Below are positions 1-64,000 of a stretch of 64,000 nucleotides of DNA, one piece after another. A program made the position numbers and the translations under genes. Origin of the DNA: Chloroflexota bacterium (lineage in GTDB: Bacteria; Chloroflexota; UBA6077; FW602-bin22; JBCLEL01); contig OZ253568.1 of NCBI GenBank assembly GCA_965262895.1, positions 3,547,317 to 3,611,316 on the forward strand, read 5' to 3'. The notes under the pieces are model-generated. The model did no database searches and was not told the origin of the DNA. It saw only the letters and a list, made by a program, of their open reading frames with translations. Numbering within the stretch: the first letter of the stretch is position 1; every line of letters starts with the position of its first letter.

Positions 1-830
1 TCCGTCAGGTTGGTTCGATTGATGTGAACTCTTCGCTTGAGCGTCTCTTCGACCTTGGCGACGTCCCTTAGACGGACCGACCCAGTCGGAGTACTCGCGA
101 TCACGATATTCTCTAAGAATCCTGGTGCAGGTACCAAAGTGTTAACGCGAACACCGAACTCCTTTCCGGCTTCTATCAATGATCCACTGGGAACGTTTAG
201 GTTGTCCTGTTGGAGCGCCGCCACCACCTGCAATATCGACAGTCGATGAGCTTGCAGCTTCTGCTGGTCCACTGTCACCCGGATTTCCGACTCTTTACCG
301 CCGATCACGTCAACTGCCGCTACTCCCGGCACAGATTGCATCCTGGGGACGACGAGATCGTTAACTAGCCGGAACAACTCCTCATTCGACAGATTGCCAG
401 AAAATGAGATGTCTAAAACGGGTAGGGAATTTACGTCTGCTTTGACAATATTGGGGGGCAGCGTATCCTCCGGTAATCGGGACCTTATTCCGTTGATCTT
501 TCGCTCCACGTCGATCGCCGCTGAATCGGGATTAGTTCTATCGTTGAATGCCAAAAGCACGGTAGACTGACCCTCGGAGGAGATCGAACGCATGTATTCG
601 ATATCGCTCAAGCCCGCTAAAGAGTCCTCGATCGGCCTTGTCACCAGGGCTTCGATTGATTCTGGATTGGCGCCCGGGTATGGTACGAATACGCTAACGA
701 CCGGGACGTTTACAGAGGGAAAAAGGTCGACGCCCAGTCTACCGTAGGAAATCAGTCCGAGGACTACTATGGCGGAGAAGACCATAGTTATGAAGAGTGG
801 CCTTAGAATCGATATCCGCGTAATGCCCAT
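1..830 (-). CDS. RND efflux transporter permease (AcrB/HAE1 family), N-terminal part; gene runs off the left edge
   Basis: Absent from the ORF track because it has no stop in the window. Manual reverse translation from ATG 830-828 gives MGITRISILRPLFITMVFSAIVVLGLISYGRLGVDLFPSVNVPVVSVFVPYPGANPESIEALVTRPIEDSLAGLSDIEYMRSISSEGQSTVLLAF..., a canonical AcrB-type N-terminus. Confidence 0.85.
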   Translation of the reverse strand, partial: MGITRISILRPLFITMVFSAIVVLGLISYGRLGVDLFPSVNVPVVSVFVPYPGANPESIEALVTRPIEDSLAGLSDIEYMRSISSEGQSTVLLAFNDRTNPDSAAIDVERKINGIRSRLPEDTLPPNIVKADVNSLPVLDISFSGNLSNEELFRLVNDLVVPRMQSVPGVAAVDVIGGKESEIRVTVDQQKLQAHRLSILQVVAALQQDNLNVPSGSLIEAGKEFGVRVNTLVPAPGFLENIVIASTPTGSVRLRDVAKVEETLKRRVHINRTNLT

Positions 831-832
831 TC

Positions 833-1108
833 CTAGCTGTCCCCACCCATCCAAACTCGCTCGCCTTTGCCCGGGTTGGACCGATTCTCGATCAAAACTC
901 AATCACCCTCGTCAATATCTTGTTTCATCTCGACGTGCACACCGTCGCTGAGTCGAATCTGAACTGGTATTACAACTGTCACTCCGTCGACGGCCAATTT
1001 CACCTGGGCGCCATCGCTTCGACTGGATACTGCGCTGGCCGGCACCAACCGGACCGCGTTGAGTTCCGACAACGTAATGTCTAAACTGGGTCGGCAGTAA
1101 GAATCTAT
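833..1108 (-). pseudogene. Remnant (C-terminal ~90 codons) of the RND periplasmic adaptor (membrane-fusion protein), with an in-frame TGA
   Basis: Manual translation gives ...DITLSELNAVRLVPASAVSSRSDGAQVKLAVDGVTVVIPVQIRLSDGVHVEMKQDIDEGD*VLIENRSNPGKGERVWMGGDS*. This is the typical MFP C-terminal pattern. TGA at 899-901 is in frame, and the final TAG at 833-835 lies 2 nt before the RND ATG. Similarity stops exactly where repeat cluster 1 begins (about 1102). Confidence 0.6.
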
Positions 1109-1642
1109 TCAGGCGCCGCACGTTGCCAGCATCCCCTTGCGCCATCCGTGTTACGAAAATAGATTGCTCCAGTGACGCTTGCGGGTCCAGGTGACCCCGG
1201 CGAGCCTCGTCATTCCGATCGCCCAACTCGTCGTTCCGGCGGAAGCCGGAATCCAGGGGAGGCGAGGCAGGCGACATTGGAACTCGAGCACTTCCACCAT
1301 CCAGCCACCTCCATTGTTGTACCCTCGTGTTCTGGTGGCAATCGGCATGGGCGATTGGTACGAAAGCATGTCCCGGACTCCGATCCGGGATGGATCCCGG
1401 TACCGGCCGGCGACACCAACCACCGTCACCCGAACAACGACAGCCGAGGGCCGCAGGAGAGATGTAGCGCTGGGGCTTCTCCCCAGCAAGGGGACGGGTT
1501 GGGGGGCACAGACGACACCTGAACCCTTCCATCAACCAACGCACCCAATTTTCATACCTTCGAGTGCCGGCGCCAGCCGGCATGAGCGATTGGTACGAAT
1601 GGTCGTGTTAGGGATCTATTCAGGCGCCGGACCTGGCCAGCA
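1102..1642 (+). repeat. Mosaic hairpin-repeat cluster 1
   Basis: Contains module B (1229-1259), E-like (1318-1356), A (1357-1390), C (1463-1487) and E (1548-1591). The cluster is bracketed by ~30-nt direct repeats aatctattcaggcgccgNacNtNgccagca at 1102-1131 and 1613-1642. ORF-track ORFs here (912..1583, 1179..1664 etc.) are translations of the repeats. Confidence 0.85.
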
Positions 1643-1660
1643 AAACCTTGCTTCATCTGC

Positions 1661-2226
1661 TTAAGAGTTCCTATTGCCGATGCCGTGTAATTCAAGATCT
1701 ACGATGTCGTCCGCCAAAGACTCCGGATCGAGTTCCTGATCTGAGTGGCAAACCATGTGCCGGACGACTTGCTCAACCAGTCCCCCCAACGCAATAGACA
1801 CGACGCGGGTTTCATGCGGGCGAAGATATCCGCGCCGAATTCCGTATTGCAGCCGAGTTTCAAGTGATTGGGCAAAGGCCCGATTGAACTCGAGTAGGCG
1901 AGTATTGAGGTCCGGATCGGCTCCCATTGCCTCTTGGTAGTAGATCCGCGCAAGTTCCCGGTTTTCGTAACACGTCCGCAGCGTGAATAATATCCGCGCC
2001 CGGGCAGTCTCCCGAAATGCGCGAAGGTCGCCTGGTTCGTCAAGAGACGCTGACAATAGTTTGTCAGCGAAAATCGTCAGGAACCGCTCAACCACTTGGC
2101 GGAAGATATCGCTCTTGCTTGCGAAGTAAAGATAGAACGTTCCTTGCGCCACGCCGGCTTCACGAACGTGCGAACCGCCGCATCGAGTAGCTGTTCCCGC
2201 CTTGAATCAGCGTCAGGATTTGCCAC
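1661..2226 (-). pseudogene. TetR/AcrR-family regulator with a frameshifting deletion inside the N-terminal HTH
   Basis: ORF 1661..2152 starts at ...AGVAQGTFYLYFASKSDIF, which is helix 3 of the TetR HTH plus the C-terminal domain. A different frame upstream (GTG 2226) reads VANPDADSRREQLLDAAVRTF, which is helix 1. About 15 residues expected between RTF and REAGVAQGT are missing, and the two parts are out of frame; the junction is near 2156-2169. Confidence 0.6.
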
Positions 2227-2236
2227 GAATCACCTC

Positions 2237-2265
2237 AATAATGAATGACACGTCAGTCATTATAT
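2237..2265. promoter_or_regulatory. Inverted repeat, candidate TetR operator
   Basis: aataatgaatgac-acgtca-gtcattata lies immediately upstream of the TetR remnant. The AATGAC/GTCATT arms are the kind of palindrome bound by TetR-family dimers. Confidence 0.3.
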
Positions 2266-2304
2266 CCTCCGATTGAGCAAAACGCCAGTTTGCGCAAGGT
2301 AGCC

Positions 2305-2403
2305 AACTGTTCAGTCCTAGGGGCCAGTCGCGTGGGCGTCATTGCAATGAACACAGGCGCTCCATTGACCCTCAAGGGCGCCTCGCCACAACCTAAACTC
2401 GCC
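2305..2403 (+). mobile_element. Internally deleted third copy of the MITE seen at 56030 and 57131
   Basis: The left end aactgttcagtcctaggggc...cgtgggcgt matches aagtgttcagatttaggggc...cgtatgggcgt. There are internal aatga..cacaggcg and caagggcg matches. The right end caacctaaactcg matches caaacctgaactg. No clear target-site duplication. Confidence 0.4.
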
Positions 2404-2435
2404 GAACCGTGAATTTACAGCCGATAGTGGAGGCA

Positions 2436-3012
2436 GAGAATGTAGCGCTGGGGCTCGTCCCCAGCCAGGCCCGAGCGGCCGCCGGCCCGAGTCGCCCCAT
2501 CCGGCGGTCCATCAGAGGTAAACGTCACTGTAGGGGCGATTCGCGAATCGCCCTGGGCGGCGTAATCGACGCACCCTCGCCTACCCGCCGCCCACTTTGT
2601 CATTGCCGCGTAGGTGTCTCCCGTAGAATCGCCCCCAATTCGTCATTCCCGCGAAGGCGGGAATCCAGGGGTGGTGTATGGGTGGCAAATGAACCGCAAA
2701 CACCTCCACCAGTCAGCACCTTAATTTTCATACCTTGGTGTGCCGGCCGCAGCCGGCATGAGCGATTGCTATGAAAGCATGTCCCGGACTCCGATCCGGG
2801 ATAGACCGCTCCAGCAGCCTCTCATTGGTCATTCCGGCCCCTCAATTCGTCATTCCGGCGAACGCCGGAATCCAGAGGTGGTGGGGAGAGGGGATTGTAG
2901 CGCTGGGGCTTGTCCCCAGCTTAGGGTGGGCCGCTCGTTCGTGCACGTTGCACCGCCCGGCGTACCACCATTTTCATCCTCTTATGCGGCCTTCGCACGG
3001 CCATGGTGATTC
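2436..3012 (+). repeat. Mosaic hairpin-repeat cluster 2
   Basis: Contains module C (2441-2465), a GTAG plus perfect 20-nt palindrome gggcgattcgcgaatcgccc (2530-2553), B (2641-2671), E (2724-2767), A (2768-2801), B (2848-2878), C (2896-2920) and D (2966-3013). Confidence 0.85.
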
Positions 3013-3124
3013 CCATCTCTGAATACTTACAAATGAAGCCCAGAATTCAGAGTTGATCTTTTCTCAGGCGAAGCGTGTGCCGCAATGAGGTGGCGGGAAT
3101 CGCTTCTCAATTCCGCTTGCCCGG

Positions 3125-4054
3125 TCAGCCCTCGAGTGAACTCCTCAGAGCTGCGCGGACGCCGGCGAAAGACATCCTGCTGTCCGCGACGCGGTCGGGT
3201 CCCCCGCCGCCAGCAGTTGGCGGATGCCAGTGGGTCTCGAGGCTCAACGTGCCGGCATACCCGTCCCGACGGAGAGCCTTGAATTGGCCGACATAGTCCA
3301 CCTCGCCGTTTCCCACCGCTTCCCACGAGGTCAGGCCAGTCTTGTCATCCACCACGCGCGCATCCTTCACGTGCATGTGACATATGAGTGTCTTCACCGC
3401 ATCGTATCCGTCCGGCAAGGGTTTTCCGCCGGATACGTAGTCGTTGCTCGGATCCCATATGGCCCTGATTGACGGATGGTCGGCGGCACGGATTATGCGC
3501 GCCAAGTTTATGCCGGTGTTCCCCCAACACGAGCGGACGTTTTCTAAACCCAAAACTAGGCCGGCTTCCGCCGTCTCATCGCCGGCGATTCGTAATCCTT
3601 CGACGATCTTTTCCAGCATCTCGTCCGGAATTTCCCCGCCTTGTGGCAATCGCGGGCTTGGATTGCCGTAGCCAACCATACTCTCTCGGCGGAAAGAGTA
3701 GGTCCGAACCACCGGCGCCCCCACCCGCTTGGCGACACGAATGCTCGCCTTCAGTATTTTCAGATCTTCTTGGAATGCCGAGTGGTCCGGGATCCTGCCT
3801 ATTGGTACGTTGCCAATCAATACCAACTTTAGAAAAAGTGATCCAATTGCACTCACACTCAATTCGAACTGATCGAGCAAGTCACGCGCCCTGTCAATCT
3901 CTCCCTCATCCATAGCGACGACGGGCTTGCCCCAGAATTCGTACAGCTCGACGCTACGCATTCCCAATTCCTTGGCAACTCCCAGCGCCGTCTCGAGGTC
4001 GGAATGCACCTCGTCTGTACAGACTCCAAAGTTGTGAAGCAGCCTGTCTTTCAT
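3125..4054 (-). CDS. Sugar phosphate isomerase/epimerase (xylose isomerase-like TIM barrel)
   Basis: 309-aa ORF. The sequence pattern (…ELGMRSVELYEFW…, …LGLENV…, …HMHVKDA…, …LSLETHW…) is typical of the AP endonuclease 2 / xylose isomerase-like TIM family. Confidence 0.75.
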   Translation of the reverse strand: MKDRLLHNFGVCTDEVHSDLETALGVAKELGMRSVELYEFWGKPVVAMDEGEIDRARDLLDQFELSVSAIGSLFLKLVLIGNVPIGRIPDHSAFQEDLKILKASIRVAKRVGAPVVRTYSFRRESMVGYGNPSPRLPQGGEIPDEMLEKIVEGLRIAGDETAEAGLVLGLENVRSCWGNTGINLARIIRAADHPSIRAIWDPSNDYVSGGKPLPDGYDAVKTLICHMHVKDARVVDDKTGLTSWEAVGNGEVDYVGQFKALRRDGYAGTLSLETHWHPPTAGGGGPDRVADSRMSFAGVRAALRSSLEG

Positions 4055-4136
4055 TGTTCGTTCCCCGTAGATCCTTTAAAGACCAAATGCGCGATCGTTG
4101 TAATCCCGATTGGATAGACCATTGGACTCTTGCTTC

Positions 4137-5408
4137 TCAGGCCGACGTGAGATAGCGCAGCCACAGGTAACCGGAAGACAGGATCAGCGTCATCACTGTG
4201 ACTATCACCCCATACTTCATGAAATGCACAAATGTGATCTTGTAGCCGTTGCGTTCGGCAATACTCGCGACAATCACATTCGCAGATGCACCTATGATCG
4301 TAGCATTCCCGCCAAAGTCAGCGCCCATCGCCAACGCCCACCACAGCGGCTGAACCGGAAGTACGTTTCCGACTTCTTGTACTAGCGGAATCATGGCTGC
4401 CGTAAATGGGATGTTGTCGACTAATGCCGAGGCCACCGCCGAGAGCCACAGAATCAATAGGCCCGTGAGTACGAGGTTCGTTCCCGTGATTTCCAGCATC
4501 CCGTCGGCTATAGTCTCGATCAGCCCAACGTGCTCTATCCCGCCCACCACTATGAAGAGACCTACGAAGAACAGAAGAGTCGTCCACTCAACCTCTACCA
4601 GAATGTCATGAGGGTCCGGCCGAGTGATGACCATCAACGCTGCCGCGCCCGTCATCGCGACGGTGGCGGCTTCGAGGTGGAGTAACCCGTGAAGAAAAAA
4701 GCCAACTACCGTGGCGGTGAGGACGATTAGACTAGTCCGGAGGAGCTTGGGATTGGTTATCAGGCTCGACGTATCGATCTCGTCAAGTTCCTTTATGGTC
4801 TCCGCTGACGTCTGCAACTCGTTCCGCCAGAACACCCAGATCAATACGATCAAGCCGACCATTCCTAATATAGAAATCGGGAGCATAGCGCCGGCGAAAT
4901 CTAAGAAATGGATGTGAGCAGCGCTGCCGATCAGAATGTTTGGCGGATCTCCGATTAAAGTAGCCGCACCGCCGATGTTCGAGGCGTAAACTTCGGCCAA
5001 GAGCATCGGGACCGGCGATACCCTGAGGACTCCCGCAAGGTAGATTGTGACCGGCGCCACGAGGACCACTGTGGTGACATTGTCCAGCAACGCCGATGCC
5101 CCCGCCGTTAGCAGGCACATTATGATGAGCACCCGCAACGGCCGGCCGTGGCCTAGTTTGGCCGCCATCACCGCCAGCCAGGTGAACACACCCGTGTGGC
5201 GCATCGTGTTGGCGATGATCATCATGCCGATCAATAGGAAGATCACATTCCAGTCTACGGATTCGAATGCTTGTTCCTGCGTGATTATTCCCGACAGGAT
5301 GATTAGCATTGCCCCTGCCAGCGCCGCAATAGTCTTGTGCAATCGCTCGGTCGCGATCACCGCGTATGTGATTAGAAAGATCGTGGCGGCTATGAAAGTT
5401 GGGGTCAC
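4137..5408 (-). CDS. ArsB/NhaD-superfamily permease (citrate-transporter-like anion permease)
   Basis: 423-aa polytopic membrane ORF. The N-terminus MTPTFIAATIFLITYAVIATERLHKTIAALAGAMLII is typical of the ArsB/NhaD/YbiR family. Confidence 0.75.
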   Translation of the reverse strand: MTPTFIAATIFLITYAVIATERLHKTIAALAGAMLIILSGIITQEQAFESVDWNVIFLLIGMMIIANTMRHTGVFTWLAVMAAKLGHGRPLRVLIIMCLLTAGASALLDNVTTVVLVAPVTIYLAGVLRVSPVPMLLAEVYASNIGGAATLIGDPPNILIGSAAHIHFLDFAGAMLPISILGMVGLIVLIWVFWRNELQTSAETIKELDEIDTSSLITNPKLLRTSLIVLTATVVGFFLHGLLHLEAATVAMTGAAALMVITRPDPHDILVEVEWTTLLFFVGLFIVVGGIEHVGLIETIADGMLEITGTNLVLTGLLILWLSAVASALVDNIPFTAAMIPLVQEVGNVLPVQPLWWALAMGADFGGNATIIGASANVIVASIAERNGYKITFVHFMKYGVIVTVMTLILSSGYLWLRYLTSA

Positions 5409-5439
5409 GGATACAACATCCTCGTTTAAGTCTCCTCGT

Positions 5440-5952
5440 TTAAGTCTCGTCGGTTGGATTCTCGATAACTTGGTCCATCCACATGCCCAACAATTGCACT
5501 ACATCTATCACCGCCAAGAGGTGGCCGTCGTTATCCACAACAGGCAAAGCGGTTAGATTGACCACAGGGTCATGTAGTAGACGCAGCGCGTCAACCAAGC
5601 GAGCATCTTGATTGATTGAGACCCCAGGCTCCATCAGTTGAGTGGCGGTACGTGCAGCCTCGAGTTGAGCGAACTCGAACACGTCATCCAGCGTATCTAT
5701 ATCGGCCATTAGCAACTCGGGAGCTAGACGGTCTAGTGCCTCACCGCAAATCGTCGAGAGTCGGATCAGACCCACCAGTTTTTCATCTTCGTCGACCACC
5801 GGTAGTACACGTTGGGTCGGGGCTGAAATGACCGCTTCTACCACCTTCGTCAAGTTGTCGTCCGGTTTGACTGAGGCCAGATCCGCTCTCAAGGGTGAAA
5901 TGACATCGCGAATCAGCGTTGTTCTGGTCACATGAATTCGTGGTGCGGACAC
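5440..5952 (-). CDS. CBS-domain pair protein
   Basis: 170-aa ORF with two CBS-like repeats (…LPVVDEDEKLVGLIR…, …ALPVVDNDGHLLAVID…). It lies directly upstream of the permease gene in the same orientation. Confidence 0.7.
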   Translation of the reverse strand: MSAPRIHVTRTTLIRDVISPLRADLASVKPDDNLTKVVEAVISAPTQRVLPVVDEDEKLVGLIRLSTICGEALDRLAPELLMADIDTLDDVFEFAQLEAARTATQLMEPGVSINQDARLVDALRLLHDPVVNLTALPVVDNDGHLLAVIDVVQLLGMWMDQVIENPTDET

Positions 5953-6002
5953 AGCGTAGCTCCTTGGTTTGTAGTAGCAGGGGTATGCTCAGTATAGCGG
6001 AA

Positions 6003-6605
6003 ATAGTTGGTACGAAAGCATGTCCCGGACTCCGATCCGGGATGAATAGTTCCCGCCACCGAATTCGTCATTCCGGCGAAAGCCGGAATCCAGAGGGGAG
6101 GGGTGGCATCCATGACACCCAAAGATCTCCAACGACCAGGCCTCATTTTCATACCCTGGTCTGCCGGCGGCAACCGGCATGAGCGATTCGTACGAAAACA
6201 GATGGTTCCTGTAGCGCCGGCCGGTCCAGTCGCCCCGGCGAAGGCCGGAATCCAGGGAAGGACGGTTTGTATCGCTCTGCCTCCTACCCATCGATGGGAG
6301 AGGATTGAGGTGAGGGTGAAGAGGTCCCCCGACACCAGCCACAGCCGAGAGCAGAAAGGCAGACTTGTAGCGCTGGGGCTTGTCCCCAGCAAAGGCCACC
6401 CGGCGGGCAGGCAAGACTCGGCAGAGAATACCCGAAGGTCGCCGGCGGTTCCCGCAGAATCGCTCCCACAGTGATTCTATAATAAGACAAACGTTCGCAG
6501 CATCCCGCCACCGGATGTAGGGCCAGCTCGGAGGACTGCCCTGTGTGGAAATCGAGAGGCCTTGGCGGGCCTCCGCCGGTTCCCACAGGATCGTTTCTAC
6601 AAACG
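6003..6605 (+). repeat. Mosaic hairpin-repeat cluster 3
   Basis: Contains A (6009-6042), B (6066-6096), E (6145-6188), an empty A site (6185-6209), B (6229-6256), F (6280-6319), C (6366-6390) and further hairpins (agaatcgctcccacagtgattct; gaggccttggcgggcctc). Confidence 0.85.
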
Positions 6606-6711
6606 TAAAAATGCAAAACAAAAACTACGCCGGCACGCCGCCGGGTATCGGAGTCGCTCGTACGGCCGCCCAACGCGGAGAATCGAGACCCCTGTGCCCA
6701 CGCTCAAGGGT

Positions 6712-6739
6712 TTGACTATACGCCAATACATGCTATATT
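6712..6739 (+). promoter_or_regulatory. Sigma-70-type promoter of the trp leader
   Basis: TTGACT (6712-6717), a 16-nt spacer ending in TGc, then TATATT (6734-6739), giving an extended -10. It sits ~35 nt upstream of the T-box stem I. Confidence 0.55.
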
Positions 6740-6774
6740 TCTTCCACAATTGAATAGCTAAAGACTGCGAACAG

Positions 6775-7041
6775 GATTATTAAGCTTCCCGACGGGGCTC
6801 AGAGAGCCGGGTAAGGTGCGAGCCGGTGCCAGTCAAGGAAGTCGAATGGACCTGGGAGTTGCTGCTTGAAAGCTGGAGCTAGTAGACGCAGCCGGATGTC
6901 TCGCCGTTAATTTGAGGCCGGGTATCGGATGGCTTTGTGTTGTCCCGTATCCCATTATGAGTGGGCTCGCCGCTGGTGAGCCAAGCGGGGTGGCACCGCG
7001 AGAGTTGACCTCACGTCCCCTAGAGGACGCGAGGTTTTTTT
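6775..7041 (+). promoter_or_regulatory. T-box leader (tRNA-Trp specific) with intrinsic terminator
   Basis: Stem I elements AGAGAG...GGUGCGAG (6800-6830). Specifier-loop context GAA-UGG-A (about 6844-6850). Conserved T-box sequence aagcgGGGUGGCACCGCGag (6983-7002). Terminator cctcacgtcc-cctaga-ggacgcgagg followed by T7 (7008-7041). Confidence 0.85.
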
Positions 7042-7058
7042 ATTTGTGGAGGATATTC

Positions 7059-8549
7059 TTGTACACGCCTTCCCCGGCAGAGGTCAAGAACCTGGCAAAG
7101 GATGGCAATCTGGTTCCAGTCTACCGGGAGATACTTGCTGACCTGGAAACGCCGGTTTCAGCCTACATGAAAGTAGCCAACCAAGGCAGCAGTTTCCTCT
7201 TGGAGAGCGTCGAGGGCGGTGAACGGTTGGCTCGATACTCATTTATCGGATGTTCGCCTTTCCTGACGGTGCGAATCAATGCTGGCCAGGCTACCTTGCA
7301 CCGCCAGGGCCGATCCCCAGAACGACGTACGGTTTCCAATCCGATGGATTTGATCCGCGAGTTGATTGGCCAGTATCGCCAGGTTTCGTTAGACGGGCTT
7401 CCACGCTTTCATGGTGGTGCCGTGGGCTACCTGGGTTACGAGTGTTCTCGTTACTTCGAACGCCTTCCCGCGCCTTCGAACGACCCGCTCGATTTGCCGG
7501 AAGCGATATTGCTGTTCACCGATACGCTACTCGTCTTCGACCACATCCAGCACAAAATCAAAGTGGTGAGTCACGTTTATTGCGACGATGGGATTGATTC
7601 TGCCTACGCAAATGCAGTTGATAGGATTGACGCTTTGATTGAACTTCTGCGACGCCCCCTTCCGGCCGCGAAGAGACACGAAGCGCTCCCGCCAGTGGAC
7701 CCAACAGCCGGGCACGAATTCAAGTCGAATATGAGTCAAGAAGCGTATGAAAGCATGGTTGCCCACGGTAAGGAATACATTTTTGCGGGGGATGTCATAC
7801 AGGTTGTTCTTTCACAAAGATTCAGTCGGCCCACTACAGCTGAGCCACTCGATATCTACCGGGCATTGCGGACGATCAATCCCTCACCTTACATGTTTTT
7901 CCTGGACTTGGGTGAATGCCACCTGATCGGAGCCTCGCCCGAATTGCTGGTTCAAGTGGAAGATGGCCAGGTCACGACCCATCCTATCGCCGGAACGCGC
8001 CGGCGAGGTCGAACACCGCAAGAAGACAAAGATCTCGAGCACGAGTTCATCAACGACGAAAAAGAGCGTGCCGAGCACATAATGTTGGTGGACCTGGGCC
8101 GCAATGACATTGGACGGGTCAGCCAACCTGGCACCGTGCAGGTCCCTAGATTGATGGGAATCGACCGGTTGTCGCATGTTATGCATCTGGTGTCCCAGGT
8201 TACTGGGCGACTTCGGCCGGAAATGGACCAGTACGATGCCTTCCAGGCGTGTTTCCCTGCTGGTACGATTTCCGGCGCGCCCAAGATCCGGGCTATGGAG
8301 ATCATTGCCGAGCTTGAACCCGACTTGCGCGGCCCATATTCTGGTGCGGTTGGCTACTTTGGCTACTCCGGAAATTTGGACACGGCAATTACTATTCGGA
8401 CTATGGTCATGAAAGATGGAATCGCACACGTTCAGGCCGGCGCAGGAATCGTAGCTGACTCTGTCCCGGAACGCGAGCACGTCGAGTGCCTGAACAAGGC
8501 GCGGGCTTTACTCCATGCAGTTACCGTTGCCGAAGAACTACACGATTGA
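7059..8549 (+). CDS. trpE: Anthranilate synthase component I
   Basis: The ORF-track ORF (6912..8549) begins inside the T-box leader. The first start after the terminator is TTG 7059, in frame, with GGAGGA at 7048-7053. The product ...NLVPVYREILADLETPVSAYMK...GAPKIRAMEIIAELE... is canonical TrpE. Confidence 0.9.
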   Translation: MYTPSPAEVKNLAKDGNLVPVYREILADLETPVSAYMKVANQGSSFLLESVEGGERLARYSFIGCSPFLTVRINAGQATLHRQGRSPERRTVSNPMDLIRELIGQYRQVSLDGLPRFHGGAVGYLGYECSRYFERLPAPSNDPLDLPEAILLFTDTLLVFDHIQHKIKVVSHVYCDDGIDSAYANAVDRIDALIELLRRPLPAAKRHEALPPVDPTAGHEFKSNMSQEAYESMVAHGKEYIFAGDVIQVVLSQRFSRPTTAEPLDIYRALRTINPSPYMFFLDLGECHLIGASPELLVQVEDGQVTTHPIAGTRRRGRTPQEDKDLEHEFINDEKERAEHIMLVDLGRNDIGRVSQPGTVQVPRLMGIDRLSHVMHLVSQVTGRLRPEMDQYDAFQACFPAGTISGAPKIRAMEIIAELEPDLRGPYSGAVGYFGYSGNLDTAITIRTMVMKDGIAHVQAGAGIVADSVPEREHVECLNKARALLHAVTVAEELHD

Positions 8550-8609
8550 TATGTCTTGCGTAAGAGTGACTAGTGGCGAGGTCGGCAGAGGCCTAGGGAC
8601 GAGGGAAGT

Positions 8610-9185
8610 ATGATCCTACTATTGGATAACTATGATTCGTTTGCCTACAATCTTTATCAATATCTGTCCGAGTTAAAAGCTGAGGTCGTAGTTTATCGCA
8701 ACGATCAAATCACGATTGAGCAGATCGACGCTATGAATCCGGATCAGATAGTGATATCCCCTGGTCCGTGCGGGCCCGCTCAGGCCGGCATATCGAATGA
8801 CGTGATCCGCTACTTCGGGCCGAGGAAGCCCTTGCTTGGAGTATGTCTGGGTCACCAATGTATAGGCTACAGTTTTGGAGGCCGCGTGGTCCGTGCCGAC
8901 AAGGTCATGCACGGCAAGACTTCTCTGATCTACCACGATGGTGCCGGCATACTGAACGACCTGCCTAGCCCATTTGAGGCTATCAGGTATCATTCGCTAA
9001 TCGTCGAGCGCGATACCTTGCCGGCATCGCTGGAAGTAACAGCCCAAACCAGCGACGGCAAGATCATGGCAATGCGCCATCGCGAATATCCTATCGAGAG
9101 CGTCCAATTCCATCCGGAATCTATCATGACCGAAGTGGGCAAAGATTTGCTGCGGAACTTCCTTGAGGTCAAGTGGGAACAATGA
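8610..9185 (+). CDS. trpG: Anthranilate synthase component II (glutamine amidotransferase)
   Basis: 191 aa: [19 protein letters not shown]...GVCLGHQ...HPES, a class I GATase triad. Confidence 0.9.
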
Positions 9186-10213
9186 TTCGAGATGCAATAG
9201 CGCAACTGGTAGATGGAACGTCGCTGGACCGGGCCCAAGCGGCCCAGGTTATGGAAGAGATAATGACGGGCGAGGCAACGCCGGCCCAAATTGGCGCCTT
9301 TACCGTTGCGCTACGACAGAAAGGTGAGACGGTAGACGAAATCACTGGCTTTGCCGGTGTAATGCGGGATAAGTCGATCAAAGTCTCGGTAGATGGGCCC
9401 GTTTTAGATACCTGCGGAACCGGCGGCGATGGCGCCGGCACCATGAACATCTCGACCGCTGCCGCTTTTGTAGCCGCCGGCGCGGGCGCGACTGTTGCCA
9501 AGCATGGCAACCGAGCGATGTCGAGCGCCTGTGGCAGCGCCGACTTGTTAGAGGCTCTCGGTGTGAACATCAATCTGGGCGCTGCTCAGGTCGCGCAATG
9601 CCTCACAGACACGGGAATTGGATTCATGTTTGCGCAACTTTTTCACCCGGCGATGAAATACGCGGCAGGTCCTAGACGCGAGATTGGAGTTCGTACGGTC
9701 TTTAATTTCCTGGGACCACTTACGAACCCGGCCGGTGCCCGGCACCAACTATTGGGAGTCCCTAGTGAAGAGACAGCAGTAAAGCTTGCCAACGCCTTGA
9801 ATGCGCTGGGCAGCGAGCATGCTCTTGTAGTAACCAGCGGAGATGGGTTGGATGAATTATCTACAACTGCCGAATCCGTCGTATATGAAGTTCAACATGG
9901 GGCCGTTCGAAGCTACGTCGTCAGTCCCCGGGACTTGGGATTCACAACTTCTAACCTGGAGGACATCGCCGGAGGAGATGCAAAAGAAAATGCCTCAATT
10001 ATTCGTTCAGTATTCGCCGGCGAGAAGGGACCTCGGAGGGACGTGGTCGTGCTGAATGCCGGCGCTGCCCTGTGCGCTGGCGATCTCGCAGACTCGATCC
10101 CCGCCGGGATCGCGCTGGCGGTCGATTCATTGGACACCGGCCGTGCTACTGATAGATTGGAGCGCCTAGTGAGGCTCTCGAACGAGTTGGCCGAATCGGG
10201 TGAGGCTGTTTAG
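9182..10213 (+). CDS. trpD: Anthranilate phosphoribosyltransferase
   Basis: [12 protein letters not shown]...[27 protein letters not shown]...[12 protein letters not shown] 9182 overlaps the trpG stop (ATGA). Confidence 0.9.
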
Positions 10214-10265
10214 TGCTCTGTTCGCTGCACGTGTTTATGAAGTTGCCTAGCCTAGTTCCCGATCA

Positions 10266-10995
10266 CATTGGTACGAAAGCATGTCCCGGACTCCGATCCG
10301 GGATAGATGGTTCCCGCCACCGAAGTCGTCATTCCGGCGAAAGCCGGAATCCAGAGGGTTGGCAGAGGTGGCACCAATGACAGACGAACACTTCCAGCAA
10401 CCAGACCCGGATTTTCCTACCTTGGTGTGCCGGCACCAGCTGGCATGGGCGATTGGTACGAAAGCATGTCCCGGACTCCTATCCGGGATAGATGGCTCTT
10501 GTCACCAAATTCATTATTACCGCGTAGGCGGAAATCCAAGGAAGGCATGGGTGGCGGAACTGCGCGAATCCATCACAGACCTTCGAACGCGACAATCCGG
10601 AGGGGGCAAGGTTCTGCCTCCTCTCCCTCGACGGCAGACGATCGAGGTGAGGGTGACCCCCGCAGGGCCAGGGCTTGTCTCCAGCCAAGGGCACACGGGC
10701 AACCCGCCCCACACGACCTGCCGTGTGCCATCTCGCGAATTCCCCTCGCTCACTCCGTCATTCCCGCGAAGGCGGGAATCCAGAGGGGGTAGGAGTGGCG
10801 CGAATGACAGCCAAACGCTTCTGAAGACCAAGCGCCATCTTCACGCCTCGCTGTGCCGGCAACGAACGACGCGGACCATTCCTATGAGCATAGATGGTCA
10901 CCACCTAATAAAGAGGGGATCCCCCTCCTCTCCCTCGATGGGAGAGGATTGAGGTGAGGGTGAACCCGGTAGCGCTGGGGCTTGGCCCAAGCCAA
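10266..10995 (+). repeat. Mosaic hairpin-repeat cluster 4, inside the trp operon
   Basis: Contains A (10270-10303), B (10327-10357), E (10411-10454), A (10455-10488), degenerate B (about 10517-10545), F (10617-10655), C-like (10655-10690), B (10756-10786), F (10924-10963) and C (10969-10992). ORF-track ORFs 10281..10952 and 10307..10792 are repeat translations. Confidence 0.9.
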
Positions 10996-11036
10996 CACGC
11001 TCATTCCTTGTACCGTGTCGCCGGGATAAGACTTCG

Positions 11037-11810
11037 TTGATTTTGGACGAGATTGTCGCTTACAAGCGCGGCGAGTTGGAAGAGCGAAAGAACAACACTA
11101 CCTTCCTCGAACTGGAGTTACGGGCTGGAGAGCAAGATCCGCCTCGCCCATTTCGAGCGGCCCTCGAAGGTGACGATGTTGCCTTGATTGCTGAGGTGAA
11201 AAAAGCGTCGCCTTCCAGAGGGTTGCTCGCCGCCGATTTCGATCCGGTACGCTTGGCCCTCGAATACGAGCATGGTGGAGCAAGGTCAATCTCGGTGTTG
11301 ACGGACGAAAAGTTCTTTCAGGGCTCTTTGAGTCACTTGCGCCGGGTAAAATTCAACTCCTCACTCCCAGTGTTGCGCAAAGACTTTGTCTTTGACCCCT
11401 ACCAAGTAGTGGAGTCAAGAGCGGCCGGCGCGGACTGTATTCTCCTTATCGTTTCGATCCTGGATGATGGACCACTTCGGACCTTGGCGGATTTGGCAAC
11501 AACTATGGGGATGGCTACCCTGGTAGAGGTTCACGACGCGATCGAGGTACACAGGGCGCTGGATGCTGGTGTTGAACTAATTGGTATCAACAATCGTGAT
11601 TTGCGCACCTTTGAAGTTGACTTACGAACGACTGAGCAACTTCGCCGGCTAATTCCATCGCATTGCACCGTCGTTAGTGAGAGTGGCATCCACAGCCCAA
11701 CCGACGTCGCGATGCTTAGGGACTGGGGTGTTGACGCCATGCTGGTGGGTGAGTCCCTAGTCGTGGCTGAGGATACTGCAGGCAAGGTGCAGGAGCTCAT
11801 AGGCCGATGA
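11037..11810 (+). CDS. trpC: Indole-3-glycerol phosphate synthase
   Basis: 257 aa: ...ALIAEVKKASPSRGLL...ISVLTDEKFFQGS...LRKDF. TTG start; no strong RBS seen. Confidence 0.85.
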   Translation: MILDEIVAYKRGELEERKNNTTFLELELRAGEQDPPRPFRAALEGDDVALIAEVKKASPSRGLLAADFDPVRLALEYEHGGARSISVLTDEKFFQGSLSHLRRVKFNSSLPVLRKDFVFDPYQVVESRAAGADCILLIVSILDDGPLRTLADLATTMGMATLVEVHDAIEVHRALDAGVELIGINNRDLRTFEVDLRTTEQLRRLIPSHCTVVSESGIHSPTDVAMLRDWGVDAMLVGESLVVAEDTAGKVQELIGR

Positions 11811-12433
11811 GTGAGTATCCTCGCGTTAAGATTTGTGGTCTACGTGAATTGGAGCATGCGTTGGTAGCAGCTGAATGTGGTGTGAACTTCATTGGCTTCG
11901 TCTTCGCGCCTGCCCGACGTCGCATCGAGCCTGCGTGCGCCAGAGAAATCGTAAGGCAGGTACCAAATTGCCCGAGCCGGGTCGGACTATTCGTCAATGA
12001 GTCACCGGAATTGGTGAATAGCATCGCGGATGAAGTCGGGCTCGACTACGTGCAGCTTTGCGGCGATGAAACGCCTGAATACCTGGCGCAAATCAACCGA
12101 CCCGCAATCAAGTCAATTGCTGTGTCCGACGCGAACTCGCTAACAGGCGTTCAAGACTATCATGGTCGAGGCGCTACGGTGCTGTTCGATGCCTACGCTC
12201 CCGGTGAACGCGGTGGAACCGGCATCAGTTTTGACTGGTCGATATTTGAACACAACCGTCCAATGTTCCCGTTTGTACTGGCCGGCGGTTTGAATCCTGA
12301 CAACGTGTCCGAAGCGATACGGATTGCAAGACCGTGGGGCGTTGATGTGAGCAGTGGTGTTGAAATCGATGGTCGCAAAGATAGCAACCTTATAGTTGAT
12401 TTTGTACAGGCCGCTAGGAGCGTACGATCATGA
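11807..12433 (+). CDS. trpF: Phosphoribosylanthranilate isomerase
   Basis: 208 aa: VKICGL...; ATGA overlap with trpC. Confidence 0.85.
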
Positions 12434-13653
12434 GCGCCTTCGCTAGAACAGATCTGTCGGAAAGATTTGCCGGTAGGTTTGGGCCCTACGGGGGACAGTA
12501 CGTTCCCGAGACACTGATGTCTGCGCTAGACGAGTTGGTCGAGCAGTACTACTCGATTAAAGATGACCTCTCATTTCATCAGGAGTTAACAGAGCTCCTC
12601 AAGTTTTACGTCGGTAGGCCCACCCCCCTTTACTACGCTGGACGGCTCACAGAGTCGATAGGTGGCGCCCGGATCATGTTGAAGCGCGAAGACTTGGCTC
12701 ATACTGGCGCTCACAAGATAAATAGCGCTGTGGGCCAAGTCCTATTGGCCAGAAGAATGGGCAAGCGCCGGGTCATTGCCGAGACTGGCGCAGGACAACA
12801 CGGTGTTGCCACCGCTACCGTTTGTGCTCTGTTCGGACTCGAGTGCGTAGTCTATATGGGCGAGGAAGATATACATCGTCAATCGCTGAATGTGTTCCGG
12901 ATGAAACTGCTCGGTGCGGAGGTGCGGCCAGTCGCCAGCGGCACACGAACGCTCAAGGATGCGATAAATGAGGCGATACGCGATTGGGTCACTAATGTTG
13001 AAACCACTTACTATCTTCTCGGTTCCGCGGTTGGACAGCACCCATATCCCCTGATCGTAAGGGACTTTCAGTCCGTTATCGGCCGCGAAACACGGGAACA
13101 ACATATCGAGCAATTCGGTCGCTTGCCTGATTGCGTCGTAGCCTGTGTCGGCGGTGGCAGTAACGCTATCGGAATTTTCCATCCCTTCGTCGAAGACCAA
13201 TCGGTCAGGTTGATAGGCGCAGAAGCCGGCGGTGATGGCATAGACTCTGGCAGACACTCCGCTACGCTCGTCGCCGGGTCGCCCGGCGTCCTTCACGGTG
13301 CGTTCACATATCTTTTGCAGGACGAACACGGACAAGTGCAGCCGGCTCACAGCATATCCGCCGGCCTAGACTACCCCGGCGTTGGGCCAGAGCATGCATT
13401 TCTGAAGGAGTCTGGAAGAGCTGAATATATCGCGGTCGACGACCGTCAGGCACTTGAAGGGTTCAAGCTGCTCTGTGAGACCGAGGGCATCATCCCTGCA
13501 CTTGAACCAGCTCATGCGATTTACTTGGCGGCTCAGATTGCCAAAGAGATGTCCGCAGATCAATCTATTACCATCAATCTCTCTGGCCGAGGAGATAAAG
13601 ACATGCACATCGTAGCCCAAGCGCTTGGAGTGACGTTGGAAGGTGCAGGATAA
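12430..13653 (+). CDS. trpB: Tryptophan synthase beta chain
   Basis: 407 aa: ...[18 protein letters not shown]...GGGSNAIG...; ATGA overlap with trpF. Confidence 0.92.
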
Positions 13654-13654
13654 T

Positions 13655-14461
13655 ATGAGTCGCCTCAGTGGCGTGTTCGAAGCTTGCAAGGAAGACCGTA
13701 GACTCGCACTGTTGCCGTACCTTACGGTTGGCTATCCTTCGCTCCAAGCGACGCTTGATCTCGCACCGGCATTGGCGGAGGCCGGCGCGGATGCATTGGA
13801 GTTGGGGATCCCTTTCTCGGATCCCGTAGCCGATGGCCCCACAATCCAGCGCTCCACCCACCAAGCCTTGCAGAGCGGCGTTACGCCAGAAACATGTCTT
13901 GAGGTAGCTGGTAGGCTGCGTGCCGCTATCTCGACTCCATTGCTGTTCATGACCTATCTCAATCCGATATTGCGTTACGGAGCCGAGCGATTCCTCAACG
14001 ATGCCCGCGACGCCGGTGTAGATGGCCTAATCGTTCCTGATCTGCCAGCAGAGGAATCAGAGGGAGTTTCCGGCCTTTGCCGAGACCGGAATCTTGATTT
14101 GATCCAGTTCATGGCGCCAACCAGCAGTGAAAGCCGGCTCGAAGTCATATCGAGCCAGGCAAGCGGGTTCATTTACTGCGTATCCCTGACAGGTGTGACG
14201 GGAGCGCGTGCGCGCCTGGCACAGACACTGCCGGAATTTCTTTCACGAGTTCGCCGGCACAGTTCACTTCCTAGAGTTGTCGGTTTCGGTATCTCGCGTC
14301 CCGAGCATGTAGCCGCTTTGCACGATATTGCCGAGGGCGCGATCGTGGCGAGCGGCCTAATCGATGTGATCGATCGAGCCGATAAAGGCCAAGCTATGAT
14401 CGAAGCTACACGTTACGTCGCCAAAATGAAGGCGATGACCAAACCTGCTCCCGCCGGCTAG
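13655..14461 (+). CDS. trpA: Tryptophan synthase alpha chain
   Basis: ATG 13655 (MSRLSGVFEACKEDRRLALLPYLTVGYP...ELGIPFSDPVADGPTIQ) with aGGtGcAGGA upstream. The ORF-track start 13643 is a GTG 4 codons earlier. Confidence 0.9.
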   Translation: MSRLSGVFEACKEDRRLALLPYLTVGYPSLQATLDLAPALAEAGADALELGIPFSDPVADGPTIQRSTHQALQSGVTPETCLEVAGRLRAAISTPLLFMTYLNPILRYGAERFLNDARDAGVDGLIVPDLPAEESEGVSGLCRDRNLDLIQFMAPTSSESRLEVISSQASGFIYCVSLTGVTGARARLAQTLPEFLSRVRRHSSLPRVVGFGISRPEHVAALHDIAEGAIVASGLIDVIDRADKGQAMIEATRYVAKMKAMTKPAPAG

Positions 14462-14589
14462 TCGCCTGGAACCTCCTCTAATTTGGTTAGAGAAAGTTAC
14501 TGTCGAGAGCCGAGGCGTCAATAGGTTTCCGATCTAAACGTTCGCAGTCGTTCTGGCGCAAAAAGATGGCGTAACGCGGGAGGATCAAG

Positions 14590-15678
14590 ATGAAAATCAC
14601 TGATCTGATGGTCGAAGAGTTCAGCTGGCTTCGGAATAAACCCATACGCAACGGTCTCCACGTCTATACGCACTCCGGACTTGCCCTCATACGAATATCC
14701 ACCGATGAAGGCGTTGAGGGTATTGGCCTTGGCTCCCCAAGTCCGATAAACAGACCCGTTGTTGAGAAATTACGCGGCGAGCTGATTGGCGAGAACCCGA
14801 TGAACGTCGAGCGCCTGTGGAACAAGATGTGGGTGCCCAAGCTGATCGGCCGGCGCGGACTGACCACCCGGGTGATCAGCGGAATCGACATTGCTCTGTG
14901 GGGCTTGCGCGGCAAGATAACCGGACAGCCTGTTTATCGACTGCTCGGCGGCTATCGTGAACGAGTACCCACCTACATAGCCGGTGGATACTACGAGGAA
15001 GGCAAGGGTCTAGACGATTTGGCGCGAGAGATGCAGACCAATGTGGCGATGGGAGCCACTGCCGTCAAGATGAAAGTTGGGGGCGCGTCAATGGGTGAAG
15101 ACGTAGACCGAGTGCGAGTGGTTCGTGATGCGCTAGGGCCCAATGTGAAAATCATGGTAGACGCCAACTGCGCCTATAGATGCCACCAAGCCATCCAGCT
15201 GGCTCGCAAGATCGAACGGTACGATATTTTCTGGTTCGAAGAGCCTGTAGCGCCCGACGATTATCGAGGCCACGCCCTGCTAGCCAACCAGACCACGATA
15301 CCGATTGCCACCGGCGAGAACGAGTATACGAAGTACGGATTCCGCGATCTGATCGAGCATCGCGCAGCCGCGATTTTGAACGCCGATGCGCAAGTACTCG
15401 GTGGGATCACTGAGTTCATGAAGGTGGCTGCGCTAGCCCAAGCCCACGACCTCGATATCGCGCCTCACGGCAGCCAAGACGTTCATGTTCACTTGGTCGC
15501 GGCAATATCTAACGGCTTGATCGTCGAATACTATCGCGACACCGTTGATCCCATGTGGGGACACATTTTCAAAGAAACACTTGCCTTGAATAAGGACGGG
15601 ACTCTGAGCCCGCCAGATAGGCCCGGTCTTGGTTTGGAACCAAACTACGAGTCTCTAACCAGGCATCGTGTTGGGTAA
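14590..15678 (+). CDS. Enolase-superfamily enzyme (mandelate racemase/muconate lactonizing family; acid-sugar dehydratase-like)
   Basis: 362 aa with KIMVDANCAY, FWFEEP, IATGENEY and ADAQVLGGITE motifs typical of the MR/MLE subgroup. Confidence 0.8.
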   Translation: MKITDLMVEEFSWLRNKPIRNGLHVYTHSGLALIRISTDEGVEGIGLGSPSPINRPVVEKLRGELIGENPMNVERLWNKMWVPKLIGRRGLTTRVISGIDIALWGLRGKITGQPVYRLLGGYRERVPTYIAGGYYEEGKGLDDLAREMQTNVAMGATAVKMKVGGASMGEDVDRVRVVRDALGPNVKIMVDANCAYRCHQAIQLARKIERYDIFWFEEPVAPDDYRGHALLANQTTIPIATGENEYTKYGFRDLIEHRAAAILNADAQVLGGITEFMKVAALAQAHDLDIAPHGSQDVHVHLVAAISNGLIVEYYRDTVDPMWGHIFKETLALNKDGTLSPPDRPGLGLEPNYESLTRHRVG

Positions 15679-15751
15679 TGGACGCCATCTGGAGCGTTAG
15701 CGATACAGCGCCGGCAGATCCATCGTTCGGTGATCCACATCGGCTCCCTTG

Positions 15752-16144
15752 CTAAAGTTGTCGCCGGCCCGCGAAACCGTCCTCCAACTCGTGCCAGAAA
15801 CCGATCTCAGGTTCTCCCACCTTCCAGCATAGGTGCACAATCCTGCCCTGCCAGCTGGTTCTAAAATCGAACAGTCCGATTTCCAGGTCTTTCAGCTCGC
15901 AGCCCAAGTCGTTTATTGATTTGATTCTGCTGTCGAAACGGGAGATCAGTTCCGATAGGCGACGGCGCGCTTCCGTAAATTCGCGGGCGCGATCATGACC
16001 GTTTTGCCTCGCCTGCCGCTCGATGTTCGTAACCTCCTGCTGCGCCTCACTGATTGACTGACGCGTGCTTCGTAGCTCCTCAACAATCTGTTCCAGTTGT
16101 GGCAACAGTGCGTTGGCCTCGTCTAAGGAAAATAGCTTCGGCAT
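15752..16144 (-). CDS. DUF2203-family protein
   Basis: 130 aa: MPKLFSLDEANALLPQLEQIVEELR...GCELKDLEIGLFDF...LCWKVGEPEIGFWHE, the characteristic DUF2203 pattern. Confidence 0.65.
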   Translation of the reverse strand: MPKLFSLDEANALLPQLEQIVEELRSTRQSISEAQQEVTNIERQARQNGHDRAREFTEARRRLSELISRFDSRIKSINDLGCELKDLEIGLFDFRTSWQGRIVHLCWKVGEPEIGFWHELEDGFAGRRQL

Positions 16145-16675
16145 TTGAAGTTCACCCCCTTTTCGGATGCGGCACAGAGCGGCCGGCGGTGGAAACTAAT
16201 TGATATTGGCGTCTCGACGTCCACAAGATAGCGAGATATTTATGCGGCGGTTTCTATAAGTAGCTCCACCGTCTTGTATAGGAAAGATTCAAGTGTGTTC
16301 AGTATTGTCCGGTGAGCCGGTTCGCGGGACCGGTTCTTGCTTAACAAGCGTAGTGAGTATAAGCGACAAGGTTAAATCCTTTCCCGGCTCCTCAGACGCC
16401 AAGTACAGCAAAGTACTCTGGACCGACGCTGATCTCAACAATTGCGCGCGCACTTGCGATCACAGCCAAACCAAAGTCACACAAGTGCGATGGCCCTGAC
16501 GGCGTTCCCTATTGTAAGCAATCAAGTTCTCGGTCAGGGCTTTTCGGACGCTTGGCTGACCGGTAGTGACACCGCCAATGAAGTCCCCATACCGCGTGCA
16601 AGTTACCTTGAGTTCGGCCAATACTCGACCCCGATCCAGATCGTGCGTCTTCGCCCGCGCGAGGGTGATTCCGGC

Positions 16676-18352
16676 TCACCGACGCACGTTGGGCATGAAT
16701 AAGCTATATGTCTGACTGGGTTCCTCTACATGCTGATCGGATTGGCCGGCCTCGTCCACGTGCCAGCGGTTCAACTCTTCCACCAATCCTGCCCAATAGG
16801 TTGGCCTCTGCGATGCATCCATCTTTACGTATCCTGTGATGGTGGCCTTTTTACCCGGCTCCAATGCATCAGGAAGACCCCACCTGTAAGGGTAGTTGGG
16901 ATTGTCGTCGGGGCTCCGCTCGTAGCCGACTCCTACGCGGAACGCCCCTCGCACCTCGGGGAATCCGCGCGCCAAGTAGGTCTCGCCTTGCTGAAACAGC
17001 GTACCTGGTGGTGGACCCTGAGTAGGCATCGTGCCCGTTCCAATATTCTCTACTTCGATGTCCACGCGCATCGTCGAGCCAGGTGCTGGGCTCGTAGGTG
17101 AGAACTTTATCAAGGTGATCGAGCCTTCCGGCTTGGGTGTCTGATAATCCAAATTCCACCATACGTCGCCGCGTAAGGCCTCAAGATAGGCGGCTAATCC
17201 ATCACCTGGGCAGTCGGTCTCCTCTGGCATTCCGTCTCGGTGACCCATTATGTTTGGCAAATGATTCCAAACGAAATAGCTGTCGCCGTGCGGAGGAATG
17301 TAACGGCATCGCCAGGCGATTAGTCGCGCCAACGCGCGCTGCATGTCTATCGATGGCCCTTGCGACCGGAACGTACCTATGCATCCGATCCCTAGACTTC
17401 CTTCGTTGAGATCTCCCCTCGAAGGACTTGCCGTATGCCCGCCTACCACTCCGGGACCTCCAGCCCGCCCTTCGTAAATATTTCCGTATTGGTCGATCAA
17501 GTAGTTGTAACCTATATCTCCCCAACCCATTGAAACGGCGTGGTAATAATATATCGCCCGCACTACCGCGGCCGGATCGGCACTATCGCCTGTGGCCGTG
17601 TGATGTATGAACACTTTCTGTAGAGTACGGTATTGGCGCGGCCAAATCTCACGCCCGTCTCCATCGTGACGCCAGCTCTCGTCGGCGCCCCAAGCCTCCC
17701 GGCCTATGATTGGTTGCCGTTTTGGAGATTTGATCCTGGCGATTGGCTCTTCAAATGTCTTGGCCACAGCCGGGGCACTCGCTCCGTTGAGCGAGTTGAT
17801 TAGGTCGACCACTATGTCCGGCACGGGCCAGTCAGGCTCCAGCGTCACTCGATATTGCAAGTACCAACTGGCCGGCGTAGAAACGAGCCCAGCAGGCATG
17901 AATCCATCCGACGCTACTTGCCCGTGACAACTGCAATCCGTTACTGCCATCCAATCCGACCAAAGGTCGCCATCAGAGCTAACCCGCAAAGATAAATCAC
18001 GCCACTCACCGCTGACCAGGAACCCTACGGCATTGAACTCGTGAGGCGCATGTTTGATTTGCGATTGCCATGAAGTTCCAACTTTGCTAGAGGATACCGC
18101 CGCGGTCGCGTTCTGCCATCTAGTCGCGACTGTTTCGTCTGAGTGCGCTACGTTACTCGAAAGATGTGAGTGCACCCTCGCCAATGCGTCGGCAATATCG
18201 TTCGACAAGTCGCTGTCACCAGACAGATACGTGCGCGTTCCTTCCCATTGACTGCCGATGGCGGCCGATAAACCGGCGCCGGCGATAATCCTCAAGAAAT
18301 CTCTACGAGTGAGAATCACGCGAATCGATATCCACGAACAGCACCCGCGCAT
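16676..18352 (-). CDS. Secreted N-acetylmuramoyl-L-alanine amidase (Amidase_2/PGRP domain) with Tat-type signal
   Basis: 558 aa. N-terminal TRRDFLRIIAGAGLSAA twin-arginine motif. Central ...IHHTATGD...YYHAVSMGWGDIGYNYLIDQYGNIYEGRAGG... amidase_2 core. Confidence 0.8.
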   Translation of the reverse strand: MRGCCSWISIRVILTRRDFLRIIAGAGLSAAIGSQWEGTRTYLSGDSDLSNDIADALARVHSHLSSNVAHSDETVATRWQNATAAVSSSKVGTSWQSQIKHAPHEFNAVGFLVSGEWRDLSLRVSSDGDLWSDWMAVTDCSCHGQVASDGFMPAGLVSTPASWYLQYRVTLEPDWPVPDIVVDLINSLNGASAPAVAKTFEEPIARIKSPKRQPIIGREAWGADESWRHDGDGREIWPRQYRTLQKVFIHHTATGDSADPAAVVRAIYYYHAVSMGWGDIGYNYLIDQYGNIYEGRAGGPGVVGGHTASPSRGDLNEGSLGIGCIGTFRSQGPSIDMQRALARLIAWRCRYIPPHGDSYFVWNHLPNIMGHRDGMPEETDCPGDGLAAYLEALRGDVWWNLDYQTPKPEGSITLIKFSPTSPAPGSTMRVDIEVENIGTGTMPTQGPPPGTLFQQGETYLARGFPEVRGAFRVGVGYERSPDDNPNYPYRWGLPDALEPGKKATITGYVKMDASQRPTYWAGLVEELNRWHVDEAGQSDQHVEEPSQTYSLFMPNVRR

Positions 18353-18524
18353 TGAGCAAGATCGTACATAAGAGTGCTTTATCTGAGCAGAACGGCGTGA
18401 AGCGGATTGTCAATCATGGTCGTCATAGAATCGATTCTATTAAGAGGAGTTGATGAACGCCGTTAAACGCAGGTAAGAAATAACCCAGGGAATCAGGATC
18501 CAGCTAGGGACTCTGCTAGTCGGG

Positions 18525-20801
18525 CTAATTGGAGGCGGTCGATTCCCGTTCGGCGGCAAAAAGAAATTCGAAAGCTTGTCGTCCAACCGGCGCTGCAGTC
18601 TCGGACCCAGTACCACTGCCTTCTACCATCACGACTACCGCATAGCGAGGTTCATTCGCGGGAGCGTATCCGGCAAACCAAGCGTGCGATTCAGGACCAC
18701 TGCTTTCCGCGGAACCTGTTTTTGCGGCAGTTTCGATCTCGAATCCGTTGAAAGCGTAGTTGGCGGTTCCCGACACGTCACTGGCCACCTTTATCATTGC
18801 GGCGCGGATATCAGCCAGGGTCGTCTTGGTCACATTGAGCCGCCTGATCGTCGTCGCTGTTAGTGTTCGAGATTCTCTCGTTTCCGGTTGGGTTATACGC
18901 CGTATCAGCAATGGCGTCCGCAACTCGCCGCTCATGGCCAGGGCTGAATAAGCGTTGGCGACTTGTAATGGCGTCGCCAGCAGGTAGCCTTGACCTATTC
19001 CCAAGTTGACTGAATCGCCGCGGTACCAAGGTTCATCGACATATCTCTTCTTCCAATCTTCGTCCGGTACGATCCCAGGTGAGTCGAAAAGCCCGATAAT
19101 GCCCGTCGACGCTCCGAACCCAAAATTCCGAGCCATTTCCGGTAGTAACGATGGGTCTTGTTGGTCCAACTCTGCCGCAATATCGTAGAAGACGATGTTG
19201 CACGATTCGACCAGCCCTTGGCGCAAATCCAGTTCACCGTGGCCACTCGGTTTCCAGTCACGCCAAACCTGTCCTTGCCCTACACTCCTCCAACTTCCGT
19301 TGCATTCGAACCGTGCGCTAGGTTCGAACCCGCCGAGTTCTATGCCCGCCGACATAGTAACCACTTTGAAGATCGACCCCGTCGGATATCCACCGTTCGT
19401 AGACCTGGCAAGGAACGGGTGGTCTTCATCTTCGATGAGGATTTTCCACTCCTCGCTTGTAAAGCCGGTCACGAATTTGTTTGGGTCGAATCGAGGATAC
19501 GTTGCCATGGCCAAGACGGAGTTGTCTCTGGGATTGAGGATGGTAATACTACCCGGTCGCTCGCCAAGCATCTCCTCAGCTGCCTTCTGAATCTCTAGAT
19601 CTAGCGTCAGCTCGATGTCCCGGCCCGGTTCTGCATCACGCTCGGCGATAACCTTGACGACCTCGCCTTTGGGCGTAACGATTGCCAGCTTGCCGCCCCG
19701 GCGGCCCGCGAGTATATCTTCCGCCCATACTTCAACGCCGGTCTGGCCTATGTAGTCGTCTTCCGAGTACCCTTTCGCCTCCAACTCGTCAAGCTGTTCT
19801 TCAGTAATGCGGGTCACGTAGCCGACGATGTGGGCGGTGTGTGGTCCCTCGGGATACCATCGGATCGGACGGCGCTTGAGGAGAACACCTCTGTTGATGA
19901 ACGAAGAAAGACGAGTCTTGACTTCTTGCTCATCCTCCCATCCGGCCTCTCCTACGGGAACGAACCAACCCGGCTCTGCTCCGTTGTAAGCCGCCTCAAT
20001 CTCCTCAGAGGTCCGGCTGACTACCTCACTTAGTGCGCTAAGCATTGACGACTCGTCTTCGATATCGCCCGGCACTACTCCGATCACAACCATAAATCCT
20101 TGTGTCGCAAGCGGCCTTCCGTCACGATCCGAAATGTTGCCTCGCCGCGTTTCCAACGGGAAGAGACGAATCAGATTCTCGCCGGTCAAGTGTTTGAATA
20201 TCAGCGATGGCGTCCACTCCACCCGCCATTGTCCATCTTCGAGAGCCAGCGGCAATGAATTTAGCTCGACGACTTCGCCGACCAAAGCGGTCTGGATCTT
20301 GGTTTCAAAGGGTAAGCTTATCGCGCTTCCCTCGCTCTGAGGCCCCAAGTTTGCGCTGCCCGACAAAGTCGCCGAGACCGATTCGAATGTGGCTTCTTCT
20401 GCGATCGCTTGGTACCTGCCTATAAAGTAATCTTCTGGATAAGTCGTTCGGGCAGAGCTAGCCAATAGTCGATACATATCTGCATAGCGACTCTCATTCC
20501 AGGCGTTTAGGAACCGCTCGGCGATTGCGTTTGATGGCAACGGAGTAGGTGTTGGTGCGGGTCGTCTACCTGGTTCCGAAGGTTGGCTCCCGCTTCCGTT
20601 CAAGGATTGAATTGCCACTTCGGATTGCGACCGGATTATGCCGGGCAAGATCCGAACGCCATTCTTCAATGGATCCGTCCCTAGGCTGGAAGCTAGCTCG
20701 TCAAACGCGCCCACCCACCAGAGGACGGCTATCGCCAGAGACACCAAGGCTACTGCGGGCCACAGTCCCGGCCCCTGTCTCTTGGGACGGTAGGTGTACA
20801 A
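18525..20801 (-). CDS. Class B penicillin-binding protein (transpeptidase) with N-terminal NTF2-like (MecA_N-type) domain
   Basis: 758 aa. TM anchor, SxxK (SIFK), SxN (SCN) and KTG (KTGSA) motifs. N-terminal AERFLNAWNESRYADMYRLL segment. Confidence 0.85.
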   Translation of the reverse strand: MYTYRPKRQGPGLWPAVALVSLAIAVLWWVGAFDELASSLGTDPLKNGVRILPGIIRSQSEVAIQSLNGSGSQPSEPGRRPAPTPTPLPSNAIAERFLNAWNESRYADMYRLLASSARTTYPEDYFIGRYQAIAEEATFESVSATLSGSANLGPQSEGSAISLPFETKIQTALVGEVVELNSLPLALEDGQWRVEWTPSLIFKHLTGENLIRLFPLETRRGNISDRDGRPLATQGFMVVIGVVPGDIEDESSMLSALSEVVSRTSEEIEAAYNGAEPGWFVPVGEAGWEDEQEVKTRLSSFINRGVLLKRRPIRWYPEGPHTAHIVGYVTRITEEQLDELEAKGYSEDDYIGQTGVEVWAEDILAGRRGGKLAIVTPKGEVVKVIAERDAEPGRDIELTLDLEIQKAAEEMLGERPGSITILNPRDNSVLAMATYPRFDPNKFVTGFTSEEWKILIEDEDHPFLARSTNGGYPTGSIFKVVTMSAGIELGGFEPSARFECNGSWRSVGQGQVWRDWKPSGHGELDLRQGLVESCNIVFYDIAAELDQQDPSLLPEMARNFGFGASTGIIGLFDSPGIVPDEDWKKRYVDEPWYRGDSVNLGIGQGYLLATPLQVANAYSALAMSGELRTPLLIRRITQPETRESRTLTATTIRRLNVTKTTLADIRAAMIKVASDVSGTANYAFNGFEIETAAKTGSAESSGPESHAWFAGYAPANEPRYAVVVMVEGSGTGSETAAPVGRQAFEFLFAAERESTASN

Positions 20802-21037
20802 CTAGCTATTCCTACTTGTGTTCCAGAGGATTACTCCGGCGCATGGTTCTTTCATTACCATAATAGGTCCTGCTCAATGAGAGATCAACGCTGATCCATT
20901 GCTGCGCGCAGGTTCTAATGCATCATTGATGGCGTCGCTATAGATGCCGATAATGGAAAAGCGCCTGCAACGGGCAATGTCCAAACTAAACACCCAAAAC
21001 TCGAGGCGACCTAAATTGCCCCCGCCGCGGGCATCTC

Positions 21038-21970
21038 TTAGGCCCAGAGTTGGCTGGCCATCTCCTCGCCGAAGTCCTTTTCATCCTTGGTCCAAAGACC
21101 AGTACTCAGATACTTCCAACCACCATCTGCTAGCAATGCCACGATCGTTCCCGATTCCAACCGCTCGGCAACTCTAAGGGAGGCGTACAGCACGGCGCCT
21201 GAAGAAATGCCGGCAAATATTCCTTCATTTAGAGCTAGGTCCCTCTCTCCTCGCAGTGCATTTACGCTGTCAACTAGAATCTTGCCGTCCATAATGTCTG
21301 GATCTAGAACAGGAGGTATGAACCCTTCTTCTAGGTTGCGCAATCCCTGAACCGAGTCTCCCTGTTCCGGCTCTGCCGCTATTATCTTGATCTTTGGATT
21401 GTGTTCCTTTAGACGGCGTCCAACTCCGGTCAGAGTACCTCCTGTACCAAGGCCGGCCACGAAGACATCCGTCTCCGGAAGGTCTCGCACAATCTCGCTA
21501 CCGGTTCCTAGATAATGGGCAAGCGGGTTGGCGTCGTTTCCGTATTGATATGGCATATAGAAATTGTCTGTAGTGACGAGTCGTTGCGCCTCTTCAATCG
21601 CGCCGTTGCTGCCTAATGACCCATCAGAGAGCACGACCTGAGCTCCAAAGAGTTCCAGTAGCTGCCGGCGCTCAAAGCTCACGTTCTCCGGCATCACCGC
21701 TTTGACCTTGTATCCGAGAAGTCGGCCTATAACGGCCAATGAGATGCCTGTATTACCGCTAGTGGGTTCGAGGATGACCTTGTCTGCGGTTAGCTCGCCG
21801 GATCGCCGGGCGGCCTCCAGCATTTGCAGGGCGATGCGATCCTTGAGGCTACCCGTAGGGTTATGTCCTTCCAGCTTGGCAAATATCCGGACCTTACGAT
21901 TTGGACAGCTTCGCTGCAACTCGACCATTGGCGTATTGCCGATGGCCTCAATGATATTGCGGTGAATCAT
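21038..21970 (-). CDS. cysM: Cysteine synthase, CysM-type (PLP-dependent; likely uses a thiocarboxylated carrier)
   Basis: 310 aa: ...NPTGSLKDRIAL...SGNTGISLA...GTGGTLTG.... It lies immediately downstream of a MoaD/ThiS-like carrier gene, as in the mycobacterial cysO-cysM arrangement. Confidence 0.8.
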   Translation of the reverse strand: MIHRNIIEAIGNTPMVELQRSCPNRKVRIFAKLEGHNPTGSLKDRIALQMLEAARRSGELTADKVILEPTSGNTGISLAVIGRLLGYKVKAVMPENVSFERRQLLELFGAQVVLSDGSLGSNGAIEEAQRLVTTDNFYMPYQYGNDANPLAHYLGTGSEIVRDLPETDVFVAGLGTGGTLTGVGRRLKEHNPKIKIIAAEPEQGDSVQGLRNLEEGFIPPVLDPDIMDGKILVDSVNALRGERDLALNEGIFAGISSGAVLYASLRVAERLESGTIVALLADGGWKYLSTGLWTKDEKDFGEEMASQLWA

Positions 21971-22040
21971 ATATCAGAATCTAGTGGCAACTGGTCCCGA
22001 ATACCAGCTTTGAGGCCTATACTCAACCCGCAAATTCGTC

Positions 22041-22322
22041 TCAGCTACTACCGCCGGCGACCGCCGGCAAGATAGCTACGACGTCACCATCTTTAATCGT
22101 AGTGTTGAGACGCTCGAGATAGCGGATATCCTCGCCATTACGGTAGATGTTGATGAATCTATGGGTCTCCCCATGCTCGTTTATGACTTGTCCCTGAAGT
22201 TCTGGCCAGTTGGATTCCAGATCTCGTAACAGCTCGACGATGGTATCGCCTGAAGCAGCTACCATTGGCGAGCCAGCGGTGTATTTTCGCAACACCGGCG
22301 GAATCTTTACTTCGACTGCCAT
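22041..22322 (-). CDS. cysO: MoaD/ThiS-family ubiquitin-like sulfur carrier (CysO-like) ending in GGSS
   Basis: Start moved to ATG 22322 (MAVEVKIPPVLRKY...), 5 nt after GGAGGG. The C-terminus is ...DGDVVAILPAVAGGSS. The ORF-track start 22385 would add 21 non-conserved residues. Confidence 0.7.
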   Translation of the reverse strand: MAVEVKIPPVLRKYTAGSPMVAASGDTIVELLRDLESNWPELQGQVINEHGETHRFINIYRNGEDIRYLERLNTTIKDGDVVAILPAVAGGSS

Positions 22323-22598
22323 GGTCCCTCCAGTAGGGGCGTGCACCATTCCTGCCAGGAAACGCCTTGAAGTGTCGGTAAGCACGTTTAGCGCAGAACT
22401 TGACTTGAGTGACTTGGTGACTCATGCTTAATCTTCCCGCAAAAAAAACTGGGCAGCAATGATTTTAGCACCTCCAACGATTTCTCAATTCAGGGTGAAC
22501 AGATGCCGCTGGCAATTCTTGGGTTCCCGAGAAGTCCCGCTCGCCGGCGTCTGCCCGATACTTCCGCTCGGCAAGCACGCTAACACAATCCCCAGATT

Positions 22599-23393
22599 TC
22601 AGATCGGAATGAAGACTGGCTTCCTTCCCTCAAAAGTCGTCAGGTGCCGGAATCCCGCTGCACGGAGCATGGCGACGGCCGCGCTTCCGGCAAATCCGAT
22701 CTGCCCCGGCCAATGCGCGTCGGAGCCGATCGTGACAATCTTGCCGGCCTCCTCCCGAAACCATCGCACTATTTCCAGGGATGGACAAGGTTCGGTCGCG
22801 GGGCTGCGCAGGCCGGATGTATTGATCTCTATTCCTCGACCTGCGGCCGCTAGCTGCCGCAGGATCTTCCTAATCTGATCCTCGTGCAATCTAGGGTCAA
22901 GCCCGGATACAAAATGTTCACCTCGGCGCTTGGGTACATCAAGATGACCCATTACATCGAAGTCGCCCGTCTCGGCCGCCACTAAAGCCGCCGCATAATA
23001 CTCAGAATACGCGTCCCTAGGATTCACGCCTTCAAAGAACCGTGCAGAGCAGGTACATCTGCCGTTGACCCAGTGAATCGAGCCAATCACAAAGTCAAAA
23101 TCGAACTCTCCTAGGATCTCGGAATGTTGATCGGCATAGTTATGGGGATCACCCAGCTCAATGCCGGCGCGGACCGTTAGCTGGCCGGAGTACTCACGTT
23201 GGTATCTGCGCAGCGAGTCGATGTAGGCTGGCAAGTCGAGGTATCCGGTTGTTTCATCGGTCGGCTCGAAATCAGCGTGGTCGGTGAAAGCGATTTCCGA
23301 TAAACCCGCTGCAAGGGCAGCGGCGCACATCGCTCCCATCGAGTAGTTGGCATCAGGTGAGAAGTGAGTATGAGTATGGTAGTCGACAACCAA
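22599..23393 (-). CDS. PHP-family histidinol-phosphatase (HisJ-like)
   Basis: 264 aa: MVVDYHTHTHFSPDA...FTDHADF...GSIHWV...IGSDAH, the PHP metal-binding motifs. Confidence 0.75.
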   Translation of the reverse strand: MVVDYHTHTHFSPDANYSMGAMCAAALAAGLSEIAFTDHADFEPTDETTGYLDLPAYIDSLRRYQREYSGQLTVRAGIELGDPHNYADQHSEILGEFDFDFVIGSIHWVNGRCTCSARFFEGVNPRDAYSEYYAAALVAAETGDFDVMGHLDVPKRRGEHFVSGLDPRLHEDQIRKILRQLAAAGRGIEINTSGLRSPATEPCPSLEIVRWFREEAGKIVTIGSDAHWPGQIGFAGSAAVAMLRAAGFRHLTTFEGRKPVFIPI

Positions 23394-23512
23394 GTTTATT
23401 ATCCTGAAATGTCCCTATTCGCATCCCCTACATTTGCCAATCCTAACACGAAGCTTCTGTGTATCTTGGATCCTAGAGATGACGAGTGCATGGGCGGAGC
23501 GTTTCGCAAACG

Positions 23513-23541
23513 TTAGGCGTGTGATGCATACGTGATATACT
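23513..23541 (+). promoter_or_regulatory. Candidate promoter of rpmI-rplT
   Basis: TTAGGC (23513-23518), a 17-nt spacer ending in TGa, then TATACT (23536-23541). It is followed by the hairpin gccgcc-N10-ggcggt plus cttgtttt (23549-23578), a possible attenuator. Confidence 0.35.
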
Positions 23542-23607
23542 GTTGCGAGCCGCCGCTTGCCGTTGGCGGTCTTGTTTTGCAAATTCGTTCGCTCGGTGGA
23601 GACTGAC

Positions 23608-23808
23608 TTGCCAAAGATCAAGACTCACAAGGGTGCTGCCAAGCGGTTTTCTTTTACCGGCACCGGAAAGCTTAGGCGTACCAAGGGACTAAAGAGTCAT
23701 TTGCGCCGCCGGCGCGCAAAACGGTGGAAGCGCCTCTACGACAAGATGCTGCCGACCGACAAAAGCGACGAAAAGCGAATCCGCCGGCTTATACCGTACC
23801 AAAAATAG
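23608..23808 (+). CDS. rpmI: 50S ribosomal protein L35
   Basis: TTG 23608 preceded by GGTGGAG. The product (M)PKIKTHKGAAKRFSFTGTGKLRRTKG... is canonical L35. Confidence 0.9.
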   Translation: MPKIKTHKGAAKRFSFTGTGKLRRTKGLKSHLRRRRAKRWKRLYDKMLPTDKSDEKRIRRLIPYQK

Positions 23809-23831
23809 CTATCCGATACTGAGAGAAACAA

Positions 23832-24197
23832 TTGACACGAGTAACAAAGGCGGTCACGGCGCACAAAAGACACAAAAAGGTGCTCGCTCTGACCAAAGGA
23901 CAGCGTGCGACGCGGAGTAAACTCTATCGTCGAGCTCACGAGGCAATGCTCAAGTCGCTGTCGTACGCATATGCCCACCGGCGTAAGCGACGTGGCGATA
24001 TGCGCCGACTATGGATTGCACGGATCAATGCCGCCGCTCGCGAGGCTGGACTTACGTACCGTGAGCTAATTCACGGATTGAATCTGGCAAACATCAAGGT
24101 CGATCGCAAGATACTTAGTGATTTGGCCATTAGCAACAACGAAGATTTCAAATCTGTTGTGGAAACCGCCAGAACAGCTCTAGCGGCAGCCGCCTAG
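23832..24197 (+). CDS. rplT: 50S ribosomal protein L20
   Basis: 121 aa: (M)TRVTKAVTAHKRHKKVLALTKG...RRAHEAM...YAYAHRRKRRGDMRRLWIARINAA. Confidence 0.9.
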   Translation: MTRVTKAVTAHKRHKKVLALTKGQRATRSKLYRRAHEAMLKSLSYAYAHRRKRRGDMRRLWIARINAAAREAGLTYRELIHGLNLANIKVDRKILSDLAISNNEDFKSVVETARTALAAAA

Positions 24198-24547
24198 CTC
24201 CAATTGGTGGCGTGAGCGCGGTCGTTTAGTCGTGTTCACCCCGGTTCTCAAGTCGACATAAGGGCTGTTATCCCTCCTCCCACCTACGCCGCAAATTACT
24301 GAAAGCGTTCGTATCTGTCCATTCTTCGCCGCCCACCCTTGTGCTCCCGGGTCTTGTCTACGCATTCAGCAACGTTCGAAACAAAGAATCGAATAGTCCA
24401 GACGGACGGAGCTCGTTGGTACGATTGCGTTACGGCTGTGTGGGCGGTTAGAATCCTCTAAGCCAGTTTAACCCGTTTGCAACGTGGGTGATGGCCCGCT
24501 TCTGCCCGATCGACGGCTGAAGACGAACAATAAAATACTTGAAAGGC

Positions 24548-24897
24548 AGAGACGGAGAAAGTAGGCCCGGTACAGTTCGTCAGAGAAGGGTGGTTATCAG
24601 CTGAGAGTCACCCCGTCCCCGACGGCCCGGCTGAAGTTCACTCCTGAGCCGCTCCCTGAAAGCTGGTCGCTCCATCCGGTAGGGTCGGTCCTCGCGGTCC
24701 GATCGCGATCAGGCGGTTTCAAGTCGACCAAGCGTAGGGGAAGACGTTTTTATCTACGTTATAAGACTGCCCGCTTCGACAGTCAGCGCTGTCCGCGCAC
24801 TGCCGGGCGGGGGTGAGAGGCCGGCATGCCGGCCAACAAGGTGGTACCGCGGAGCTCAAATGCGCCTTCGTCCTTGACGGAGGCGCGCTTTTTGTTT
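24548..24897 (+). promoter_or_regulatory. T-box leader (tRNA-Phe specific) with intrinsic terminator
   Basis: CAGAGAAGGGUGG...GCUGAGAG stem I elements (24580-24608). Specifier context GAAG-UUC-A (about 24632-24640). T-box sequence aacaaGGUGGUACCGCGgag (24833-24852). Terminator gcgccttcgtc-cttg-gacggaggcgc plus TTTTTGTTTT (24862-24897), 18 nt before pheS. Confidence 0.85.
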
Positions 24898-24914
24898 TGC
24901 TAGGGAGAATCTGA

Positions 24915-25973
24915 ATGAGTGACAATATCGCGAGCCTTGAAAAACTCGAATCCTCGGGCGAACACGAGCTGTCGGTGATTACGAGCCAGCAAGAATTGGA
25001 CGCTTGGCGAGTGCGATACCTGGGCCGGCGTGGTCTATTGTCTGAAGCGATGCGTGGCCTGGGTAAACTTCCAGCCGAAGAGCGCCCGTTAGTAGGATCA
25101 GTTGCCAATCGTATCAAAGGTCGACTGAGTTCCAAGCTGGAAGAGAAGCAGGCTGCCTTACGGCAGCGAGACCTGCAACTGCGCCTCGAAGAAACGCGCA
25201 TAGACATAACATTGCAACCGCCATCGCTGATACGCGGACAAACGCATGTCGTTCATCAGACGATGCGTCAGATCATCGACGCATTTATCCCACTTGGGTT
25301 TCAGGTCGCAGAGGGTCCAGAGGTTGAGCTTGATTACTATAATTTCGAGGCGCTGAACATTCCTAAGGACCATCCAGCTCGAGACATGTGGGACACGTTC
25401 TGGGTTGACGATCCTCGTCGCCCCGGTGAAGTCCTGCTGCGAACACACACCTCTCCAGTTCAGATTCGCGTGATGGAGCACAGTAAACCTCCGATACGAG
25501 TGTTGGTACCCGGAATGTGCTACCGCTACGAAGCAGTAGATGCCACCCACGAGTCTGTTTTCTATCAGGTGGAAGGGTTGGCTGTTGACCGCGGTATCAC
25601 CATGGCCGAGTTGAAAGGAACCTTGGTCAGCTTTACGCATTCCGTGTTTGGTCCGGAGCGAAAGACCAGGTTCCGCTGTGACTATTTTCCGTTCGTCGAA
25701 CCCGGCGTCGAACTCGCGATTGATTGCCATGGCTGCGGAGGATCGGGTTGTCGGCTCTGTAAGCAGACAGGTTGGATCGAAATCCTTGGCGCCGGCATGG
25801 TCCACCCCAACGTGCTGGAAGCGGTCGGTTACGATCCAGAAATATACACTGGCTTCGCATTTGGAATGGGGCCGGAGCGGATTGCGATGTTGAAGCACGG
25901 TATCGACGACATACGATTATTCAAGAGCAACGATTTGCGCTTCTTGCGGCAATTCGCTCCGGAGGTACGATGA
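24915..25973 (+). CDS. pheS: Phenylalanine--tRNA ligase alpha subunit
   Basis: 352 aa: ...HPARDMWDTFW...LLRTHTSPVQIR...FRCDYFPFVEPG... Confidence 0.92.
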   Translation: MSDNIASLEKLESSGEHELSVITSQQELDAWRVRYLGRRGLLSEAMRGLGKLPAEERPLVGSVANRIKGRLSSKLEEKQAALRQRDLQLRLEETRIDITLQPPSLIRGQTHVVHQTMRQIIDAFIPLGFQVAEGPEVELDYYNFEALNIPKDHPARDMWDTFWVDDPRRPGEVLLRTHTSPVQIRVMEHSKPPIRVLVPGMCYRYEAVDATHESVFYQVEGLAVDRGITMAELKGTLVSFTHSVFGPERKTRFRCDYFPFVEPGVELAIDCHGCGGSGCRLCKQTGWIEILGAGMVHPNVLEAVGYDPEIYTGFAFGMGPERIAMLKHGIDDIRLFKSNDLRFLRQFAPEVR

Positions 25974-28424
25974 ATGAACATTGCACTGAATTGGCTGAAA
26001 TCCTACGTAGACCTTAACAAGCCGGTAAGCGAACTGGCTCACATCTTGACCATGGCCGGCATAGAGGTGGCCGATATTAGAGAGGTGGGCGCGAACTGGA
26101 ATAAAATCTACGTTGGTCGGATCATATCTCTGGTAAAGCACCCAAATGCCGACAGGCTTCTGCTTGCTACGGTTGACTACGACGCCGATCCGATCACAGT
26201 TGTCACCGGGGCGCCCAGCCTCAAAGTAGGTGACGTAGTACCTCTGGCGCTGGCGGGCTCCACATTGCAAGACCCATATGCCGATCTTCCACGAACTATG
26301 AAAGTGAAACCGGTCAAGCTTCGTGGGGTCCGTTCCGAAGGGATGGTATGTTCTGCCAAGGAGCTCGGCTTGGGCGAAGATCACTCCGGGATACTGAAAC
26401 TCGATCCTGACTGCGAGATCGGTCGCGATCTTCGTGAAGAGTTGGGCGACACGATTTTTCAACTGGACGTCACGCCAAATCGAAGTGATTGTCTCTCAGT
26501 GCTCGGCGTCGCCAGCGAGATTGCCGCCCACCTCGACACAACCGTACGTCGCCCGGCACTCGAATGGGAAGGTGCCGGCGAGCCGGCTGACGATCTGGTC
26601 TCAATTGAGATTGCCGATACCGATCTCTGTTCCCGCTACTGTGGCACTGTCGTACGCGGTGTTAAGGTGGGCCCATCTCCCCGCTGGCTCCGACAACGAC
26701 TGGAAGCAGTCGGTCTGCGGCCGATCAACAATGTAGTCGATGTTACCAACTTTGTAATGTGGGAGTTCGGACAGCCACTTCACGCCTTTGATTACCGCAC
26801 ACTTCGCGGCGCTAGGATCGTTGTGCGTCGGGCCCGCCCCGGCGAAAAAATCGTCACGATCGACCGCGTTAATCGAGAACTAGATGGTGAGACACTGGTT
26901 ATCGCCGACGCTGAGCGGCCAGTGGCGATTGCCGGAGTGATGGGGGGAAGCGATACCGAGGTCAATGAAGGCACTGTCGACGTGCTGATTGAATCGGCAA
27001 CTTTTGACCATACCTCCATCCGCAAGACAGTCCAGAAGCAAAAACTGCCTTCAGAGGCCTCGCGCCGATTTGACAAAGGACTGCCGATCGAGCTTTCTCG
27101 GATCGCGATAGACAGAGCCACCCGTCTTCTGTTAGAAGTAGCCGGCGGCCGAGCAGCTCCTGGAGTCGTGGATGCCTGTCCCAAACCACCGACCCCAAAT
27201 ACCATCATCTTTCCAATAAATGAAGCTGAGCGACTGCTCGGTGTCGAGTTAACAAGCGAAGCGATAGTTACGGCTTTGAGGCGTTTGTCGATCGACGTGA
27301 TCGAAGAGGATTCGCGCCTCTTGCTACGACCGCCATACTGGCGAACTGATCTGCGGATCAAAGCGGACATCGTCGAGGAAATCGCCCGAATAATCGGCTA
27401 CGATCAGTTGCCTACGCGAATGCCATCCGGCGCCGTGCCAGACGTCCAGCCTGCTCGTTTCTGGCATCGAGCCGAGCGCATGCGGTCGTTGTTGGCCACA
27501 CTCGGATTGAACGAGATAGTTACATATCCACTCGTTAGCCAGGAGAGACAGGAGCGAGTACCTCGCGCTCTCGCCGGATCTCGAAGTGCGTCGGATTTTG
27601 ACGAACGGTTCAACCCGCCGGCAGCGGCGATAAAGCTGGTAAATCCCCTCAGCACGGACGCCGACGCTCTCCGAATTAATACAATTGCCCAGCTTCTGGA
27701 GACGCTGCGCGACAATCTGCGCTACCGAGAAGGAGACGTCGATCTTTTTGAGATCGGGAAGATCTATCTCCGAAACAGCGGCGCTTTGCCGGAAGAACGA
27801 AATCTGCTGAACGCAGCCCTATACCGCGACCGGCGGGGCCGACGATGGGGACAGGTCGACAGCCAGGATTTTTATGACGGCAAGGCGCTGGTCAATGCCG
27901 TTGCCGATACCTTCGGTCTTAGCGTGGATTATCAGCCGCTTGAGCACCCGCTTTTCCTGACGGGCAGGGCCGCTGCAGTGATTCTGCTTGGAGCCGGGAG
28001 CCTTGTTGGCGCGGTTGGCGAAATCCAACCCGACGTACTCGGCAGATTCAACATAGAAAAGTCAACGACTCTAATCGTCTTCGATTTGGACAGACTCGCC
28101 CAGGCGCCTGAAGAAGAGCATGGATACCAACCCCTGCCCCGCTTTCCCGCCGTCCAGCAGGACCTCGCAATTGTGGTTGATCAGTCGGTGGCGTCCGCTG
28201 ATGTTGAACAAGTGATCCGGGAAGTGGGCCAGCCTCAGATCGAGTCTATTGAACTGTTTGACTTGTTTCAGGGTGAAAGTATCGGCTTGGGCCGGCGCAG
28301 TCTAGCGTACCACCTGAATTACAGGGTGCCAGATCGTACCCTTACGGACGATGAAGTCGCTTCGCGGCATCAAGCGATCGCAAAGGCGCTATCGAATCGT
28401 TTGAACGCCACATTGCGCGCGTGA
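25974..28424 (+). CDS. pheT: Phenylalanine--tRNA ligase beta subunit
   Basis: 816 aa: MNIALNWLKSYVDL..., tRNA-binding, B3/4, B5 and FDX-ACB regions. The ATG directly follows the pheS stop. Confidence 0.92.
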   Translation: MNIALNWLKSYVDLNKPVSELAHILTMAGIEVADIREVGANWNKIYVGRIISLVKHPNADRLLLATVDYDADPITVVTGAPSLKVGDVVPLALAGSTLQDPYADLPRTMKVKPVKLRGVRSEGMVCSAKELGLGEDHSGILKLDPDCEIGRDLREELGDTIFQLDVTPNRSDCLSVLGVASEIAAHLDTTVRRPALEWEGAGEPADDLVSIEIADTDLCSRYCGTVVRGVKVGPSPRWLRQRLEAVGLRPINNVVDVTNFVMWEFGQPLHAFDYRTLRGARIVVRRARPGEKIVTIDRVNRELDGETLVIADAERPVAIAGVMGGSDTEVNEGTVDVLIESATFDHTSIRKTVQKQKLPSEASRRFDKGLPIELSRIAIDRATRLLLEVAGGRAAPGVVDACPKPPTPNTIIFPINEAERLLGVELTSEAIVTALRRLSIDVIEEDSRLLLRPPYWRTDLRIKADIVEEIARIIGYDQLPTRMPSGAVPDVQPARFWHRAERMRSLLATLGLNEIVTYPLVSQERQERVPRALAGSRSASDFDERFNPPAAAIKLVNPLSTDADALRINTIAQLLETLRDNLRYREGDVDLFEIGKIYLRNSGALPEERNLLNAALYRDRRGRRWGQVDSQDFYDGKALVNAVADTFGLSVDYQPLEHPLFLTGRAAAVILLGAGSLVGAVGEIQPDVLGRFNIEKSTTLIVFDLDRLAQAPEEEHGYQPLPRFPAVQQDLAIVVDQSVASADVEQVIREVGQPQIESIELFDLFQGESIGLGRRSLAYHLNYRVPDRTLTDDEVASRHQAIAKALSNRLNATLRA

Positions 28425-28480
28425 CCGGGGCGCGCCAACCAGGTCGCTTCGTACTGAGGGCGAGACCCTTGCAGACAGAC

Positions 28481-28936
28481 ATGAGGTACACTCTTCGCCA
28501 GGCTGAGTTAAGGGATTTCCTCGCCGTTTCGCCGCTGTTGCAAGAGTTGGGTAGGGACGAACTGAACTCAGCCACGGAACCCATTTGTCGAGAGCGATAC
28601 GCCCGCTAGATTGGGTGGGCGGACACCGCGAGTCTGGTGGCTGAGGAAGACGGCCAGGTAGTCGGAGTCCTATCGATGGAGTTTCGCGAGCGGTTGAATC
28701 GGCCAAACCGCGAGGCTTGGATTCCCGACCTGATCGTGACCGAACGGAGCCGTGGCCGTGGGTTGGGACGCGCATTATTGCTTGCCGCATTTGAAATTGC
28801 TCAACAGCATGGCTGCTACCGTTGATCTCTGGAGTCAGGATACGATCGCAAGGTTGCTCACCAACTCTATTTGGCAATGGGAATGCCGGAACAAGGCAGC
28901 TTCTTCGATGTTGAATTCGGAGGGTCGGAATCCTGA
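28481..28936 (+). pseudogene. GNAT-family N-acetyltransferase interrupted by two in-frame stops (TAG 28607, TGA 28823)
   Basis: ORF-track pieces 28421..28609 and 28637..28825 plus the untracked tail 28826..28936 are all in one frame. The read-through product is MRYTLRQAELRDFLAVSPLLQELG...RERYAR*IGWADTASLVAEEDGQVVGVLSMEF...ERSRGRGLGRALLLAAFEIAQQHGCYR*SLESGYDRKVAHQLYLAMGMPEQGSFF..., a complete GNAT fold with the Q/RxxGxG/A motif RGRGLG. Confidence 0.75.
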
Positions 28937-29098
28937 ATAAGCTCGCAGGTATCTCGCAGGTATATCGTAATTGACCTCCATCGCCTTTCCGTGTAATACC
29001 GTCGCGACAATACCGCAACACCAAGAAAATTCAGCCACGCCACGAGTCTTCGATCGCTCGTGCTTACTCACCGGATTCTTAGAGGGAGGCCGGATTTC

Positions 29099-30319
29099 AT
29101 GATTAGTGGAGCAGATACGGCCTGGGTACTCATCAGTTCGGCACTCGTCCTGATGATGATTCCCGGGATCGCGTTTTTCTATGGGGGCCTCGTTCGGAGA
29201 AAGAACATCGCCGGAACACTCATGCAGGTCGTGGTTACGATGGGAGTCGTGGGCGTTGTATGGGTATTGTGGGGCTACAGCCTCGCTTTCGGCCCGTCAA
29301 TCGGTGGTCTTGTAGGTAGTCTCGAATGGCTTGGACTCGCCGGGGTCAGTGCGACCGACGCGGGGCCGTACTCAGACGCCATTCCGCACCAGACGTTTAT
29401 GGTCTTCCAGGGCATGTTCGCGATGATCACACCGGCGATAGTCATCGGCGGATTCGCTGAGCGGATGAAGTTTTCGTCCTTTGTCGTCTTCACGGTTCTC
29501 TGGGTGACCATCGTTTACGCTCCAATGGCGCACTGGGTATGGAGCACTGATGGCTGGATCAATGCGCTTGGTGCCCTCGACTTCGCCGGCGGCACCGTCG
29601 TTCACATTAATTCCGGCGTCGCGGCGCTTGCAGCAGCCCTGATCATTGGCAAGCGCCTTGGCTATGGAGACAAGCCTATGGCACCCCACCACGTACCGAT
29701 GGTCGTATTAGGCGCGGGTCTACTTTGGTTCGGATGGTTCGGCTTCAACGCCGGCAGCGCCCTCGCTCCCGACGGAAACGCAGTCAACGCCTTCGTCGTT
29801 ACAAACACTGCGGCTGCAGCGGGCGTAGTCTCGTGGATGGCCATGTCGTGGCTCTTAGACGAGAAGCCAAGCCTTATAGGTGCTGCGTCCGGTGCTGTGG
29901 CCGGCCTTGTGGCGATCACTCCCGCAGCCGGGTTCGTCGGTGCTATGCCGGCAATAATCATCGGACTGATAGCTGGTGTCCTTTGCTACTTGTCCATCAA
30001 GATCGTAAGTAGGCTTCGAGTCGACGACTCGCTGGCGGTGTTTGGAGTACACGGCATAGGCGGCACCTGGGGCGCAATTGCCACTGGCTTGTTCGTGGGT
30101 GTTGGCTTTGGAGCGTTGGCCGATGGAGTCAGTCGCGTCGAGCAGATCCTTTATCAGCTCGTCAGCATCGGTGCGGCATGGGGTTGGTCCTTGGTGGCCA
30201 CATCGCTGATCTTGATTGTCATCAAGGTGACAATCGGACTCCGGCTCAGCGTCGGTGACGAGGAAGCCGGCCTGGATATTTCGCAGCACGGAGAAATCGC
30301 CTACTCATCCGAAGATTAG
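29099..30319 (+). CDS. amt: Ammonium transporter (Amt family)
   Basis: ATG 29099 (MISGADTAWVLISSALVLMMIPG...) with AGAGGGAGG upstream. Amt signature DFAGGTVVHINSG. Confidence 0.9.
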   Translation: MISGADTAWVLISSALVLMMIPGIAFFYGGLVRRKNIAGTLMQVVVTMGVVGVVWVLWGYSLAFGPSIGGLVGSLEWLGLAGVSATDAGPYSDAIPHQTFMVFQGMFAMITPAIVIGGFAERMKFSSFVVFTVLWVTIVYAPMAHWVWSTDGWINALGALDFAGGTVVHINSGVAALAAALIIGKRLGYGDKPMAPHHVPMVVLGAGLLWFGWFGFNAGSALAPDGNAVNAFVVTNTAAAAGVVSWMAMSWLLDEKPSLIGAASGAVAGLVAITPAAGFVGAMPAIIIGLIAGVLCYLSIKIVSRLRVDDSLAVFGVHGIGGTWGAIATGLFVGVGFGALADGVSRVEQILYQLVSIGAAWGWSLVATSLILIVIKVTIGLRLSVGDEEAGLDISQHGEIAYSSED

Positions 30320-30423
30320 TCCAAAAGGGTTATATTCGTTGAGTGCAGAGGTCGCTGCGGATTTATGGCAAGTAGCCCTTCAACCTCTATGACCCGAATA
30401 TGCGTCCACGTGGGGAATCTATC

Positions 30424-30768
30424 ATGAACAAGATTGAAGCGATCATCAGACCGGAGAAGCTGCACGCGGTTACCGAGGGCCTGGCCGGCGTAGGACTCGT
30501 GGGCCTCAACGTGGTCCAGGTGACGGGTCGCGGGGCACAGCGAGGCGTCGTTGGTGGGGGAGCGCGGGGGGTAGGTCGGCGAGTCGTCGATATGCTGCCT
30601 AAGGTTAAGATCGAACTCGTCGTCAAGGACAGCCAAACACAGATCGCTATCGACACCGTAATCGAGAAGGCCCGAACCGGGGAGATCGGCGACGGCAAGA
30701 TATTCGTCATGCCCGTGTCAAACGTCATCCGCGTACGAACGGGCGAGCAGGGTGACGACGCCGTATGA
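30424..30768 (+). CDS. glnK: P-II nitrogen regulatory protein (GlnK-type, next to amt)
   Basis: MNKIEAIIRPEKL...TGEIGDGKIFVMPVSNVIRVRTGE. The T-loop is atypical (GRGAQRGVVGGGARGVGRRVVD). Confidence 0.85.
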   Translation: MNKIEAIIRPEKLHAVTEGLAGVGLVGLNVVQVTGRGAQRGVVGGGARGVGRRVVDMLPKVKIELVVKDSQTQIAIDTVIEKARTGEIGDGKIFVMPVSNVIRVRTGEQGDDAV

Positions 30769-30793
30769 GTCAGTAGGAGGCGTTCGCTCGAGT

Positions 30794-31687
30794 CTAGGGG
30801 CTGTACGGTACAGGAATTCCTTTAGCTAGCATTTCGACGCGATAGACGCTGGTCCGAGCGGTTATGTACAGAGTCGTCCAGTCTTTCCCACCCCACGCCA
30901 GATTGGCTGGCGACTCAGGGGTTACGATACGCCCCAGGAGCTCGCCTGACGGATCGACGACCCAGGTTCCGCCAGGTCCGGAGCAGTACAGAATGCCCTG
31001 CTGATCCACTTTCATCCCATCGGGAGTCACGACGCCTGGGCGGTCGATGTCGATAACTACTCTGCTGTTTGACACCGTCCCATTATCGTTTAAATTCAGT
31101 GCCCTGACGTGCCGGCGTCCGCTGTCAACCACGTAGAGCGTCCGCTCGTCAGGTGAGAACGCAAGGCCGTTCGGCCCCTCGAAATCATCTGATACCAAAG
31201 TAATAGTGCCGGCCCCATCGGCCGCAAACACGCCGCTGAACTCCAGTTCTTTGCCTTCAGGGTAGGTCGGCAAGCCGTAAACGGGATCGGTAAAGTAAAT
31301 GTCGCCATTCGACTTGAGTGCTAAGTCATTCGGACTATTGAAGCGCTTGCCTTGGAACCTGTCGAAGAGCGTCGTGGCGTGGCCGTCTTCCGACACAACC
31401 GACACGCGTCGCGAGTCCCCTTCACACACTATTAGCCTGCCCTCGTGGTCAATCGTCATGCCATTCGCTTTGTCCGACGGTGAGCGAAAGGTCGTTATTT
31501 CGGGCCCTTCCGGCAGCTCGCGTAGGCGGACGGTCCGCCTATTTGGGATGTCGTTGAAGAGCAGGTACCCATCCTTCCAGACAGGTCCCTCCGTAAACGC
31601 GAAACCCGCTGCAACTCTCTCGATCTTCGCGTCACCCGGTATGAGATCAAGAAATTTGGGGGACAGAACCTCGACAAATCCTTCCAT
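30794..31687 (-). CDS. SMP-30/gluconolactonase/LRE-family beta-propeller hydrolase
   Basis: 297 aa: ...FTEGPVW...NDIPN...ANGMTIDHEGRLIVCE...FNSPNDL...PNGLAFSPDE...PDGMKVD... Confidence 0.8.
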   Translation of the reverse strand: MEGFVEVLSPKFLDLIPGDAKIERVAAGFAFTEGPVWKDGYLLFNDIPNRRTVRLRELPEGPEITTFRSPSDKANGMTIDHEGRLIVCEGDSRRVSVVSEDGHATTLFDRFQGKRFNSPNDLALKSNGDIYFTDPVYGLPTYPEGKELEFSGVFAADGAGTITLVSDDFEGPNGLAFSPDERTLYVVDSGRRHVRALNLNDNGTVSNSRVVIDIDRPGVVTPDGMKVDQQGILYCSGPGGTWVVDPSGELLGRIVTPESPANLAWGGKDWTTLYITARTSVYRVEMLAKGIPVPYSP

Positions 31688-31834
31688 ATACCCTCCTAGT
31701 ATTCAGGGATTATAGACGAGTCATCCGGAACGAAGGATACGCTATTTTCTCGATAGATGCGATAGCCAGTACGCCTACTTAGTCCGCAAACATGGCCATG
31801 GCTTATCAATGCCGCGACGATAACCACTGCCCAC

Positions 31835-32165
31835 GTCGTCATCGGTACGAACGCATGTCCCGGACTCCGATCCGGGATTGACGCCCCAATTAACCTCGCC
31901 AACGCCTCCCCACACCCTAAGCTTGCCGCACCAAGAATTTCCGGCCGATAGTAGAAGGAAGAAATGTAGCACTGGGCCTTGTCCCCAGCCCCGGGCGCGG
32001 CGGGCAGCCCGCTCTGGTTGTATACCGACCGGCTCCATGTTCATCCTCTTACGTGGCCTTCGCTTGGCCACGGAGATTTCCGTGAACCCGGGAATCCAGA
32101 GGAGGCAAAGATGGCGCCATAGATTCCCGGTTTCTTGGTGTGTTACCATCGTGCTAACAGCTTGG
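31835..32165 (+). repeat. Mosaic hairpin-repeat cluster 5
   Basis: Contains A (31844-31877), C (31965-31989), D (32033-32081) and the B right half (gaacccgggaatccagagg, about 32085-32103). It lies in a divergent intergenic region. Confidence 0.8.
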
Positions 32166-32192
32166 CGAATTTGAGACGAAGAGGTAGCAACC

Positions 32193-32723
32193 GTGAACCA
32201 AGACAGTGTCATCGCGAAAGATCGTTACGAGAAGGCGACAACCTACGACGAGTATGTCGAACGCATGCAGGTGAACCAGCAACAGATGACCGAGTTCACC
32301 GACGAGGTTGAAATTCCGGAAGATGACATCGAGTGGTGGAAGCAGCAGCCCAACCTCAATGTATTAGTTCTCACCTACGATGGCTGCGGCGACGCTCTCT
32401 ACAATATCCCAGTAATGGCGAAAATCGCCCAGCACTGCCCGAACATCGACCTGCGCGTAGTCCAGCGGGATGACAATCTAGATATCATGGAGCAGTACCT
32501 CAATCAAGGCATGTACCAGTCCGTACCGACGTTCATCTTCATGGATGAGAATCTGATGGAGATCGGCAACCTCAAGGAGAGGCCGTCGGCTATGACTGAG
32601 GTCTTCGATCGAGAAGGCATACGCCTACGCCGGTCACTTCGCGAGCAGAACAAAGAGCCCTGGCGTGCGGAGATGGTCCGCGAGTTGCGTGAAGTCGTTG
32701 CCACCAAGAAACAGTACGATTAG
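32193..32723 (+). CDS. Thioredoxin-fold family protein
   Basis: 176 aa, GTG start: ...VLVLTYDGCGDALYNIPVMAKIA...SVPTFIFMDENL..., a thioredoxin-like beta-alpha-beta pattern with a CGD motif instead of CxxC. Confidence 0.55.
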   Translation: MNQDSVIAKDRYEKATTYDEYVERMQVNQQQMTEFTDEVEIPEDDIEWWKQQPNLNVLVLTYDGCGDALYNIPVMAKIAQHCPNIDLRVVQRDDNLDIMEQYLNQGMYQSVPTFIFMDENLMEIGNLKERPSAMTEVFDREGIRLRRSLREQNKEPWRAEMVRELREVVATKKQYD

Positions 32724-32881
32724 CTGAACATTGATGGCGAATCGCGCGACGCCGGTCTCGGAGAAATCGCCAGTTTACTCCGAGTAGCGACCATAGGACC
32801 GAGACTCCAACCCGACCTATCTGCGCGTGAGACCAGTCCTACGAGACGCGCCGCTTGCTCGCTGAAGCACGCTGGTTGCCG

Positions 32882-32967
32882 GCCGGGGTGGCGGAATGGC
32901 AGACGCAGGGGACTTAAAATCCCTCGCCCATTAGGGCATGAGAGTTCGAGTCTCTCTCCCGGCACCA
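32882..32967 (+). tRNA. tRNA-Leu (anticodon UAA), class II with long variable arm, CCA encoded
   Basis: gccggggtggcggaatggcagacgcaggggaCTTAAAAtccctcgcccattagggcatgagagttcgagtctctctcccggcacca. Acceptor GCCGGGG/TCCCGGC, T-arm gagag-ttcgagt-ctctc, anticodon loop cuUAAaa. Confidence 0.9.
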
Positions 32968-33011
32968 GCTTTTTGCTCGATCAATCGTGGGGAAACATCG
33001 GAGGTCTTTAA

Positions 33012-33368
33012 GTGGACTCAGATCGAACGAAGATTGGCCTGCACCAGATCGGCATAATTGTTCTAACCATCGCAACTGCGCTGATTCATCTGTACTGGAG
33101 CTCCCAGACGCCTGCAGCCATCGTATTCATACTGAACGGTCTCGGATATCTGGCGCTCGTAGCAGCTCTCTATTTTCCCCTATCCGGCCTGGCTCGGTTT
33201 AGACCGTCCGTCCGCTGGGTACTACTGGGATACACCGCTGTCACGGTAGTGCTTTGGGCTATCAATGGCCCACGAATCCCGATAGCTTACGCTGACAAGG
33301 TCATCGAGCTACTCCTGATATTGCTGCTACTCTTGGAAGCGCGAAAACCGGCCCACGCCGCTAGCTAG
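33012..33368 (+). CDS. Small integral membrane protein (4 predicted TM helices), function unknown
   Basis: 118-aa ORF, hydrophobic throughout, GTG start. No recognisable family. Confidence 0.45.
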   Translation: MDSDRTKIGLHQIGIIVLTIATALIHLYWSSQTPAAIVFILNGLGYLALVAALYFPLSGLARFRPSVRWVLLGYTAVTVVLWAINGPRIPIAYADKVIELLLILLLLLEARKPAHAAS

Positions 33369-33409
33369 CGACTCTCCCTCCATCCACGTCTCAATGAGGT
33401 AGACTTTCG

Positions 33410-34315
33410 ATGCCACGACTGCCCTTCGATAAGCCGGGGCGCTTCTTTCGCGGCAATATCCACACCCATTCCACCCGCTCCGACGGACGGATACCGCCGG
33501 CCCAAGTCGTGGCCGCCTATCGGGATCATGGCTACGATTTTCTGGCCATCACAGACCACTTCCGCGAGCGCTATGGGTTTCCAATCACTGACACCAGCGA
33601 GTTTCGCTCGGATGGCTTCACGACGATCTTCGGTGCCGAGCTCCACGCGCCTGGACTTCAGAACGGCGAAGATTGGCATATTCTTGCCGCGGGTTTGCCT
33701 CTGGATTTTCCGCCGACGACTCCTGGTGAGACCGGCCCTGAACTTGCCGCGCGAGCTGCGTCCGCCGGCGCATTCGTCGGCATAGCGCATCCCGCCTGGT
33801 ACAGCCTTACAGTCGACGATGCCTTGTCTCTGGAAGCAGCTCATTCGGTAGAGGTTTACAATAAGACCATTGCCCTTGCAAACGACCGGGGCGAGGGCTG
33901 GTACATGAGCGACTTCCTGTCCCAGCACGGCCGGCGGCTGACCGCCTACGTTGCCGATGACGCCCACTTCAACCCCGGCCGACCACAGGATCACCGCGCA
34001 GCTTGGGTCCATGTTCGCGCCGAGAGCCTTGACCCGGATGCCATTGTCACCGCGCTTAAGGCCGGCGATTTCTACTCGAGCCAGGGACCAGAGATCCACG
34101 ACATCGCGATAGAACATGGGCGGGTCGATATCTCATGCTCGCCGGCCGCTTCCGTTTTCGTCACTGGAAGGGCGCAACTCTCGCAACCAGTTCACGGAGC
34201 CAGCATAACCAACTGCAAGCTGCCCTTGAGCAAATTCGCCGGCTCGTATTTTCGGGTGACAATAATCGACCACGCCGGCAAACGCGCCTGGTCCAACCCC
34301 ATTTGGTTGGACTGA
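33410..34315 (+). CDS. PHP-domain (CehA/McbA-like) metallohydrolase
   Basis: 301 aa: ...GNIHTHSTRSDG...FLAITDH...GAELH...IAHP...DDAH... Confidence 0.7.
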   Translation: MPRLPFDKPGRFFRGNIHTHSTRSDGRIPPAQVVAAYRDHGYDFLAITDHFRERYGFPITDTSEFRSDGFTTIFGAELHAPGLQNGEDWHILAAGLPLDFPPTTPGETGPELAARAASAGAFVGIAHPAWYSLTVDDALSLEAAHSVEVYNKTIALANDRGEGWYMSDFLSQHGRRLTAYVADDAHFNPGRPQDHRAAWVHVRAESLDPDAIVTALKAGDFYSSQGPEIHDIAIEHGRVDISCSPAASVFVTGRAQLSQPVHGASITNCKLPLSKFAGSYFRVTIIDHAGKRAWSNPIWLD

Positions 34316-34454
34316 GGGGCCCCGACTGCGGCGTGTGGGTCGTGCGCGGACGCATTAGCCCCGCAATTCCACTAATGTCTCACCACCCGCCGCGGCTAGG
34401 CGTTTGACGGCACTAAGGGCTTCCGGCCGCTCGTGGGCGGCTACTCGCCGGTGT

Positions 34455-36296
34455 CTATTCGACAGTCACCGACTTCGCCAGATTGCGTGGCTGATCGACG
34501 TCACAACCCCGCCGGACCGCCAGGTAGTAGGCGATAAGCTGCATCGGGATCGTATTGATCAAGGGAGAGAGCATCTCATCAGTCACCGGAACCTCTATCA
34601 GGTGGTCCACTTTGCCGGCTAGATCGCGATCACCGGCCGGCCCGATTGCGATGACCATGCCGCCGCGTGCCTTCGCCTGCTCGATGTTGCTCATGATCTT
34701 GTCATGAACGCGGTCGCGGGCAAGAATTGCGACGATTGGAATCTCCTCGTCAACCAGCGCTATCGGACCGTGCTTCAGTTCGCCACCCGGATACCCTTCC
34801 GCGTGGATATATGAGATCTCCTTCAGCTTCAGAGCTCCCTCCAACGCGATAGGATAGTTGATACCTCGCGCCACGTAGAGGAAGTCCCGCCGCTTAAAGT
34901 AAAGATTGGCTAGTTCCTCGTAAACCGAATGGTTGTCCAACAACCTGCTAACCTGCGCCGGCGCCTCGGTCAGCGCCTGCAATTTAGTCCTAACCTGATC
35001 GCTATCGATCGTCCCACGAACTCGCCCAAACTTCAGCGCCAACAGATACAGAGCCACCAGCATATTGGTGAATGCCTTGGTTGACGCAACGCCAATCTCG
35101 GGACCGGCGTGGAGGTATACGACTGAGTCGCTGACCCGGCTGGCCTGGCTCCCAACTACGTTCACCATGCTCAGGGTCAATGATCCCAAGCGCCGTGCGA
35201 GGTCCATCGAGACCAATGTATCGACGGTCTCGCCCGATTGAGTCATCGCAATGAATAAGTCATCCGGCCCCATCACCGGCTGCCTATAGCGGAACTCCCC
35301 CGCATAGTCGACCTCGACCGGCAGTCGGGCGAAGTTCTCGAATAAGAATTTGCCTACCAGGCAAGCATGCCAGGCGCTGCCACTGCCGACCAGTACAATC
35401 CGGCTGAAATTGCGAATCTGTTCGTCGGTAAAGCTCAGCTCCTCAAGACGGACGTCACCCGCATCCAGATTCATCCGTGTCGAGACGCAGTCGGACAACG
35501 CACGTGGTTGCTCGACGATTTCCTTCAGCGTGAAGTGCTTATAGCTGCCTTTGGCAGCCGACACCGGGTCGAAGGCAATTGAGTGCACGTCCTTCTCAAC
35601 TGGAGTTCCGTCGAGTCTCAAGTAGTGCGCGCTTTCACGATCGATCACGCCAATCTCGCTGTCTTCCAAGAAGGACACCCGTTGGGTGTGTTCTAGGACC
35701 GCCGGCATATCCGAAGCGAGGAACATCTCTCCCTCGCCCCAACCGATGACAATGCCGCCGGCGTTGCCGATCCGAGCGGTAACCAGACGGCTCGGTTCCA
35801 TGCGGCTCATTACTATGATCGCTTGGTTGCCTTTGAGCTCGGAAAGAGTGACGCGCACAGCCTCCGGCAAGCCCAGCCCAGTCGCTAGCTTATCCTCAAC
35901 TAAGTGTGCGATGACTTCGGTGTCGGTGTCAGATCGGAACCCGTGCCCGGCTGTTTGCAGGCGCTTTTTCAACGAAAGATAGTTCTCCACCATTCCATTG
36001 TGGATGACGACGATATCGCCATTGCAATCAATGTGAGGATGGGCATTTTGCTCCGTTGGCCGGCCATGGGTCGCCCAGCGAGTGTGGCCTATGCCGATGT
36101 TGCCGGACGTTGGCTTCTCGGCCAAGACTTTCTGCAAATTGTCGAGTTTTCCCGAGCTGCGCCGCAGCTCAAGCTCACCGCCCTCGTACACGGCCAATCC
36201 GGCCGAATCGTAGCCCCGGTACTCCAGCCGCCGGAGCCCATCGAAGACGATGCTGCCGGCGTCCCGCGGTCCGACGTAGCCAACGATTCCGCACAC
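34455..36296 (-). CDS. glmS: Glutamine--fructose-6-phosphate aminotransferase
   Basis: 613 aa: MCGIVGYVG... Ntn amidotransferase plus two SIS domains, ending ...DQPRNLAKSVTVE. Confidence 0.93.
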   Translation of the reverse strand: MCGIVGYVGPRDAGSIVFDGLRRLEYRGYDSAGLAVYEGGELELRRSSGKLDNLQKVLAEKPTSGNIGIGHTRWATHGRPTEQNAHPHIDCNGDIVVIHNGMVENYLSLKKRLQTAGHGFRSDTDTEVIAHLVEDKLATGLGLPEAVRVTLSELKGNQAIIVMSRMEPSRLVTARIGNAGGIVIGWGEGEMFLASDMPAVLEHTQRVSFLEDSEIGVIDRESAHYLRLDGTPVEKDVHSIAFDPVSAAKGSYKHFTLKEIVEQPRALSDCVSTRMNLDAGDVRLEELSFTDEQIRNFSRIVLVGSGSAWHACLVGKFLFENFARLPVEVDYAGEFRYRQPVMGPDDLFIAMTQSGETVDTLVSMDLARRLGSLTLSMVNVVGSQASRVSDSVVYLHAGPEIGVASTKAFTNMLVALYLLALKFGRVRGTIDSDQVRTKLQALTEAPAQVSRLLDNHSVYEELANLYFKRRDFLYVARGINYPIALEGALKLKEISYIHAEGYPGGELKHGPIALVDEEIPIVAILARDRVHDKIMSNIEQAKARGGMVIAIGPAGDRDLAGKVDHLIEVPVTDEMLSPLINTIPMQLIAYYLAVRRGCDVDQPRNLAKSVTVE

Positions 36297-36339
36297 TAGA
36301 CGACCTCTCGCGATGTCTTATCCAACGCCAGAGCCTCTC

Positions 36340-37023
36340 TCACGGTTCCTTAACTCCTTCCCCTAACACACTACCGCGATCCGGTACGCCATCGCCGGAT
36401 TGCTCGTAGACATCCGCATAGTAACCGCGCATCTCGCGGGGCAGCAGACCGGCGATCTTCAGCATGACTAACCGCATCCCCTCCTGGTAAGAACCGTCCT
36501 CCCGCAAAAGGACGAACGGCTCTCCAATGTTGAAGATGACGCGCGGACTTCGAGATACCATGTCCGGCCACTTCAAAATCCGATCGGTTCCAATTATCCC
36601 CACCGGGAGAACTGGTGCCCCGGTCCGGAGGGCAACCAAAGCGACCCCAGGATGGCCCCGCGCCAACTTCAAATCCTTGCTTCGAGTACCCTCCGGAAAC
36701 ATTCCTAAGATCTCACCATTCTCCAGTAATCGCAGGGCTTGCCGCAACGCTACGCGGTCTCGTCCGTCTCGCCGTACCGGAAACGCGTCGAACAGCCGGA
36801 TGGCTAATCCGGATATATTCCATCGAAAGAGCTCGATCTTGGTCATGTATCGTATTCGCCGGCCGATAACCCACCTCAGTAGTGGTGGATCGATCCATGC
36901 GATATGATTCGCCGCGACAATGAAAGCGCCAGATCGAGGTACGTTTTCCATACCGCGGACCTCGACCTTCGAGCTTATGAATGCCAACAGACCAGCGAGC
37001 GCCGCCAGCAAGAACTGACTCAT
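36340..37023 (-). CDS. plsC: 1-acyl-sn-glycerol-3-phosphate acyltransferase
   Basis: 227 aa with NHIAWIDP (HxxxxD) and FPEGTRS motifs. Confidence 0.8.
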   Translation of the reverse strand: MSQFLLAALAGLLAFISSKVEVRGMENVPRSGAFIVAANHIAWIDPPLLRWVIGRRIRYMTKIELFRWNISGLAIRLFDAFPVRRDGRDRVALRQALRLLENGEILGMFPEGTRSKDLKLARGHPGVALVALRTGAPVLPVGIIGTDRILKWPDMVSRSPRVIFNIGEPFVLLREDGSYQEGMRLVMLKIAGLLPREMRGYYADVYEQSGDGVPDRGSVLGEGVKEP

Positions 37024-37751
37024 TCGACTACTCTAATTCTTACCTCTTCAAGTATGTGGTCGACTACCTGTTGCGCGGTTATTCCGTCGGTCTGAATGAC
37101 GATGGCATCATCCGCCGGCACAGTCGGGGAGAGCTCTCTCTTCGTATCCCGCTCGTCCCGCTCCTCGATTTCCGACAGCACCGTCTCATAGTCAACACGC
37201 CGGCCCAGCTTCGGCATCTCCTTGAAACGCCGCTTGGCCCGCTCCTCTGGAGAGGCGGTCAGAAAGATCTTCAACTCCGCGTCGGGTGCAACCACGGTAC
37301 CTACGTCGCGGCCGGCGGCGACCACCCCGCCGGGTTCGATTACCCGGCGCTGCAACTCAAGCAAGCTCCGGCGCACTGATCCTAGCGAGCTGATCTTGGA
37401 AGCCATCTCCGATACCAACGGCTCTTGCAACCGGGCGTTCAATTCCTTGCCGTCAAATACTACGCGGTAGGTTGACACACCGTCGGGCTTCGCATCCCGT
37501 GCGGCGAATTCGATCTTGCAGGCCAACTTGTACAGCCGATTTTCATCCCAAGGATCAACCTCGTTGTCGATCGCGGCCAGCGCGAGCGCTCGGTAGATCA
37601 AGCCGGTGTCAAAGAATCGGTAGTCAAGTTTCTCCGCCACAAGCATGCCTACCGCTGTTTTACCAGCGCTGGCGGGGCCATCAATCGCGACCCGCAGGGC
37701 AGGTCTGGTCTTCACAAAGGATGATTCGTGCTCCCGGCTCGATTCTAGCAT
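37020..37751 (-). CDS. cmk: Cytidylate kinase
   Basis: 243 aa: ...VAIDGPASAGKT...DTGLIYRA...GRDVGTVV...; 4-nt overlap with plsC. Confidence 0.85.
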   Translation of the reverse strand: MLESSREHESSFVKTRPALRVAIDGPASAGKTAVGMLVAEKLDYRFFDTGLIYRALALAAIDNEVDPWDENRLYKLACKIEFAARDAKPDGVSTYRVVFDGKELNARLQEPLVSEMASKISSLGSVRRSLLELQRRVIEPGGVVAAGRDVGTVVAPDAELKIFLTASPEERAKRRFKEMPKLGRRVDYETVLSEIEERDERDTKRELSPTVPADDAIVIQTDGITAQQVVDHILEEVRIRVVE

Positions 37752-37817
37752 CAGCGACGCCTTGGAATAGTCAATGAACGCCGTTTGAAACTCATAAGAG
37801 AAATTGTCTCAGAGGTG

Positions 37818-38582
37818 CTAACTCCCCTGAGGCGCCGCCAAATCTAGAGTTCCCACCGAGTGATGAAGCGCATCTATCTCGGTCGTCGTCAGCGAGCGAT
37901 ATTGGCCGGTTTTCAGGCCGCCTAGCTCAAGCGGTCCCATCCGGACTCTCACGATTCGCTCGACCCTCAGGCCCACGGCAAGGCACATCAGTCGTAGTTG
38001 TCGCTTGCGCCCCTCGTGAATCACGAACCGCAATTGGGCGCCTTCCTTGGTCCGGCGGATGAGCCCGACTTGGGCCGGCACGGTTCGCCGTCCGGCTATC
38101 ACGATGCCATCCCTCAAGTGGGCTAAGTCCCCTTCGTCGGGGGCTGTCCGCACGTCGACGCGGTATTCGCGAGCGACGCCAAAGCGCGGATGAGTCAAAC
38201 GATGGGTCAGATCGCCATCATCGGTAAGAAGCATTAACCCTTCGCTATCGAGGTCTAGACGGCCAACCGGATACAGCCTCTGATTCGAATTGACCAGTCC
38301 CAACACGGTCCGCCGGCCCCGTGAATCGCTGACACTGCTGAGATACCCTGCTGGTTTGTTCAAGATAATGTACGAATGCGGCAAACTGTCGGCCAACGGT
38401 TTTCCGTCTACCCTGATCTTGTCCGAAGGACTGAAGGTTGCGCCCAACTTTGTCACGACTTCGCCGTTTGCCGTCACTCGACCGGCAGTTATCAGTTCTT
38501 CGCATCGGCGTCTACTCCCCACGCCTCGGGTGGACATCAGCTTATGCAGTCTGACAGGGCGCGTCCGTTCTGTGTCAGGCAA
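37818..38582 (-). CDS. rluB: Pseudouridine synthase (RsuA/RluB family) with S4 domain
   Basis: 254 aa: ...RLHKLMSTRGVGSRRRCEELI...VGRLDLDSEGLMLLTDDG... Confidence 0.8.
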   Translation of the reverse strand: MPDTERTRPVRLHKLMSTRGVGSRRRCEELITAGRVTANGEVVTKLGATFSPSDKIRVDGKPLADSLPHSYIILNKPAGYLSSVSDSRGRRTVLGLVNSNQRLYPVGRLDLDSEGLMLLTDDGDLTHRLTHPRFGVAREYRVDVRTAPDEGDLAHLRDGIVIAGRRTVPAQVGLIRRTKEGAQLRFVIHEGRKRQLRLMCLAVGLRVERIVRVRMGPLELGGLKTGQYRSLTTTEIDALHHSVGTLDLAAPQGS

Positions 38583-38590
38583 TTGACGTA

Positions 38591-39727
38591 CTACTCATCC
38601 GCCGAACTTCGCCAGTACAACAGCTCGTCGCCCAGGTAAACGCCAACGCCAATTAACCGCGTCCCGTCCGGATCATCGCTCAGCTTCGGCTCCACTCTTA
38701 CGAGGTTACGCTGCCACGCCGGCACGATCACTTGACCGTCAACGTCGATCAATAGTTCCCGAATTTGCGAAACGAACGGCCGCCAGATCACAGAGACCGG
38801 AGCCTCGGTCATCGGCCACGCATACTTCGCAAAAACGTAGTTGTAAATCGCCTGGCTGTCCGTTACGACGTCGGTAGTATTCATCACCACTGTATAGACT
38901 CGATGTCTGTCCCGGTCCACTGCCGAGACAAGGTTGTGGCCGGCTTTGTCTGTTGTACCCGTCTTGATGCCGATGGCGTCAGGCATCACGCTAAGCAATT
39001 TGTTGGTGGTCACCAAACGGCGTGGCGGAACCGTCTGGAGTTCAATCTCCTTCGTTCTCACTATTTCAGCGAAAATCGCATATTTCATCGCTTCCCGAGC
39101 GATCATGACAATGTCCCGTGGTGTACTGAAATGGCCCGCCGCATCTAGGCCATGTGGATTTACAAAATTCGAGTTCTCGAGTCCGAGACGGTCAAAGTGC
39201 GCATTCATCATCTGGGCGAACTTTATAGGGTCACCTGCCAGGTGTATCGCGATGGCTAGCGCAGCATCATTCCCCGAAGGAATCAATAGGCCGTACAGTA
39301 GCTGTCTAAGGGTCAGACGCTCGCCCCGGCGCAAACCCATCAATGAGCTTCCAGGCAGGTCCGCCGCATCGACCGTCGAGGTAACAACCTCCTCAAGATT
39401 TCCATACTCTAAAGCCTGTAGAGCCGTCATGATCTTGGTCATACTTGCCGGCGGTCGAGGGACATCCGGAAGTTTCTCGTACAGGACTTGCTCGGTGGCG
39501 TCATCCATCGTAATCGCCGCTCTGGCACGTGTTTCGGGCGGTGCCAGGTATTGTATTTGCTTGACCAAGTGTTGATTGAGAGGCGCATGAGCTGCGCGGC
39601 TTTCGATATAGGCCGGCGGCCCAAATCCCGTTACCACCAAGCCGGTCATTAAGAGAAGAGTCAGCAAACCATAAAGCAATGGGCTACGGCGAACGGTATC
39701 CGCTCTGATCGGTAGTTGTTTCGACAT
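38591..39727 (-). CDS. D-alanyl-D-alanine carboxypeptidase (peptidase S11)
   Basis: Start moved to ATG 39727 (MSKQLPIRADTVRRSPLLYGLLTLLLMTG, a signal/anchor). SxxK (SMTK), SGN and KTG (KTGTT) motifs. The ORF-track start 40045 adds 106 implausible residues that overlap the next gene. Confidence 0.8.
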   Translation of the reverse strand: MSKQLPIRADTVRRSPLLYGLLTLLLMTGLVVTGFGPPAYIESRAAHAPLNQHLVKQIQYLAPPETRARAAITMDDATEQVLYEKLPDVPRPPASMTKIMTALQALEYGNLEEVVTSTVDAADLPGSSLMGLRRGERLTLRQLLYGLLIPSGNDAALAIAIHLAGDPIKFAQMMNAHFDRLGLENSNFVNPHGLDAAGHFSTPRDIVMIAREAMKYAIFAEIVRTKEIELQTVPPRRLVTTNKLLSVMPDAIGIKTGTTDKAGHNLVSAVDRDRHRVYTVVMNTTDVVTDSQAIYNYVFAKYAWPMTEAPVSVIWRPFVSQIRELLIDVDGQVIVPAWQRNLVRVEPKLSDDPDGTRLIGVGVYLGDELLYWRSSADE

Positions 39728-39951
39728 GCGTACCCGACTTGGATCAGGGTCGGTGATCAGCGAAGAGTTTCGAAGCCGAAATCGTGCATGTGGACCGCCC
39801 GTTAGGGACTGCTGATATTCGTCGCCAAACGCCACACGCTCTGCCTGAAACTCTGGTGAAAAAACGGCTCGTCGGACTGTCGAATCCGCATCCAAGTGTC
39901 GACCCACGCTTTGCGTTTTCAGTGTGTATATCCAAGTCCATTCTGACGGCG

Positions 39952-40302
39952 TCACTTCATCCGGCGAATGAACAGCCGCAGAATCCACGCGGCAAAGACG
40001 CCGGCGCTGATCAAGGTCCCTACCAGGTAGAGGATAACGAAGCATGGTGGCTGAACTCTATCGATAAAGGTGGCAATCGGACCCTCGATCCACTCGAATT
40101 GAGCGCCCAACGTCGCGTAAAGCAGGCTTGATGAAACAGCTAGACAGATAAACGAGAAGATCGGAACCAAGACTTCCTGTGGTTCCACGGTGGAGTACGT
40201 CTCCACAGGCCTGTGCCCGGGACTCAGACCCGTTCCACATTCGATACACTGGACAACTGCTTCAGCGTATTCACGGTTGCAATTAGGACAATAGGCCACC
40301 AC
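39952..40302 (-). CDS. Zinc-ribbon membrane protein, function unknown
   Basis: 116 aa: MVAYCPNCNREYAEAVVQCIECG (CxxC...CxxC) followed by three hydrophobic helices. Confidence 0.5.
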   Translation of the reverse strand: MVAYCPNCNREYAEAVVQCIECGTGLSPGHRPVETYSTVEPQEVLVPIFSFICLAVSSSLLYATLGAQFEWIEGPIATFIDRVQPPCFVILYLVGTLISAGVFAAWILRLFIRRMK

Positions 40303-40447
40303 TTCCTCCCGGTTGATGAGTGTAGCGCTTCAGGTGGCTATAATGCCAGCCGGACCTGGGGAACCCCATCGATTCACTGTGGCGAATCACTTGCCGGGTG
40401 AACTCAACTTCCGCCTAACGCGATTATGCTCATAATGTGAATTCAGG

Positions 40448-41011
40448 TTGGTTGCACGTTCCCTTTGCGCCGACTTGCAAGCATACTTAGAAGCACACGT
40501 GGACGCTTTCAGCATATATTTTGGTGGAGGAGGCCAGCCAACAGTGAACGCCCGTGATAGCGAAACCCGCATCGCCATCCTCGCAGATTCTCTCCGGAGT
40601 GAAATGAATAAGACGATAGACCAATTGGCCGAATCTGCCCGGCGTTTAGCGCCCCCGGCGTCTAGTGAGGCGCTGCTACACCTCGAATGGTTTACTCGCT
40701 TCTGTCTGGAAACCCAGCTAGCGCCGTCTATCTTGGCGATCGCATCCGCGATCTGCGGGTCGGAATCGACTAAACCTGACCCCTTGAGCGAGGAAAGCCG
40801 GACCATCGAAGCATTGCGTGCACTGGTGGCTCGCGTCCAAACACGCCCGTTGCTGGAGATGGATAGCGAGTTCGAACTGTACATGATTGAGAAGCATAAG
40901 TCGCTGTTTCCTGGCGAGGGTGCATTGCCTTCCGGTGACCTGGGCAGGGAACAGTTGTCCAGGCGGAGATTCGACGACGTGATCTCGCAAATCGACACAA
41001 TTGATGACTGA
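40448..41011 (+). CDS. Hypothetical protein
   Basis: 187-aa ORF with protein-like composition. Chosen over the overlapping antisense ORFs 40387..40998, which are Ser/Arg/Cys-rich. No family recognised. Confidence 0.4.
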   Translation: MVARSLCADLQAYLEAHVDAFSIYFGGGGQPTVNARDSETRIAILADSLRSEMNKTIDQLAESARRLAPPASSEALLHLEWFTRFCLETQLAPSILAIASAICGSESTKPDPLSEESRTIEALRALVARVQTRPLLEMDSEFELYMIEKHKSLFPGEGALPSGDLGREQLSRRRFDDVISQIDTIDD

Positions 41012-41121
41012 GGATCGGGGCGCGCACCGCCAGTATAGATTAGGTTATTCGTGCGAATCGTCGTCTTATCGTCTTGGGCAAGCAGTGTCTTTGAGTCGTG
41101 TTGCTACCAAGTCCGGCTCGC

Positions 41122-43062
41122 CTATTCCACCATGCTGCCTAAGCGGCGAAGCGCGGCCTGACCGACAAAATACGACCTCGACATAGTCAACTGGGTCACG
41201 TCGTGGTCCCGTCTCAGTTGCTCCTTGGCTCCGGGATCGATCGGGACTGAAGTGAGCTCACGAACCGCCACCGGTCCGTCCAAGACATCTATCGGCGAAT
41301 CCGGCTCCAGCTCGACAATTCCACTCGATAGATCGCGTAGCCACTCGATCGCCGCGTCTGTTCGATCAGCCGGCAGCAGCAAACGAACCTCCTCGCGGTC
41401 ATGGTCGTCCCGGCCCATCCACGCGACTGCTGAGTTTGACAGCACAGTTCCGTCGACCCTGCGTATTGCCGCCGATTGCCAACGTCCAAGCTGCCAATTC
41501 TCTACCGCCACGTCGGACGCCTGCGAGATGAAGCTTCGTGCCCGTGCACCGAGTATTTCCACCAAGACCGATTCTCCATCTCTTCCACGCACTTCCGGCA
41601 AGCCTGCGCACCGCTGCGGCCCGGCCGCCTTCGATCGAATCAATTCTCGGACGCGCAGCCGAGATTCCTTCAGGACACCTTGGTCTATCTTGCCGGCCGG
41701 TCGGCGGCTCTTGGACACGGCGTATGAATACGGACGGATCGCGACTAGAACATTGGCGATGATATCCGCGATCTCGGCCATGTCATCGTCGTCGAATCCA
41801 CGTTGGCTCAACCATGGCGTCCCAAGCCGGATAGCGCCGGGGAACCGAGGTCGAGTGTCGCCGTAGATCGTGTTTCCATTGCAAACTATGCCGACCTGTT
41901 CCAAGAATCTAGCAGCCACATTTCCGTCCAAACGCTCTCCGTCCTTGCTCTTCAACACCCGGCAATCCACTAAGCACAGATGAGTATTTGTTCCTCCGTA
42001 GGCAATGGTCAACCCTCTTGCCGCCAACTCGTTGGCCAGCCGTTTCGCGTTAGCGACGATCTGTTGTTGAAGCTCGCGGAACGGTTCGGTCTTGGCAATC
42101 GCAAAAGCTACAGCCATCGCCGCTATGGTGTTTACGTGTGGGCCGCCCTGCTCGCCAGGAAAGACAGCCCGGTCGATTCGACGAGCCAGCGACTCGTCAG
42201 TTGTCAAAATGATCGCGCCGCGCGGACCTATCATTGTCTTGTGGGTTGTCGCGCTGGTTACATCGACTATTCCTACCGGATTGGGGAACAGCCCGGCTAC
42301 CGCGAGACCCGCGGTATGAGAGATGTCGGCCACCAGGTAGCATTTCTCCGGCAAAGAGTCCGCGATTTCGCGTAAGCGTTGCCAGTCTATGTCCCAAGGA
42401 TAAGCCGATGCTCCTGCCACGATCAGCTTGGGTCTGTTCTCGCGCGCCAGCTGTTCCACCTGGTCGAAGTCCAAGCGGCCAGTTTCCTCGTTCACACTGT
42501 AGGAAACAACCCGATAGTTCTTGCCTGATCGGTTGACCGGGCTGCCGTGGGTAAGATGGCCGCCGTGAGCAAGGTTCATTCCCATCAACGTATCGCCATG
42601 CTGTAGCAATGCGCTGTAGACGGCGTTGTTTGCCGGAGCGCCGGAAAGTGGCTGAACGTTGGCGAAGATTCGACTAAAGCCGGCCCGATCGTTCGCGAAA
42701 AGCTGTCTGATCCGCCTGATTGCCAGCGCCTCGACCAGATTCGCCATCTCGGTTCCTTGGTAGTAGCGTCGGTCGCCCAGCCTGTGATGACGGGCGATTT
42801 GATGTCCAAGGTCGCCGAGTAGCGACTCGTCCTCGGATAAAGCTTCCAGGGAAGGGTATCCCTCTGCGTAAATGTTTGAGAATACCGACCCCATCGCCTG
42901 CCGGACAGCCGTTGGCGCCACGCTCTCCGATGGGATCATTATCAGCTTTTCAAATTGGCGATGCTCCTCAGCACGGATGATTCGAGAGACGATCGGATCT
43001 GCCGAGTCAATCGATTCCTCGAACAAAAGCCCTTTCTCTTCAACCGTGATCGACATCGGCAA
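41122..43062 (-). CDS. glyA: Serine hydroxymethyltransferase fused to a C-terminal GcvT/YgfZ-like folate-binding-type domain
   Basis: 646 aa. Residues ~1-430 are canonical SHMT (…SGAPANNAVYSALLQHGDTLMGMNLAHGGHLTHGS…, …TTHKTMIGPRGAIILT…). The extra ~215 aa (…VEILGARARSFISQASDVAVENWQLGRWQSAAI…VRLLLPADRTDAAIEWLRDL…) resemble the aminomethyltransferase fold pattern. Confidence 0.75.
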   Translation of the reverse strand: MPMSITVEEKGLLFEESIDSADPIVSRIIRAEEHRQFEKLIMIPSESVAPTAVRQAMGSVFSNIYAEGYPSLEALSEDESLLGDLGHQIARHHRLGDRRYYQGTEMANLVEALAIRRIRQLFANDRAGFSRIFANVQPLSGAPANNAVYSALLQHGDTLMGMNLAHGGHLTHGSPVNRSGKNYRVVSYSVNEETGRLDFDQVEQLARENRPKLIVAGASAYPWDIDWQRLREIADSLPEKCYLVADISHTAGLAVAGLFPNPVGIVDVTSATTHKTMIGPRGAIILTTDESLARRIDRAVFPGEQGGPHVNTIAAMAVAFAIAKTEPFRELQQQIVANAKRLANELAARGLTIAYGGTNTHLCLVDCRVLKSKDGERLDGNVAARFLEQVGIVCNGNTIYGDTRPRFPGAIRLGTPWLSQRGFDDDDMAEIADIIANVLVAIRPYSYAVSKSRRPAGKIDQGVLKESRLRVRELIRSKAAGPQRCAGLPEVRGRDGESVLVEILGARARSFISQASDVAVENWQLGRWQSAAIRRVDGTVLSNSAVAWMGRDDHDREEVRLLLPADRTDAAIEWLRDLSSGIVELEPDSPIDVLDGPVAVRELTSVPIDPGAKEQLRRDHDVTQLTMSRSYFVGQAALRRLGSMVE

Positions 43063-43141
43063 TTCACCTCAACCGGCAGAATTCACTCTTGACAACAAGA
43101 TGGCCCCAGAACGGCGCTTAGGACGATAAGCCGCGGCCGAG

Positions 43142-44536
43142 CTACGTCCGGCGGGTAGCGCCAGCCGGCTCCTCAACCCCCTGATACGCTGCATCTAGAA
43201 GTTGGACTGGGTGCAATACCTTGGTATTTTTGTTGTACCGGCGAGCGCCTGCTTCAAGTTGCATCAAGCAGCCCGGGTTGCCGGTAACTACGATTTCGGC
43301 TCCGGTCGCCGTGGCATTGCCCATTTTGCGCTCCAAGATTTTCTCGGCCCGTTCAGGGTGTGTCAGATTGTAGACGCCCGCGCTGCCGCAGCACCAATCC
43401 GCTTCATTCATCTCGACCAGCTCGACGCCAGGGACTGACTCTATCATCTTGCGCGGCTCCTTTGTAACACCCTGAGCGTGACATAGATGACAGGCCTCGT
43501 GATAGGTGACCCGCTTGTTGATCTCACCTTTCGGCTGTCTCAACGGGATCATCGTCAGAAACTCGCTGATGTCGCGGACTTTCGAGCTGAATGCCTTGGC
43601 TCGTTCTGCGTACTCAGGTTCATCGTGGAGCAATTCGCCGTACTTCTTTGTTTCGGCCGAACAGGCGGCACAGTCAGCGACTATATAGTCCAGGTCCCAC
43701 TTCGAGAAGAGATCGACGTTTTGACGGGCCAGTTCGCGCAAGCCTTTGAAATCGCCTTCGCCGGCGTGTGGCGCTCCGCAGCACTTCTGTGCCTTGGGGG
43801 TAACTACCTCGCAGCCGTTCTCCACCAGAACATTCAAAGTCGATTGGCTTGATTCGGCGAAAACGACGTTCATAACACAGCCAAGGAAGAATCCGATTTG
43901 GTATGTGCGCTCGCCCTTAGCGGGTGTCACCTCGTCGATAATGCTGCGCAACGGACGGCCTGGCAACTTGGGCAAAAGCTCTTCCATAACCGCCAACCTC
44001 TTGAAGGGGCCGGGCAGCCGATGCAGTAGCCGCGTCTTGCGAACCAACCATTGCAGGCCAAGCTGTTGATAAAGTCGTAGAGGAATCGTCACTATCTCGA
44101 CTCGCTCTGGCGACATCAGCACCCATTCCAACGCAACCTTCTTTATTGCCCATTCAATGAAACCTGGTCTGCGCTGTTTCTCTATCTCCGCACGGGCACC
44201 CAACACTAACTCCCCCACCTTAACGCCGGAAGGACAGATAGTTTCGCACGCCCGGCAGTCGAGACAGTGATACATATGGTCGTGGAAACCAGGCGATTCG
44301 AGTGGCAGTCGCCCCTCGTCGACCGCTCGTATCAGCGCGACTCTGCCCCGTGGCGACTGCACTTCCAGGCGGTCGATCGCGTAAGTCGGACAGACGGACA
44401 AGCAGAGCCCGCAGCGGATACAGGCGAGCGCGTTCTGATAGTCCGGCGAATCTGGCGTGTTCATCAGCGGCAGCGTTGCCGGCCTGATACCGAGAGGTAT
44501 CGAAGATTGTTCCGTACTAGTTGGCGGGATTTGCAC
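43142..44536 (-). CDS. Fe-S oxidoreductase, GlcF/HdrD-like (2x 4Fe-4S ferredoxin motifs + 2 CCG domains)
   Basis: 464 aa: CIRCGLCLSVCP and CLDCRACETICP, then two cysteine-rich CCG-type repeats (…KCCGA…, …WCCGSAG…). Confidence 0.75.
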   Translation of the reverse strand: MQIPPTSTEQSSIPLGIRPATLPLMNTPDSPDYQNALACIRCGLCLSVCPTYAIDRLEVQSPRGRVALIRAVDEGRLPLESPGFHDHMYHCLDCRACETICPSGVKVGELVLGARAEIEKQRRPGFIEWAIKKVALEWVLMSPERVEIVTIPLRLYQQLGLQWLVRKTRLLHRLPGPFKRLAVMEELLPKLPGRPLRSIIDEVTPAKGERTYQIGFFLGCVMNVVFAESSQSTLNVLVENGCEVVTPKAQKCCGAPHAGEGDFKGLRELARQNVDLFSKWDLDYIVADCAACSAETKKYGELLHDEPEYAERAKAFSSKVRDISEFLTMIPLRQPKGEINKRVTYHEACHLCHAQGVTKEPRKMIESVPGVELVEMNEADWCCGSAGVYNLTHPERAEKILERKMGNATATGAEIVVTGNPGCLMQLEAGARRYNKNTKVLHPVQLLDAAYQGVEEPAGATRRT

Positions 44537-44990
44537 GCTCGGTGTCCTATGTGATGAATGTCGCGGTGAGTCTACCAGCCGGCTCCCGCCGGCAACAAGG
44601 ATTAGTGTGCATCGGCAAGTGGTTGGACATAAGCGCGATATACGCGATCTGTACTACAATCCATGCTCCAGCCAACCTCGAGGCCGAGTCCCCGCGCCCC
44701 GTCAGCCTGAACTCGCCGTCACGCGAATTTACACGCGACGGTGAAGGGAAACATGAAGCACTGAGGCATGTCCCCGGCCACGGCGTGTACAACCGGCCTT
44801 CGTGCCAAATCAATACAACCCCGGACCCTGCCTCAATCAACTTGTGCGGGATCGCTTCCCAAAACACAAGAATGCAAAACAGATTTCCATACGAACCCGT
44901 GGCCGTCCTGGTCCTTGCACAAAGCCCAGTCGCCCGTCCGTGTCATGCCGCGGAGGACCGACAACTGGATACGAAAGTGCGGAACCTCGG

Positions 44991-47099
44991 TTACCCCGAT
45001 TCAGCCTGTTCAGATTTGGCGGCCGGAATATCTGTAGACAATGCCTTCGTGACTTCGGCAACGGCCTCCGGCCCAATCTCCGCTGCTGCCTCAAGCGATC
45101 CTCGGGTCGCCTGACGAACTGCTTCTTCCTCGCTCAGGCCGAGCCGGCTCGCCTCCTCCCGCGCAACCTCGACGACTTCAACCGCTGCTGCGGCAAGGTC
45201 GGCGCCGGATTCCCCGCTGCCTTGGATCGCTCCAAACGCAACTCCGCGAACAGCGTCGCCGGCAGACATCGACGTGCGACCTAGTACGTCCATGACTGCC
45301 TTCGTCGACTCGTGCACCACAGTTATCGCGGACTCACCTCCGGCGCCAGCCGCATGCGCGACGCCTCGCGCCGCGTGACGAGCCACGTCGACACCTGTTT
45401 CACCAATTCCGGTAGTCTGTCCCACAATCTCCGACAACGCCCCGGTTACCTCTTCCGCGATGTGCGCCGTGGTTCTGATTCCAAAAGATGCGCCTGATCT
45501 GGCGGTCCGTCCAACCAGGGTCGTTCCAGTCACCGCCGCCCGGGTCGCCGCCGCTATCTGGTACGCTGTAACGCCCAACGCCACATCCATTCCCGGAACC
45601 TGTCGAAGGTAATTCAGAGGAAACTGAGTCACGAACTGCAGTCCAGGGACCGAACTCATGGCCTGGGTAAACTCTCTCGATTCCGCCATGAGTTCCTCCA
45701 TCACAACCTCTCGCCCAACCTCACCCTCTTCTTGTATCGTGGTCAATGTTTTCAGGGTGATCAGCCCAATGATGAATGCGATCGCGAAAAGGAAGTCGTA
45801 TCCGGTGAGATTAACGGCCGGAATCTCCAATGACCCGCCTGGGTCCATCCACGTGAACTCAACCGTTATCTGCCTGACGCTGAAGAAGTCGGCGAAGAGT
45901 CCGCCAACTAGTGGACCGATACCGGCGCCGAGGTTGCCAGCCAGCGACGCACCAGCTAGGTAAGGCGTCGCCTGGCCTTTGGGCGACAGTTTCATTCCGA
46001 TAGTACCTCCCGCCACGCTGATTCCGGCCCCCGCCGCGCCGGCGAGGAAATGCAGCAATACGAGCAGAGGTATCGTAAGATCGTGGCGTTCGGGCAGAGT
46101 AGTGAATGTCCATCCGACTATGACAAGAATGTACAGGGACGCATTTACCGACAGCACAGCCTTGTTTCCAAGCTTGTCGATCAACGGTCCCCACACACGG
46201 AAGAAGATAACATTGACCAATTGGCTCAACACCGTCAGCGCCATGACCTCCGAGAGAGGCATCTCTAGCCGTTGAAGCATGTAGATCGCGAAGAACGGGA
46301 CTGCCAGATTCAGCGCGAATCCCCAGGAGAATAGGAATTTCATGAGTTGTTGGAAGTTCTTGTCCCGCAATGGAGCAGCGAGCATCCTTAACGGCGAGGG
46401 TTGGGGGCCAGACTGCGCCGGCATCTGAGGCTCTGGCATTCGCGCCATGAATATCGCGCTAGGTATGCCCAGCACCAAAGCTCCCAGGGCAATCACGATC
46501 GTGTATCCCAGCAGGGCGTTTTCTTCCGACGCTTGGGCGCGCCAGTAGTCGATGAACAATGCCGCAGCAATCCCGATCGCCGCCGCAGCAATAGTGCCAA
46601 ACATGAGCCTCCGCGAGAAGGTCCGACCAATAATCTGCTGCGGCACGATGTCTCTTAGCCAGCTGCTATAGCCGGCGCTCGTAGCAGCCACGAGAAAACC
46701 GCGAACCGCTGTCACTCCCATCAGGGCCGATATGGCCAAAGCGCTCGGCACCCCCATGAATACGGGAATAAGAGCAACGAGAATCCACAAGGACTGCGCT
46801 AGGAAGAACGCGGGAACGGCTATAATTTTGCGCTTTCTCAGACGTTCAATCAGTATGACGAAGAGTAGCTGAAACGGTTGAGTGATAAATGGGATAGCCG
46901 CTAGAACGCCGATTTGGAAGTTGTTGGCTCCGAGAGCTAGTGCGAACGCGGCCAATATTCCACCAGCCGTGACGCTCCCCAATCCCATCGACGCCACGCC
47001 TTCCCATGTCAGCATCCGCAACCCGACGTGGACTTCCTCTTCTGACAGCGTTGGCTTGGGCTGAAAGATTCTCAATCGCATCCTAGTTCCTTGCCTCAA
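44991..47099 (-). CDS. MFS transporter with ~230-aa Ala/Gly/Val-rich cytoplasmic C-terminal extension
   Basis: 702 aa. About 12 hydrophobic helices in residues 1-470, then a low-complexity helical tail. Confidence 0.7.
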   Translation of the reverse strand: MRQGTRMRLRIFQPKPTLSEEEVHVGLRMLTWEGVASMGLGSVTAGGILAAFALALGANNFQIGVLAAIPFITQPFQLLFVILIERLRKRKIIAVPAFFLAQSLWILVALIPVFMGVPSALAISALMGVTAVRGFLVAATSAGYSSWLRDIVPQQIIGRTFSRRLMFGTIAAAAIGIAAALFIDYWRAQASEENALLGYTIVIALGALVLGIPSAIFMARMPEPQMPAQSGPQPSPLRMLAAPLRDKNFQQLMKFLFSWGFALNLAVPFFAIYMLQRLEMPLSEVMALTVLSQLVNVIFFRVWGPLIDKLGNKAVLSVNASLYILVIVGWTFTTLPERHDLTIPLLVLLHFLAGAAGAGISVAGGTIGMKLSPKGQATPYLAGASLAGNLGAGIGPLVGGLFADFFSVRQITVEFTWMDPGGSLEIPAVNLTGYDFLFAIAFIIGLITLKTLTTIQEEGEVGREVVMEELMAESREFTQAMSSVPGLQFVTQFPLNYLRQVPGMDVALGVTAYQIAAATRAAVTGTTLVGRTARSGASFGIRTTAHIAEEVTGALSEIVGQTTGIGETGVDVARHAARGVAHAAGAGGESAITVVHESTKAVMDVLGRTSMSAGDAVRGVAFGAIQGSGESGADLAAAAVEVVEVAREEASRLGLSEEEAVRQATRGSLEAAAEIGPEAVAEVTKALSTDIPAAKSEQAESG

Positions 47100-47234
47100 C
47101 CGAGTGTGTCAATGACCTGATCGTAATTGTATTGCCCCCCGACGTTAGAATCCAAAGATATGGACCCTGGTGGCGACCGCTCGTCGACTGATCCGTACAT
47201 GGTGTCATGCAACTTCCAAGGTGACTTAGACCCC

Positions 47235-47575
47235 CACCATCCCCCGCTCTCGTCATTCCGTCCACGCGTCTCCTCATCACGCGAAGGCGGGAATCCACGA
47301 ACCGTGGCCGCGAGGAAAGACGACAGTCTAGAAACAACGGACTAGGTCCACCGAGAAAAACGTAGCGCTGGGGCTTGTCCCCAGTTCAGGGCACGGCGGG
47401 CAGCGCGCCCTGTTTGTACCGTCCGGCGTCCCACCATTTTCATCCCCTTACGCGGCCTCCGCAAGGCCATCGGCGATTCCGGCGAAAGCACGCCTCGTAC
47501 CCCGATACGGGGCCGGAATCCAGAGGAGAAGTGGACAGCACCAATCTTCATGCCCTGGCGTCCGGCCGGGTTCCG
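47235..47575 (+). repeat. Mosaic hairpin-repeat cluster 6
   Basis: Contains B with upstream half-site (47251-47298), C (47361-47384), D (47432-47480), B carrying a nested 22-23 nt hairpin insert (47473-47526) and an E-like tail. Confidence 0.8.
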
Positions 47576-47597
47576 ACAAGAAAGAGTGCTACGCGAC

Positions 47598-48996
47598 TCA
47601 TTCTAGAGCAGTGCCGGCAAGAAGGTCAACGACAAACCGGACAGCAACAAGATCCCGCACACGTCGGTAAATGTCGTCAGTATTACTCCGGATGCGAGCG
47701 CCGGATCTATAACGAAGTGACTTCAATACTAGAGGAGTGAGCACGCCCGTAAGTGCCGCCACCAGCATGCTTCCGACGATCGCCGCGGCGACTACCAACG
47801 CCAGTACGGCGTCTCCTCGCCACACAAACGCTATCAAGCCGGTTATCGCGCCGATCGCTGCCCCATCTATCAATCCCATCGAAACTTCTTTGAACAGCGC
47901 TCGACCGGCCTCATTTGCCCTGATACCGCCCAACGCCAGCTCGCGTGTGATGATAGTTAGCGTCTGAACGCCGGTATTGCCACTTTGGCCGGCTATGATC
48001 GGCATAAACACGGCCAAGACCGCAACCTTGGCTACCACATCCTCGAACAAGCTGACGGTCAGACCGGCCAGAAAAACGGTGGCCAAGTTCACGAACAACC
48101 AGGGCAGCCTGCGCCGCACCGACTCGACTATGGGTGTGTTGATCCGTTCGTATTCGACCAGCCCGACCATCCTATTACATGTCTTCGGTATCTTCCTGTT
48201 GAATGATGTCGACCACGTCATCGACGGTTATCGTCCCAATCAGGCGCCGCTGAAGGTCAACTACAGGAAGCGCCAGCAGGTCGTAGGGTTGCAGTAAACG
48301 GGCGCACTCCTGTTGGTCTATACCGGCGCGCACCGAAATTACCTCTGGCGTCATTATGTCGCGGATCAATTCCCGTGGCGATGAGATGACGAGTTGGCGG
48401 AGGCTTACGATGCCGATCAGCCTACTCTGCCCGTCCACGACGTAAAGGTAGTGCGTGATATCGGCGCGTGGTTGAGTATTTCGCAGCCACGCGATGGCCC
48501 GCTCAACATTCACATCATCACGCAACGCAACCTAGTCCGGAACCATGATTCCGCCTGCGCTGTCTTCAGCGTACTGCATTAGGGATTCGACTTCGGAGGA
48601 CGCCTGCATGGCATCGAGGACCGCACCCGCTTGCTCGGGCCCCAACTGTCCCAAAACGTCAGCTGCGACGTCCGATTCCGTTAGGTCGAGAATCTGTGAG
48701 ATCTCCCCCGGATCCAGGTCCTCGACCACGTCCGCCGCGTCTTCGTCTTCCAGGTGCTCTAAGATGTCGGCCGACTCTTGAGGCGGAAGCCGTGTAATGA
48801 TCAGTTCTTGTTGATCGTGGCTCAGGCGCTCGACAATCCCGGCTTGGTCGGCCGGATGGAGCCGCTCGAGGAGCGCGATCCCCTGTTCAATCTCTCCAGA
48901 TCCAAAATGCTGAATGATCTTTTTCTTGATCGTGTCTTGATGTTGATCCAGCATACTTACCTTCCTTCGCGGTATTTGGAGCATCTCCGGCGACAC
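47598..48996 (-). pseudogene. mgtE: Magnesium transporter MgtE, disrupted by one nonsense codon and two frameshifts
   Basis: The three ORF-track pieces are the N-domain (48532..48996), CBS pair (48175..48525) and TM domain (47598..48221) of one MgtE. (i) In-frame TAG 48532-48534 in ...AGGIMVPD*VALRDDVNV, where MgtE has Tyr. (ii) Frameshift at ...QQEDTEDM** / NRMVGLVEYE (about 48175-48185). (iii) The +1 frame after ...VLKSLR reads IDPALASGVILTTFTDVCGILLLSGLSLTFLPALL*, the conserved MgtE C-terminus (shift near 47706-47716). Confidence 0.8.
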
Positions 48997-49130
48997 AGTA
49001 GTAGAAGGAATAAACCTGGGTGAAACTAGGTTAAACGGTCGGAAATTGACCGTATGTGGTCTGGGGAGACTGGCTCAATGATCAAGTCAAACGGTCGCCC
49101 GCATTCAGAATTTGGGCTTGGAAGTATCGA

Positions 49131-49981
49131 TTACGACTCAGGCGGCTCGCCTGCTTCAAGGCACTCAAGATATCTAGCAGCAACGTACCCAATATTACCG
49201 TCCGGGTCTCTTACGTGTTTCCATCTTAGGCCGTTACTCAGTACGTTCTTGCCGACAACCGCCATCTCGGTTTCTTCATCCCACAACTTGATCGGTTCTT
49301 CCGAACTGGGATTGCGGCGTATGAACACTCCCTCTCCGCCGGTATTCGCGACCACGCAGATTGGTACGTTGGGGTCCGGGTTAGGAGTAGGTGGCTGGAT
49401 TGGCTCTGCCGCGGTTTCATCGATCTCACCCTGTTCTATACCGCATTCAAGATATTCGGCGGCTACATAACCGGTGTTGCCATCGGGATCCCGGACGTTT
49501 TTCCAGCTCCGGCCACTTCGTCAGGGCCTGTCGCCACCATCTTCGATCCGTCCCACCACGCTTCGATCTTCTCCCCTGATTGAGGCGCAGAACGAATGAA
49601 CACGCCCTCTCCACCGGTGTTTCCAACCACGCAAGTGATGGTGCGCGTGTCTGGAGTCGATTCCAAGATGATCGTGGGGGTTATCGAACTATCCCCCGCG
49701 GGTTGACCAGATGAATCAACATTCGCAATAGCTTGCGCCGCGGTGGCAGTCAGGTCTGCGGAAGATATTATCTTTGTGCTGGTTGGGACAGTCGATAATG
49801 TCCTTGTAGGTATTTGCAACCGCCCCGGCGTCGCAGTCGCGTCCTCCAAGGAGGTCACCTCGCCCTCTGGCGGCGTCGGCTCAGCAGTTTCCTCGCCGCG
49901 TCCACAGCCGGCCGTTACCAACGCCAACAGACAAACAAGTACCAGCACTCGACGCGGAATGATAGGCAATGCGCGTCGCAC
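49131..49981 (-). pseudogene. Lipoprotein with two bacterial SH3 (SH3b) domains, split by a 1-nt frameshift
   Basis: Lipobox LVTAGC after a GTG start near 49981. The first SH3b repeat (…VVGNTGGEGVFIRSAPQSGEKIEAWWDGSKMVATGPDEV) changes frame near 49503-49516. The other frame continues RSWKNVRDPDGNTGYVAAEYLECG…VVANTGGEGVFIRRNPSSEEPIKLWDEETEMAVVGKNVLSNGLRWKHVRDPDGNIGYVAARYLEC, which is ORF 49131..49355. Confidence 0.65.
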
Positions 49982-50003
49982 TAAAATCTCTGCAGATGGG
50001 ATC

Positions 50004-50366
50004 TCATATTGGCGTGATCTGGGAAGCTTCGAGAACAAAGACCGCGCCGGCTCCAATCTTAACCCCGTCCTCCTCTCTCGGTTCCGAGAATTCACTCAGT
50101 GTCGGAACGATGGGCATTTGCAGTATGGGATCGGTATACGACGGAATGTAAGGAAGAGTCCTTACGAAGCAGGTGTGGCGGATGATGTCTTCAATGATAC
50201 ACTTCGTTGTGTCTTCACACCCTACAAGTACAATAGAATCGCCGGCGTCGAGAAACCTCGTGCCAAGGCGAATCGTGGTTGCCGTGAATCCCAGCCGTAC
50301 TAGCTGATCCACCGCCCTCTTTCCATCGTCCGCCCCTATGATCGCCACGACTAGACTATTGTGCAT
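50004..50366 (-). CDS. P-II-like cyclic-di-AMP receptor (DarA/PstA, YaaQ/DUF970 family)
   Basis: Start at ATG 50366. MHNSLVVAIIGADDGKRAVDQLVRLGFTATTIRLGTRFLDAGDSIVLVGCEDTT...VKIGAGAVFVLEASQ follows the B. subtilis YaaQ pattern (LIVA.VQD.D...L...L....F..T.L.TTGGFL..GN.T...GVED...VEVGGATVFVLPV). Confidence 0.7.
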   Translation of the reverse strand: MHNSLVVAIIGADDGKRAVDQLVRLGFTATTIRLGTRFLDAGDSIVLVGCEDTTKCIIEDIIRHTCFVRTLPYIPSYTDPILQMPIVPTLSEFSEPREEDGVKIGAGAVFVLEASQITPI

Positions 50367-50415
50367 CTTGCCTTGTTCCTCTCGTGCGCTCCTGTCCGGC
50401 CAACTGCCTCCACTC

Positions 50416-50443
50416 AAAAAAACCGAAGGCGTAGCCTTCGGTC
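50416..50443 (-). terminator. Intrinsic terminator (expression platform of the riboswitch)
   Basis: Minus-strand gaccgaaggc-tac-gccttcggt followed by T7, located between the aptamer and the darA-like start. Confidence 0.8.
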
Positions 50444-50454
50444 AGATCGCACTA

Positions 50455-50580
50455 CGTCTCTTCCATCCGCCTACGAGGTTAGCTGCCGGGCTCGGGCTGA
50501 AAGAGTTGCCCTATCTGGCACAAACCAGAACTCGCCCCATCGTTGGGTTCCCCGCTCTTCGCAAGAAGATTAGGCCATCT
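50455..50580 (-). promoter_or_regulatory. Cyclic-di-AMP riboswitch (ydaO-yuaA / kimA class)
   Basis: The minus-strand RNA is ccuaaucuucuugcgaAGAGCGGGGAACCCAacgaUGGGGCGAguucugguuugugccagaUAGGGCaacucuuucagCCCGAGCCCGGCAGCUAACCUCGUAGGCGgaugg. This matches the two pseudo-symmetric conserved halves of the ydaO motif (AGAGCGGGGGACCCA ... GGGGUGAAUC ... CCCGAACCCGUCAGCUAACCUCGUAAGCG in B. subtilis). Confidence 0.85.
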
Positions 50581-50750
50581 ATTCAGTTTTCGGCAGCTAT
50601 CTTATAACTAGCTGCTTTTAGAGTCAACAAGGAGAAAACGAGTTGCTCCATGGGATTTGGAATGCCATTCCTCGAGCGAATTCTCCGGACCCTGCTCGAA
50701 TCGACATGCGCTCGTAGGTGTCGGAGCGGGTACCGTTACTAACAAAGCGC

Positions 50751-51743
50751 CTAACGCACCGGAGCTCTGGTGACGCTCGACTGCTGCGATCGACTCTGTA
50801 TTTCCGCAACTAGCTCGACGGCCCGATCCAAGCTCGGATTCCCTTCCTCCATCATCCGAGTCCGGACTTCCTTGAGCACATCCTCTCCTGCCTTCGTCCG
50901 TATCCAATAGGCACGGCTCGACAGCGTAGCGTCAATACGTTGTCCCATTCGCCTTGTTTCTTTAGCCGTCGCCCGCGCCAACCAACTTACGTTCGCCCCC
51001 CTTCGCTGATATCGGCAATCGACCGAGAGCCGTATCCGATCCGAGTGGTTTGGCATGCCTCTATGAATTGTGCGGCAACTGAACATCACAACGTCTCCCG
51101 GTCGGAAATCCGCGGTCGCCCACGTGAGCTCCTCCGGCGTTATCACCGATGCCGCCCGACTCGCTTCTAATTTCTGAGTGCTAGGCACGATACCCGTGTG
51201 CTCGATTAGCCCAAAATGGTTGGAACCGGGTGCAACGGCTAGCCCGCCAATCGACTGGTCAATTTCCATGAGCGGATACCACGTCGTGAAAAAGTCGTCC
51301 GCACTATAGCCAAAGGATGGCGTTGCATCTTGGTGGGGTCCGGCTCCGCGTGCGACAGTGGCGTCAGGGTCGGGATAAACACAGCGAGTAATCTTCTGAT
51401 TCCATACACGAACCGGGCCATCCACTAGATGACGCATTATCCCCATAACCTCGGGTGAATTCGCCAGAACTTTTAACGATGGAAGCTCTACCAGTTTGCC
51501 ATAGACCGCCATCCACTCCTCTTCGGTGGGAAAAGGCCCTCCGCTCCACATTGGATCCGTCGATCCATCCTTTTCTATGAAATAGTAGGATCGTAACGTA
51601 GCCATCATGTCGCGCTTGAGTTGGAGCGCGACCTCCGGATCGATCAGCTCACGGATGAAAAGATAACCACGTTCCTCCATCGCCGAGCGAATCTGGTCAG
51701 GATCATTGAGAATTCCGTTATTCTCTTGCAGCGTCGCGAACAT
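50751..51743 (-). CDS. Phytanoyl-CoA dioxygenase (PhyH) family Fe(II)/2-oxoglutarate oxygenase
   Basis: 330-aa ORF. HQD (…GPHQDATP…) and distal His (…RTIHRGMPNHS…) as in the PhyH family. Confidence 0.7.
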   Translation of the reverse strand: MFATLQENNGILNDPDQIRSAMEERGYLFIRELIDPEVALQLKRDMMATLRSYYFIEKDGSTDPMWSGGPFPTEEEWMAVYGKLVELPSLKVLANSPEVMGIMRHLVDGPVRVWNQKITRCVYPDPDATVARGAGPHQDATPSFGYSADDFFTTWYPLMEIDQSIGGLAVAPGSNHFGLIEHTGIVPSTQKLEASRAASVITPEELTWATADFRPGDVVMFSCRTIHRGMPNHSDRIRLSVDCRYQRRGANVSWLARATAKETRRMGQRIDATLSSRAYWIRTKAGEDVLKEVRTRMMEEGNPSLDRAVELVAEIQSRSQQSSVTRAPVR

Positions 51744-51787
51744 CTGCGTGTGTCCCCCTTTTATACTCGAGAAGCATAGGTATCAAC

Positions 51788-52861
51788 TTACTCTTCCACC
51801 CACTCAAAAACCACTCCCAGTGAGTTCTCGTTATTCAGAATCATATCCCAAACCCGCTTGGCATCGCTTGGACGGACGAAATGAGTTAGCAACGGACCGA
51901 TTTTCCACCGACCGACTCTACGAAGTTTGATTACTTGCTGAACTTCGTCGTACGTATGATGCTCCGTCTGAACCATGCTGACCTCATAGAGATGGGCCAA
52001 GCTGAAGTCGTAGCTGACCTTCCAACGCCCACCGACCATCACAAACCGTCCGCCCCGCTTGATCAATCCGCGGGTCATCACCTCGTCGATAAGTTCGTTG
52101 TTGCCCGTGGTCTCGATTACTACGTCGAAAGGACCGAGGCCGGCCAAATCATCCCAATATGTCTCGCGACTGAAATCGAGGACCGATTCAAATCCAACTT
52201 CTATTGCCTTGTCAAGACGAAGAGGAATTCTGTCGACGCCAACGGAGGTGCCTCCCCTTACCACCGCGCCTTGCCCGGAAAACAAACCGAGTAACCCCAG
52301 TCCAAGCACTAGACACCGGCTGCCGACTCCAATCTGTCCTCTGCCGCTAGCATGTAGCCCGATGCTCGACAGAGATAGAAATGCGGCTTCCCCATCTGAT
52401 ATATCGTCCGGCAGGACGGTGACGTAGCGGTCCCGCCTGATCCTGCCGAACGAGTCGACCTGATCCACGTCCACCTGCTCGTCTGCTGGTCGCGTTCCTG
52501 GTAAAACGTCATCCGCCGGCCCTATCCGTGCAGCAGCGTGGGCGCCTGGGCGCGCGGTTTGTCCCACGAATGGGTGTCCCCAATCGTGCGCGTACACCCG
52601 CTGGCCAGTGATTGGCCCTAACACACCGTTCCCGACCCGGCCGACTAGTCCGACCTGCTGATAGCCGGATACCGACGGATATCCCACCGCCCAATTTCCG
52701 CCGAACAGCCGGTTTTTCTCAGTCCCCGGACTGACGCCGCTGGCCTTGGTAATTATCTCTATGTCGCCCGGCCCTAGCTCCGGCAGCTCGAGGTCGTCCC
52801 TTAGCTCCACAACTCCGGGAGCGGTAAAGACGATCCCCTCTATCCCCACGAGAATCCCCAA
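51788..52861 (-). CDS. Medium-chain dehydrogenase/reductase (zinc-type alcohol dehydrogenase-like)
   Basis: 357 aa. GroES-like N-domain plus Rossmann segment LVLGLGLLGL. Confidence 0.65.
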   Translation of the reverse strand: MGILVGIEGIVFTAPGVVELRDDLELPELGPGDIEIITKASGVSPGTEKNRLFGGNWAVGYPSVSGYQQVGLVGRVGNGVLGPITGQRVYAHDWGHPFVGQTARPGAHAAARIGPADDVLPGTRPADEQVDVDQVDSFGRIRRDRYVTVLPDDISDGEAAFLSLSSIGLHASGRGQIGVGSRCLVLGLGLLGLFSGQGAVVRGGTSVGVDRIPLRLDKAIEVGFESVLDFSRETYWDDLAGLGPFDVVIETTGNNELIDEVMTRGLIKRGGRFVMVGGRWKVSYDFSLAHLYEVSMVQTEHHTYDEVQQVIKLRRVGRWKIGPLLTHFVRPSDAKRVWDMILNNENSLGVVFEWVEE

Positions 52862-52940
52862 GATGCGCTGTCAAACCACCCTCGGTGGGACAGACAAACC
52901 CGATTCGCCAACCCGCCGTGACATCCGCCGACGCGGATAT

Positions 52941-53447
52941 TCATTCGAATTTTGGCGCCTCGTCTCCCAGGTTATCCAGCTTGCCGGCGAATACCGACGG
53001 GTAGTCCTTTAGCTCAATTAGCTCAAGCATGAATCCGTCCGGATCGTAGAAGAAGAGTGCCCGCCAACTACCGTCCGACGGCGGAAAAAGTACCGGAGGT
53101 GAAACGAACTTCACCCCCTTTGAGCTGAGGTCCTCGTACGCCGCATCGATGTCTTCGACCCCGAAGGCGACGTGGGCAGTGGCGGCATCGTTGATATCAC
53201 CGACGCTCTTTCCGCCTTTGGGCTCCACCCACTCGATCAAGTCGATTATTATGTTGCCGGTCTGAGGAGCTACCATTCGCGCCTCGCGCATCTTGGCGTT
53301 GGGCAAACCGACCATTGTCGATATCTCCGGACCGTCGTGGGTTACCCAAGTGATGACCTTTAGGCCAAGCATGTCGCGATAGAATTCTAGTGAACGGTCG
53401 AGGTCCTTGACCATTACCGTCACGTGATCGAGAGTCTTGAGGTGCAT
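52941..53447 (-). CDS. VOC-family (glyoxalase/bleomycin resistance/dioxygenase) protein
   Basis: 168 aa: LDHVTVMVKDLDRSLEFYRDMLGL...HVAFGVEDIDAAYEDL...DPDGFMLELIE. Confidence 0.75.
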   Translation of the reverse strand: MHLKTLDHVTVMVKDLDRSLEFYRDMLGLKVITWVTHDGPEISTMVGLPNAKMREARMVAPQTGNIIIDLIEWVEPKGGKSVGDINDAATAHVAFGVEDIDAAYEDLSSKGVKFVSPPVLFPPSDGSWRALFFYDPDGFMLELIELKDYPSVFAGKLDNLGDEAPKFE

Positions 53448-53532
53448 TTACTAACTCCTTTATCGCCAACTTAGACCGATTTACGCCGAAACGGCGTGCT
53501 ATAACCTACAAGAGCGAAGGTTTCTTGGGCTC

Positions 53533-54624
53533 TCAACTCAAGTCTTGGAGCTGAGGCATGACCTCTTCAGCCAACATCGTCATCGAGCGGTCCCAGATCT
53601 CCTTGGGACGCCATTCGTGGCCCATAGCCAACAAAACGCCGAATCCGCCGACGTCCTCGTGCAGCTTGCGAAGTTTGCGGGCACATTCATCCGGGTCTCC
53701 CACGATCCACGTATTGTCTAGCAGGTACTCCACGCCGACCTCTTCATCCGACATTGCTGGATCCTCTTTCAAAAGATCCATCCCTCGCACCATTCTCAGG
53801 AAGGGAAAGAAATAGTCGATCCACACCTCCGCGAAACAGCCTTCCAACACTTCTTTTCGGGCCTGTTCGGTCGTTTCGGCGACATGTACGTCACGCGCAA
53901 TTCGCCAAGTGGCTCTATCGGCCGGTCTATTGACTCGGTTTGCGCTGCTCTCCACGGTTTCGAAGTGAGTCTTGAGGATCCTGATCGGCAAGACGTTGAC
54001 GCTCATCGGCATCCAGCCTCGTTCGCCAGCCATCACCAATGTTTCAGAGTTCGGTGACAGGCCGGCTACGCCGATCGGCGGATGGGGTTGCTGGAAAGGC
54101 TTCATGTGATAGTACAGATCTACCTCGTAGTTCGGTTCCGGAACTCGGAAGCGCCAACGCTTTCCATTCTGCTGCTCATAAAGACCAGGCTTCGGATCCG
54201 CCCACAGTTGAAGGATGGTATCGATAGCCTCGTTGGTGATGGCCCGCTGTTCCCCACCCTTGTAATCAACGTCAAATAGTTCAAGATCGCTCGTGAGACC
54301 GCCGGAACCGATACCCCAATAAAGGCGACCTTTGGCCATATGGTCGAGTTGGGCAATCCTGTTAGCCAGCACGACCGGGTTGTGATTTGGCATACAGGAG
54401 ACGCCAGTCCCGAGTTTCATATGCTTAGTCACGGGCAGGGCCTGGGCGATCAACAAATCAGGAGAAGGTATGTTTTCCCAAACACTTGTAAAATGCTCTC
54501 CAACCCACGCTTCGTCGTATTTCAACTCATCGAGCCGGATCAGCTGTTCGAGGTCTTCCTCAAGCGTTTCGGTTTGATTGCTTCCAGGCGGATGCAGTGG
54601 CATGGTGAAGTAGCCTAGCTTCAT
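53533..54624 (-). CDS. LLM-class flavin-dependent oxidoreductase (luciferase-like monooxygenase)
   Basis: 363 aa: MKLGYFTMPLHPPG...AWVGEHF...LGTGVS... Confidence 0.8.
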   Translation of the reverse strand: MKLGYFTMPLHPPGSNQTETLEEDLEQLIRLDELKYDEAWVGEHFTSVWENIPSPDLLIAQALPVTKHMKLGTGVSCMPNHNPVVLANRIAQLDHMAKGRLYWGIGSGGLTSDLELFDVDYKGGEQRAITNEAIDTILQLWADPKPGLYEQQNGKRWRFRVPEPNYEVDLYYHMKPFQQPHPPIGVAGLSPNSETLVMAGERGWMPMSVNVLPIRILKTHFETVESSANRVNRPADRATWRIARDVHVAETTEQARKEVLEGCFAEVWIDYFFPFLRMVRGMDLLKEDPAMSDEEVGVEYLLDNTWIVGDPDECARKLRKLHEDVGGFGVLLAMGHEWRPKEIWDRSMTMLAEEVMPQLQDLS

Positions 54625-54761
54625 GTTGGCAGCCTCCTAAGTTCCTGTCGGGCGTTGCAAGCTGGTGCACCCAATCTGACGTACCAGAACCTCGCCGAAA
54701 TTCTCCGGCAGTGCGCGAGATTCGTCAATCACTCAATATTATTCGGCGAACGTGCCTCCGT

Positions 54762-55088
54762 CTATCCGCCCTTCCACTTGGAGTCATCCGGGAAGATTGT
54801 TGATCCCCGGTAGATTACCCTCGCTTCGATCACGTCCTGCGAAGCCTCCCGCCACTTAGCCAAATGAGGCGTACGCGTGTGTGCCTCAAAGGCATCCTCG
54901 TCAGCGTATATTTCGTAGGCGTAGATCGTGTTAGGATCACTCTCGTCCTGGCTAACGTCGAACTGGTAGCAACCTGGTTCCACACTCACCGAGCTGCCGG
55001 CGTCTTCGACTAGCGCCGCGACAACGGCATCGCAGTGTCCTTCTTGGATCTTGAACTGTGCTATCAAAACGAACATCTTTCTTACCAT
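54762..55088 (-). CDS. Antibiotic-biosynthesis-monooxygenase (ABM) domain protein
   Basis: 108 aa: ferredoxin-like dimeric alpha+beta barrel pattern (…EPGCYQFDVSQD…IYAYEIYADEDAFEAHTRTPH…). Confidence 0.7.
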   Translation of the reverse strand: MVRKMFVLIAQFKIQEGHCDAVVAALVEDAGSSVSVEPGCYQFDVSQDESDPNTIYAYEIYADEDAFEAHTRTPHLAKWREASQDVIEARVIYRGSTIFPDDSKWKGG

Positions 55089-55094
55089 GACCTC

Positions 55095-55868
55095 CTATTC
55101 TGTGGCTTTCAAAAACTCTTCGGTGGCCGGACCCAGAACTTGATACACGCTTACTACGGTAAAGTTAACCCCGCGCCCGCGTTGAATCTGGGCCCACTCA
55201 TCCGCTTTGTCCAGGTCCATAGTCGGAATGCATATGTGGCGGCCCGCCGATCGCACCTGTCCTACTACCTCCGCTACCACCTTCTGAACCTCGGGGTGCT
55301 CCCAATGACCAGCTACGCCCAACGACTCCGCCATATCCATTAGTCCGAGCATGAAAATGTCGATTCCTGGGACTTTGAGAATCTCCGGCAAGTTATCGAC
55401 GGCTTGCTTTTCCTCGATCATGCCTATGACGATCGATTCCTCGTTGACCCGGTCTTGGTACTCCCTGACGGACGATACGAAGCCGTACCGAGCGGCGCGT
55501 GCCGCTGCATTGCTGCCACGACGACCAACCGGGCGGAAACGAGTCTGTTCGACAATCGCCTCGGCCTGCTCCCGCGTATTCATATGTGGCACCAACACGC
55601 CACCCGCGCCCATGTCCATATAGAGACTTATCATGGCCGGGTCGTTTCGATAAAGTCTGACTATAGGGACCATCCCAGAGTTTTGAGCCGCTCGAACCAT
55701 GCTCTCGCAGGTTTCTGCGTCTATGGTGGCCTGATGAACGTCGATGAAGGTCCATTCGAAGCCGGCGTAGCCGCCAAACTCCACTAGGGCAGGCGATGCG
55801 ACCGCTACCGCCCATCCCCTCAAGTACTCGCCGGCATCAGCCCTCGCAATCAGTGATCTGGCACTCAA
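55095..55868 (-). CDS. HpcH/HpaI-family aldolase
   Basis: 257 aa: ...FIDVHQATID...VRLYRNDP...GAGGVLVPHMNTREQAE...IEEKQAVDNLPEI... are typical class II pyruvate-aldolase motifs. Confidence 0.75.
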   Translation of the reverse strand: MSARSLIARADAGEYLRGWAVAVASPALVEFGGYAGFEWTFIDVHQATIDAETCESMVRAAQNSGMVPIVRLYRNDPAMISLYMDMGAGGVLVPHMNTREQAEAIVEQTRFRPVGRRGSNAAARAARYGFVSSVREYQDRVNEESIVIGMIEEKQAVDNLPEILKVPGIDIFMLGLMDMAESLGVAGHWEHPEVQKVVAEVVGQVRSAGRHICIPTMDLDKADEWAQIQRGRGVNFTVVSVYQVLGPATEEFLKATE

Positions 55869-56029
55869 TTCAAGCTCCTCGGGTAGAATCGTGCGATGAT
55901 GAGGGCACCTACGTTGTGTCAGACGTCCGCTGGTGAGCCAACGTCGGGATCGGCGCCATCATCCGTTGCACCCTCAAAGGATAATTATTCGGGCCACAGC
56001 CGCGCCAGTCAAGCGCCGCAGCCCAACGT

Positions 56030-56266
56030 AAGTGCTCAGATTTAGGGGTACCTAACTCCGTGTGGGCGTAATATCGCGCCAATGAGTGTCTACCACAGGC
56101 GACGACGTCTGATCGGGGAAAGCCAGGAAAGGGTTGCAAGGGCGAAGCCCTTGCCGGGGGATGAGGTCGACCAGATCGTGGAGTTGGAATTCACCCCTTG
56201 ACTGCCGACTCGGCCTATCCAGTTCACGGGCATGGAGGAGAGAAATACACCCAAATCTGAACTGTT
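56030..56266 (+). mobile_element. MITE copy R1 (237 bp)
   Basis: About 85% identical to 57131-57401 apart from two indels. The termini aagtgctcagatttagggg ... cccaaatctgaactgtt form imperfect inverted repeats. It is flanked by a degenerate direct repeat, gcagcccaacg (56018-56028) / gcagctcaaccg (56267-56278). Confidence 0.7.
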
Positions 56267-56438
56267 GCAGCTCAACCGATGCAGAGAGTAATAGATTTCC
56301 GAGAAATTCTTACGGAGCCGCCTGAGGTTGATCCGGATTGCCCATTTGAGCTTTCCAGCGCCGGATTATGTAGCCATCTATAATATACAAACCACAATAT
56401 ACAAACCACAAGTCAACCAAAATTGGAAAGGAGCGACA

Positions 56439-56753
56439 ATGACTAGAGAAGAGAGGGTCGCCGCAGCCAGCGAGATCGGCTCCGGCGAGTTCAAGAGCGT
56501 GGACGTGGACGGCCAGTTGTTATTGTTGGCAAACGTCGAAGGCAAGATCTACGCTGTGTCGGATATCTGCACCCACGAAGAGTGTACCCTATCCGACGGC
56601 GCAATCCTGGAAGGCGTAGAGGTCGAGTGTGAGTGTCACGGTGCGCGCTTCGACGTCACCAACGGCGAGGTCACACAGGAACCGGCGGAAGAGCCCCTGA
56701 AGACCTACGATGTGAGCGTTCAAGGTGACGACGTTCTCGTATCGTTAGACTAG
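56439..56753 (+). CDS. Rieske [2Fe-2S] ferredoxin (oxygenase ferredoxin-component type)
   Basis: ATG 56439 preceded by AAGGAG. The product MTREERVAAASEIGSGEF...CTHEECTLSDG...CECHGARFD has the CxH...CxxH Rieske motifs. Confidence 0.85.
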   Translation: MTREERVAAASEIGSGEFKSVDVDGQLLLLANVEGKIYAVSDICTHEECTLSDGAILEGVEVECECHGARFDVTNGEVTQEPAEEPLKTYDVSVQGDDVLVSLD

Positions 56754-56867
56754 GCTCCCTGGCATCCGCTCAGGTATCAAGACTCAGTTCATACCTGCGT
56801 AAATCGGTATGACGTTTAGCTAGAAAAACGGCTCTGCCGAGTCCGACACTTATCAACTGCCCGCCGA

Positions 56868-57095
56868 CTACGTCACTCCAGGGGAGGGATGGCCGGCGTA
56901 AGTGCGAGCCTTTTCCAAAGGAAATGGCAGGACAAGCTGCCATGTACGACCGGGGAGAGGGTTGAGGTGAGGGTGAATAGAGTCCCGCCCTAGCTCGCGA
57001 CTCCAATTACTGTCGCGTTTGTTGTACCACCCCGCGCCACACCATTTTCATCTCCCTGATGTGGCCTTGCGAAGGCGACGGACTTTCCCCGCCTT
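56868..57095 (+). repeat. Mosaic hairpin-repeat cluster 7
   Basis: Contains a B right half (tccaggggagggatggccggcg), F (56952-56976) and D (57038-57088). The flanks parallel those in cluster 8. Confidence 0.7.
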
Positions 57096-57130
57096 CCTGC
57101 CACAAAACAATAGCAATTGCGTCAGATAGT

Positions 57131-57401
57131 AAGTGTTCAGATTTAGGGGCACCTGCTCCGTATGGGCGTAAGATCGCACCCATGAGGGTCTACCACAGGG
57201 AAGGACGTTTGATCGGGGAAAGCCAGGAAAGGGTTGCAAGGGCGAAGACCTTGCCGGGGGATGAGGTCGACCAGCTCGTGGATTTCGCATCGGATAGGTT
57301 GGAAATCACCCCCTTGATTGCCTACTGAGGTCGCGAGTGGCGACTCGGCCTTTCCGGTGCACGGGCATGGAGGAGAGACGTACACCCAAACCTGAACTGT
57401 T
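57131..57401 (+). mobile_element. MITE copy R2 (271 bp) with perfect target-site duplication
   Basis: Termini are aagtgttcagatttagggg ... cccaaacctgaactgtt; the reverse complement of the right end, aacagttcaggtttggg, matches the left end at 14 of 19 positions. The identical direct repeat gcgtcagatag lies at 57119-57129 and 57402-57412 (13 nt, ttgcgtcagatag, if two terminal T are counted). Confidence 0.8.
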
Positions 57402-57418
57402 GCGTCAGATAGAATATC

Positions 57419-57448
57419 TTGACAATATTGAGTTAGTTAATAGATAAT
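57419..57448 (+). promoter_or_regulatory. Candidate promoter of the rhodanese gene
   Basis: TTGACA (57419-57424), 18 nt, then GATAAT (57443-57448). It lies immediately right of the MITE R2 insertion. Confidence 0.4.
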
Positions 57449-57521
57449 AGCGTCAATTCTTTCTTGTCGCGATTGCCAAAGCAATCAGAATCAGTTCGCT
57501 CACATTGGAGGTTGAGTTCGC

Positions 57522-58367
57522 ATGGGAACGGGATACGCAAACCCGGATGTATTGGTAAACACGAAGTGGGTAGCTCAGAATCTAGACAATTCGACAGTCA
57601 AGCTAGTAGAAGTCGATGTAGACACTAGTGCATATGACAGCGGCCACATAGCCGGGGCAGTCGGTTGGAATTGGCAGACTGACCTGACTACACAGCCGGT
57701 TCGGGACGTGATCAGCATTGATCAGCTTAACCAATTGTTGAGCCAATCCGGCGTCAACGATGGCGACACCCTCGTCCTGTACGGAGACAACAACAACTGG
57801 TTTGCCGCCTGGGCGTTCTGGCAGCTGACAATGGCAGGTTACCCCGACCTCAGACTGATGAATGGAGGTCGTCTGAAGTGGGTATCAGATGAGCGGGCAC
57901 TGACCACCGAAGTGCCTAAGCCGGCAGCCGGCAACGCGACTGTCAGCGGAGATGATCAGAGTCTGCGAGCGTCCCGCGAAGATGTTTTGGCAGGCATTGG
58001 ACAAGCGGAGCGAGGGCTCGTCGACGTGCGTTCTCCTGGGGAGTTCAGCGGCGAGTTGCTGGCCCCAGCAAACCTGCCTCAAGAGGGCGCCCAGCGCGGT
58101 GGACATGTCCCTGGCGCATCCAACATTCCCTGGCTTACGGCAGTTAACGATGACGGCACCTTCAAGTCGGCCGACGAGTTGAGAGACATATACGAGGGCC
58201 AAGGAATCACCGCCGACAAAGACATAGTCGCCTATTGCCGAATCGGTGAGCGGTCTTCGCACAGTTGGTTCGCGTTGAAATACCTGCTCGGTTATCCGAA
58301 CGTGCGTAACTACGACGGATCTTGGACCGAATGGGGCAGCATGGTCGGCGTGCCGATCGAACGATAA
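57522..58367 (+). CDS. Thiosulfate/3-mercaptopyruvate sulfurtransferase (tandem rhodanese domains)
   Basis: 281 aa. Active-site loop YCRIGERSSHSWF. N-terminal inactive rhodanese domain. Confidence 0.85.
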   Translation: MGTGYANPDVLVNTKWVAQNLDNSTVKLVEVDVDTSAYDSGHIAGAVGWNWQTDLTTQPVRDVISIDQLNQLLSQSGVNDGDTLVLYGDNNNWFAAWAFWQLTMAGYPDLRLMNGGRLKWVSDERALTTEVPKPAAGNATVSGDDQSLRASREDVLAGIGQAERGLVDVRSPGEFSGELLAPANLPQEGAQRGGHVPGASNIPWLTAVNDDGTFKSADELRDIYEGQGITADKDIVAYCRIGERSSHSWFALKYLLGYPNVRNYDGSWTEWGSMVGVPIER

Positions 58368-58402
58368 TAGGCGTCTCCGACCCGTAGTATCGAAACTTCA
58401 CT

Positions 58403-58441
58403 GAGACCGGCCGAGCGGAGGCTCGGCCGGTCTCTATTTCT
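58403..58441 (+). terminator. Intrinsic terminator after the rhodanese gene
   Basis: gagaccggccgagc-ggag-gctcggccggtctc (14-bp stem) followed by tatttcttc. Confidence 0.7.
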
Positions 58442-58598
58442 TCGCCTTTTCGCATAACATCGGTCGCCAGACTTTTATTACCATGGTAATCCTCTGAGTA
58501 TTGGCAGTCCGCTCACTCGGCCTTAGTGACGCCCGCGGTTCCGATCGAACGCTCACAATTTTGGCTGAGAAGAAATCCGAAGAAATCCATGGTGTTCT

Positions 58599-60653
58599 TT
58601 GCCGGAGGCGCGGCGAGCGTTGAGTGATTTTGCAGGACAGAAGACACTACTGACTGGTCCGGCCCGTACCGGCAAATCGACGTTCCTCAGGCTTCGCTTG
58701 GGCCGGCTATTGTTGGAGGGCGCCCCCGGCAACCAGATCACCGTGGTGACGGTCAATCGATCGGTTGCCAAACAAATGCGTCAGTACGTCGACTCGCTCG
58801 ATCTGCCCGCCGGAGCAACTCCCCGTTTCGACACTTACTTTGGTATCGCCGGCGCCACGGTTGCACGTTATTGGCCACGTGTGCGCGACTTAATTGCGCC
58901 TAGCCGACGCCGTCTTTACCCTGTTCCTCTGGCAAATGATCTCGCTCAATACCATCTGCGTCAGATAGTCGAATCGACGATGCACAACAGAGGCTACTTT
59001 CGCGGCTTGCGTATCCGGCCCGAACGCATCGTGGCTCAACTTCTGGATACCGCTCACAGTGCTGCCCTGAACGATCGATCGCTATCTGACGCCATAGACC
59101 GCCTGAAGGCTACTTGGACGGGCCAACAGATCCGACTGGAGCATTTTGATCAAGCCCACGCGACTTTGGAGGAATATCGCCAGTTTTGTGCCAAAAACGG
59201 ACTTATAGATGTCTCGTTACTTGTCGAATATTTCAGGCACGTATTGAAGTCGGAGAAAACCGCTCTGGCCAGTCAAAGGAATAGAGCCCGGTACCTCCTC
59301 GCCGACAACCTCGAAGAGCACCCACACGTTTCCCAACAGTTTCTTGTCGATCTCGCCGAACATGCGGAGGAGGCTCTATTCGTTGTGGACGAGCAAGCTG
59401 GCTTCCGCCAGTTCCTTGGCGCTTATCCAGCCGGCGTAGATAAGCTCATCCCGCGCCTCGACCGACAAATCCAGCGCACGGCAGAACCATCCGTCGACCA
59501 GGCGATCGCTGACATCCTGTTAGGAAGCGAGGCAACTGGGCGGTCTACTCCCCCTTCCGACAAGAATTTCGAAGTCTGGCTCAGTCGAACAAGGATCGGG
59601 ATGATCGACTTAGTAGTCGAACGGACGAACGCCATTGTTAACGGCCCCGACGGCGGCGGGCAGCGGGTGTGTTTGCTTTCTCCCTACGTAGACGGCCTGC
59701 TGGCTCTCCTGGTAAAGGATGGATTGTCGAAAAACGGCATCCCCCTGCAAGTCCGTCAGCCAGGTGAGGCGCTTATCGACCGACCGTGTGTCCGAGCATT
59801 CCATGCCGTCGCGGGATTGCTTCATCCACGCTGGGCGAGCCCGGTGAGGTATGACGATCTACGCTTGGCGCTCATGGTGTTCCTGAACCTGGACGCCGTC
59901 ACCGCGTCACTTTTGCTCGACAGGTCGGGTTTCAAGTCGAATGGTAGCTTGGCCCGAATCTCCGAAAGCAGGATTGTTGAGGAGGTGGGTGAAGAGTCGG
60001 TGGCGCAATACAATTTCCTACAAAGATGGTCGGCAGCGTATCAGACCGGAGAAGAGCTATCGGTCGATCTGTTCGTGCGCAGGCTGTTTGGAGAGGTAGT
60101 TGCCCGCTCGTACCAACCGTTGCGAACACCGTCAGACGTTGCGGCTGACTTCAGCCGGCTGCAACACGCGGCCCGTCGCTTCGTAGAATTGGGACCCGAA
60201 GTGTTCGCTGGCGGATCGCCGGCGTCCGGCGCCCGTTTCTTGGAAATGCTTTCGATGCGAGTGACGCCAGCAAAGGCCGATGACGATCCTAGCCTGTCTC
60301 CGGGAGTGGTCTACTTGATGCCAGTTCACACTTTTCTGACTGGCGACCTGACGTGCGACTACCAGTTTTGGCTGGACGCTGGCTCCCCAGCTTGGTGGGA
60401 GCCGCCCACGCGCCCGTTGGCAAACTCACGTATCCTCTTGCAAGATTGGCCGTACGATCGTGTATGGGATGTGCGGGCCAAGAGTTCGGCACAGACAGCT
60501 GCGTTGGCCCGTGTTGTTCAAGGGCTGGCCGCGCGGGCGCGGAATGGCGTAAACATCATCGGTTGCGAGGAAGGTGGCAATACTAGTGGCGCCTTGTGGC
60601 GGGCGGTGACGAAGGCTATCGATCCCATTTTTCCAGAGGCGCCGGTGGCATGA
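58599..60653 (+). CDS. UvrD/AddB-like helicase-related protein with degenerate motifs (P-loop NTPase)
   Basis: 684 aa, TTG start. Walker A GPARTGKST and a Walker-B-like YLLADNLEE. The later helicase motifs are weak (…ALARVVQGLAARARNGVNII). No nuclease domain recognised. Confidence 0.6.
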   Translation: MPEARRALSDFAGQKTLLTGPARTGKSTFLRLRLGRLLLEGAPGNQITVVTVNRSVAKQMRQYVDSLDLPAGATPRFDTYFGIAGATVARYWPRVRDLIAPSRRRLYPVPLANDLAQYHLRQIVESTMHNRGYFRGLRIRPERIVAQLLDTAHSAALNDRSLSDAIDRLKATWTGQQIRLEHFDQAHATLEEYRQFCAKNGLIDVSLLVEYFRHVLKSEKTALASQRNRARYLLADNLEEHPHVSQQFLVDLAEHAEEALFVVDEQAGFRQFLGAYPAGVDKLIPRLDRQIQRTAEPSVDQAIADILLGSEATGRSTPPSDKNFEVWLSRTRIGMIDLVVERTNAIVNGPDGGGQRVCLLSPYVDGLLALLVKDGLSKNGIPLQVRQPGEALIDRPCVRAFHAVAGLLHPRWASPVRYDDLRLALMVFLNLDAVTASLLLDRSGFKSNGSLARISESRIVEEVGEESVAQYNFLQRWSAAYQTGEELSVDLFVRRLFGEVVARSYQPLRTPSDVAADFSRLQHAARRFVELGPEVFAGGSPASGARFLEMLSMRVTPAKADDDPSLSPGVVYLMPVHTFLTGDLTCDYQFWLDAGSPAWWEPPTRPLANSRILLQDWPYDRVWDVRAKSSAQTAALARVVQGLAARARNGVNIIGCEEGGNTSGALWRAVTKAIDPIFPEAPVA

Positions 60654-60664
60654 AACCGATTGGC

Positions 60665-61140
60665 CTTCTTTCGGTTGACGTCGGTACGAAAATAGACGGT
60701 CCCCGTCATCGGTACGAAAGCATGTCCCGGACTCCGATCCGGGCTAGATGGCTCCCCTCCCCTTCTGGATTCCGGCGAAGGCCGGAATCCAGAAGGGGAG
60801 GGGAGAGGCAAGATCGCCACACAATAGGCAAGAACCCGGCACCCCACCATTTTCATCCTCTTATATGGCCCGCGCAAGTCCATGGTGATTCCCGCGCATG
60901 TGCGAATCCAGGGGAGGCATGGCCGGCGCACCATCGAACCTGCTCCAACGAAACGGACGCCACAAGCTGCCAGATCTCCCTCTCCATTTGGGAGAGGGTC
61001 GGGGTGAGGGTAAAAAAACCCTCGACATTCCGGCGAGAGCATGTCCCGCACCTCGATACCTGGCCGGAACCCAGGGGAGGCATGGGCCGCGCAAATGACC
61101 CTCAAACACCTCCACCTGCCTGCCCCCTCAATCCCCACAC
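60665..61140 (+). repeat. Mosaic hairpin-repeat cluster 8, between the two helicase genes
   Basis: Contains an empty A site (60683-60700), A (60711-60743), B extended to a perfect 25-bp-stem hairpin (60752-60805), D (60845-60892), a B variant (about 60888-60925), F (60976-61012) and a further B-like right half (about 61060-61085). Confidence 0.85.
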
Positions 61141-61152
61141 CAACGAATTCTG

Positions 61153-63381
61153 ATGAAGCTCTGGCCCGATCAGGAGAGAGTTGCCGCGTACGCCGCCGGA
61201 CCCATGGCCGTGATGGCCGTCCCAGGCGGTGGCAAGACCACGGCTCTGGCGGCCATCGCCGCTCGCTTGATAGCCGGTGGCGCCGGCGAAATATTAATAG
61301 TCACCTACCAGAATGTCGCCGTGACCAACTTGCGCCGGCGGGTGGACGAGTTTCTCTCCGACGCGAGCCTGCCTCCGGCCGGATTCCACGTGGCTACCCT
61401 GCATTCCCTGGCCTACATGATCCTTTCCGAGCATGGCGAACGGGTAGGCTTTGATGATGAGCCGACCGTATTGTCGCAGGCGGAGTCGTCTCAGCAGTTC
61501 GAGCTCATAGCCACAGATCATTATTCCCAGTACGAGGATCGCTGGCGCGGCGAAGAGCCCGTAAATAGCAGGTACCAGGCCGACAGATTCCGCAGGGGTA
61601 GGATTGATTTCATCCGGAAAATCGGAGGCAGGCTCACCAGGTGGATCAAACATCACCGCTTGGACCCAGATGAAATCGAACGTGTCCTGCGGGAGTCATC
61701 GGATCCTCGTGATCCTCTGGCGTTGGGATGTTGGGTCTACCATGAATATCAACGCCGGTTGGACAACCTAAGGGCATTGGATTTCGACGACCTCGCGCTG
61801 CACGCGGACCGACTTCTCAGCGAACAACCCGACGTAATTGAAGACTTCCGGCGTCGCTGGACTCACATACTCGAAGACGAAGCACAGGACAGCGTTCCCC
61901 TCCAGGAAAGGATGCTGGCCAAGCTAGCCGGACCGGCGAACAACTGGATACGGGTCGGCGACTCGAACCAGTCGATAATGGGTACGTTCACTTCAGCCGA
62001 CCCCGCCGGCTTTCGCCGCTTCTTCCAAAATGCCGGCGTTCAGCGTGAGCAGCTGGGACAATCGGCCCGTAGCTCTCCGGCCATCGCCGCAATGGCTAAC
62101 TTTCTGGTGGACTGGACTCGTCGCAATCATCCGGTAGAAGGTGTTCGCAAACTAGCTTTCGATCCGGCCGAAATCCAAGTCGTCGACCAGGCGGGTCAAA
62201 CGCGGAATGACGAACCGAATTGGACCGAATTGAAGCTTGACCGTTGTTTCCACAGTTTCGACGATGAGAGACGGTTCATCGTTAAACAGTGGAGCAACCT
62301 CCTCGGACTAGGGCACATTCTCACGGGCGCGATATTGGTGCCAACTAATCGGATTGGCGAGACGATGGCGGCCGCCCTAAAAGAAAAAGGTCTCGAATGT
62401 GACCAACTGCTCGAATCTAATCCGGCTGTACAGAAAGTTATGGAGCTGATTGCGTCGGCAATTGCTTTCTTTGCTCAGCCCCACCAACCTAGGCTATTGG
62501 CCGAATTCTTTGAGCGTTGCTTGAAAGCCGGCTATTGGGAGCTGGAACCCGGCACCGCGCGGGCCAAGGTCAGCGCCATACTTCGGTCGGATGGACGCGA
62601 GCTACTGAGCGGACGCCCGCCCGCCCGCTCGCCTGCATTGCTTGCGGACCTGGAAGAAGCTGCCCGCTTCGCCGGTGAAGCCGCGGTCTGGCTCAGAGCT
62701 TCAGCTCTACCCATCGAAGAGCTGATCGCCACGTTGGTGATTGAGCTCCGCATGCCGGCGGAAATGGCCGGCTTTAGCGCGAATCTTGCGAGATACTTGA
62801 GCCGGCTGATGCGCGAGCACCCGGAATATGGTTTGGCCGAGGTCGCATCACATCTCGATCGGCGGCGGGCGACGGACGTGTCGATCTCGATCAGCGACTC
62901 GAACAGCTCCGTATATCAGCCGCGTAAGGGTATCATTACTGTATCAACCTACCATCGGGCAAAGGGGCTCGAGTGGGATGTGGTCTATCTGACTGGCCTG
63001 AACGAATGGCACTTTCCCTCCGATCCGGCGAGCAAGTTCTTCGAAGACAAGAGCGAAGAAGCCTGCGCTGTTGAGCGGGCCATCGGCGACCTGAGCGCAC
63101 GTGTGCCGGGTGGACGTGTCAACCAACCTCCGCCGGAGATTGAGTACATAGCCGAGCGCCTGCGTCTTGTCTACGTTGGGATCACTAGGGCAAAGAAGGC
63201 TCTATCAATGAGTTACCATAAGTTCTTGCGCGCCGAAGATGAGGAGAGGCGGGAGCCGCTGTTCCCTACACTCGCCTATAGAGTGCTGAACAGGTATATA
63301 GTGAGAAGGGGCAGAGAAATACCATCGAGAGGAACACCAAGGATGCACGGTCAGTATGGACCTGGCGAAGTACCACAGTGA
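61153..63381 (+). CDS. UvrD/Rep/PcrA-family ATP-dependent DNA helicase
   Basis: 742 aa with all SF1 motifs: GGGKTT (I), LIVTYQNVA (Ia), ILEDEAQD (II), VGDSNQSIMGTF (III), LGQSARS (IV), STYHRAKGLEWDVVYL (V), LVYVGITRAKKAL (VI). Confidence 0.85.
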   Translation: MKLWPDQERVAAYAAGPMAVMAVPGGGKTTALAAIAARLIAGGAGEILIVTYQNVAVTNLRRRVDEFLSDASLPPAGFHVATLHSLAYMILSEHGERVGFDDEPTVLSQAESSQQFELIATDHYSQYEDRWRGEEPVNSRYQADRFRRGRIDFIRKIGGRLTRWIKHHRLDPDEIERVLRESSDPRDPLALGCWVYHEYQRRLDNLRALDFDDLALHADRLLSEQPDVIEDFRRRWTHILEDEAQDSVPLQERMLAKLAGPANNWIRVGDSNQSIMGTFTSADPAGFRRFFQNAGVQREQLGQSARSSPAIAAMANFLVDWTRRNHPVEGVRKLAFDPAEIQVVDQAGQTRNDEPNWTELKLDRCFHSFDDERRFIVKQWSNLLGLGHILTGAILVPTNRIGETMAAALKEKGLECDQLLESNPAVQKVMELIASAIAFFAQPHQPRLLAEFFERCLKAGYWELEPGTARAKVSAILRSDGRELLSGRPPARSPALLADLEEAARFAGEAAVWLRASALPIEELIATLVIELRMPAEMAGFSANLARYLSRLMREHPEYGLAEVASHLDRRRATDVSISISDSNSSVYQPRKGIITVSTYHRAKGLEWDVVYLTGLNEWHFPSDPASKFFEDKSEEACAVERAIGDLSARVPGGRVNQPPPEIEYIAERLRLVYVGITRAKKALSMSYHKFLRAEDEERREPLFPTLAYRVLNRYIVRRGREIPSRGTPRMHGQYGPGEVPQ

Positions 63382-63953
63382 GAGCGGCCCTTGTCGTGCA
63401 TCATATTAGTGAAGACCAGCAGACCACCCCAAATAATATCGTTCAGATGACCCGTGAGTCGGCGGATGCCGGGGTTGATTTGGTGTTGTTTTGTGAGGCC
63501 GCACTGACCGACTTCATTACGGTTGACTGCGCTGGCCACGACCTGCCGCTCGGGCGGCACATTCCAGGACTGACAACCAATGTCTTGGCCAGTGTGACCC
63601 GCGACAGAGGCATTTGGGTGGCGATAGGGGTGTATGAACGGGAGCACGATCGGCTCTATGACAATGCCCTACTCCTAAGCCCTGATGGAACCATCGCACT
63701 CAAATACCGCCGGATTGATCCACACTGGCATGGTCGAGCCGCGGATCATTCCGTCTATAGACAGGGGTCTGCGGTTGGCAGAGTGGCAACGCCGTTCGGC
63801 ACCGGTGCATTTTTGATCTGCGGCGATCTATTTTACGACAACCCTATCCGGCGAGTACGTGAATTGCGTCCCGACTGGTGGCTACATCCATTCGCCCGCT
63901 GCTTTGACAGCGAAGTAGCCGATAGCGAGCAGTGGCATCGGGAGGAACGATAG
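63378..63953 (+). CDS. Carbon-nitrogen hydrolase (nitrilase superfamily), possibly truncated by an in-frame TAG
   Basis: 191 aa with the Glu (LVLFCEAAL), Lys (ALKYRRI) and Cys (FLICGDL) triad context. That is short for the family. The frame stays open after TAG 63951-63953 (…EQWHREER*VYAERVRRMGVTTLM…) to the window edge. Confidence 0.65.
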   Translation: MRAALVVHHISEDQQTTPNNIVQMTRESADAGVDLVLFCEAALTDFITVDCAGHDLPLGRHIPGLTTNVLASVTRDRGIWVAIGVYEREHDRLYDNALLLSPDGTIALKYRRIDPHWHGRAADHSVYRQGSAVGRVATPFGTGAFLICGDLFYDNPIRRVRELRPDWWLHPFARCFDSEVADSEQWHREER

Positions 63954-64000
63954 GTATACGCAGAGCGAGTGAGACGGATGGGAGTTACTACGTTGATGAC

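Follow-up and report, generated by a model that had tools for sequence, protein, structure and literature searches.

The eight intergenic repeat clusters in this 64,000-nt window, the whole stretch of Chloroflexota DNA that was analysed, are probably mosaic arrays of the NIME/BIME kind, made up of REP-class hairpin repeats that are non-coding and non-autonomous and are spread by strand-specific enzymes acting on single-stranded DNA. In the mechanism that we propose, the hairpins would extrude while the DNA is single-stranded at replication forks, where they would be nicked by an Ssn-type nuclease and/or a RAYT whose genes lie elsewhere in the genome. These nicks would seed new copies beside or inside old ones, for example in hairpin loops or after junctions ending in ...ATT, and slipped-strand or unequal recombination, together with gene conversion, would then make the arrays expand, contract and swap units. 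Because the reactions would be strand-specific, copies would survive in a single orientation relative to fork movement.

Repeat clusters in the window

The eight clusters built from modules A to F that were reported in a preliminary description of the window were found at the places given there (Table 1), far above chance. Pattern searches allowing three or fewer mismatches recovered seven copies each of modules A, B and C, four of E, one of D and two of F, with 0 expected in 100 shuffles of the window. All of the module starts agreed to within a few bases, and the clusters together cover 3827 nt, or 6.0% of the window, close to the ~6% first estimated. D and F are looser families than the other modules: a more sensitive blastn-short search of the window gave four D, four F, and twelve B matches including half copies; the copies of D at 57038 and of F at 60976 escaped this search but were visible by eye. 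The + strand carries all of the module copies in the window, a polarity that had gone unremarked in the preliminary description.

The clusters occupied the same intergenic positions in independent assemblies, so they are not assembly artefacts. As previously described, there was no transposase, RAYT or integrase in the window, either among 39 ORFs compared with Pfam or in syntenic annotation. Of the long ORFs over the clusters, which had been described as translations of the repeats, four were tested and none had a Pfam match.

Table 1. Positions of the repeat clusters and of individual module copies in the window
Feature	Position	Strand	Composition or character	Site and further features
Cluster 1	1102..1642	+	B, partial E and A, C, then E	Between convergent genes; unique 16-nt direct repeat ATCTATTCAGGCGCCG on either side, at 1103 and 1614
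Diverged B, cluster 1	1228-1256	+	CGTCGTTCC is the stem arm	
Cluster 2	2436..3012	+	C ... B-E-A-B-C-D	Half-B tandem duplication of 21 nt at 2817-2859; second GTAG REP type at ~2530-2556
Module B	2641..2668	+	Identical to Neisseria NTS consensus, CGTCATTCCCGCGAAGGCGGGAATCCAG	Cluster 2
Module B	2848..2875	+	Fits published degenerate SRM motif	
Cluster 3	6003..6605	+	A-B-E-(empty A site)-degenerate B-F-C	Divergent promoter region, upstream of T-box leader and trpE; internal units unlike those in OZ244845.1
Module B	6066..6093	+	Fits SRM motif	
Cluster 4	10266..10995	+	A-B-E-A-B'-F-C'-B-E'-F-C	Within trp operon, in trpD/trpC spacer; no terminator-like or promoter-like sites predicted
Module B	10327..10354	+	Fits SRM motif	Orthologue in OZ244845.1 has 24-nt A-like hairpin in loop
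Module B	10756..10783	+	Second exact match to NTS consensus	
Cluster 5	31835..32165	+	A, C, D-like, 3' half of B	Divergent intergenic region
Cluster 6	47235..47575	+	Interrupted B, C, D, then B with nested hairpin	A-like hairpin nested in loop of second B, 47473-47526; flanked by two minus-strand genes and thus antisense to both
Cluster 7	56868..57095	+	B tail, 3' half of F, D	
Cluster 8	60665..61140	+	Empty A site, A, palindromised B, D, F, B	Between two UvrD-like helicase genes; A-like hairpin in loop of last B, ~61025-61075
Module B	60754..60810	+	Perfect 25-bp palindrome, CGTCATT tag overwritten	Orthologue in OZ244845.1 retains canonical tag
Module A core hairpins	1366-1391, 2777-2802, 6018-6043, 10279-10304, 10464-10489, 31853-31878, 60720-60745	+		
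Module C copies	1464-1487, 2442-2465, 2897-2920, 6367-6390, 10969-10992, 31966-31989, 47362-47385	+		

Module families

Judged by its sequence, module B is a CGTC-1 REP, of the same family as the Neisseria dRS3/NTS and the Ssn-related motif (SRM), and it agrees with every sequence criterion published for the CGTC-1 REP family (Di Nocera, De Gregorio and Rocco 2013, PMC3733652) and for the SRM/NTS motif (Chenal et al. 2025, PMC11893778). The CGTC-1 REPs are defined by a CGTC tag, a CCA tail, an 8-bp stem starting with AT and a 4-nt loop (PMC3733652). In module B the tag was present in 104 of the 105 parsed copies and the tail in 102, the stem was 8 bp and began with AT, the loop was 4 nt, and each of the five stem variants showed compensatory pairing. 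The published SRM regular expression matched five times in the window, always on the + strand (0.6 in shuffles), and 83 times in the loci of OZ244845.1, a complete Chloroflexota MAG chromosome to part of which the window is ~96% identical. SRMs are single-stranded DNA hairpins that the Ssn GIY-YIG nucleases recognise and cut, on one strand only (Chenal et al. 2025, PMC11893778). No SRM copies were found in relatives with 73-84% TrpC identity.

Module C is, from its tag and stem, a GTAG-tagged REP, the type associated with the RAYT HUH tyrosine transposases: the GTAG tag was found in 102 of 104 copies and is followed by a 7-bp stem with two compensatory variants. Modules A, D, E and F accompany B and C as accessory hairpins. 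Neither these four nor the composite units had an Rfam match, and there was no match to the sequence of A in the literature searched; its core was present in two species among the 67 matches listed in the genome scan, and also in two JGI metagenome contigs, a restricted distribution that, like that of the SRM copies, agrees with the explanation that we prefer. The module set had been regarded as different from those of known systems and as belonging to no described family, which is incorrect for B and C, since they match catalogued families, whereas A, D, E, F and the composites are still unmatched. All modules folded into the proposed hairpins, with z-scores of -3.9 (B), -3.4 (C), -3.0 (E) and -2.7 (F), and weaker ones for A (-1.7) and D (-1.6).

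Both composites described earlier, represented by A-B-E-A at 10270-10454 (with a second unit starting at 10455) and C-45 nt-D-B at 2896-3013, are real, and 130 clusters of OZ244845.1 show them again at fixed spacing. The units A-B-E and A-C-E are ~230-260 nt long and are iterated head to tail, and many A-C-E units are without any B. In the 130 clusters the spacing from E to A was 5 nt (103 cases), and those from A to B, B to E, A to C and C to E were likewise fixed, at 59, 55, 85 and 69.

Turnover and dispersal of the arrays

The modules were also repeated outside the window, in at least 130 clusters in the ~0.5 Mb of OZ244845.1 that was sampled. Between the two near-identical genomes (~96%), clusters differed by replaced units, by the presence or absence of a nested hairpin, by a 13-nt duplication and by the quasi-palindrome conversion of one B; this palindromised copy, in cluster 8, is a signature of hairpin-templated correction. 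The arrays grow mostly by local duplication, with units 94-96% identical within an array versus 82-83% between arrays. Recombination and gene conversion could account for the polymorphisms, which counts against the explanation that we prefer.

It is possible, though rather unlikely, that the modules are fossils of old REP elements with no active enzyme, and that today they spread and change through host processes alone, namely slippage during replication, unequal crossing-over, gene conversion and, now and then, capture at breaks. In that case the strand polarity would have arisen secondarily, either from slippage that depends on the hairpins or from selection. This would agree with the much greater similarity of units within arrays than between them, with the tandem half-B duplications (21 nt and 13 nt), with the replacement of whole units between shared anchor modules, and with the few clusters that have no defined element ends and are flanked by unique direct repeats varying in length from 14 to 18 nt. 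It would also agree with the gene search, which weighs against the explanation that we prefer and in which a validated Ssn probe and a RAYT probe from the lineage identified no Ssn or RAYT gene in the window and ~0.5 Mb of OZ244845.1 (~16% of the genome), and with the proposal that CGTC REPs may have lost their enzyme (Di Nocera 2013, PMC3733652). However, units up to 95-97% identical were found in arrays megabases apart, indicating that recent dispersal exists, and the CGTC, CCA and GTAG tags were kept in ~98% of copies though they are unpaired, which suggests ongoing recognition by a protein. Furthermore, an Ssn homologue is encoded in 81% of the genomes that have >200 SRMs.

Enzymatic spread of REP-class hairpins is also consistent with the trpD-trpC spacer of a relative, matching the site of cluster 4, which contains a RAYT gene with GTAG REPs as in REP/RAYT systems, although the GTAG REPs flanking this gene are of another type than module C. 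No clean pair of filled and empty sites with defined ends could be recovered to demonstrate transposition.

Strand polarity

The majority strand of its own locus carried 663 of the 671 module matches, and a runs test along the chromosome gave z = -3.3. Repeat orientation was correlated with GC skew (r = -0.56 raw and -0.45 with repeats masked), and the skew difference held within each gene-strand class. There was no correlation with the coding strand, and flanking genes were evenly split (22 ++, 23 --, 22 divergent and 22 convergent). Orientation thus tracks GC skew and ignores gene direction, which points to a link with replication. At least 18 changes of orientation occur along the chromosome; to explain them, rearrangements must have been numerous or something beyond simple replichore structure must be at work. 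The tagged strand, the one that would be cleaved, is the C-rich strand, presumably the leading-strand template; RAYT-type insertion in the lagging-strand template would predict a G-rich GTAG strand, the opposite of what was seen.

Another explanation, which we consider improbable, is that the A-to-E unit belongs to the miniature single-strand transposons of the IS200/IS605 (PATE) type, with a subterminal hairpin at each end and insertion 3' of a short target (...ATT). A right end of ...GCGATT would recreate this target, which would explain both the head-to-tail arrays and the splitting of B after CGTCATT. There were 51 cases of the junction CGTCATT/GGTACGAAA, the junction GCGATT/GGTACGAAA was likewise recurrent, and ends of D or E were joined to the remainder of a B copy. 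As in these elements, hairpins lie near both unit ends without terminal inverted repeats, and behaviour is strand-specific and coupled to replication, a polarity known for IS608 and ISDra2. Yet neither a Y1 transposase, in the window and ~0.5 Mb of OZ244845.1, nor an orthologous empty site with exact boundaries was found, and no defined cleavage or target site is demonstrated for the units. In addition, the sign of the polarity appears opposite to that expected for IS200/IS605, provided that the active strand is the one written here, and the high similarity within arrays points to duplication rather than serial insertion.

That the arrays act as RNA (terminators, mRNA stabilisers, small RNAs or processing sites) is very unlikely: the hairpins are stable, the array inside the trp operon must be transcribed with it and REPs have been reported as mRNA stabilisers in other bacteria, but orientation is independent of flanking genes, whose four arrangements are equally frequent, Rfam gave no matches, the array in the operon is without terminator-like sites, and the NTS in RNA form is not bound by Ssn.

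Comparison with known repeat systems

The BIME/NIME-like architecture first ascribed to the clusters is an apt comparison, given intergenic mosaics of short hairpins in preferred orders with no mobilising gene in the window. The 28-nt B sequence is shared with NIMEs and the SRM-Ssn system, with two copies identical to the NTS consensus and five fitting the SRM expression. Like NIMEs, the clusters are large intergenic mosaics in which a CGTC hairpin is interleaved with other repeat families, and the repeats are almost wholly extragenic in both. The differences are that here all copies share one strand in head-to-tail order and have a polarity linked to replication, that many A-C-E units have no B, that the host belongs to the Chloroflexota and not to the Pseudomonadati, and that no ssn gene was found in the ~16% of the genome searched. 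The 2013 list of CGTC REPs did not include Chloroflexi (PMC3733652).

In E. coli BIMEs, too, intergenic hairpin mosaics contain specific linkers and a composite unit iterated in tandem; there, however, the REPs alternate in inverted orientation (Y/Z), whereas here all repeats run in the same direction, and the unit, which has three hairpins and spans ~230-260 nt, is far longer. Modules B (tag, stem, loop and tail) and C (GTAG tag, then 7-bp stem) have the features of the CGTC-1 and GTAG REPs, but here both superfamilies are joined within the same composite units. Most classical REPs form inverted dimers and lie downstream of genes, and head-to-tail pairs are rare among typical CGTC and GTAG REPs, which form inverted (head-to-head) dimers (PMC3733652), whereas here there were no inverted pairs and no bias to convergent or unidirectional spacers. 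Small hairpins nested in other palindromes, as seen here, are known from the GTAG-23 REPs of T. roseum and the CGTC-1 REPs of H. neapolitanus (PMC3733652). A link with enzymes acting on single-stranded DNA is also supported by an unrelated metagenome contig, in which the 24-nt A core was found between an inverted pair of NTS, and ~2 kb away on the same contig was an NTS-flanked, ssn-like gene for a 96-aa GIY-YIG protein.

Module census and family identity

The six short hairpin modules of the window (A to F) were searched for as patterns with at most three mismatches, and 100 shuffles served as the control. In this search A, B and C had seven copies apiece and E had four, with none expected from the shuffles; D had one copy and F two, and both are looser families. 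With blastn-short there were four copies each of D and F, and two further copies were recognised by eye. All copies in the window were on the + strand, a feature absent from the preliminary description. The coordinates, composite units and 6% coverage given in that description were all confirmed, and a fold check returned, for every module as single-stranded DNA, the hairpin it had proposed.

The blastn-short census covered the window and 67 loci, about 0.6 Mb biased to A-bearing blocks, and found 671 module matches in 130 clusters with a median size of 419 nt and a maximum of 1.37 kb. Species-representative genomes were also scanned with the 24-nt A core (at least 67 matches); among the 67 matches listed, the core occurred in at least two Chloroflexota MAG species. 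Among the same matches, the complete 3.88-Mb chromosome OZ244845.1 had at least 62 8-kb blocks with about 100 exact A-core copies, and CAXXUG01 had at least five blocks. The window was syntenic to approximately 2.145-2.209 Mb of OZ244845.1, with identities of 93-97% over most aligned stretches and 86-89% in two. The clusters are not assembly artefacts, since independent assemblies have them at the same intergenic positions.

The modules had been described as a set different from those of BIMEs and NIMEs and not recognised as a described family. A, D, E and F were indeed unmatched in Rfam, but B and C belong to catalogued families by sequence criteria. GTAG- and CGTC-tagged REP superfamilies were defined by Di Nocera et al. 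2013 (PMC3733652), and Chenal et al. 2025 (PMC11893778) showed that dRS3 of Neisseria is contained in a 28-nt sequence, the NTS, whose generalised form is the Ssn-related motif (SRM). Judged by its sequence, B has every feature of a CGTC-1 REP of the dRS3-NTS/SRM kind. An unpaired 5' CGTC tag adjoined the hairpin in 104 of the 105 parsed copies, and a 3' CCA tail was present in 102. The stem is 8 bp long and starts with AT; pairing was perfect over all 8 bp in 90 of the 105, there were five stem variants, each with compensatory changes, and the 4-nt loop was GAAG, GAAA or GGAA. The window contained five matches to the published SRM regular expression, all on the + strand (0.6 in shuffles), and two exact matches to the NTS sequence CGTCATTCCCGCGMAVGCGGGAATCYRG; the OZ244845.1 loci contained 83 SRM matches. 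In module C a 5' GTAG tag preceded the hairpin in 102 of 104 copies; the stem measured 7 bp and came in two compensatory variants, and the loop was CTTGT.

No module was assigned to an Rfam family, either with the whole window at the gathering threshold or with 1000-11100 and 55800-61300 under permissive settings; the only matches obtained, to miRNA families on a 25-bp palindrome, were spurious. The sequence of A had no match in the searchable literature, and its core was not found in viral contigs. The identity of B and C, and the assignment of the clusters to mosaics of REP-class hairpins of the NIME/BIME kind, are held with high confidence. Exact NTS-type hairpins occur here in a distant phylum, joined to GTAG REPs and to new hairpins in long composite units. 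The arrays also generate many spurious ORFs and occupy operons such as trpD-trpC, which matters for the annotation of Chloroflexota MAGs.

Array grammar and nested hairpins

Module spacings across the 130 clusters were fixed and define head-to-tail composite units. E was followed by A after 5 nt in 103 cases; the other spacings were 59, 40 or 14 nt from A to B, 55 or 48 nt from B to E, 85 nt from A to C and 69 nt from C to E. The resulting units were A-B-E (about 230 nt), A-C-E (about 257 nt) and C-E (147 nt). In an alignment of A-C-E units the hairpins were the best conserved parts, and there was little covariation because the copies are young. It is only suggestive that A-C-E could be read as a giant CGTC REP with an expanded loop, CGTC-ATTGGTAC-GAAA...GTACCAAA-CCA, since the reading fits seven long examples but an intact short form is lacking.

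Hairpins were also nested within other hairpins. The A hairpin is optional: ATT-GGTACGAAA was followed by the hairpin at 102 sites and was hairpin-less at 50, and an A-like hairpin lay within the GAAA loop of seven B copies. A 22-nt insert, TCGAAGACT(T/A)CGC(G/A)AGGCGAGG, was found inside some C hairpin stems. REPs nested in other palindromes have precedents, one of them in a Chloroflexi (PMC3733652).

The arrays were compared with several known repeat systems. In NIMEs, dRS3 hairpins flank each of the arrayed repeat units, which are 50-150 bp long; here B separates the units in A-B-E arrays, whereas A-C-E and C-E arrays lack it. BIMEs alternate inverted REP types with specific linkers, while all of the modules here are direct. 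Inverted REP doublets are the common unit of REPtrons and REPINs, but no inverted pairs were found here, and 663 of the 671 matches lay on the strand of their locus. Classical REPs favour convergent and unidirectional spacers, a preference that these arrays did not show: the four flanking-gene arrangements were equally frequent (22, 23, 22 and 22).

Turnover of the arrays

The window and OZ244845.1 had cluster positions in common but differed in cluster interiors. Whole units were replaced between common anchor modules, a 24-nt nested hairpin was present or absent at an orthologous B, and a 13-nt half-B duplication was a further difference. OZ244845.1 also carried an insertion-sequence-like element within a module F (see table). 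In one B of the window the CGTCATT tag was rewritten so that the copy forms a perfect 25-bp palindrome; its orthologue in OZ244845.1 was canonical. This rewritten copy bears the classical signature of hairpin-templated correction, and it is the best evidence in this analysis for hairpin extrusion in vivo.

Units were 94-96% identical within an array and 82-83% identical between arrays (between-array maximum 95-97%), which indicates that local duplication dominates and that recent dispersal also occurs. More distant relatives were located through their TrpC homologues, and their trpD-trpC spacers differed widely in length and content (see table). Across the clade, elements have landed in this spacer repeatedly. 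No SRM copies were found in the approximately 20 kb sampled from each of these three relatives. A terminator function of the array inside the trp operon was considered and was not supported.

Unique flanking direct repeats of 14-18 nt were found at only three of about 110 clusters, and one of the three is doubtful. They comprise a 16-nt repeat around cluster 1 of the window and repeats of 14 and 18 nt around clusters in loci L022 and L059; such repeats may have arisen as long target duplications when blocks were inserted.

Features of the window and of other loci examined (L003 is in OZ244845.1, L068 to L070 are more distant relatives, L071 is a JGI metagenome contig)
Feature	Locus	Position	Strand	Remarks
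trpD-trpC spacer, 823 nt	window			full array (cluster 4)
trpD-trpC spacer, 178 nt	L068			TrpC identity to window 84%; F and C only
trpD-trpC spacer, 51 nt	L069			TrpC identity to window 79%; empty
trpD-trpC spacer, 710 nt	L070			TrpC identity to window 73%; RAYT gene, flanked and interrupted by a different GTAG REP
RAYT gene	L070 (GCA_038913435.1)	8359-8988		flanked and in-frame interrupted by GTAGGGGCGACCCGCCGGGTCGCCCCTAC REPs
IS481-like element	L003	3492-4794		rve integrase core; in module F inside trp operon; absent from window
Direct repeat, 16 nt	window	1103-1118 and 1614-1629		unique; brackets all of cluster 1
22-nt insert in C stem	L017	6608-6650		also L012, L021, L049
A core at centre of 42-nt palindrome	L071	615-735		between inverted NTS pair
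GIY-YIG (ssn-like) gene region	L071	2475-3011		96 aa, single-domain
R repeat	window	56028-56268 and 57129-57403	+	also L027, L012, L010, L005, L053, L051, L047
1.4-kb element	L047	4219-5597		terminal inverted repeats CAGGGGTTTTCAATTCTTTAA...; 8-bp target duplication TTGCAAGG
TetR-family gene	window	2163 / ~1661-2230	-	43 nt missing relative to OZ244845.1 orthologue
T-box leader	window	6758-7023	+	upstream of trpE
c-di-AMP (ydaO-type) riboswitch	window	50453-50586	-

Orientation and its possible link to replication

Orientation ran in long blocks along the chromosome (19 runs observed versus 31.5 expected, z = -3.3) and did not follow the coding strand (correlation -0.07). It was instead correlated with GC skew, both in the raw data (r = -0.56) and after masking of the repeats (r = -0.45); in the masked comparison, orientation and skew had opposite signs in 51 of 71 blocks. 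In every gene-strand class, the strand on which the repeats read as written was the more C-rich one, with a skew difference of about 0.047. The copies are all oriented one way relative to strand asymmetry.

Leading strands are generally G-rich, an established rule that may not hold for this lineage; under this rule the tagged, cleavable strand would lie on the leading-strand template. Such a placement would be consistent with a need to avoid self-cleavage by an ssDNA nuclease that is specific for the forward strand. Chromosomal integrons keep their recombinogenic strand on the leading-strand template, and if the polarity here is linked to replication it would extend this principle and provide a direct test of hairpin cutting on exposed single strands in vivo. 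Replication strand is not discussed by Chenal et al. 2025 (PMC11893778).

A more far-reaching proposal, which we consider improbable, is that the uniform orientation is a genome-wide adaptation that keeps the strand cuttable by Ssn or RAYT off the exposed lagging-strand template, so that hundreds of cleavable sites could be carried without the cell cutting its own forks. Incoming or otherwise exposed single strands with the forward motif may then stay cleavable. Linked to this proposal is the idea that tiny hairpins of 22-26 nt may be mobile in their own right: both the A core, which is conserved across phyla, and the TCGAAGACT...GAGG insert may target the GAAA loops of CGTC hairpins for insertion.

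Candidate enzymes and proposed mechanism

SsnA is a small GIY-YIG nuclease whose binding site is the NTS and whose cut falls just upstream; its activity is limited to single-stranded DNA and to the forward strand; cognate ssn genes encode single-domain cd10448 GIY-YIG proteins of about 94 aa and are typically flanked by the motif (PMC11893778). Ssn nucleases have been known as the partner of CGTC/SRM hairpins only since 2025, and these arrays offer a natural case for how such hairpins multiply and why some genomes carry hundreds of them.

Our favoured explanation, held with moderate confidence, is that Ssn and/or RAYT-type enzymes would act in trans on hairpins exposed on single strands, that new copies would be seeded within or beside old ones, that the arrays would be remodelled by slippage and recombination, and that orientation would be filtered by replication. 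The rival that dispenses with enzymes is recombination of fossil repeats. The window had been reported to lack a transposase or RAYT gene; none was found there, and a wider search, which covered the window and 67 loci with about 0.5 Mb of the relative, or roughly 16% of the genome, found no Ssn or RAYT gene. The probes included a real RAYT of the lineage and a real ssn-like protein, and the Ssn probes do detect the ssn-like gene of a metagenome contig (E = 2e-39). None of the best 120 RAYT homologues lay on a contig with the length of either complete relative. The RAYT gene in the relative with 73% TrpC identity (NCBIfam REP_Tyr_transpos, E = 4e-17, with homologues named RayT) accompanies a GTAG REP type other than C.

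A scan of JGI metagenomes with the A core gave two AT-rich contigs that lacked similarity to the Chloroflexota sequences compared. One of these, Ga0247841_10032023 (L071), had no megablast match to those Chloroflexota sequences, and carried an identical A core about 2 kb from its ssn-like gene, which had three forward NTS copies upstream and inverted copies downstream. The A core is therefore not lineage-specific. This contig has the usual inverted SRM layout, in contrast to the strictly direct layout here.

A second rival is a transposon resembling the PATEs of IS200/IS605 type and running from A to E. Such elements have fixed ends, insert 3' of a short target without duplication, and have a Y1 transposase in the genome. 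Recurrent ...ATT|GGTACGAAA junctions were present, but no exact empty site was found, nor was a Y1 gene in the window and 67 loci (about 16% of the genome). The polarity also appears opposite to that which simple IS200/IS605-type insertion into the lagging-strand template would give. The remaining rival is a function of the arrays as RNA.

Other elements in the sampled DNA

A further conserved repeat, R, of approximately 250-400 nt, had a closing helix and hairpin insertions of variable length. At least 10 copies occurred in the sampled loci, and it had no Rfam match. A riboswitch was considered and rejected because the downstream genes (Rieske, rhodanese, RibBA, AlaX-like and amidohydrolase) were mutually unrelated; by appearance, R is either an element dispersed in the genome or a structured RNA of a new type. 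The 22-nt insert seen in C stems was also present within the R elements of L010, L005 and L053, and is a second tiny insertion module. The 1.4-kb element of L047 sits in an R copy and contains a whole hairpin-module cluster.

The TetR-family gene of the window is probably a pseudogene in that genome, as judged from its 43-nt loss. The T-box leader and the ydaO-type riboswitch are ordinary and fit a Chloroflexota host.

Follow-up and report, generated by a model that had tools for sequence, protein, structure and literature searches.

The repeat arrays of this Chloroflexota genome raise the question whether a short hairpin that lies within several of their repeats belongs to these repeats or represents a separate unit that was added to them. 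A sequence-only reading of the window (the whole stretch of 64,000 nt analysed here) had argued for the latter, based on seven filled copies and three further positions apparently lacking exactly the hairpin, and had ascribed the pattern to a mobilisation that recognises hairpins in single-stranded DNA. The sequences it cited are all present where it had placed them; its filled example at 10266, however, starts with "cattgg" and not "gattgg", and ends at about 10314, i.e., two bases beyond the proposed 10312.

Results

A hairpin unit of 24 nt

The repeated unit, hereafter H, has the sequence GCATGTCCCGGACTCCGATCCGGG and a length of exactly 24 nt. The earlier estimate of 25 nt has to be corrected, as cutting out any other 24- or 25-nt frame fails to restore the empty sequence cgaaa|at(g/a). 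H has GCATG as its 5' tail and folds into a stem of 6 bp (CCCGGA/TCCGGG) with a loop of 6 nt, and a seventh base pair is formed with the first downstream base of the host as partner. The window holds seven copies of GCATGTCCCGGACTCCGATCCGGG, all on the plus strand (none expected from shuffled sequences), just as many as had been counted before. Genome-wide, we found about 280–290 copies including a covarying subfamily, H' (GCATGCCCCGTACCCCGATACGGG), with 290 copies at ≤4 mismatches. The copies are intergenic with stems of 6–7 bp, and H qualifies as a short, imperfect extragenic palindrome with many copies.

Two compensatory stem pairs differ between H and H' (G-C to T-A and T-A to C-G). The 5' tail of H reads GCATG(T/C). 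Single-stranded DNA folds of H are predicted at about –7 kcal/mol, and its diversity is about threefold below that of the adjoining host 24-mers. A search for a longer element bounded by H halves found none.

One target in two hosts

H is always positioned immediately 3' of ATT-N5-GAAA^ and always on the same strand as this target, which confirms the 5' side of a previously suggested consensus such as cgaaa^ataga; on the 3' side no such conservation exists, the neighbour being A or G. Two hosts provide the target. The first is a REP hairpin, CGTC-tagged and dRS3-like and termed B (CGTCATTCCGGCGAAA^GCCGGAATCCAG), which offers its GAAA loop and is split by H between this loop and its 3' arm. The second is a half-hairpin (ATTGGTACGAAA or ATTGCTATGAAA) closing one array module ahead of the next (ATTGGTACGAAA^AT...), referred to as the E|D junction. 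Subfamily H is found almost exclusively at E|D junctions, and H' almost exclusively in B loops. The insert at 47488–47511, formerly read as a second element, is indeed nested but has 24 nt and is the H' form of the same hairpin (Table 1).

The boundaries of H are unambiguous, and its placement is that of an insertion 3' of a specific short sequence (GAAA^) without target-site duplication. Since neither flanking direct repeats nor boundary microhomology occur, slippage is unlikely, as had been assumed. A continuum of deletions was looked for and not found in the genome-wide spacing of E|D junctions, which turned out to be bimodal (0 or +24), with 52 junctions empty, 93 at +24 and none at 5–24 nt. 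Looser criteria gave 131 filled and 136 empty sites for E|D junctions; of the B hairpins, 76 were filled and 156 empty, and their spacings fall into the classes 11 (156 empty), then +24, +25, +28 and +29 (76 filled). In the +28 class, four more bases (GATC) precede the loop on its 5' side; this B plus H' composite, with 50 copies, is fairly homogeneous.

Both hosts occur in many versions. Each of five covarying B stem variants is found empty as well as filled, and every downstream module family (D1–D12) is preceded by ...GAAA either directly or with 24 nt in between. At least 12 D families following H start with weakly conserved bases (ATRGAY..CTCCC) and are unrelated to one another past the first ~10–15 nt. 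The three sites proposed to be empty are homologous to filled ones, with their junctions at 6197|6198, 60691|60692 and 1158|1159; the module downstream of the last, "atagattgctcc...", belongs to a family that occurs filled at genome position 988417. With 24 nt, about 280 copies and a placement of single-base precision in one fixed spot, H is therefore one of the smallest known DNA units with apparent mobility.

Table 1. Occupied and unoccupied sites of H and H' in the window (window positions).
Feature	Position	Junction	Strand	Remarks
H copy	1366..1389		+	exact match; after ATTGGTACGAAA, then D3-type module
H copy	2777..2800		+	after ATTGCTATGAAA, then D2-type module
H copy	6018..6041		+	left edge of array
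H copy	10279..10302		+	kept in sister species G002
H copy	10464..10487		+	1 mismatch; kept in G002
H copy	31853..31876		+	after cggtacgaaC; block colinear with G002, no 24-nt gap
H copy	60720..60743		+	after atcggtacgaaa, then ctagatgg and CGTC-type hairpin
H' copy GCACGCCTCGTACCCCGATACGGG	47488..47511		+	in loop of CGTC-type REP hairpin; kept in G002
Host hairpin of H' copy	5' arm and loop 47476-47487; 3' arm and tail 47512-47523		+	
Empty junction attcgtacgaaa|acagatggttcc	6186..6209	6197|6198	+	U-module end directly before D4-like module
Empty junction gtcggtacgaaa|atagacggt	60680..60700	60691|60692	+	mini-unit
Empty junction gttacgaaa|atagattgc	1150..1167	1158|1159	+	weaker, degenerate E motif
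Empty CGTC-type REP hairpin gtcattccggcgaaa|gccggaatccag	10328..10354	10342|10343	+	G002 orthologue has 24-nt H' exactly at this junction
Empty CGTC-type REP hairpin	6067..6093		+	unoccupied target
Empty CGTC-type REP hairpin	1230..1256		+	GGAA loop
Empty CGTC-type REP hairpin	2642..2668		+	cccgc/gcggg stem variant; fits dRS3 consensus ATTCCCN8GGGAAT (PMC1797815)
Empty CGTC-type REP hairpin	2849..2875		+	
Empty CGTC-type REP hairpin	10757..10783		+	

Presence and absence in related genomes

The genome studied (G000) was compared with a colinear, ~95% identical sister species (G002) and with a more distant congener as outgroup (G001). At 52 orthologous sites, chosen for carrying H in G002, 44 copies are conserved here and seven are cleanly absent, including the one at window 10342, and the flanks beside these indels are as conserved as elsewhere. 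One 29-nt insert was found in G000 only, relative to G002. At the site orthologous to 6018..6041, G002 has kept the ttggtacgaaa anchor, which is followed by a different module without H.

In a cross-genome count, G001, G000 and G002 hold 17, 195 and 293 copies of H, next to 97, 125 and 176 empty B hairpins and 130, 82 and 76 empty E|D junctions, respectively. The context of H in G001 is the same as in the other two, and at the loci examined for site-by-site polarity the arrays are absent from G001. Searches of 24 further genomes from the order and of 398 other Chloroflexota gave not a single copy of H. The orthologous gaps, the empty sites of G001 with its few H and this absence indicate that H colonised repeats that already existed, and its copies increased on the branch from which this genome and its sister species descend. 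The data show H to be a discrete unit with exact boundaries and a specific target, present or absent at orthologous sites, with compensatory changes in its stem, restricted to the genus and risen in copy number, and the view of H as a discrete, precisely bounded unit present or absent in homologous repeats is upheld by the orthologous 24-nt indels and the G001 empties. We consider a secondary, nested gain of H at pre-existing sites highly likely.

Strand orientation and the RAYT

In total, 88% of the copies lie on the locally C-rich strand, co-oriented with the skew, and mixed orientation was seen in 1 of 157 arrays. The ratios are 114:17 for filled and 119:17 for empty E|D junctions, and 63:13 for filled and 134:22 for empty B hairpins. 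Since filled and empty targets are biased alike, the replication-strand bias is a property of the whole host array system and not of H insertion, and lends no H-specific support to insertion at the fork.

The genome encodes one intact RAYT featuring the HVH and Y motifs (109.9 bits to NF047646, cut-off 80), which is also its sole Y1_Tnp match (33.7 bits to transpos_IS200, under the 55-bit cut-off); an IS200-type TnpA was not found in this genome. In G000, G001 and G002 the RAYT is flanked by GTAGCGCGGGGGCTTGTCCCCCGC-type GTAG REPs and not by H, with only one degenerate H, ~270 nt downstream in G000. GTAG REPs share arrays with H, and the RAYT is also present in relatives without H. A mobilisation that recognises ssDNA hairpins, as concluded in the sequence-only reading, was not substantiated: the sole Y1/HUH enzyme is flanked by GTAG REPs, and the strand bias is equal in empty targets.

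Discussion

On balance, we are inclined to see H as a 24-nt hairpin cassette that was added secondarily to older modules and is moved in trans by a site-specific enzyme. According to this model, a discrete cassette would have joined older repeat modules, its gain, and possibly also its loss, being exact to the base and leaving no target duplication. H would fold as a single strand, be mobilised in trans by an enzyme cutting after GAAA and after CCGGG, and be inserted 3' of a short target without duplication, as in IS200/IS605 and REP elements. The RAYT is the only encoded candidate of that enzyme class, although we regard it as doubtful that this protein inserts H. Whether insertion is catalysed by a site-specific enzyme rather than guided by homology is, in our judgement, about evenly balanced.

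In the latter case, no dedicated transposase would be needed, and H would be passed on or lost between paralogous junctions by short-patch gene conversion or replication template switching, which appears possible but rather unlikely as the overall explanation. On the left, homology could be offered by the conserved ATT-N5-GAAA plus U module or by the 5' arm of B; on the right, by the 3' arm of B or by the D start, which is weakly conserved. Such copying would be consistent with the tie of H and H' each to one flank class, with a closing pair that uses a host base and covaries with the subfamily, with a filled fraction independent of strand orientation and with no cognate transposase having been found. 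It would also suit the +28 class, which equals the empties plus GATC and H' and came about in one step at each of two orthologous sites, and the recurrence of the same junction type in three of four orthologous E|D events. This recurrence counts against the enzymatic view, as do the flank-class ties and the one-step +28 class, which fit copying from like-flanked donors better than free transposition; H, moreover, is a single hairpin only, lacking a GTAG or CGTC tag. Copying, on the other hand, requires a non-homologous event for the first H at each junction type, because the D families are unrelated past ~10–15 nt. Furthermore, no co-converted SNP tracts are visible beside the orthologous indels, and exact H occurs in other contexts in two unrelated metagenome contigs.

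An option that we consider improbable is that H has no mobility of its own, and that a few ancient indels were followed by amplification of whole filled or empty composite units, so that paralogous presence/absence would reflect which version got copied. The array units of ~200–250 nt are themselves dynamic between species and the +28 composite is fairly homogeneous, which would suit this option. Against it stand clean 24-nt orthologous indels with both flanks conserved, the occurrence of H in five covarying B stem variants and ahead of at least 12 D families, its lower diversity compared to the flanks, and the presence of host units with few H in G001.

Even less credible, and very improbable in our view, is that all units were once filled and that the empties derive from precise excision or deletion. 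Exact empties are also expected from excision, and all seven orthologous differences ascertained on G002 are absences here; this ascertainment is one-sided, though, because the loci were picked for holding H in G002. Against this origin stand the 29-nt insert in G000 only, the about 230 empty sites versus 17 H in G001, and the absence of flanking repeats that could drive deletion. That H acts or moves as RNA, either as a structured transcript element or via RNA-intermediate insertion as reportedly proposed for SDRs, is extremely improbable: the stem covariation does show selection on the hairpin, but the direction of neighbouring genes bears no relation to how the arrays are oriented (46 ++, 40 --, 44 divergent, 27 convergent) and no Rfam family was found over the arrays.

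The closest precedent for H is the cyanobacterial SDR elements. SDR1-8 of the Nostocaceae are said to be hairpins of 21–27 nt with compensatory changes, residing in fixed contexts (SDR5 within HIP1), with nested insertions, in one coherent clade. Their recent mobility was reportedly inferred by comparing related genomes, with an RNA intermediate being proposed, and we know of no mobiliser. This work (Elhai et al., 2008, Genome Res 18:1484) is cited in PMC5861425 and PMC3116915. Size, compensated hairpin, fixed context, nesting, clade restriction and polymorphism are all found in H as well, a likeness of kind and not homology. In contrast to SDRs, to which it has no sequence relation, H occurs in another phylum, targets a half-site or the edge of the loop in CGTC-type REP hairpins, is not seen within H itself, and resides in a host system that is co-oriented with replication as a whole.

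Like the GTAG REPs, BIMEs and REPINs associated with RAYTs (REPtron; PMC6006769, PMC3116915), H is a short extragenic hairpin with hundreds of copies in mosaic clusters. It lacks, however, the GT[AG]G tetranucleotide at its 5' foot (GTAG/GTGG on neither strand), does not flank the RAYT, shows no inverted doublets and is a guest inside other repeats. REPs within small palindromes have been described for GTAG-23 of Thermomicrobium roseum, GTAG-15 of Anabaena variabilis and CGTC-1 of Halothiobacillus, and unoccupied target palindromes also exist in T. roseum, a member of the Chloroflexi (PMC3733652). There too, a small hairpin repeat sits at the centre of another palindrome, but the guests are REPs of the GTAG or CGTC type, or dimers, and neither orthologous filled/empty evidence nor an exact junction analysis is given (PMC3733652). 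With IS200/IS605 elements and their non-autonomous derivatives (PMC6006769), H has in common that insertion takes place 3' of a specific short target, which is not duplicated, and their hairpin-dependent, strand-specific character is counted as a further likeness; they feature separate left and right hairpin ends (LE/RE) and a TnpA, whereas H is a single 24-nt hairpin.

The host hairpin B conforms to CGTC-1 REPs, defined by a CGTC tag, an 8-bp stem beginning with AT, a 4-nt loop and a CCA tail (PMC3733652), reading CGTC-ATTCCGGC-GAAA-GCCGGAAT-CCAG in 156 empty copies with covarying stems; one stem variant also fits the Neisseria dRS3 consensus (Table 1). Like NIMEs (PMC1797815), the host arrays combine many module families, with dRS3-type hairpins in between, into mosaics that are dynamic between close relatives, a resemblance that need not reflect common descent with the Neisseria arrays. 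Chloroflexi were not among the reported carriers of CGTC repeats, and NIMEs are described as Neisseria-specific (PMC3733652, PMC1797815). Different from NIMEs, the units are uniformly head-to-tail and replication-oriented, and their hairpin loops are colonised by a second element.

A more far-reaching reading, which we hold to be unlikely, is that H represents a self-sufficient 24-nt substrate for a site-specific ssDNA transaction, i.e., a hairpin inserted into the loop of another hairpin; the agent may be the RAYT acting on a non-GTAG hairpin, an unrecognised enzyme or a replication-fork process. If true, the minimal cis needs of a mobile element would be one 6–7-bp stem and a 5-nt tail, and H would join the cyanobacterial SDRs as a second and independent case of the smallest mobile DNA class. 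Its target, in contrast to that of SDRs, would be defined (ATT-N5-GAAA^), and the mechanism would consequently be directly testable in vitro.

A 24-nt Hairpin Nested in Other Repeats

The hairpin unit H (GCATGTCCCGGACTCCGATCCGGG) is a discrete cassette of 24 nt, a selected hairpin with exact ends and no duplication, which has been added secondarily at ATT-N5-GAAA^ of pre-existing repeats, including the loop of another hairpin, and has multiplied within one genus. The intergenic gaps of the window are filled by repeats in arrays of 250–670 nt, and seven copies of H lie in it, all on the plus strand (none expected from shuffles; Table). The sequences cited in the sequence-only reading were found where it had placed them, save slips of one or two bases. 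The window corresponds to C1:3547317–3611316 of the genome, which is a single contig of 3.71 Mb (GC 57.5%) and contains 162 copies of H and about 115–130 of a covarying second subfamily, H' (GCATGCCCCGTACCCCGATACGGG), both counted at no more than 3–4 mismatches; together these amount to about 290 copies, shared equally by the two strands. In public records, exact H occurs in Chloroflexota MAGs. A search of the genome for a longer parent element with halves of H at its ends found none, the few interrupted copies being cut by other insertions only, and viral contigs contained no H. No Rfam family overlaps the arrays; the three Rfam matches in the window lie off them.

Features of the repeat system and Rfam matches, in window coordinates unless marked otherwise
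Feature	Position	Strand	Remarks
H	1366	+	pattern match
H	2777	+	pattern match
H	6018	+	pattern match
H	10279	+	pattern match; kept in the sister species
H	10464	+	pattern match, 1 mismatch; kept in the sister species
H	31853	+	pattern match; kept in the sister species
H	60720	+	pattern match; kept in the sister species
H' in B loop	47488-47511		two mismatches; kept in the sister species
T-box leader	6758-7023	+	Rfam match
c-di-AMP riboswitch	50453-50586	-	Rfam match
tRNA	32882-32964	+	Rfam match
GTAG REP insert sites, genome under study vs sister-species loci L026, L036, L058, L061	643795, 667646, 1720517 (21 nt), 667237 (42 nt)		outside the window

Two host contexts were distinguished. In the first, the E/D junction, ATTGGTACGAAA or ATTGCTATGAAA (the E motif) forms the end of a conserved upstream module (U; ...ggtgtgccggcNNNNgccggcatgagcgATTGGTACGAAA) and precedes one of 12 or more downstream module families (D1–D12), every one beginning AT(A/G) and each seen in both states, ...GAAA/AT... 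and ...GAAA/H/AT.... Measured from the E motif to the module anchor, spacing is bimodal, with 52 empty junctions and 93 at +24 nt, apart from single cases of −1, +1 and +4 relative to +24. No junction falls between 5 and 24 nt, and the deletion continuum that the sequence-only reading had named as its refutation was not found.

In the second context, the host is B, a CGTC-tagged, dRS3-like REP hairpin of the form CGTC-ATTCCGGC-GAAA-GCCGGAAT-CCAG, of which the genome has 156 empty copies with covarying stems. In another 76, H' separates the loop from the 3' arm; these fall into distinct length classes (+24, +25, +28 and +29 nt), and all five stem variants (ccggc/gccgg, cccgc/gcggg, ccagc/gctgg, cctgc/gcagg, actccggc/gccggagt) occur both empty and filled. 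The +28 class comprises 50 filled hairpins in which, besides H', a further GATC stands on the 5' side of the original loop (loop forms G-ATC-GAAA / GGAA / GAAG / AAAA; e.g., the orthologue of position 2806132 of the genome, L052 6597); an 8-nt GATC-type loop was found in none of the empty B hairpins genome-wide. The second nesting example of the sequence-only reading is indeed a nested insert, but not a separate element: it is an H' copy in a B loop, and both examples therefore represent one element family with one target.

A filled site, cgaaa-GCATG...CCGGG-atg, is restored to the empty cgaaa-atg only if exactly those 24 nt are removed, while a frame shifted by one base in either direction yields a sequence that was not observed; the unit consequently measures 24 nt and not the 25 nt first proposed. 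No target-site duplication was found at the boundaries of H. Direct repeats or microhomology able to drive slippage are likewise missing there, which makes slippage unlikely, as had been argued. The conserved target sought by the earlier reading exists on the 5' side, where ATT-N5-GAAA directly precedes nearly all H/H' copies of the genome, but not on the 3' side, where the first host base (position 25, outside the insert) is either the A of the D modules or the G of the B 3' arm.

As single-stranded DNA, H is predicted to form a 7-bp stem of about −7 kcal/mol for either strand. H and H' differ by two compensatory pairs, G11-C20 to T11-A20 and T6-A25 to C6-G25, and 90.8% of cells are paired overall, vs. 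81% in shuffles and 25–53% with the partner slid. In the predicted fold of B with H', the outer B stem would be retained with the H' stem stacked onto it, and a GC-GAAA-GC mini-hairpin would be re-closed by the first GC of H'.

Gain or Loss at Orthologous Sites

The genome of a sister species, a single contig of 3.88 Mb, aligns colinearly with the entire window, the large aligned blocks being mostly 92–97% identical and a few as low as about 86%. Between window positions 10342 and 10343 lies an empty B loop, whose orthologue contains a 24-nt H'. In 8-kb loci chosen for exact H in the sister species, 52 H/H' sites fell into confidently aligned blocks; 44 of these are kept in the genome under study, 7 are cleanly absent and 1 is partial. 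The clean absences concern four E/D junctions and three B loops (two of the +28 form), and the flanks next to the gaps are conserved as well as the remaining sequence. One insert, of 29 nt, is present in the genome under study alone. Taken with the exact filled and empty states, these clean indels support the original proposal that the hairpin is an insertion nested in other repeats, and point to its gain or loss in situ. Three arrays were rebuilt between the two genomes, sharing the same ttggtacgaaa anchor followed by different modules; the alignment of window 2150–3050 gave no interpretable unit boundaries.

Further inserts distinguish the two species. A second nested mini-insert, the 21-nt GTCGAAGACTTCGCGAGGCGA, lies in the stem of GTAG REPs (gtagcgcg^gggcttgtcccc), and the sister species has it at several sites whose orthologues in the genome under study are empty (Table); the latter genome has 244 uninterrupted GTAG REPs vs. 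1 with the 21-nt insert. An element of about 30 copies with GAGGTACGAAA was rejected as a link to H, as it proved to be an unrelated MITE; it has target duplications of 9 bp and bears a core of 183 nt, nested within a central palindrome in either orientation. In the sister species, MITEs of about 370 nt with terminal inverted repeats of the type TAAGTGTTCAGATTT... and target duplications of 9 bp (L078 9230–9700 and 10540–11020) have their empty counterparts at window 23480 and 24415, and an IS of 1.3 kb with an ORF resembling an integrase core (L077 15492–16794) sits within an array that is intact at window ~10955.

Distribution and Polarity

At no more than one mismatch, H/H' copies number 17 in a more distant congener, 195 in the genome under study and 293 in the sister species, against 97, 125 and 176 empty B hairpins and 130, 82 and 76 empty E/D junctions, respectively. 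H was absent from another 24 genomes of the order and from 398 further sampled Chloroflexota, and among the sampled Chloroflexota H is confined to the genus. In the distant congener, whose flanking genes are 73–87% identical, the few H copies stand in the same context; at the loci tried, arrays were absent and intergenic DNA was too diverged, and polarity is thus read at the family level, from copy counts. Since its host sites are mostly empty and its H copies few, the host sites appear to be old and H to have expanded later. Consistently, diversity in H (copies picked at no more than 4 mismatches) is about three times lower than in the adjoining host 24-mers (pi of 0.08 vs. 0.22–0.29).

The exact 24-mer was also found once each in two JGI metagenome contigs (L103 666–689 and L104 4389–4412) from unrelated organisms, with proteins 27–47% identical and no DNA similarity. 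In L103, H forms the centre of an extended perfect palindrome (cccggcGCATGTCCCGGActccgaTCCGGGACATGCgccggg) flanked by two CGTC-type REPs in inverted orientation, and in L104 it adjoins a ctccc-tttcgtaaa-gggag hairpin. As a chance 24/24 match in the JGI collection is, by rough estimate, very unlikely, H-like hairpins tied to CGTC REPs probably exist beyond the genus.

Possible Routes of Mobilization

The features of H resemble HUH/Y1 chemistry, i.e., insertion without duplication on the 3' side of a short motif, a strict strand relation to the target and hairpin dependence, and we therefore prefer a reading in which the folded single strand of H would be inserted site-specifically by an enzyme acting in trans. 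A single-stranded DNA transposase is a plausible hypothesis. The sole encoded candidate would be a REP-associated tyrosine transposase (RAYT), the only Y1/HUH protein of the genome (168 aa, 2239020–2239523), which has HVH and Y-x3-NP motifs and scores 109.9 bits against the respective NCBIfam model (cut-off 80). A cognate RAYT is usually recognized by being flanked by its own repeat. In all three congeners, however, the RAYT is flanked by GTAG REPs (GTAGCGCGGGGGCTTGTCCCCCGC) and not by H, and it is thus not cognate by this criterion; related RAYTs are present in relatives without H. A search for GCATG-GAAA guide/cleavage-site pairing, by analogy with IS608, gave no convincing pairing. The RAYT itself (L082 in the sister species, L083 in the distant congener) shows only 73% identity between genomes with about 95% identity in the flanking DNA, and its coordinates differ, which could reflect either fast evolution or replacement.

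The main rival is homology-guided copying, in which H would pass from one like-flanked paralogue to another by gene conversion or template switching. It fits the non-cognate RAYT, and further observations that count against an enzyme also fit it: H and H' are each bound to one flank class, the +28 form (GATC 5' of the loop together with H') emerges at two orthologous loci as a single step, and three of the four orthologous E/D events share one junction type. Copying alone, however, does not explain how H first came to stand before 12 or more unrelated module families; we rate it the less likely of the two readings.

IS110-family transposases, which in Neisseria are the class that targets dRS3, were rejected as mobilizers, as their copy numbers (2 in the genome under study, 12 in the distant and 11 in the sister congener) do not track those of H and no footprint logic fits. 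In the sister species, IS110-family genes (C1 894158, 1039142, 2485177, 3309248 and others) lie in several cases inside or beside H-containing arrays, a placement expected of REP-targeting IS110 elements.

Replication-strand bias was likewise rejected as H-specific evidence. The strand as written is the locally C-rich one for 234 of 267 H/H' copies and 134 of 157 arrays (Fisher p = 3e-20), the orientation of H is independent of flanking gene direction, and genes, by crude calls, are about 50:50 relative to skew. GTAG REPs show the same bias (86%), as do the ends of U modules (92%), and filled and empty targets have identical ratios (E/D junctions 114:17 vs. 119:17; B hairpins 63:13 vs. 134:22). 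Because empty targets show it too, the bias is a property of the entire array system and uninformative on H insertion. One skew and orientation switch coincides with dnaA (~2,690,946, minus strand; 2.69 Mb), with standard polarity. The sign of the GC skew flips at least six times along the genome and repeat orientation flips along with it, which suggests several large inversions or an unusual replication architecture.

Relation to Known Repeats and Significance

The closest precedent for H are the SDRs of Nostocaceae, which Elhai et al. in 2008 reportedly described as clade-restricted hairpins of 21–27 nt with compensatory changes, fixed contexts and nesting, and which they are said to have proposed as the smallest mobile elements. 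Both PMC5861425 and PMC3116915 cite that work. H is not a GTAG REP, as it has no GTAG, does not flank the RAYT and forms no inverted doublets, and as a single hairpin it differs from IS200/IS605 derivatives. Its host B, in contrast, matches the published CGTC-1 REP, with a CGTC tag, an 8-bp stem beginning AT, a 4-nt loop and a CCA tail, and among its stem variants cccgc conforms to ATTCCCN8GGGAAT, the dRS3 consensus of Neisseria (PMC3733652, PMC1797815). NIMEs, to which the arrays bear a resemblance, were reported as specific to Neisseria, and Chloroflexi were not listed with CGTC repeats (PMC3733652, PMC1797815). CGTC REPs were reported without a dedicated transposase, and REPs nested inside small palindromes are on record, among others from Thermomicrobium roseum, itself one of the Chloroflexi (PMC3733652).

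The known range of CGTC/dRS3-type hairpins and of mosaic arrays like NIMEs now extends to Chloroflexota, and a whole repeat system can follow the direction of replication without the genes doing so. A practical limit is the host, which is uncultured and known from MAGs only. The system offers a clean data set, with exact boundaries, a 12-nt target, two covarying subfamilies and hundreds of filled and empty sites in one genome, as well as a copy-number gradient among congeners (17, 195, 293) and orthologous gains or losses. The case bears on the spread of the smallest repeated hairpins, i.e., REP-like units without cognate transposase, CGTC REPs and cyanobacterial SDRs, and a mobilizer, if identified, would define the minimal substrate of such an enzyme.

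Follow-up and report, generated by a model that had tools for sequence, protein, structure and literature searches.

Among the closest described systems are the kimA (ydaO) and ktrAB (yuaA) genes of Bacillus subtilis, which c-di-AMP controls both at the riboswitch and at the protein (PMC10636490). Riboswitches of the ydaO class usually precede cell-wall and ion-transport genes (PMC7266159), and MgtE also binds c-di-AMP in B. subtilis (PMC10636490). For the DarA-type receptors of Firmicutes, the ligand-free form is thought to be the active one, and what DarA/PstA does in the cell is explicitly left open in c-di-AMP biology (PMC10636490). In PstA of Listeria monocytogenes, the ligand is contacted by Thr28, 34-GGFL-37, Asn41, Gly47, Thr97 and Phe99, and the N41A substitution weakens binding to a Kd of ~140 uM (Choi et al. 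2015, PMC4475381). A literature search, primary gene-association lists aside, gave no account of a c-di-AMP riboswitch in front of darA or pstA, and a prior description is possible.

Here we analysed a 64,000-nucleotide stretch of a Chloroflexota genome (the window), in which a c-di-AMP riboswitch lies upstream of a DarA/PstA-like gene. We consider it probable that this locus represents a functional-looking c-di-AMP OFF riboswitch that is joined, across the order, to a conserved DarA/PstA-like PII-type pair, in a module that is decaying in this genome.

Riboswitch, terminator and predicted antiterminator

We identified a c-di-AMP riboswitch aptamer of the ydaO/yuaA class (RF00379) at 50453-50586 on the minus strand (cmscan; 89.8 bits, E = 1e-19, gathering score 38), which matches model positions 1-134 of 134, and a whole-genome search gave the same outcome. 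An initial annotation, made from the sequence, had placed a ydaO-class aptamer at 50455-50580 on this strand and proposed the model search that now confirms it; each element that it described was found where it had been placed or a few bases away. Immediately 5' of the aptamer, a consensus scan identified a sigma-70-like promoter (TTGACT, 17-nt spacer, TAAGAT; 50599-50627, minus strand; 9/12 matches), the sole such minus-strand site upstream of the 120-aa ORF described below, although a consensus match is no proof of function. Transcription would start a few nt 5' of the aptamer. In the interval from the terminator to the ATG, the consensus scan gave no promoter-like site.

The aptamer is followed, after a spacing of 9 nt, by an intrinsic terminator (50416-50443, minus strand; hairpin ~-17.7 kcal/mol) with arms GACCGAAGGC and GCCUUCGGUU, a 3-nt loop (UAC) and a U7 tract, in agreement with the initial annotation. 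Its stem (50443-50421) consists of 10 pairs, of which 6 are G-C, and the seven-U run (50422-50416) overlaps the final two bases of the stem. The succession of aptamer and intrinsic terminator occurs in six orthologous leaders, and orthologous terminators with compensating stem changes were identified in L016, L018, L019, L022 and L023. The three leaders of family f10 may work differently, because they have no U-tract.

Constrained folding and the comparison of six leaders point to two competing roles for the aptamer 3' tail (GGAAGAGACGUAG; 50452-50464, minus strand). Its segment GGAAGAG (50464-50458) is the predicted 3' strand of a pseudoknot with the hairpin loop CUCUUUC (50499-50505, minus strand), the predicted 5' strand (duplex of -9.7 kcal/mol). 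An equivalent loop-tail duplex with compensating changes is found in five orthologous leaders; the energies computed for five leaders range from -9.7 to -13.2 kcal/mol, and the L016 duplex (GAAAGAG:CUCUUUC) was paired by hand. The segment GAGACGUAG (50460-50452) of the same tail is the predicted 5' strand of an antiterminator, the partner of which would be CUACGCCUUC (50434-50425, minus strand), comprising the terminator loop and 3' arm. Since the 3' strand of the pseudoknot and the 5' strand of the antiterminator overlap by 3 nt, the two predicted pairings would be mutually exclusive.

The antiterminator pairs covary across the six leaders when these are compared sequence by sequence (CGUAG:CUACG in the window, GAGGC-GUAGC with GCUAC-U-GCCUC in L016, GACAUAGC:GCUAUGUC in L023, AUCGC:GCGAU plus GGC:GCC in L019 and L022, and GAGGCA:UGCCUC in L018). 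For alignment A3, the pairs are given per sequence and not as column-wise covariation counts, because the terminator loops of 3-6 nt shift the 3' arms out of register. No convincing antiterminator emerged when the entire leader was folded by plain minimum free energy, and the structure was obtained solely from the comparison of leaders combined with folding in which the terminator 5' arm was blocked. As judged by computation alone, the leader contains an expression platform able to couple ligand binding to gene expression.

Under the mechanism that we propose, transcription would begin near 50600, at the promoter. Once c-di-AMP is bound, the tail segment GGAAGAG would be locked in the pseudoknot by pairing to the CUCUUUC loop, the terminator would form and transcription would halt; without ligand, GAGACGUAG would pair with CUACGCCUUC to form the antiterminator, and the genes would be transcribed. 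We infer from this competition that the PII-like proteins would be produced at low c-di-AMP only, which is the condition in which DarA-type receptors would be without ligand, so that c-di-AMP would make these proteins both scarcer and less active. The circuit is two-level repression by a single ligand and not the second-messenger feedback suggested by the initial annotation; nothing suggests that the receptor changes c-di-AMP levels. The repression by a ligand of the gene for its own binder, which had seemed undescribed, is likewise known in principle from kimA and ktrAB (PMC10636490).

Conservation of the riboswitch-CdAMP_rec pairing

Across 27 genomes analysed from the order, we identified 73 RF00379 riboswitches, of which 9 lie 70-393 nt ahead of a same-strand CdAMP_rec gene (rough chance expectation ~0.01). 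This survey of genes downstream of ydaO-class riboswitches for DarA homologues, an idea of the initial annotation, places the riboswitch directly upstream of CdAMP_rec in 9/27 genomes (G000, G004, G007, G012, G013, G015, G017, G019 and G023) and in 6/11 families of this Chloroflexota order, and such conservation shows that the link is no chance juxtaposition. The linked CdAMP_rec genes usually form a tandem pair of a long and a short paralogue. Outside the order, the pairing was absent from 14 other genomes of the class and from 36 loci (L065-L104 left out); the related-locus search used six short-type sequences as query, and the phylum-wide PF06153 listing comprised at least 150 entries. For the long and short pair of G021:C134, no riboswitch was found even at E <= 1, and the pair can therefore exist without one.

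The riboswitch might instead truly serve the SH3b lipoprotein and MgtE, as in classical ydaO regulons, with the DarA-like ORF as a passenger. These two genes are next in line on the same strand, and they agree with the usual cargo of the class (PMC7266159) and with the binding of c-di-AMP by B. subtilis MgtE (PMC10636490). Across the order, however, CdAMP_rec is the sole gene type that always follows the riboswitch, whereas the genes after the DarA pair vary by family (TPR protein plus DtxR-like repressor, NHL protein, SBP_bac_5 ABC transporter, or SH3b plus MgtE). Moreover, the sister species G002 has an intact SH3b gene and no riboswitch, and SH3b and mgtE are separated by a gap of 162 nt. 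We thus regard this explanation as very unlikely, and the SH3b gene, which had been taken for a fitting regulon member, is not a conserved one. The preferred reading remains that the DarA-like genes are the cargo of the riboswitch; mgtE may also be in its transcription unit.

A hybrid DarA/PstA-like gene in a decaying operon

The 120-aa ORF (50004-50366, minus strand) is preceded by a Shine-Dalgarno-like GAGAGGAA (50376-50383, minus strand; read from the sequence), 9 nt ahead of the ATG at 50366. Its product matches Pfam PF06153 (CdAMP_rec) with 33.0 bits (cut-off 27), aligned over residues 5-71 only, whereas its score of 36.8 bits against the NCBIfam DarA equivalog NF058593 is below the cut-off of 140; in the PDB, it matches PstA 4d3g (E = 1.8e-5). 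The AlphaFold2 model (mean pLDDT 79.9) has the order beta-alpha-beta-beta-alpha-loop-beta (strands 3-11, 29-34, 43-51 and 107-114; helices 12-24 and 52-65), with low confidence in the loop 66-101. It corresponds to the PII-like ferredoxin fold in which the T-loop is short and the B-loop long, the best Foldseek matches being 4d3h, 4rww, 3m05 and 4rle (E ~1e-7), with PstA and DarA structures at the top (target-normalised TM-scores of 0.66-0.82). The DarA/PstA-like assignment of the ORF at 50366-50004 is therefore upheld by the Pfam profile and the fold, and not by the DarA equivalog profile. The description of the product as a c-di-AMP receptor holds for the family, but this is no ordinary DarA, being a hybrid of paralogues that has lost two near-invariant contact residues.

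Receptors of the DarA/PstA family are homotrimers in which c-di-AMP is bound between the subunits. Comparison with the ligand contacts of L. monocytogenes PstA shows that the equivalents of Thr28, Phe36, Leu37, Gly47 and Phe99 are kept (Thr30, Phe38, Leu39, Gly49 and the beta-4 Phe of the ORF) and that Gly34-Gly35 is changed to Thr36-Arg37, Asn41 to Asp43, and Thr97 to Ala, so that the conserved contact set is broken. The changes of GG to TR and of Asn to Asp are unique to this ORF among 21 aligned homologues, and the second Gly of GGFL and the Asn are kept in 19/19 other aligned homologues. These substitutions suggest that the protein may have lost ligand binding, although TR for Gly-Gly and Asp for Asn would be no proof of it.

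Comparison with the proteins P0002 and P0004 (the latter being the 91-aa product of gene 2 in the other haplotype) and alignment at the DNA level show that the ORF is an in-frame hybrid, with residues 1 to ~85 from paralogue 1 and the remainder from paralogue 2. A 290-nt deletion, with its junction TCGTTCCG at 50103-50110 (minus strand), arose between 8-nt direct repeats TCGTTCAG in the two paralogues; it fused a degenerate paralogue 1, of which two thirds remain from the N-terminus, to the final strand of paralogue 2. The same deletion is found in L106 and L107, from two other samples, so that the hybrid is present in three assemblies; in L106, an intact SH3b gene comes next. The other haplotype has a frameshift in paralogue 1, and a +1 T in gene 1 is common to six aligned contigs from three samples.

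The lipoprotein gene (49131-49981, minus strand; Pfam SH3_4/SH3_3) encodes a signal with the lipobox-like N-terminus LVTAGC (read from the sequence) and two SH3b-like repeats that are 56% identical to each other, the second of which scores 31.6 bits for SH3_4 (cut-off 24.1) and 30.0 for SH3_3 (cut-off 27). The initial annotation had correctly described a two-domain SH3b lipoprotein gene with a frameshift. The frame is broken in this genome because a tandem repeat of 7 nt (GGCCGGR GGCCGGA) has lost one of its copies at ~49515, which left the single copy GGCCGGA at 49508-49514; the gene is intact, with 285-310 aa, in eight related contigs (L001-L006, L009 and L106), and the 7-nt deletion is known from this assembly alone. 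Programmed frameshifting was considered and rejected, since a single 7-nt unit was simply lost and the relatives are in frame. The adjacent mgtE is a pseudogene (47598-48996, minus strand), with the MgtE_N, CBS and MgtE Pfam domains on three separate ORFs, a TAC to TAG change at 48532-48534 and, at ~48176, an insertion of +1 nt; an intact mgtE (451 aa) was found in L107 only. The flanking PhyH, ADH and MFS genes are intact.

Could these lesions be assembly artefacts of a long-read metagenome-assembled genome, with a true operon of two intact DarA-like genes, SH3b and mgtE? The related contigs resemble long-read metagenome assemblies, L107 (2.6x coverage) has many private single-base indels, and the 7-nt deletion and the mgtE TAG codon occur in this assembly only, among those checked. 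However, the 290-nt deletion recurs in three assemblies, each from a different sample, the +1 T is shared as described above, long homopolymers contain none of the lesions, the 7-nt loss corresponds to clean slippage by one repeat unit, and the frames of neighbouring genes in the window are intact, all of which makes an artefact highly improbable.

The module is thus decaying in this genome, with a hybrid receptor gene, a frameshift in the SH3b gene and an mgtE pseudogene, which bears out the earlier suspicion of a partly defunct operon. In the sister species G001 and G002, the riboswitch and the DarA genes are both deleted. The module is therefore dispensable in the genus, having been dismantled there by several routes (fusion by deletion, frameshift, complete deletion). 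The dN/dS values of the operon genes (0.28-0.65) are weakly above those of the upstream neighbours (0.05-0.21), but the value for the MFS gene on the opposite side is 0.43, and with such small counts the comparison is not decisive.

These findings bear on whether the 120-aa protein is nevertheless a working c-di-AMP receptor, in an active circuit of this organism by which c-di-AMP switches off production of its own receptor. The leader is well preserved: promoter, aptamer and terminator have 0 substitutions compared to L001, L006 and L106, and the 134-nt aptamer has 2 compared to L003, while the PhyH gene beside the riboswitch is just 94.5% identical to those of L001, L003 and L006. An open frame, a complete predicted PII-like fold, the five retained contact equivalents, and the occurrence of the hybrid in three independent assemblies, once ahead of an intact SH3b gene (L106), point in the same direction. 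Nevertheless, we consider a working receptor unlikely, given that this is the sole homologue of the 21 aligned in which Arg replaces the second Gly of GGFL and Asp replaces Asn41, a position where the Ala substitution in L. monocytogenes PstA gives a Kd of ~140 uM (PMC4475381), that the DarA equivalog score is below its cut-off, that the other haplotype is frameshifted in the same paralogue, and that the module is deleted in sister species. The hybrid may still have some function, because its predicted fold is complete, its frame is open in 2/3 assemblies and its leader is perfectly conserved, but we advise against annotating this genome's copy as a working receptor. A canonical DarA (G000:963033-963356, 130.9 bits) and a diadenylate cyclase are encoded elsewhere in the genome.

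Significance and comparison with known systems

If DarA-like synthesis is limited to low c-di-AMP, as predicted, this would provide independent, cross-phylum support for the ligand-free form as the active one, and the module of a long and a short gene would be a compact system for testing that idea. It is conceivable, if quite unlikely, that the two paralogues share a transcript, are coupled in translation (ATGA overlap) and form mixed trimers at low c-di-AMP only, as ligand-free regulators or as a c-di-AMP sink. If true, such trimers could regulate some target, or could be a high-affinity sink by which the switch becomes sharper or acquires memory, and the repeated independent breakage of either paralogue in the genus would be a natural experiment on which of the subunits can be dispensed with.

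Compared to the tandem pairs elsewhere in the order (for example G007:C13, G015:C117 and G023:C10), the window has a leader that is orthologous to theirs and shares their terminator architecture. In those pairs, however, paralogue 1 (the long form) and paralogue 2 (the short form) are two separate genes with intact RxTR...GGFL...N motifs, whereas in the window a deletion has merged them, and what is left of the N-terminal part is degenerate. The ORF resembles DarA of B. subtilis and PstA of Staphylococcus aureus and L. monocytogenes in its PF06153 score above the cut-off, in a predicted fold that best matches 4d3h, 4rww and 4rle, and in the kept equivalents of Thr28, Phe36, Leu37, Gly47 and Phe99; it differs from them in its equivalog score (36.8 vs. 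140 bits), in the changes of GG to TR, Asn41 to Asp and Thr97 to Ala, in its origin as a hybrid of two paralogues, and in a B-loop that is longer and modelled with low confidence. With the kimA and ktrAB riboswitches, the leader shares the RF00379 aptamer family (the full model at 89.8 bits), an OFF logic through transcription termination, the direction of which is predicted here, and the principle of a ligand that acts on the RNA and binds the protein product (PMC10636490). Whereas the cargo of those riboswitches is a K+ transporter in Firmicutes, here it is a PII-like signal-transduction protein or pair in Chloroflexota, and, unlike kimA and ktrAB, the copy in the window heads a decaying operon.

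The riboswitch leader in the window

The ydaO-class aptamer proposed in the initial annotation is confirmed by its covariance model, with a full-length match to Rfam RF00379 at 50453-50586 on the minus strand (89.8 bits vs. a gathering score of 38, E = 1e-19). A consensus-like sigma-70-type promoter (TTGACT, 17 nt, TAAGAT) lies at 50627-50599 (minus strand), and the terminator also proposed after the aptamer was found as a hairpin of 10 pairs (50443-50421, minus strand) with a U7 run (50422-50416) that overlaps the last two stem bases. Between this terminator and the ATG at 50366, no promoter-like site was found. Compared with L106 (a contig of the deletion haplotype described in a later section) and L001, L003 and L006 (contigs of the other haplotype), promoter, aptamer and terminator carry no more than 3 substitutions over ~340 nt, all in L003, and aptamer and terminator carry none vs. 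L001, L006 and L106. For the PhyH gene adjoining the leader, identity to L001, L003 and L006 is 94.5%. The window riboswitch is genuine and of an ordinary type. The window also contains a T-box leader at 6758-7023 on the plus strand (99.8 bits vs. a gathering score of 93).

Riboswitch and CdAMP_rec pairing across the order

All 27 species-level genomes surveyed in the order contain RF00379 (73 matches that reach the gathering score), and in 9 of these 27 a riboswitch is followed on its own strand, after 70-393 nt, by the start of a CdAMP_rec (DarA/PstA-like) gene. The nine genomes represent 6 of the 11 families, and about 0.01 pairings would be expected by chance (rough arithmetic), so that the placement of a riboswitch before a DarA-like gene is not a coincidence. 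The riboswitch is followed by a long and then a short CdAMP_rec (with and without the long B-loop, respectively) in G007, G012, G017 and G019, by a short and then a long one in G015 and G023, and by a single long one in G004; in the window's genome, G000, the long and the short gene are fused as one ORF in this assembly. In G013, a 78-aa ORF (L018 1792-2028, G013:C72) precedes a canonical-length CdAMP_rec; this ORF has no Pfam match, and its strand/helix pattern would be compatible with a further degenerate half of a PII-like protein. The long and short pair occurs without a riboswitch in G021. The pairing was found in 0 of 14 other genomes of the class, and among 40 short-type CdAMP_rec loci across Chloroflexota, a riboswitch is present at 4, all four from this order. 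Because the genes that follow the pair are different in every family (TPR and DtxR-like repressor; NHL protein; SBP_bac_5 ABC transporter; SH3b and MgtE), we regard the DarA-like genes as the conserved cargo. In the literature outside the original gene lists of the class, we found no report of a riboswitch ahead of darA or pstA, and this cargo family, which is conserved within a single Chloroflexota order, has apparently not been reported as part of the regulon.

Six of the nine leaders (those of the window, L016, L018, L019, L022 and L023) carry an intrinsic terminator behind the aptamer. In all six, the aptamer's purine-rich 3' tail can form base pairs with its last hairpin loop (CUCUUUC:GGAAGAG in the window), with computed duplex energies of -9.7 to -13.2 kcal/mol for five leaders, L016 having been paired by hand. 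The next, overlapping tail bases can pair with the loop and 3' arm of the terminator in the six leaders, and these pairs covary by family (CGUAG:CUACG, GUAGC:GCUAC, CAUAGC:GCUAUG, AUCGC:GCGAU and GAGGCA:UGCCUC). Given that the two pairings share bases, a pseudoknot stabilised by c-di-AMP would free the terminator, and we infer from these sequences that competing pairings would produce an OFF switch, the direction established for this riboswitch class in B. subtilis (PMC10636490). Three leaders of family f10 have no U-tract, and the leaders of this family may act differently.

A deletion hybrid in a decaying operon

The 120-aa ORF behind the window riboswitch (50366-50004, minus strand) matches the Pfam profile PF06153 CdAMP_rec with 33 bits (cut-off 27), aligned over residues 5-71 only, and PstA structures at E = 1.8e-5. 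Its AlphaFold2 model (41 input sequences, mean pLDDT 79.9) has the expected order of strand-helix-strand-strand-helix-loop-strand, with PstA, the Pediococcus homologue 3m05 and DarA as the nearest structures (4d3h, 4rww, 3m05, 4rle). The proposed DarA-family membership is supported by the fold; the profile evidence is divided, since the ORF falls short of the NCBIfam DarA equivalog (36.8 bits vs. a cut-off of 140).

A homology search with this ORF identified two proteins from one 3.6-Mb contig: P0002, which is 97% identical to its N-terminal part, and P0004, with which its last 31 residues are identical. Eight contigs ~96% identical to the window share the syntenic order PhyH, leader, gene 1, gene 2, SH3b, mgtE and MFS, where genes 1 and 2 are tandem CdAMP_rec paralogues, gene 2 encodes 91 aa and overlaps gene 1 by ATGA, and the SH3b gene is intact (285-310 aa). 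DNA alignment shows that 290 nt are missing from the window between 8-nt direct repeats (TCGTTCAG), one per gene, and that the loss joins the two genes in frame. The deletion is common to L106 and L107, from two other samples, and therefore represents a real haplotype; because its junction falls in the B-loop, the fold is still topologically complete.

In PstA, c-di-AMP is contacted by Thr28, the 34-GGFL-37 turn, Asn41, Gly47, Thr97 and Phe99, and the N41A substitution reduces affinity to a Kd of ~140 uM (Choi et al. 2015, PMC4475381). In an alignment of 21 sequences, the window protein keeps the Thr, Phe, Leu, Gly47 and beta-4 Phe, with changes of Gly-Gly to Thr-Arg, Asn41 to Asp and Thr97 to Ala that recur in the parent gene 1 only. 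The second Gly and the Asn are kept in all 19 remaining sequences, which comprise long and short proteins encoded behind riboswitches in other families, three other G000 paralogues and S. aureus PstA (used only in this alignment). The motif is in good order in gene 2 (P0004; RATR...GGYL...NAT), and this segment is exactly what the 290-nt deletion took out. Judging by these residues, the ligand site of the window protein is degenerate.

The lipoprotein-like gene (49981-49131, minus strand), with two SH3b-like repeats 56% identical to one another, is frameshifted, as initially described: the window assembly alone is short of one unit of a 7-nt tandem repeat in this gene. The mgtE gene, whose product is reported to be targeted by c-di-AMP in B. 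subtilis (PMC10636490), is a pseudogene of three ORFs (MgtE_N, CBS and MgtE; 47598-48996, minus strand), with a TAC to TAG change at 48532-48534 as well as a +1 nt insertion near 48176 that L106 shares. Its lesions differ among related contigs, it is also split in the L001-L008 haplotype, and an intact MgtE (451 aa) is found in L107 only. The L001-L008 haplotype retains two CdAMP_rec genes, with an extra T in gene 1 that shifts the frame of the first strand in 6 of 6 aligned contigs. In G001 and G002, other species of the same genus, PhyH abuts the SH3b gene (split in G001, intact in G002), and both species have lost the riboswitch, the DarA-like genes and most of mgtE. Intact genes flank the locus, and dN/dS in the operon (0.28-0.65) is somewhat above that of upstream genes (0.05-0.21), on small counts. 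The suspicion that the operon is partly defunct is borne out by the deletion, the frameshift and the mgtE lesions, and the DarA-like copy in the window is a degenerate remnant.

The gap between MFS and mgtE contains a repeat element of ~100-200 nt (~47333-47538) with dozens of matches in G001 and G002 (74-91% identity), which resembles a family of REP or MITE type. Upstream (50751-55900), dS vs. L001 spans a ~40-fold range between adjacent genes (0.02 for HpcH, 0.9 for a glyoxalase-family gene), which suggests mosaic recombination in the population.

c-di-AMP signalling and proposed two-level control

G000 encodes a diadenylate cyclase, a canonical DarA (130.9 bits), two short CdAMP_rec paralogues (G000:C1:782914-783123 and 1245579-1245767, minus strand), neither with a riboswitch, and a second c-di-AMP riboswitch (G000:C1:2020025-2020161, minus strand; 83.1 bits), which is also conserved in G001 and G002, so that the genome has c-di-AMP signalling in place. 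The 128-aa ORF behind the second riboswitch has no Pfam match. Short paralogues (~80-96 aa, e.g. L025-L104) occur widely in Chloroflexota (140 confirmed stretches), where they lack the long B-loop and keep the RxTR...GGFL...N motif.

The arrangement had been interpreted as a feedback circuit; we read it instead as two-level control. The PII-like proteins would be made only when ligand-free, and DarA and DarB of B. subtilis appear active in that state (PMC10636490). Such control fits the logic of B. subtilis, where KimA and KtrA are controlled by c-di-AMP both at the riboswitch and at the protein (PMC10636490), and by this analogy c-di-AMP would here too act on RNA and on protein.
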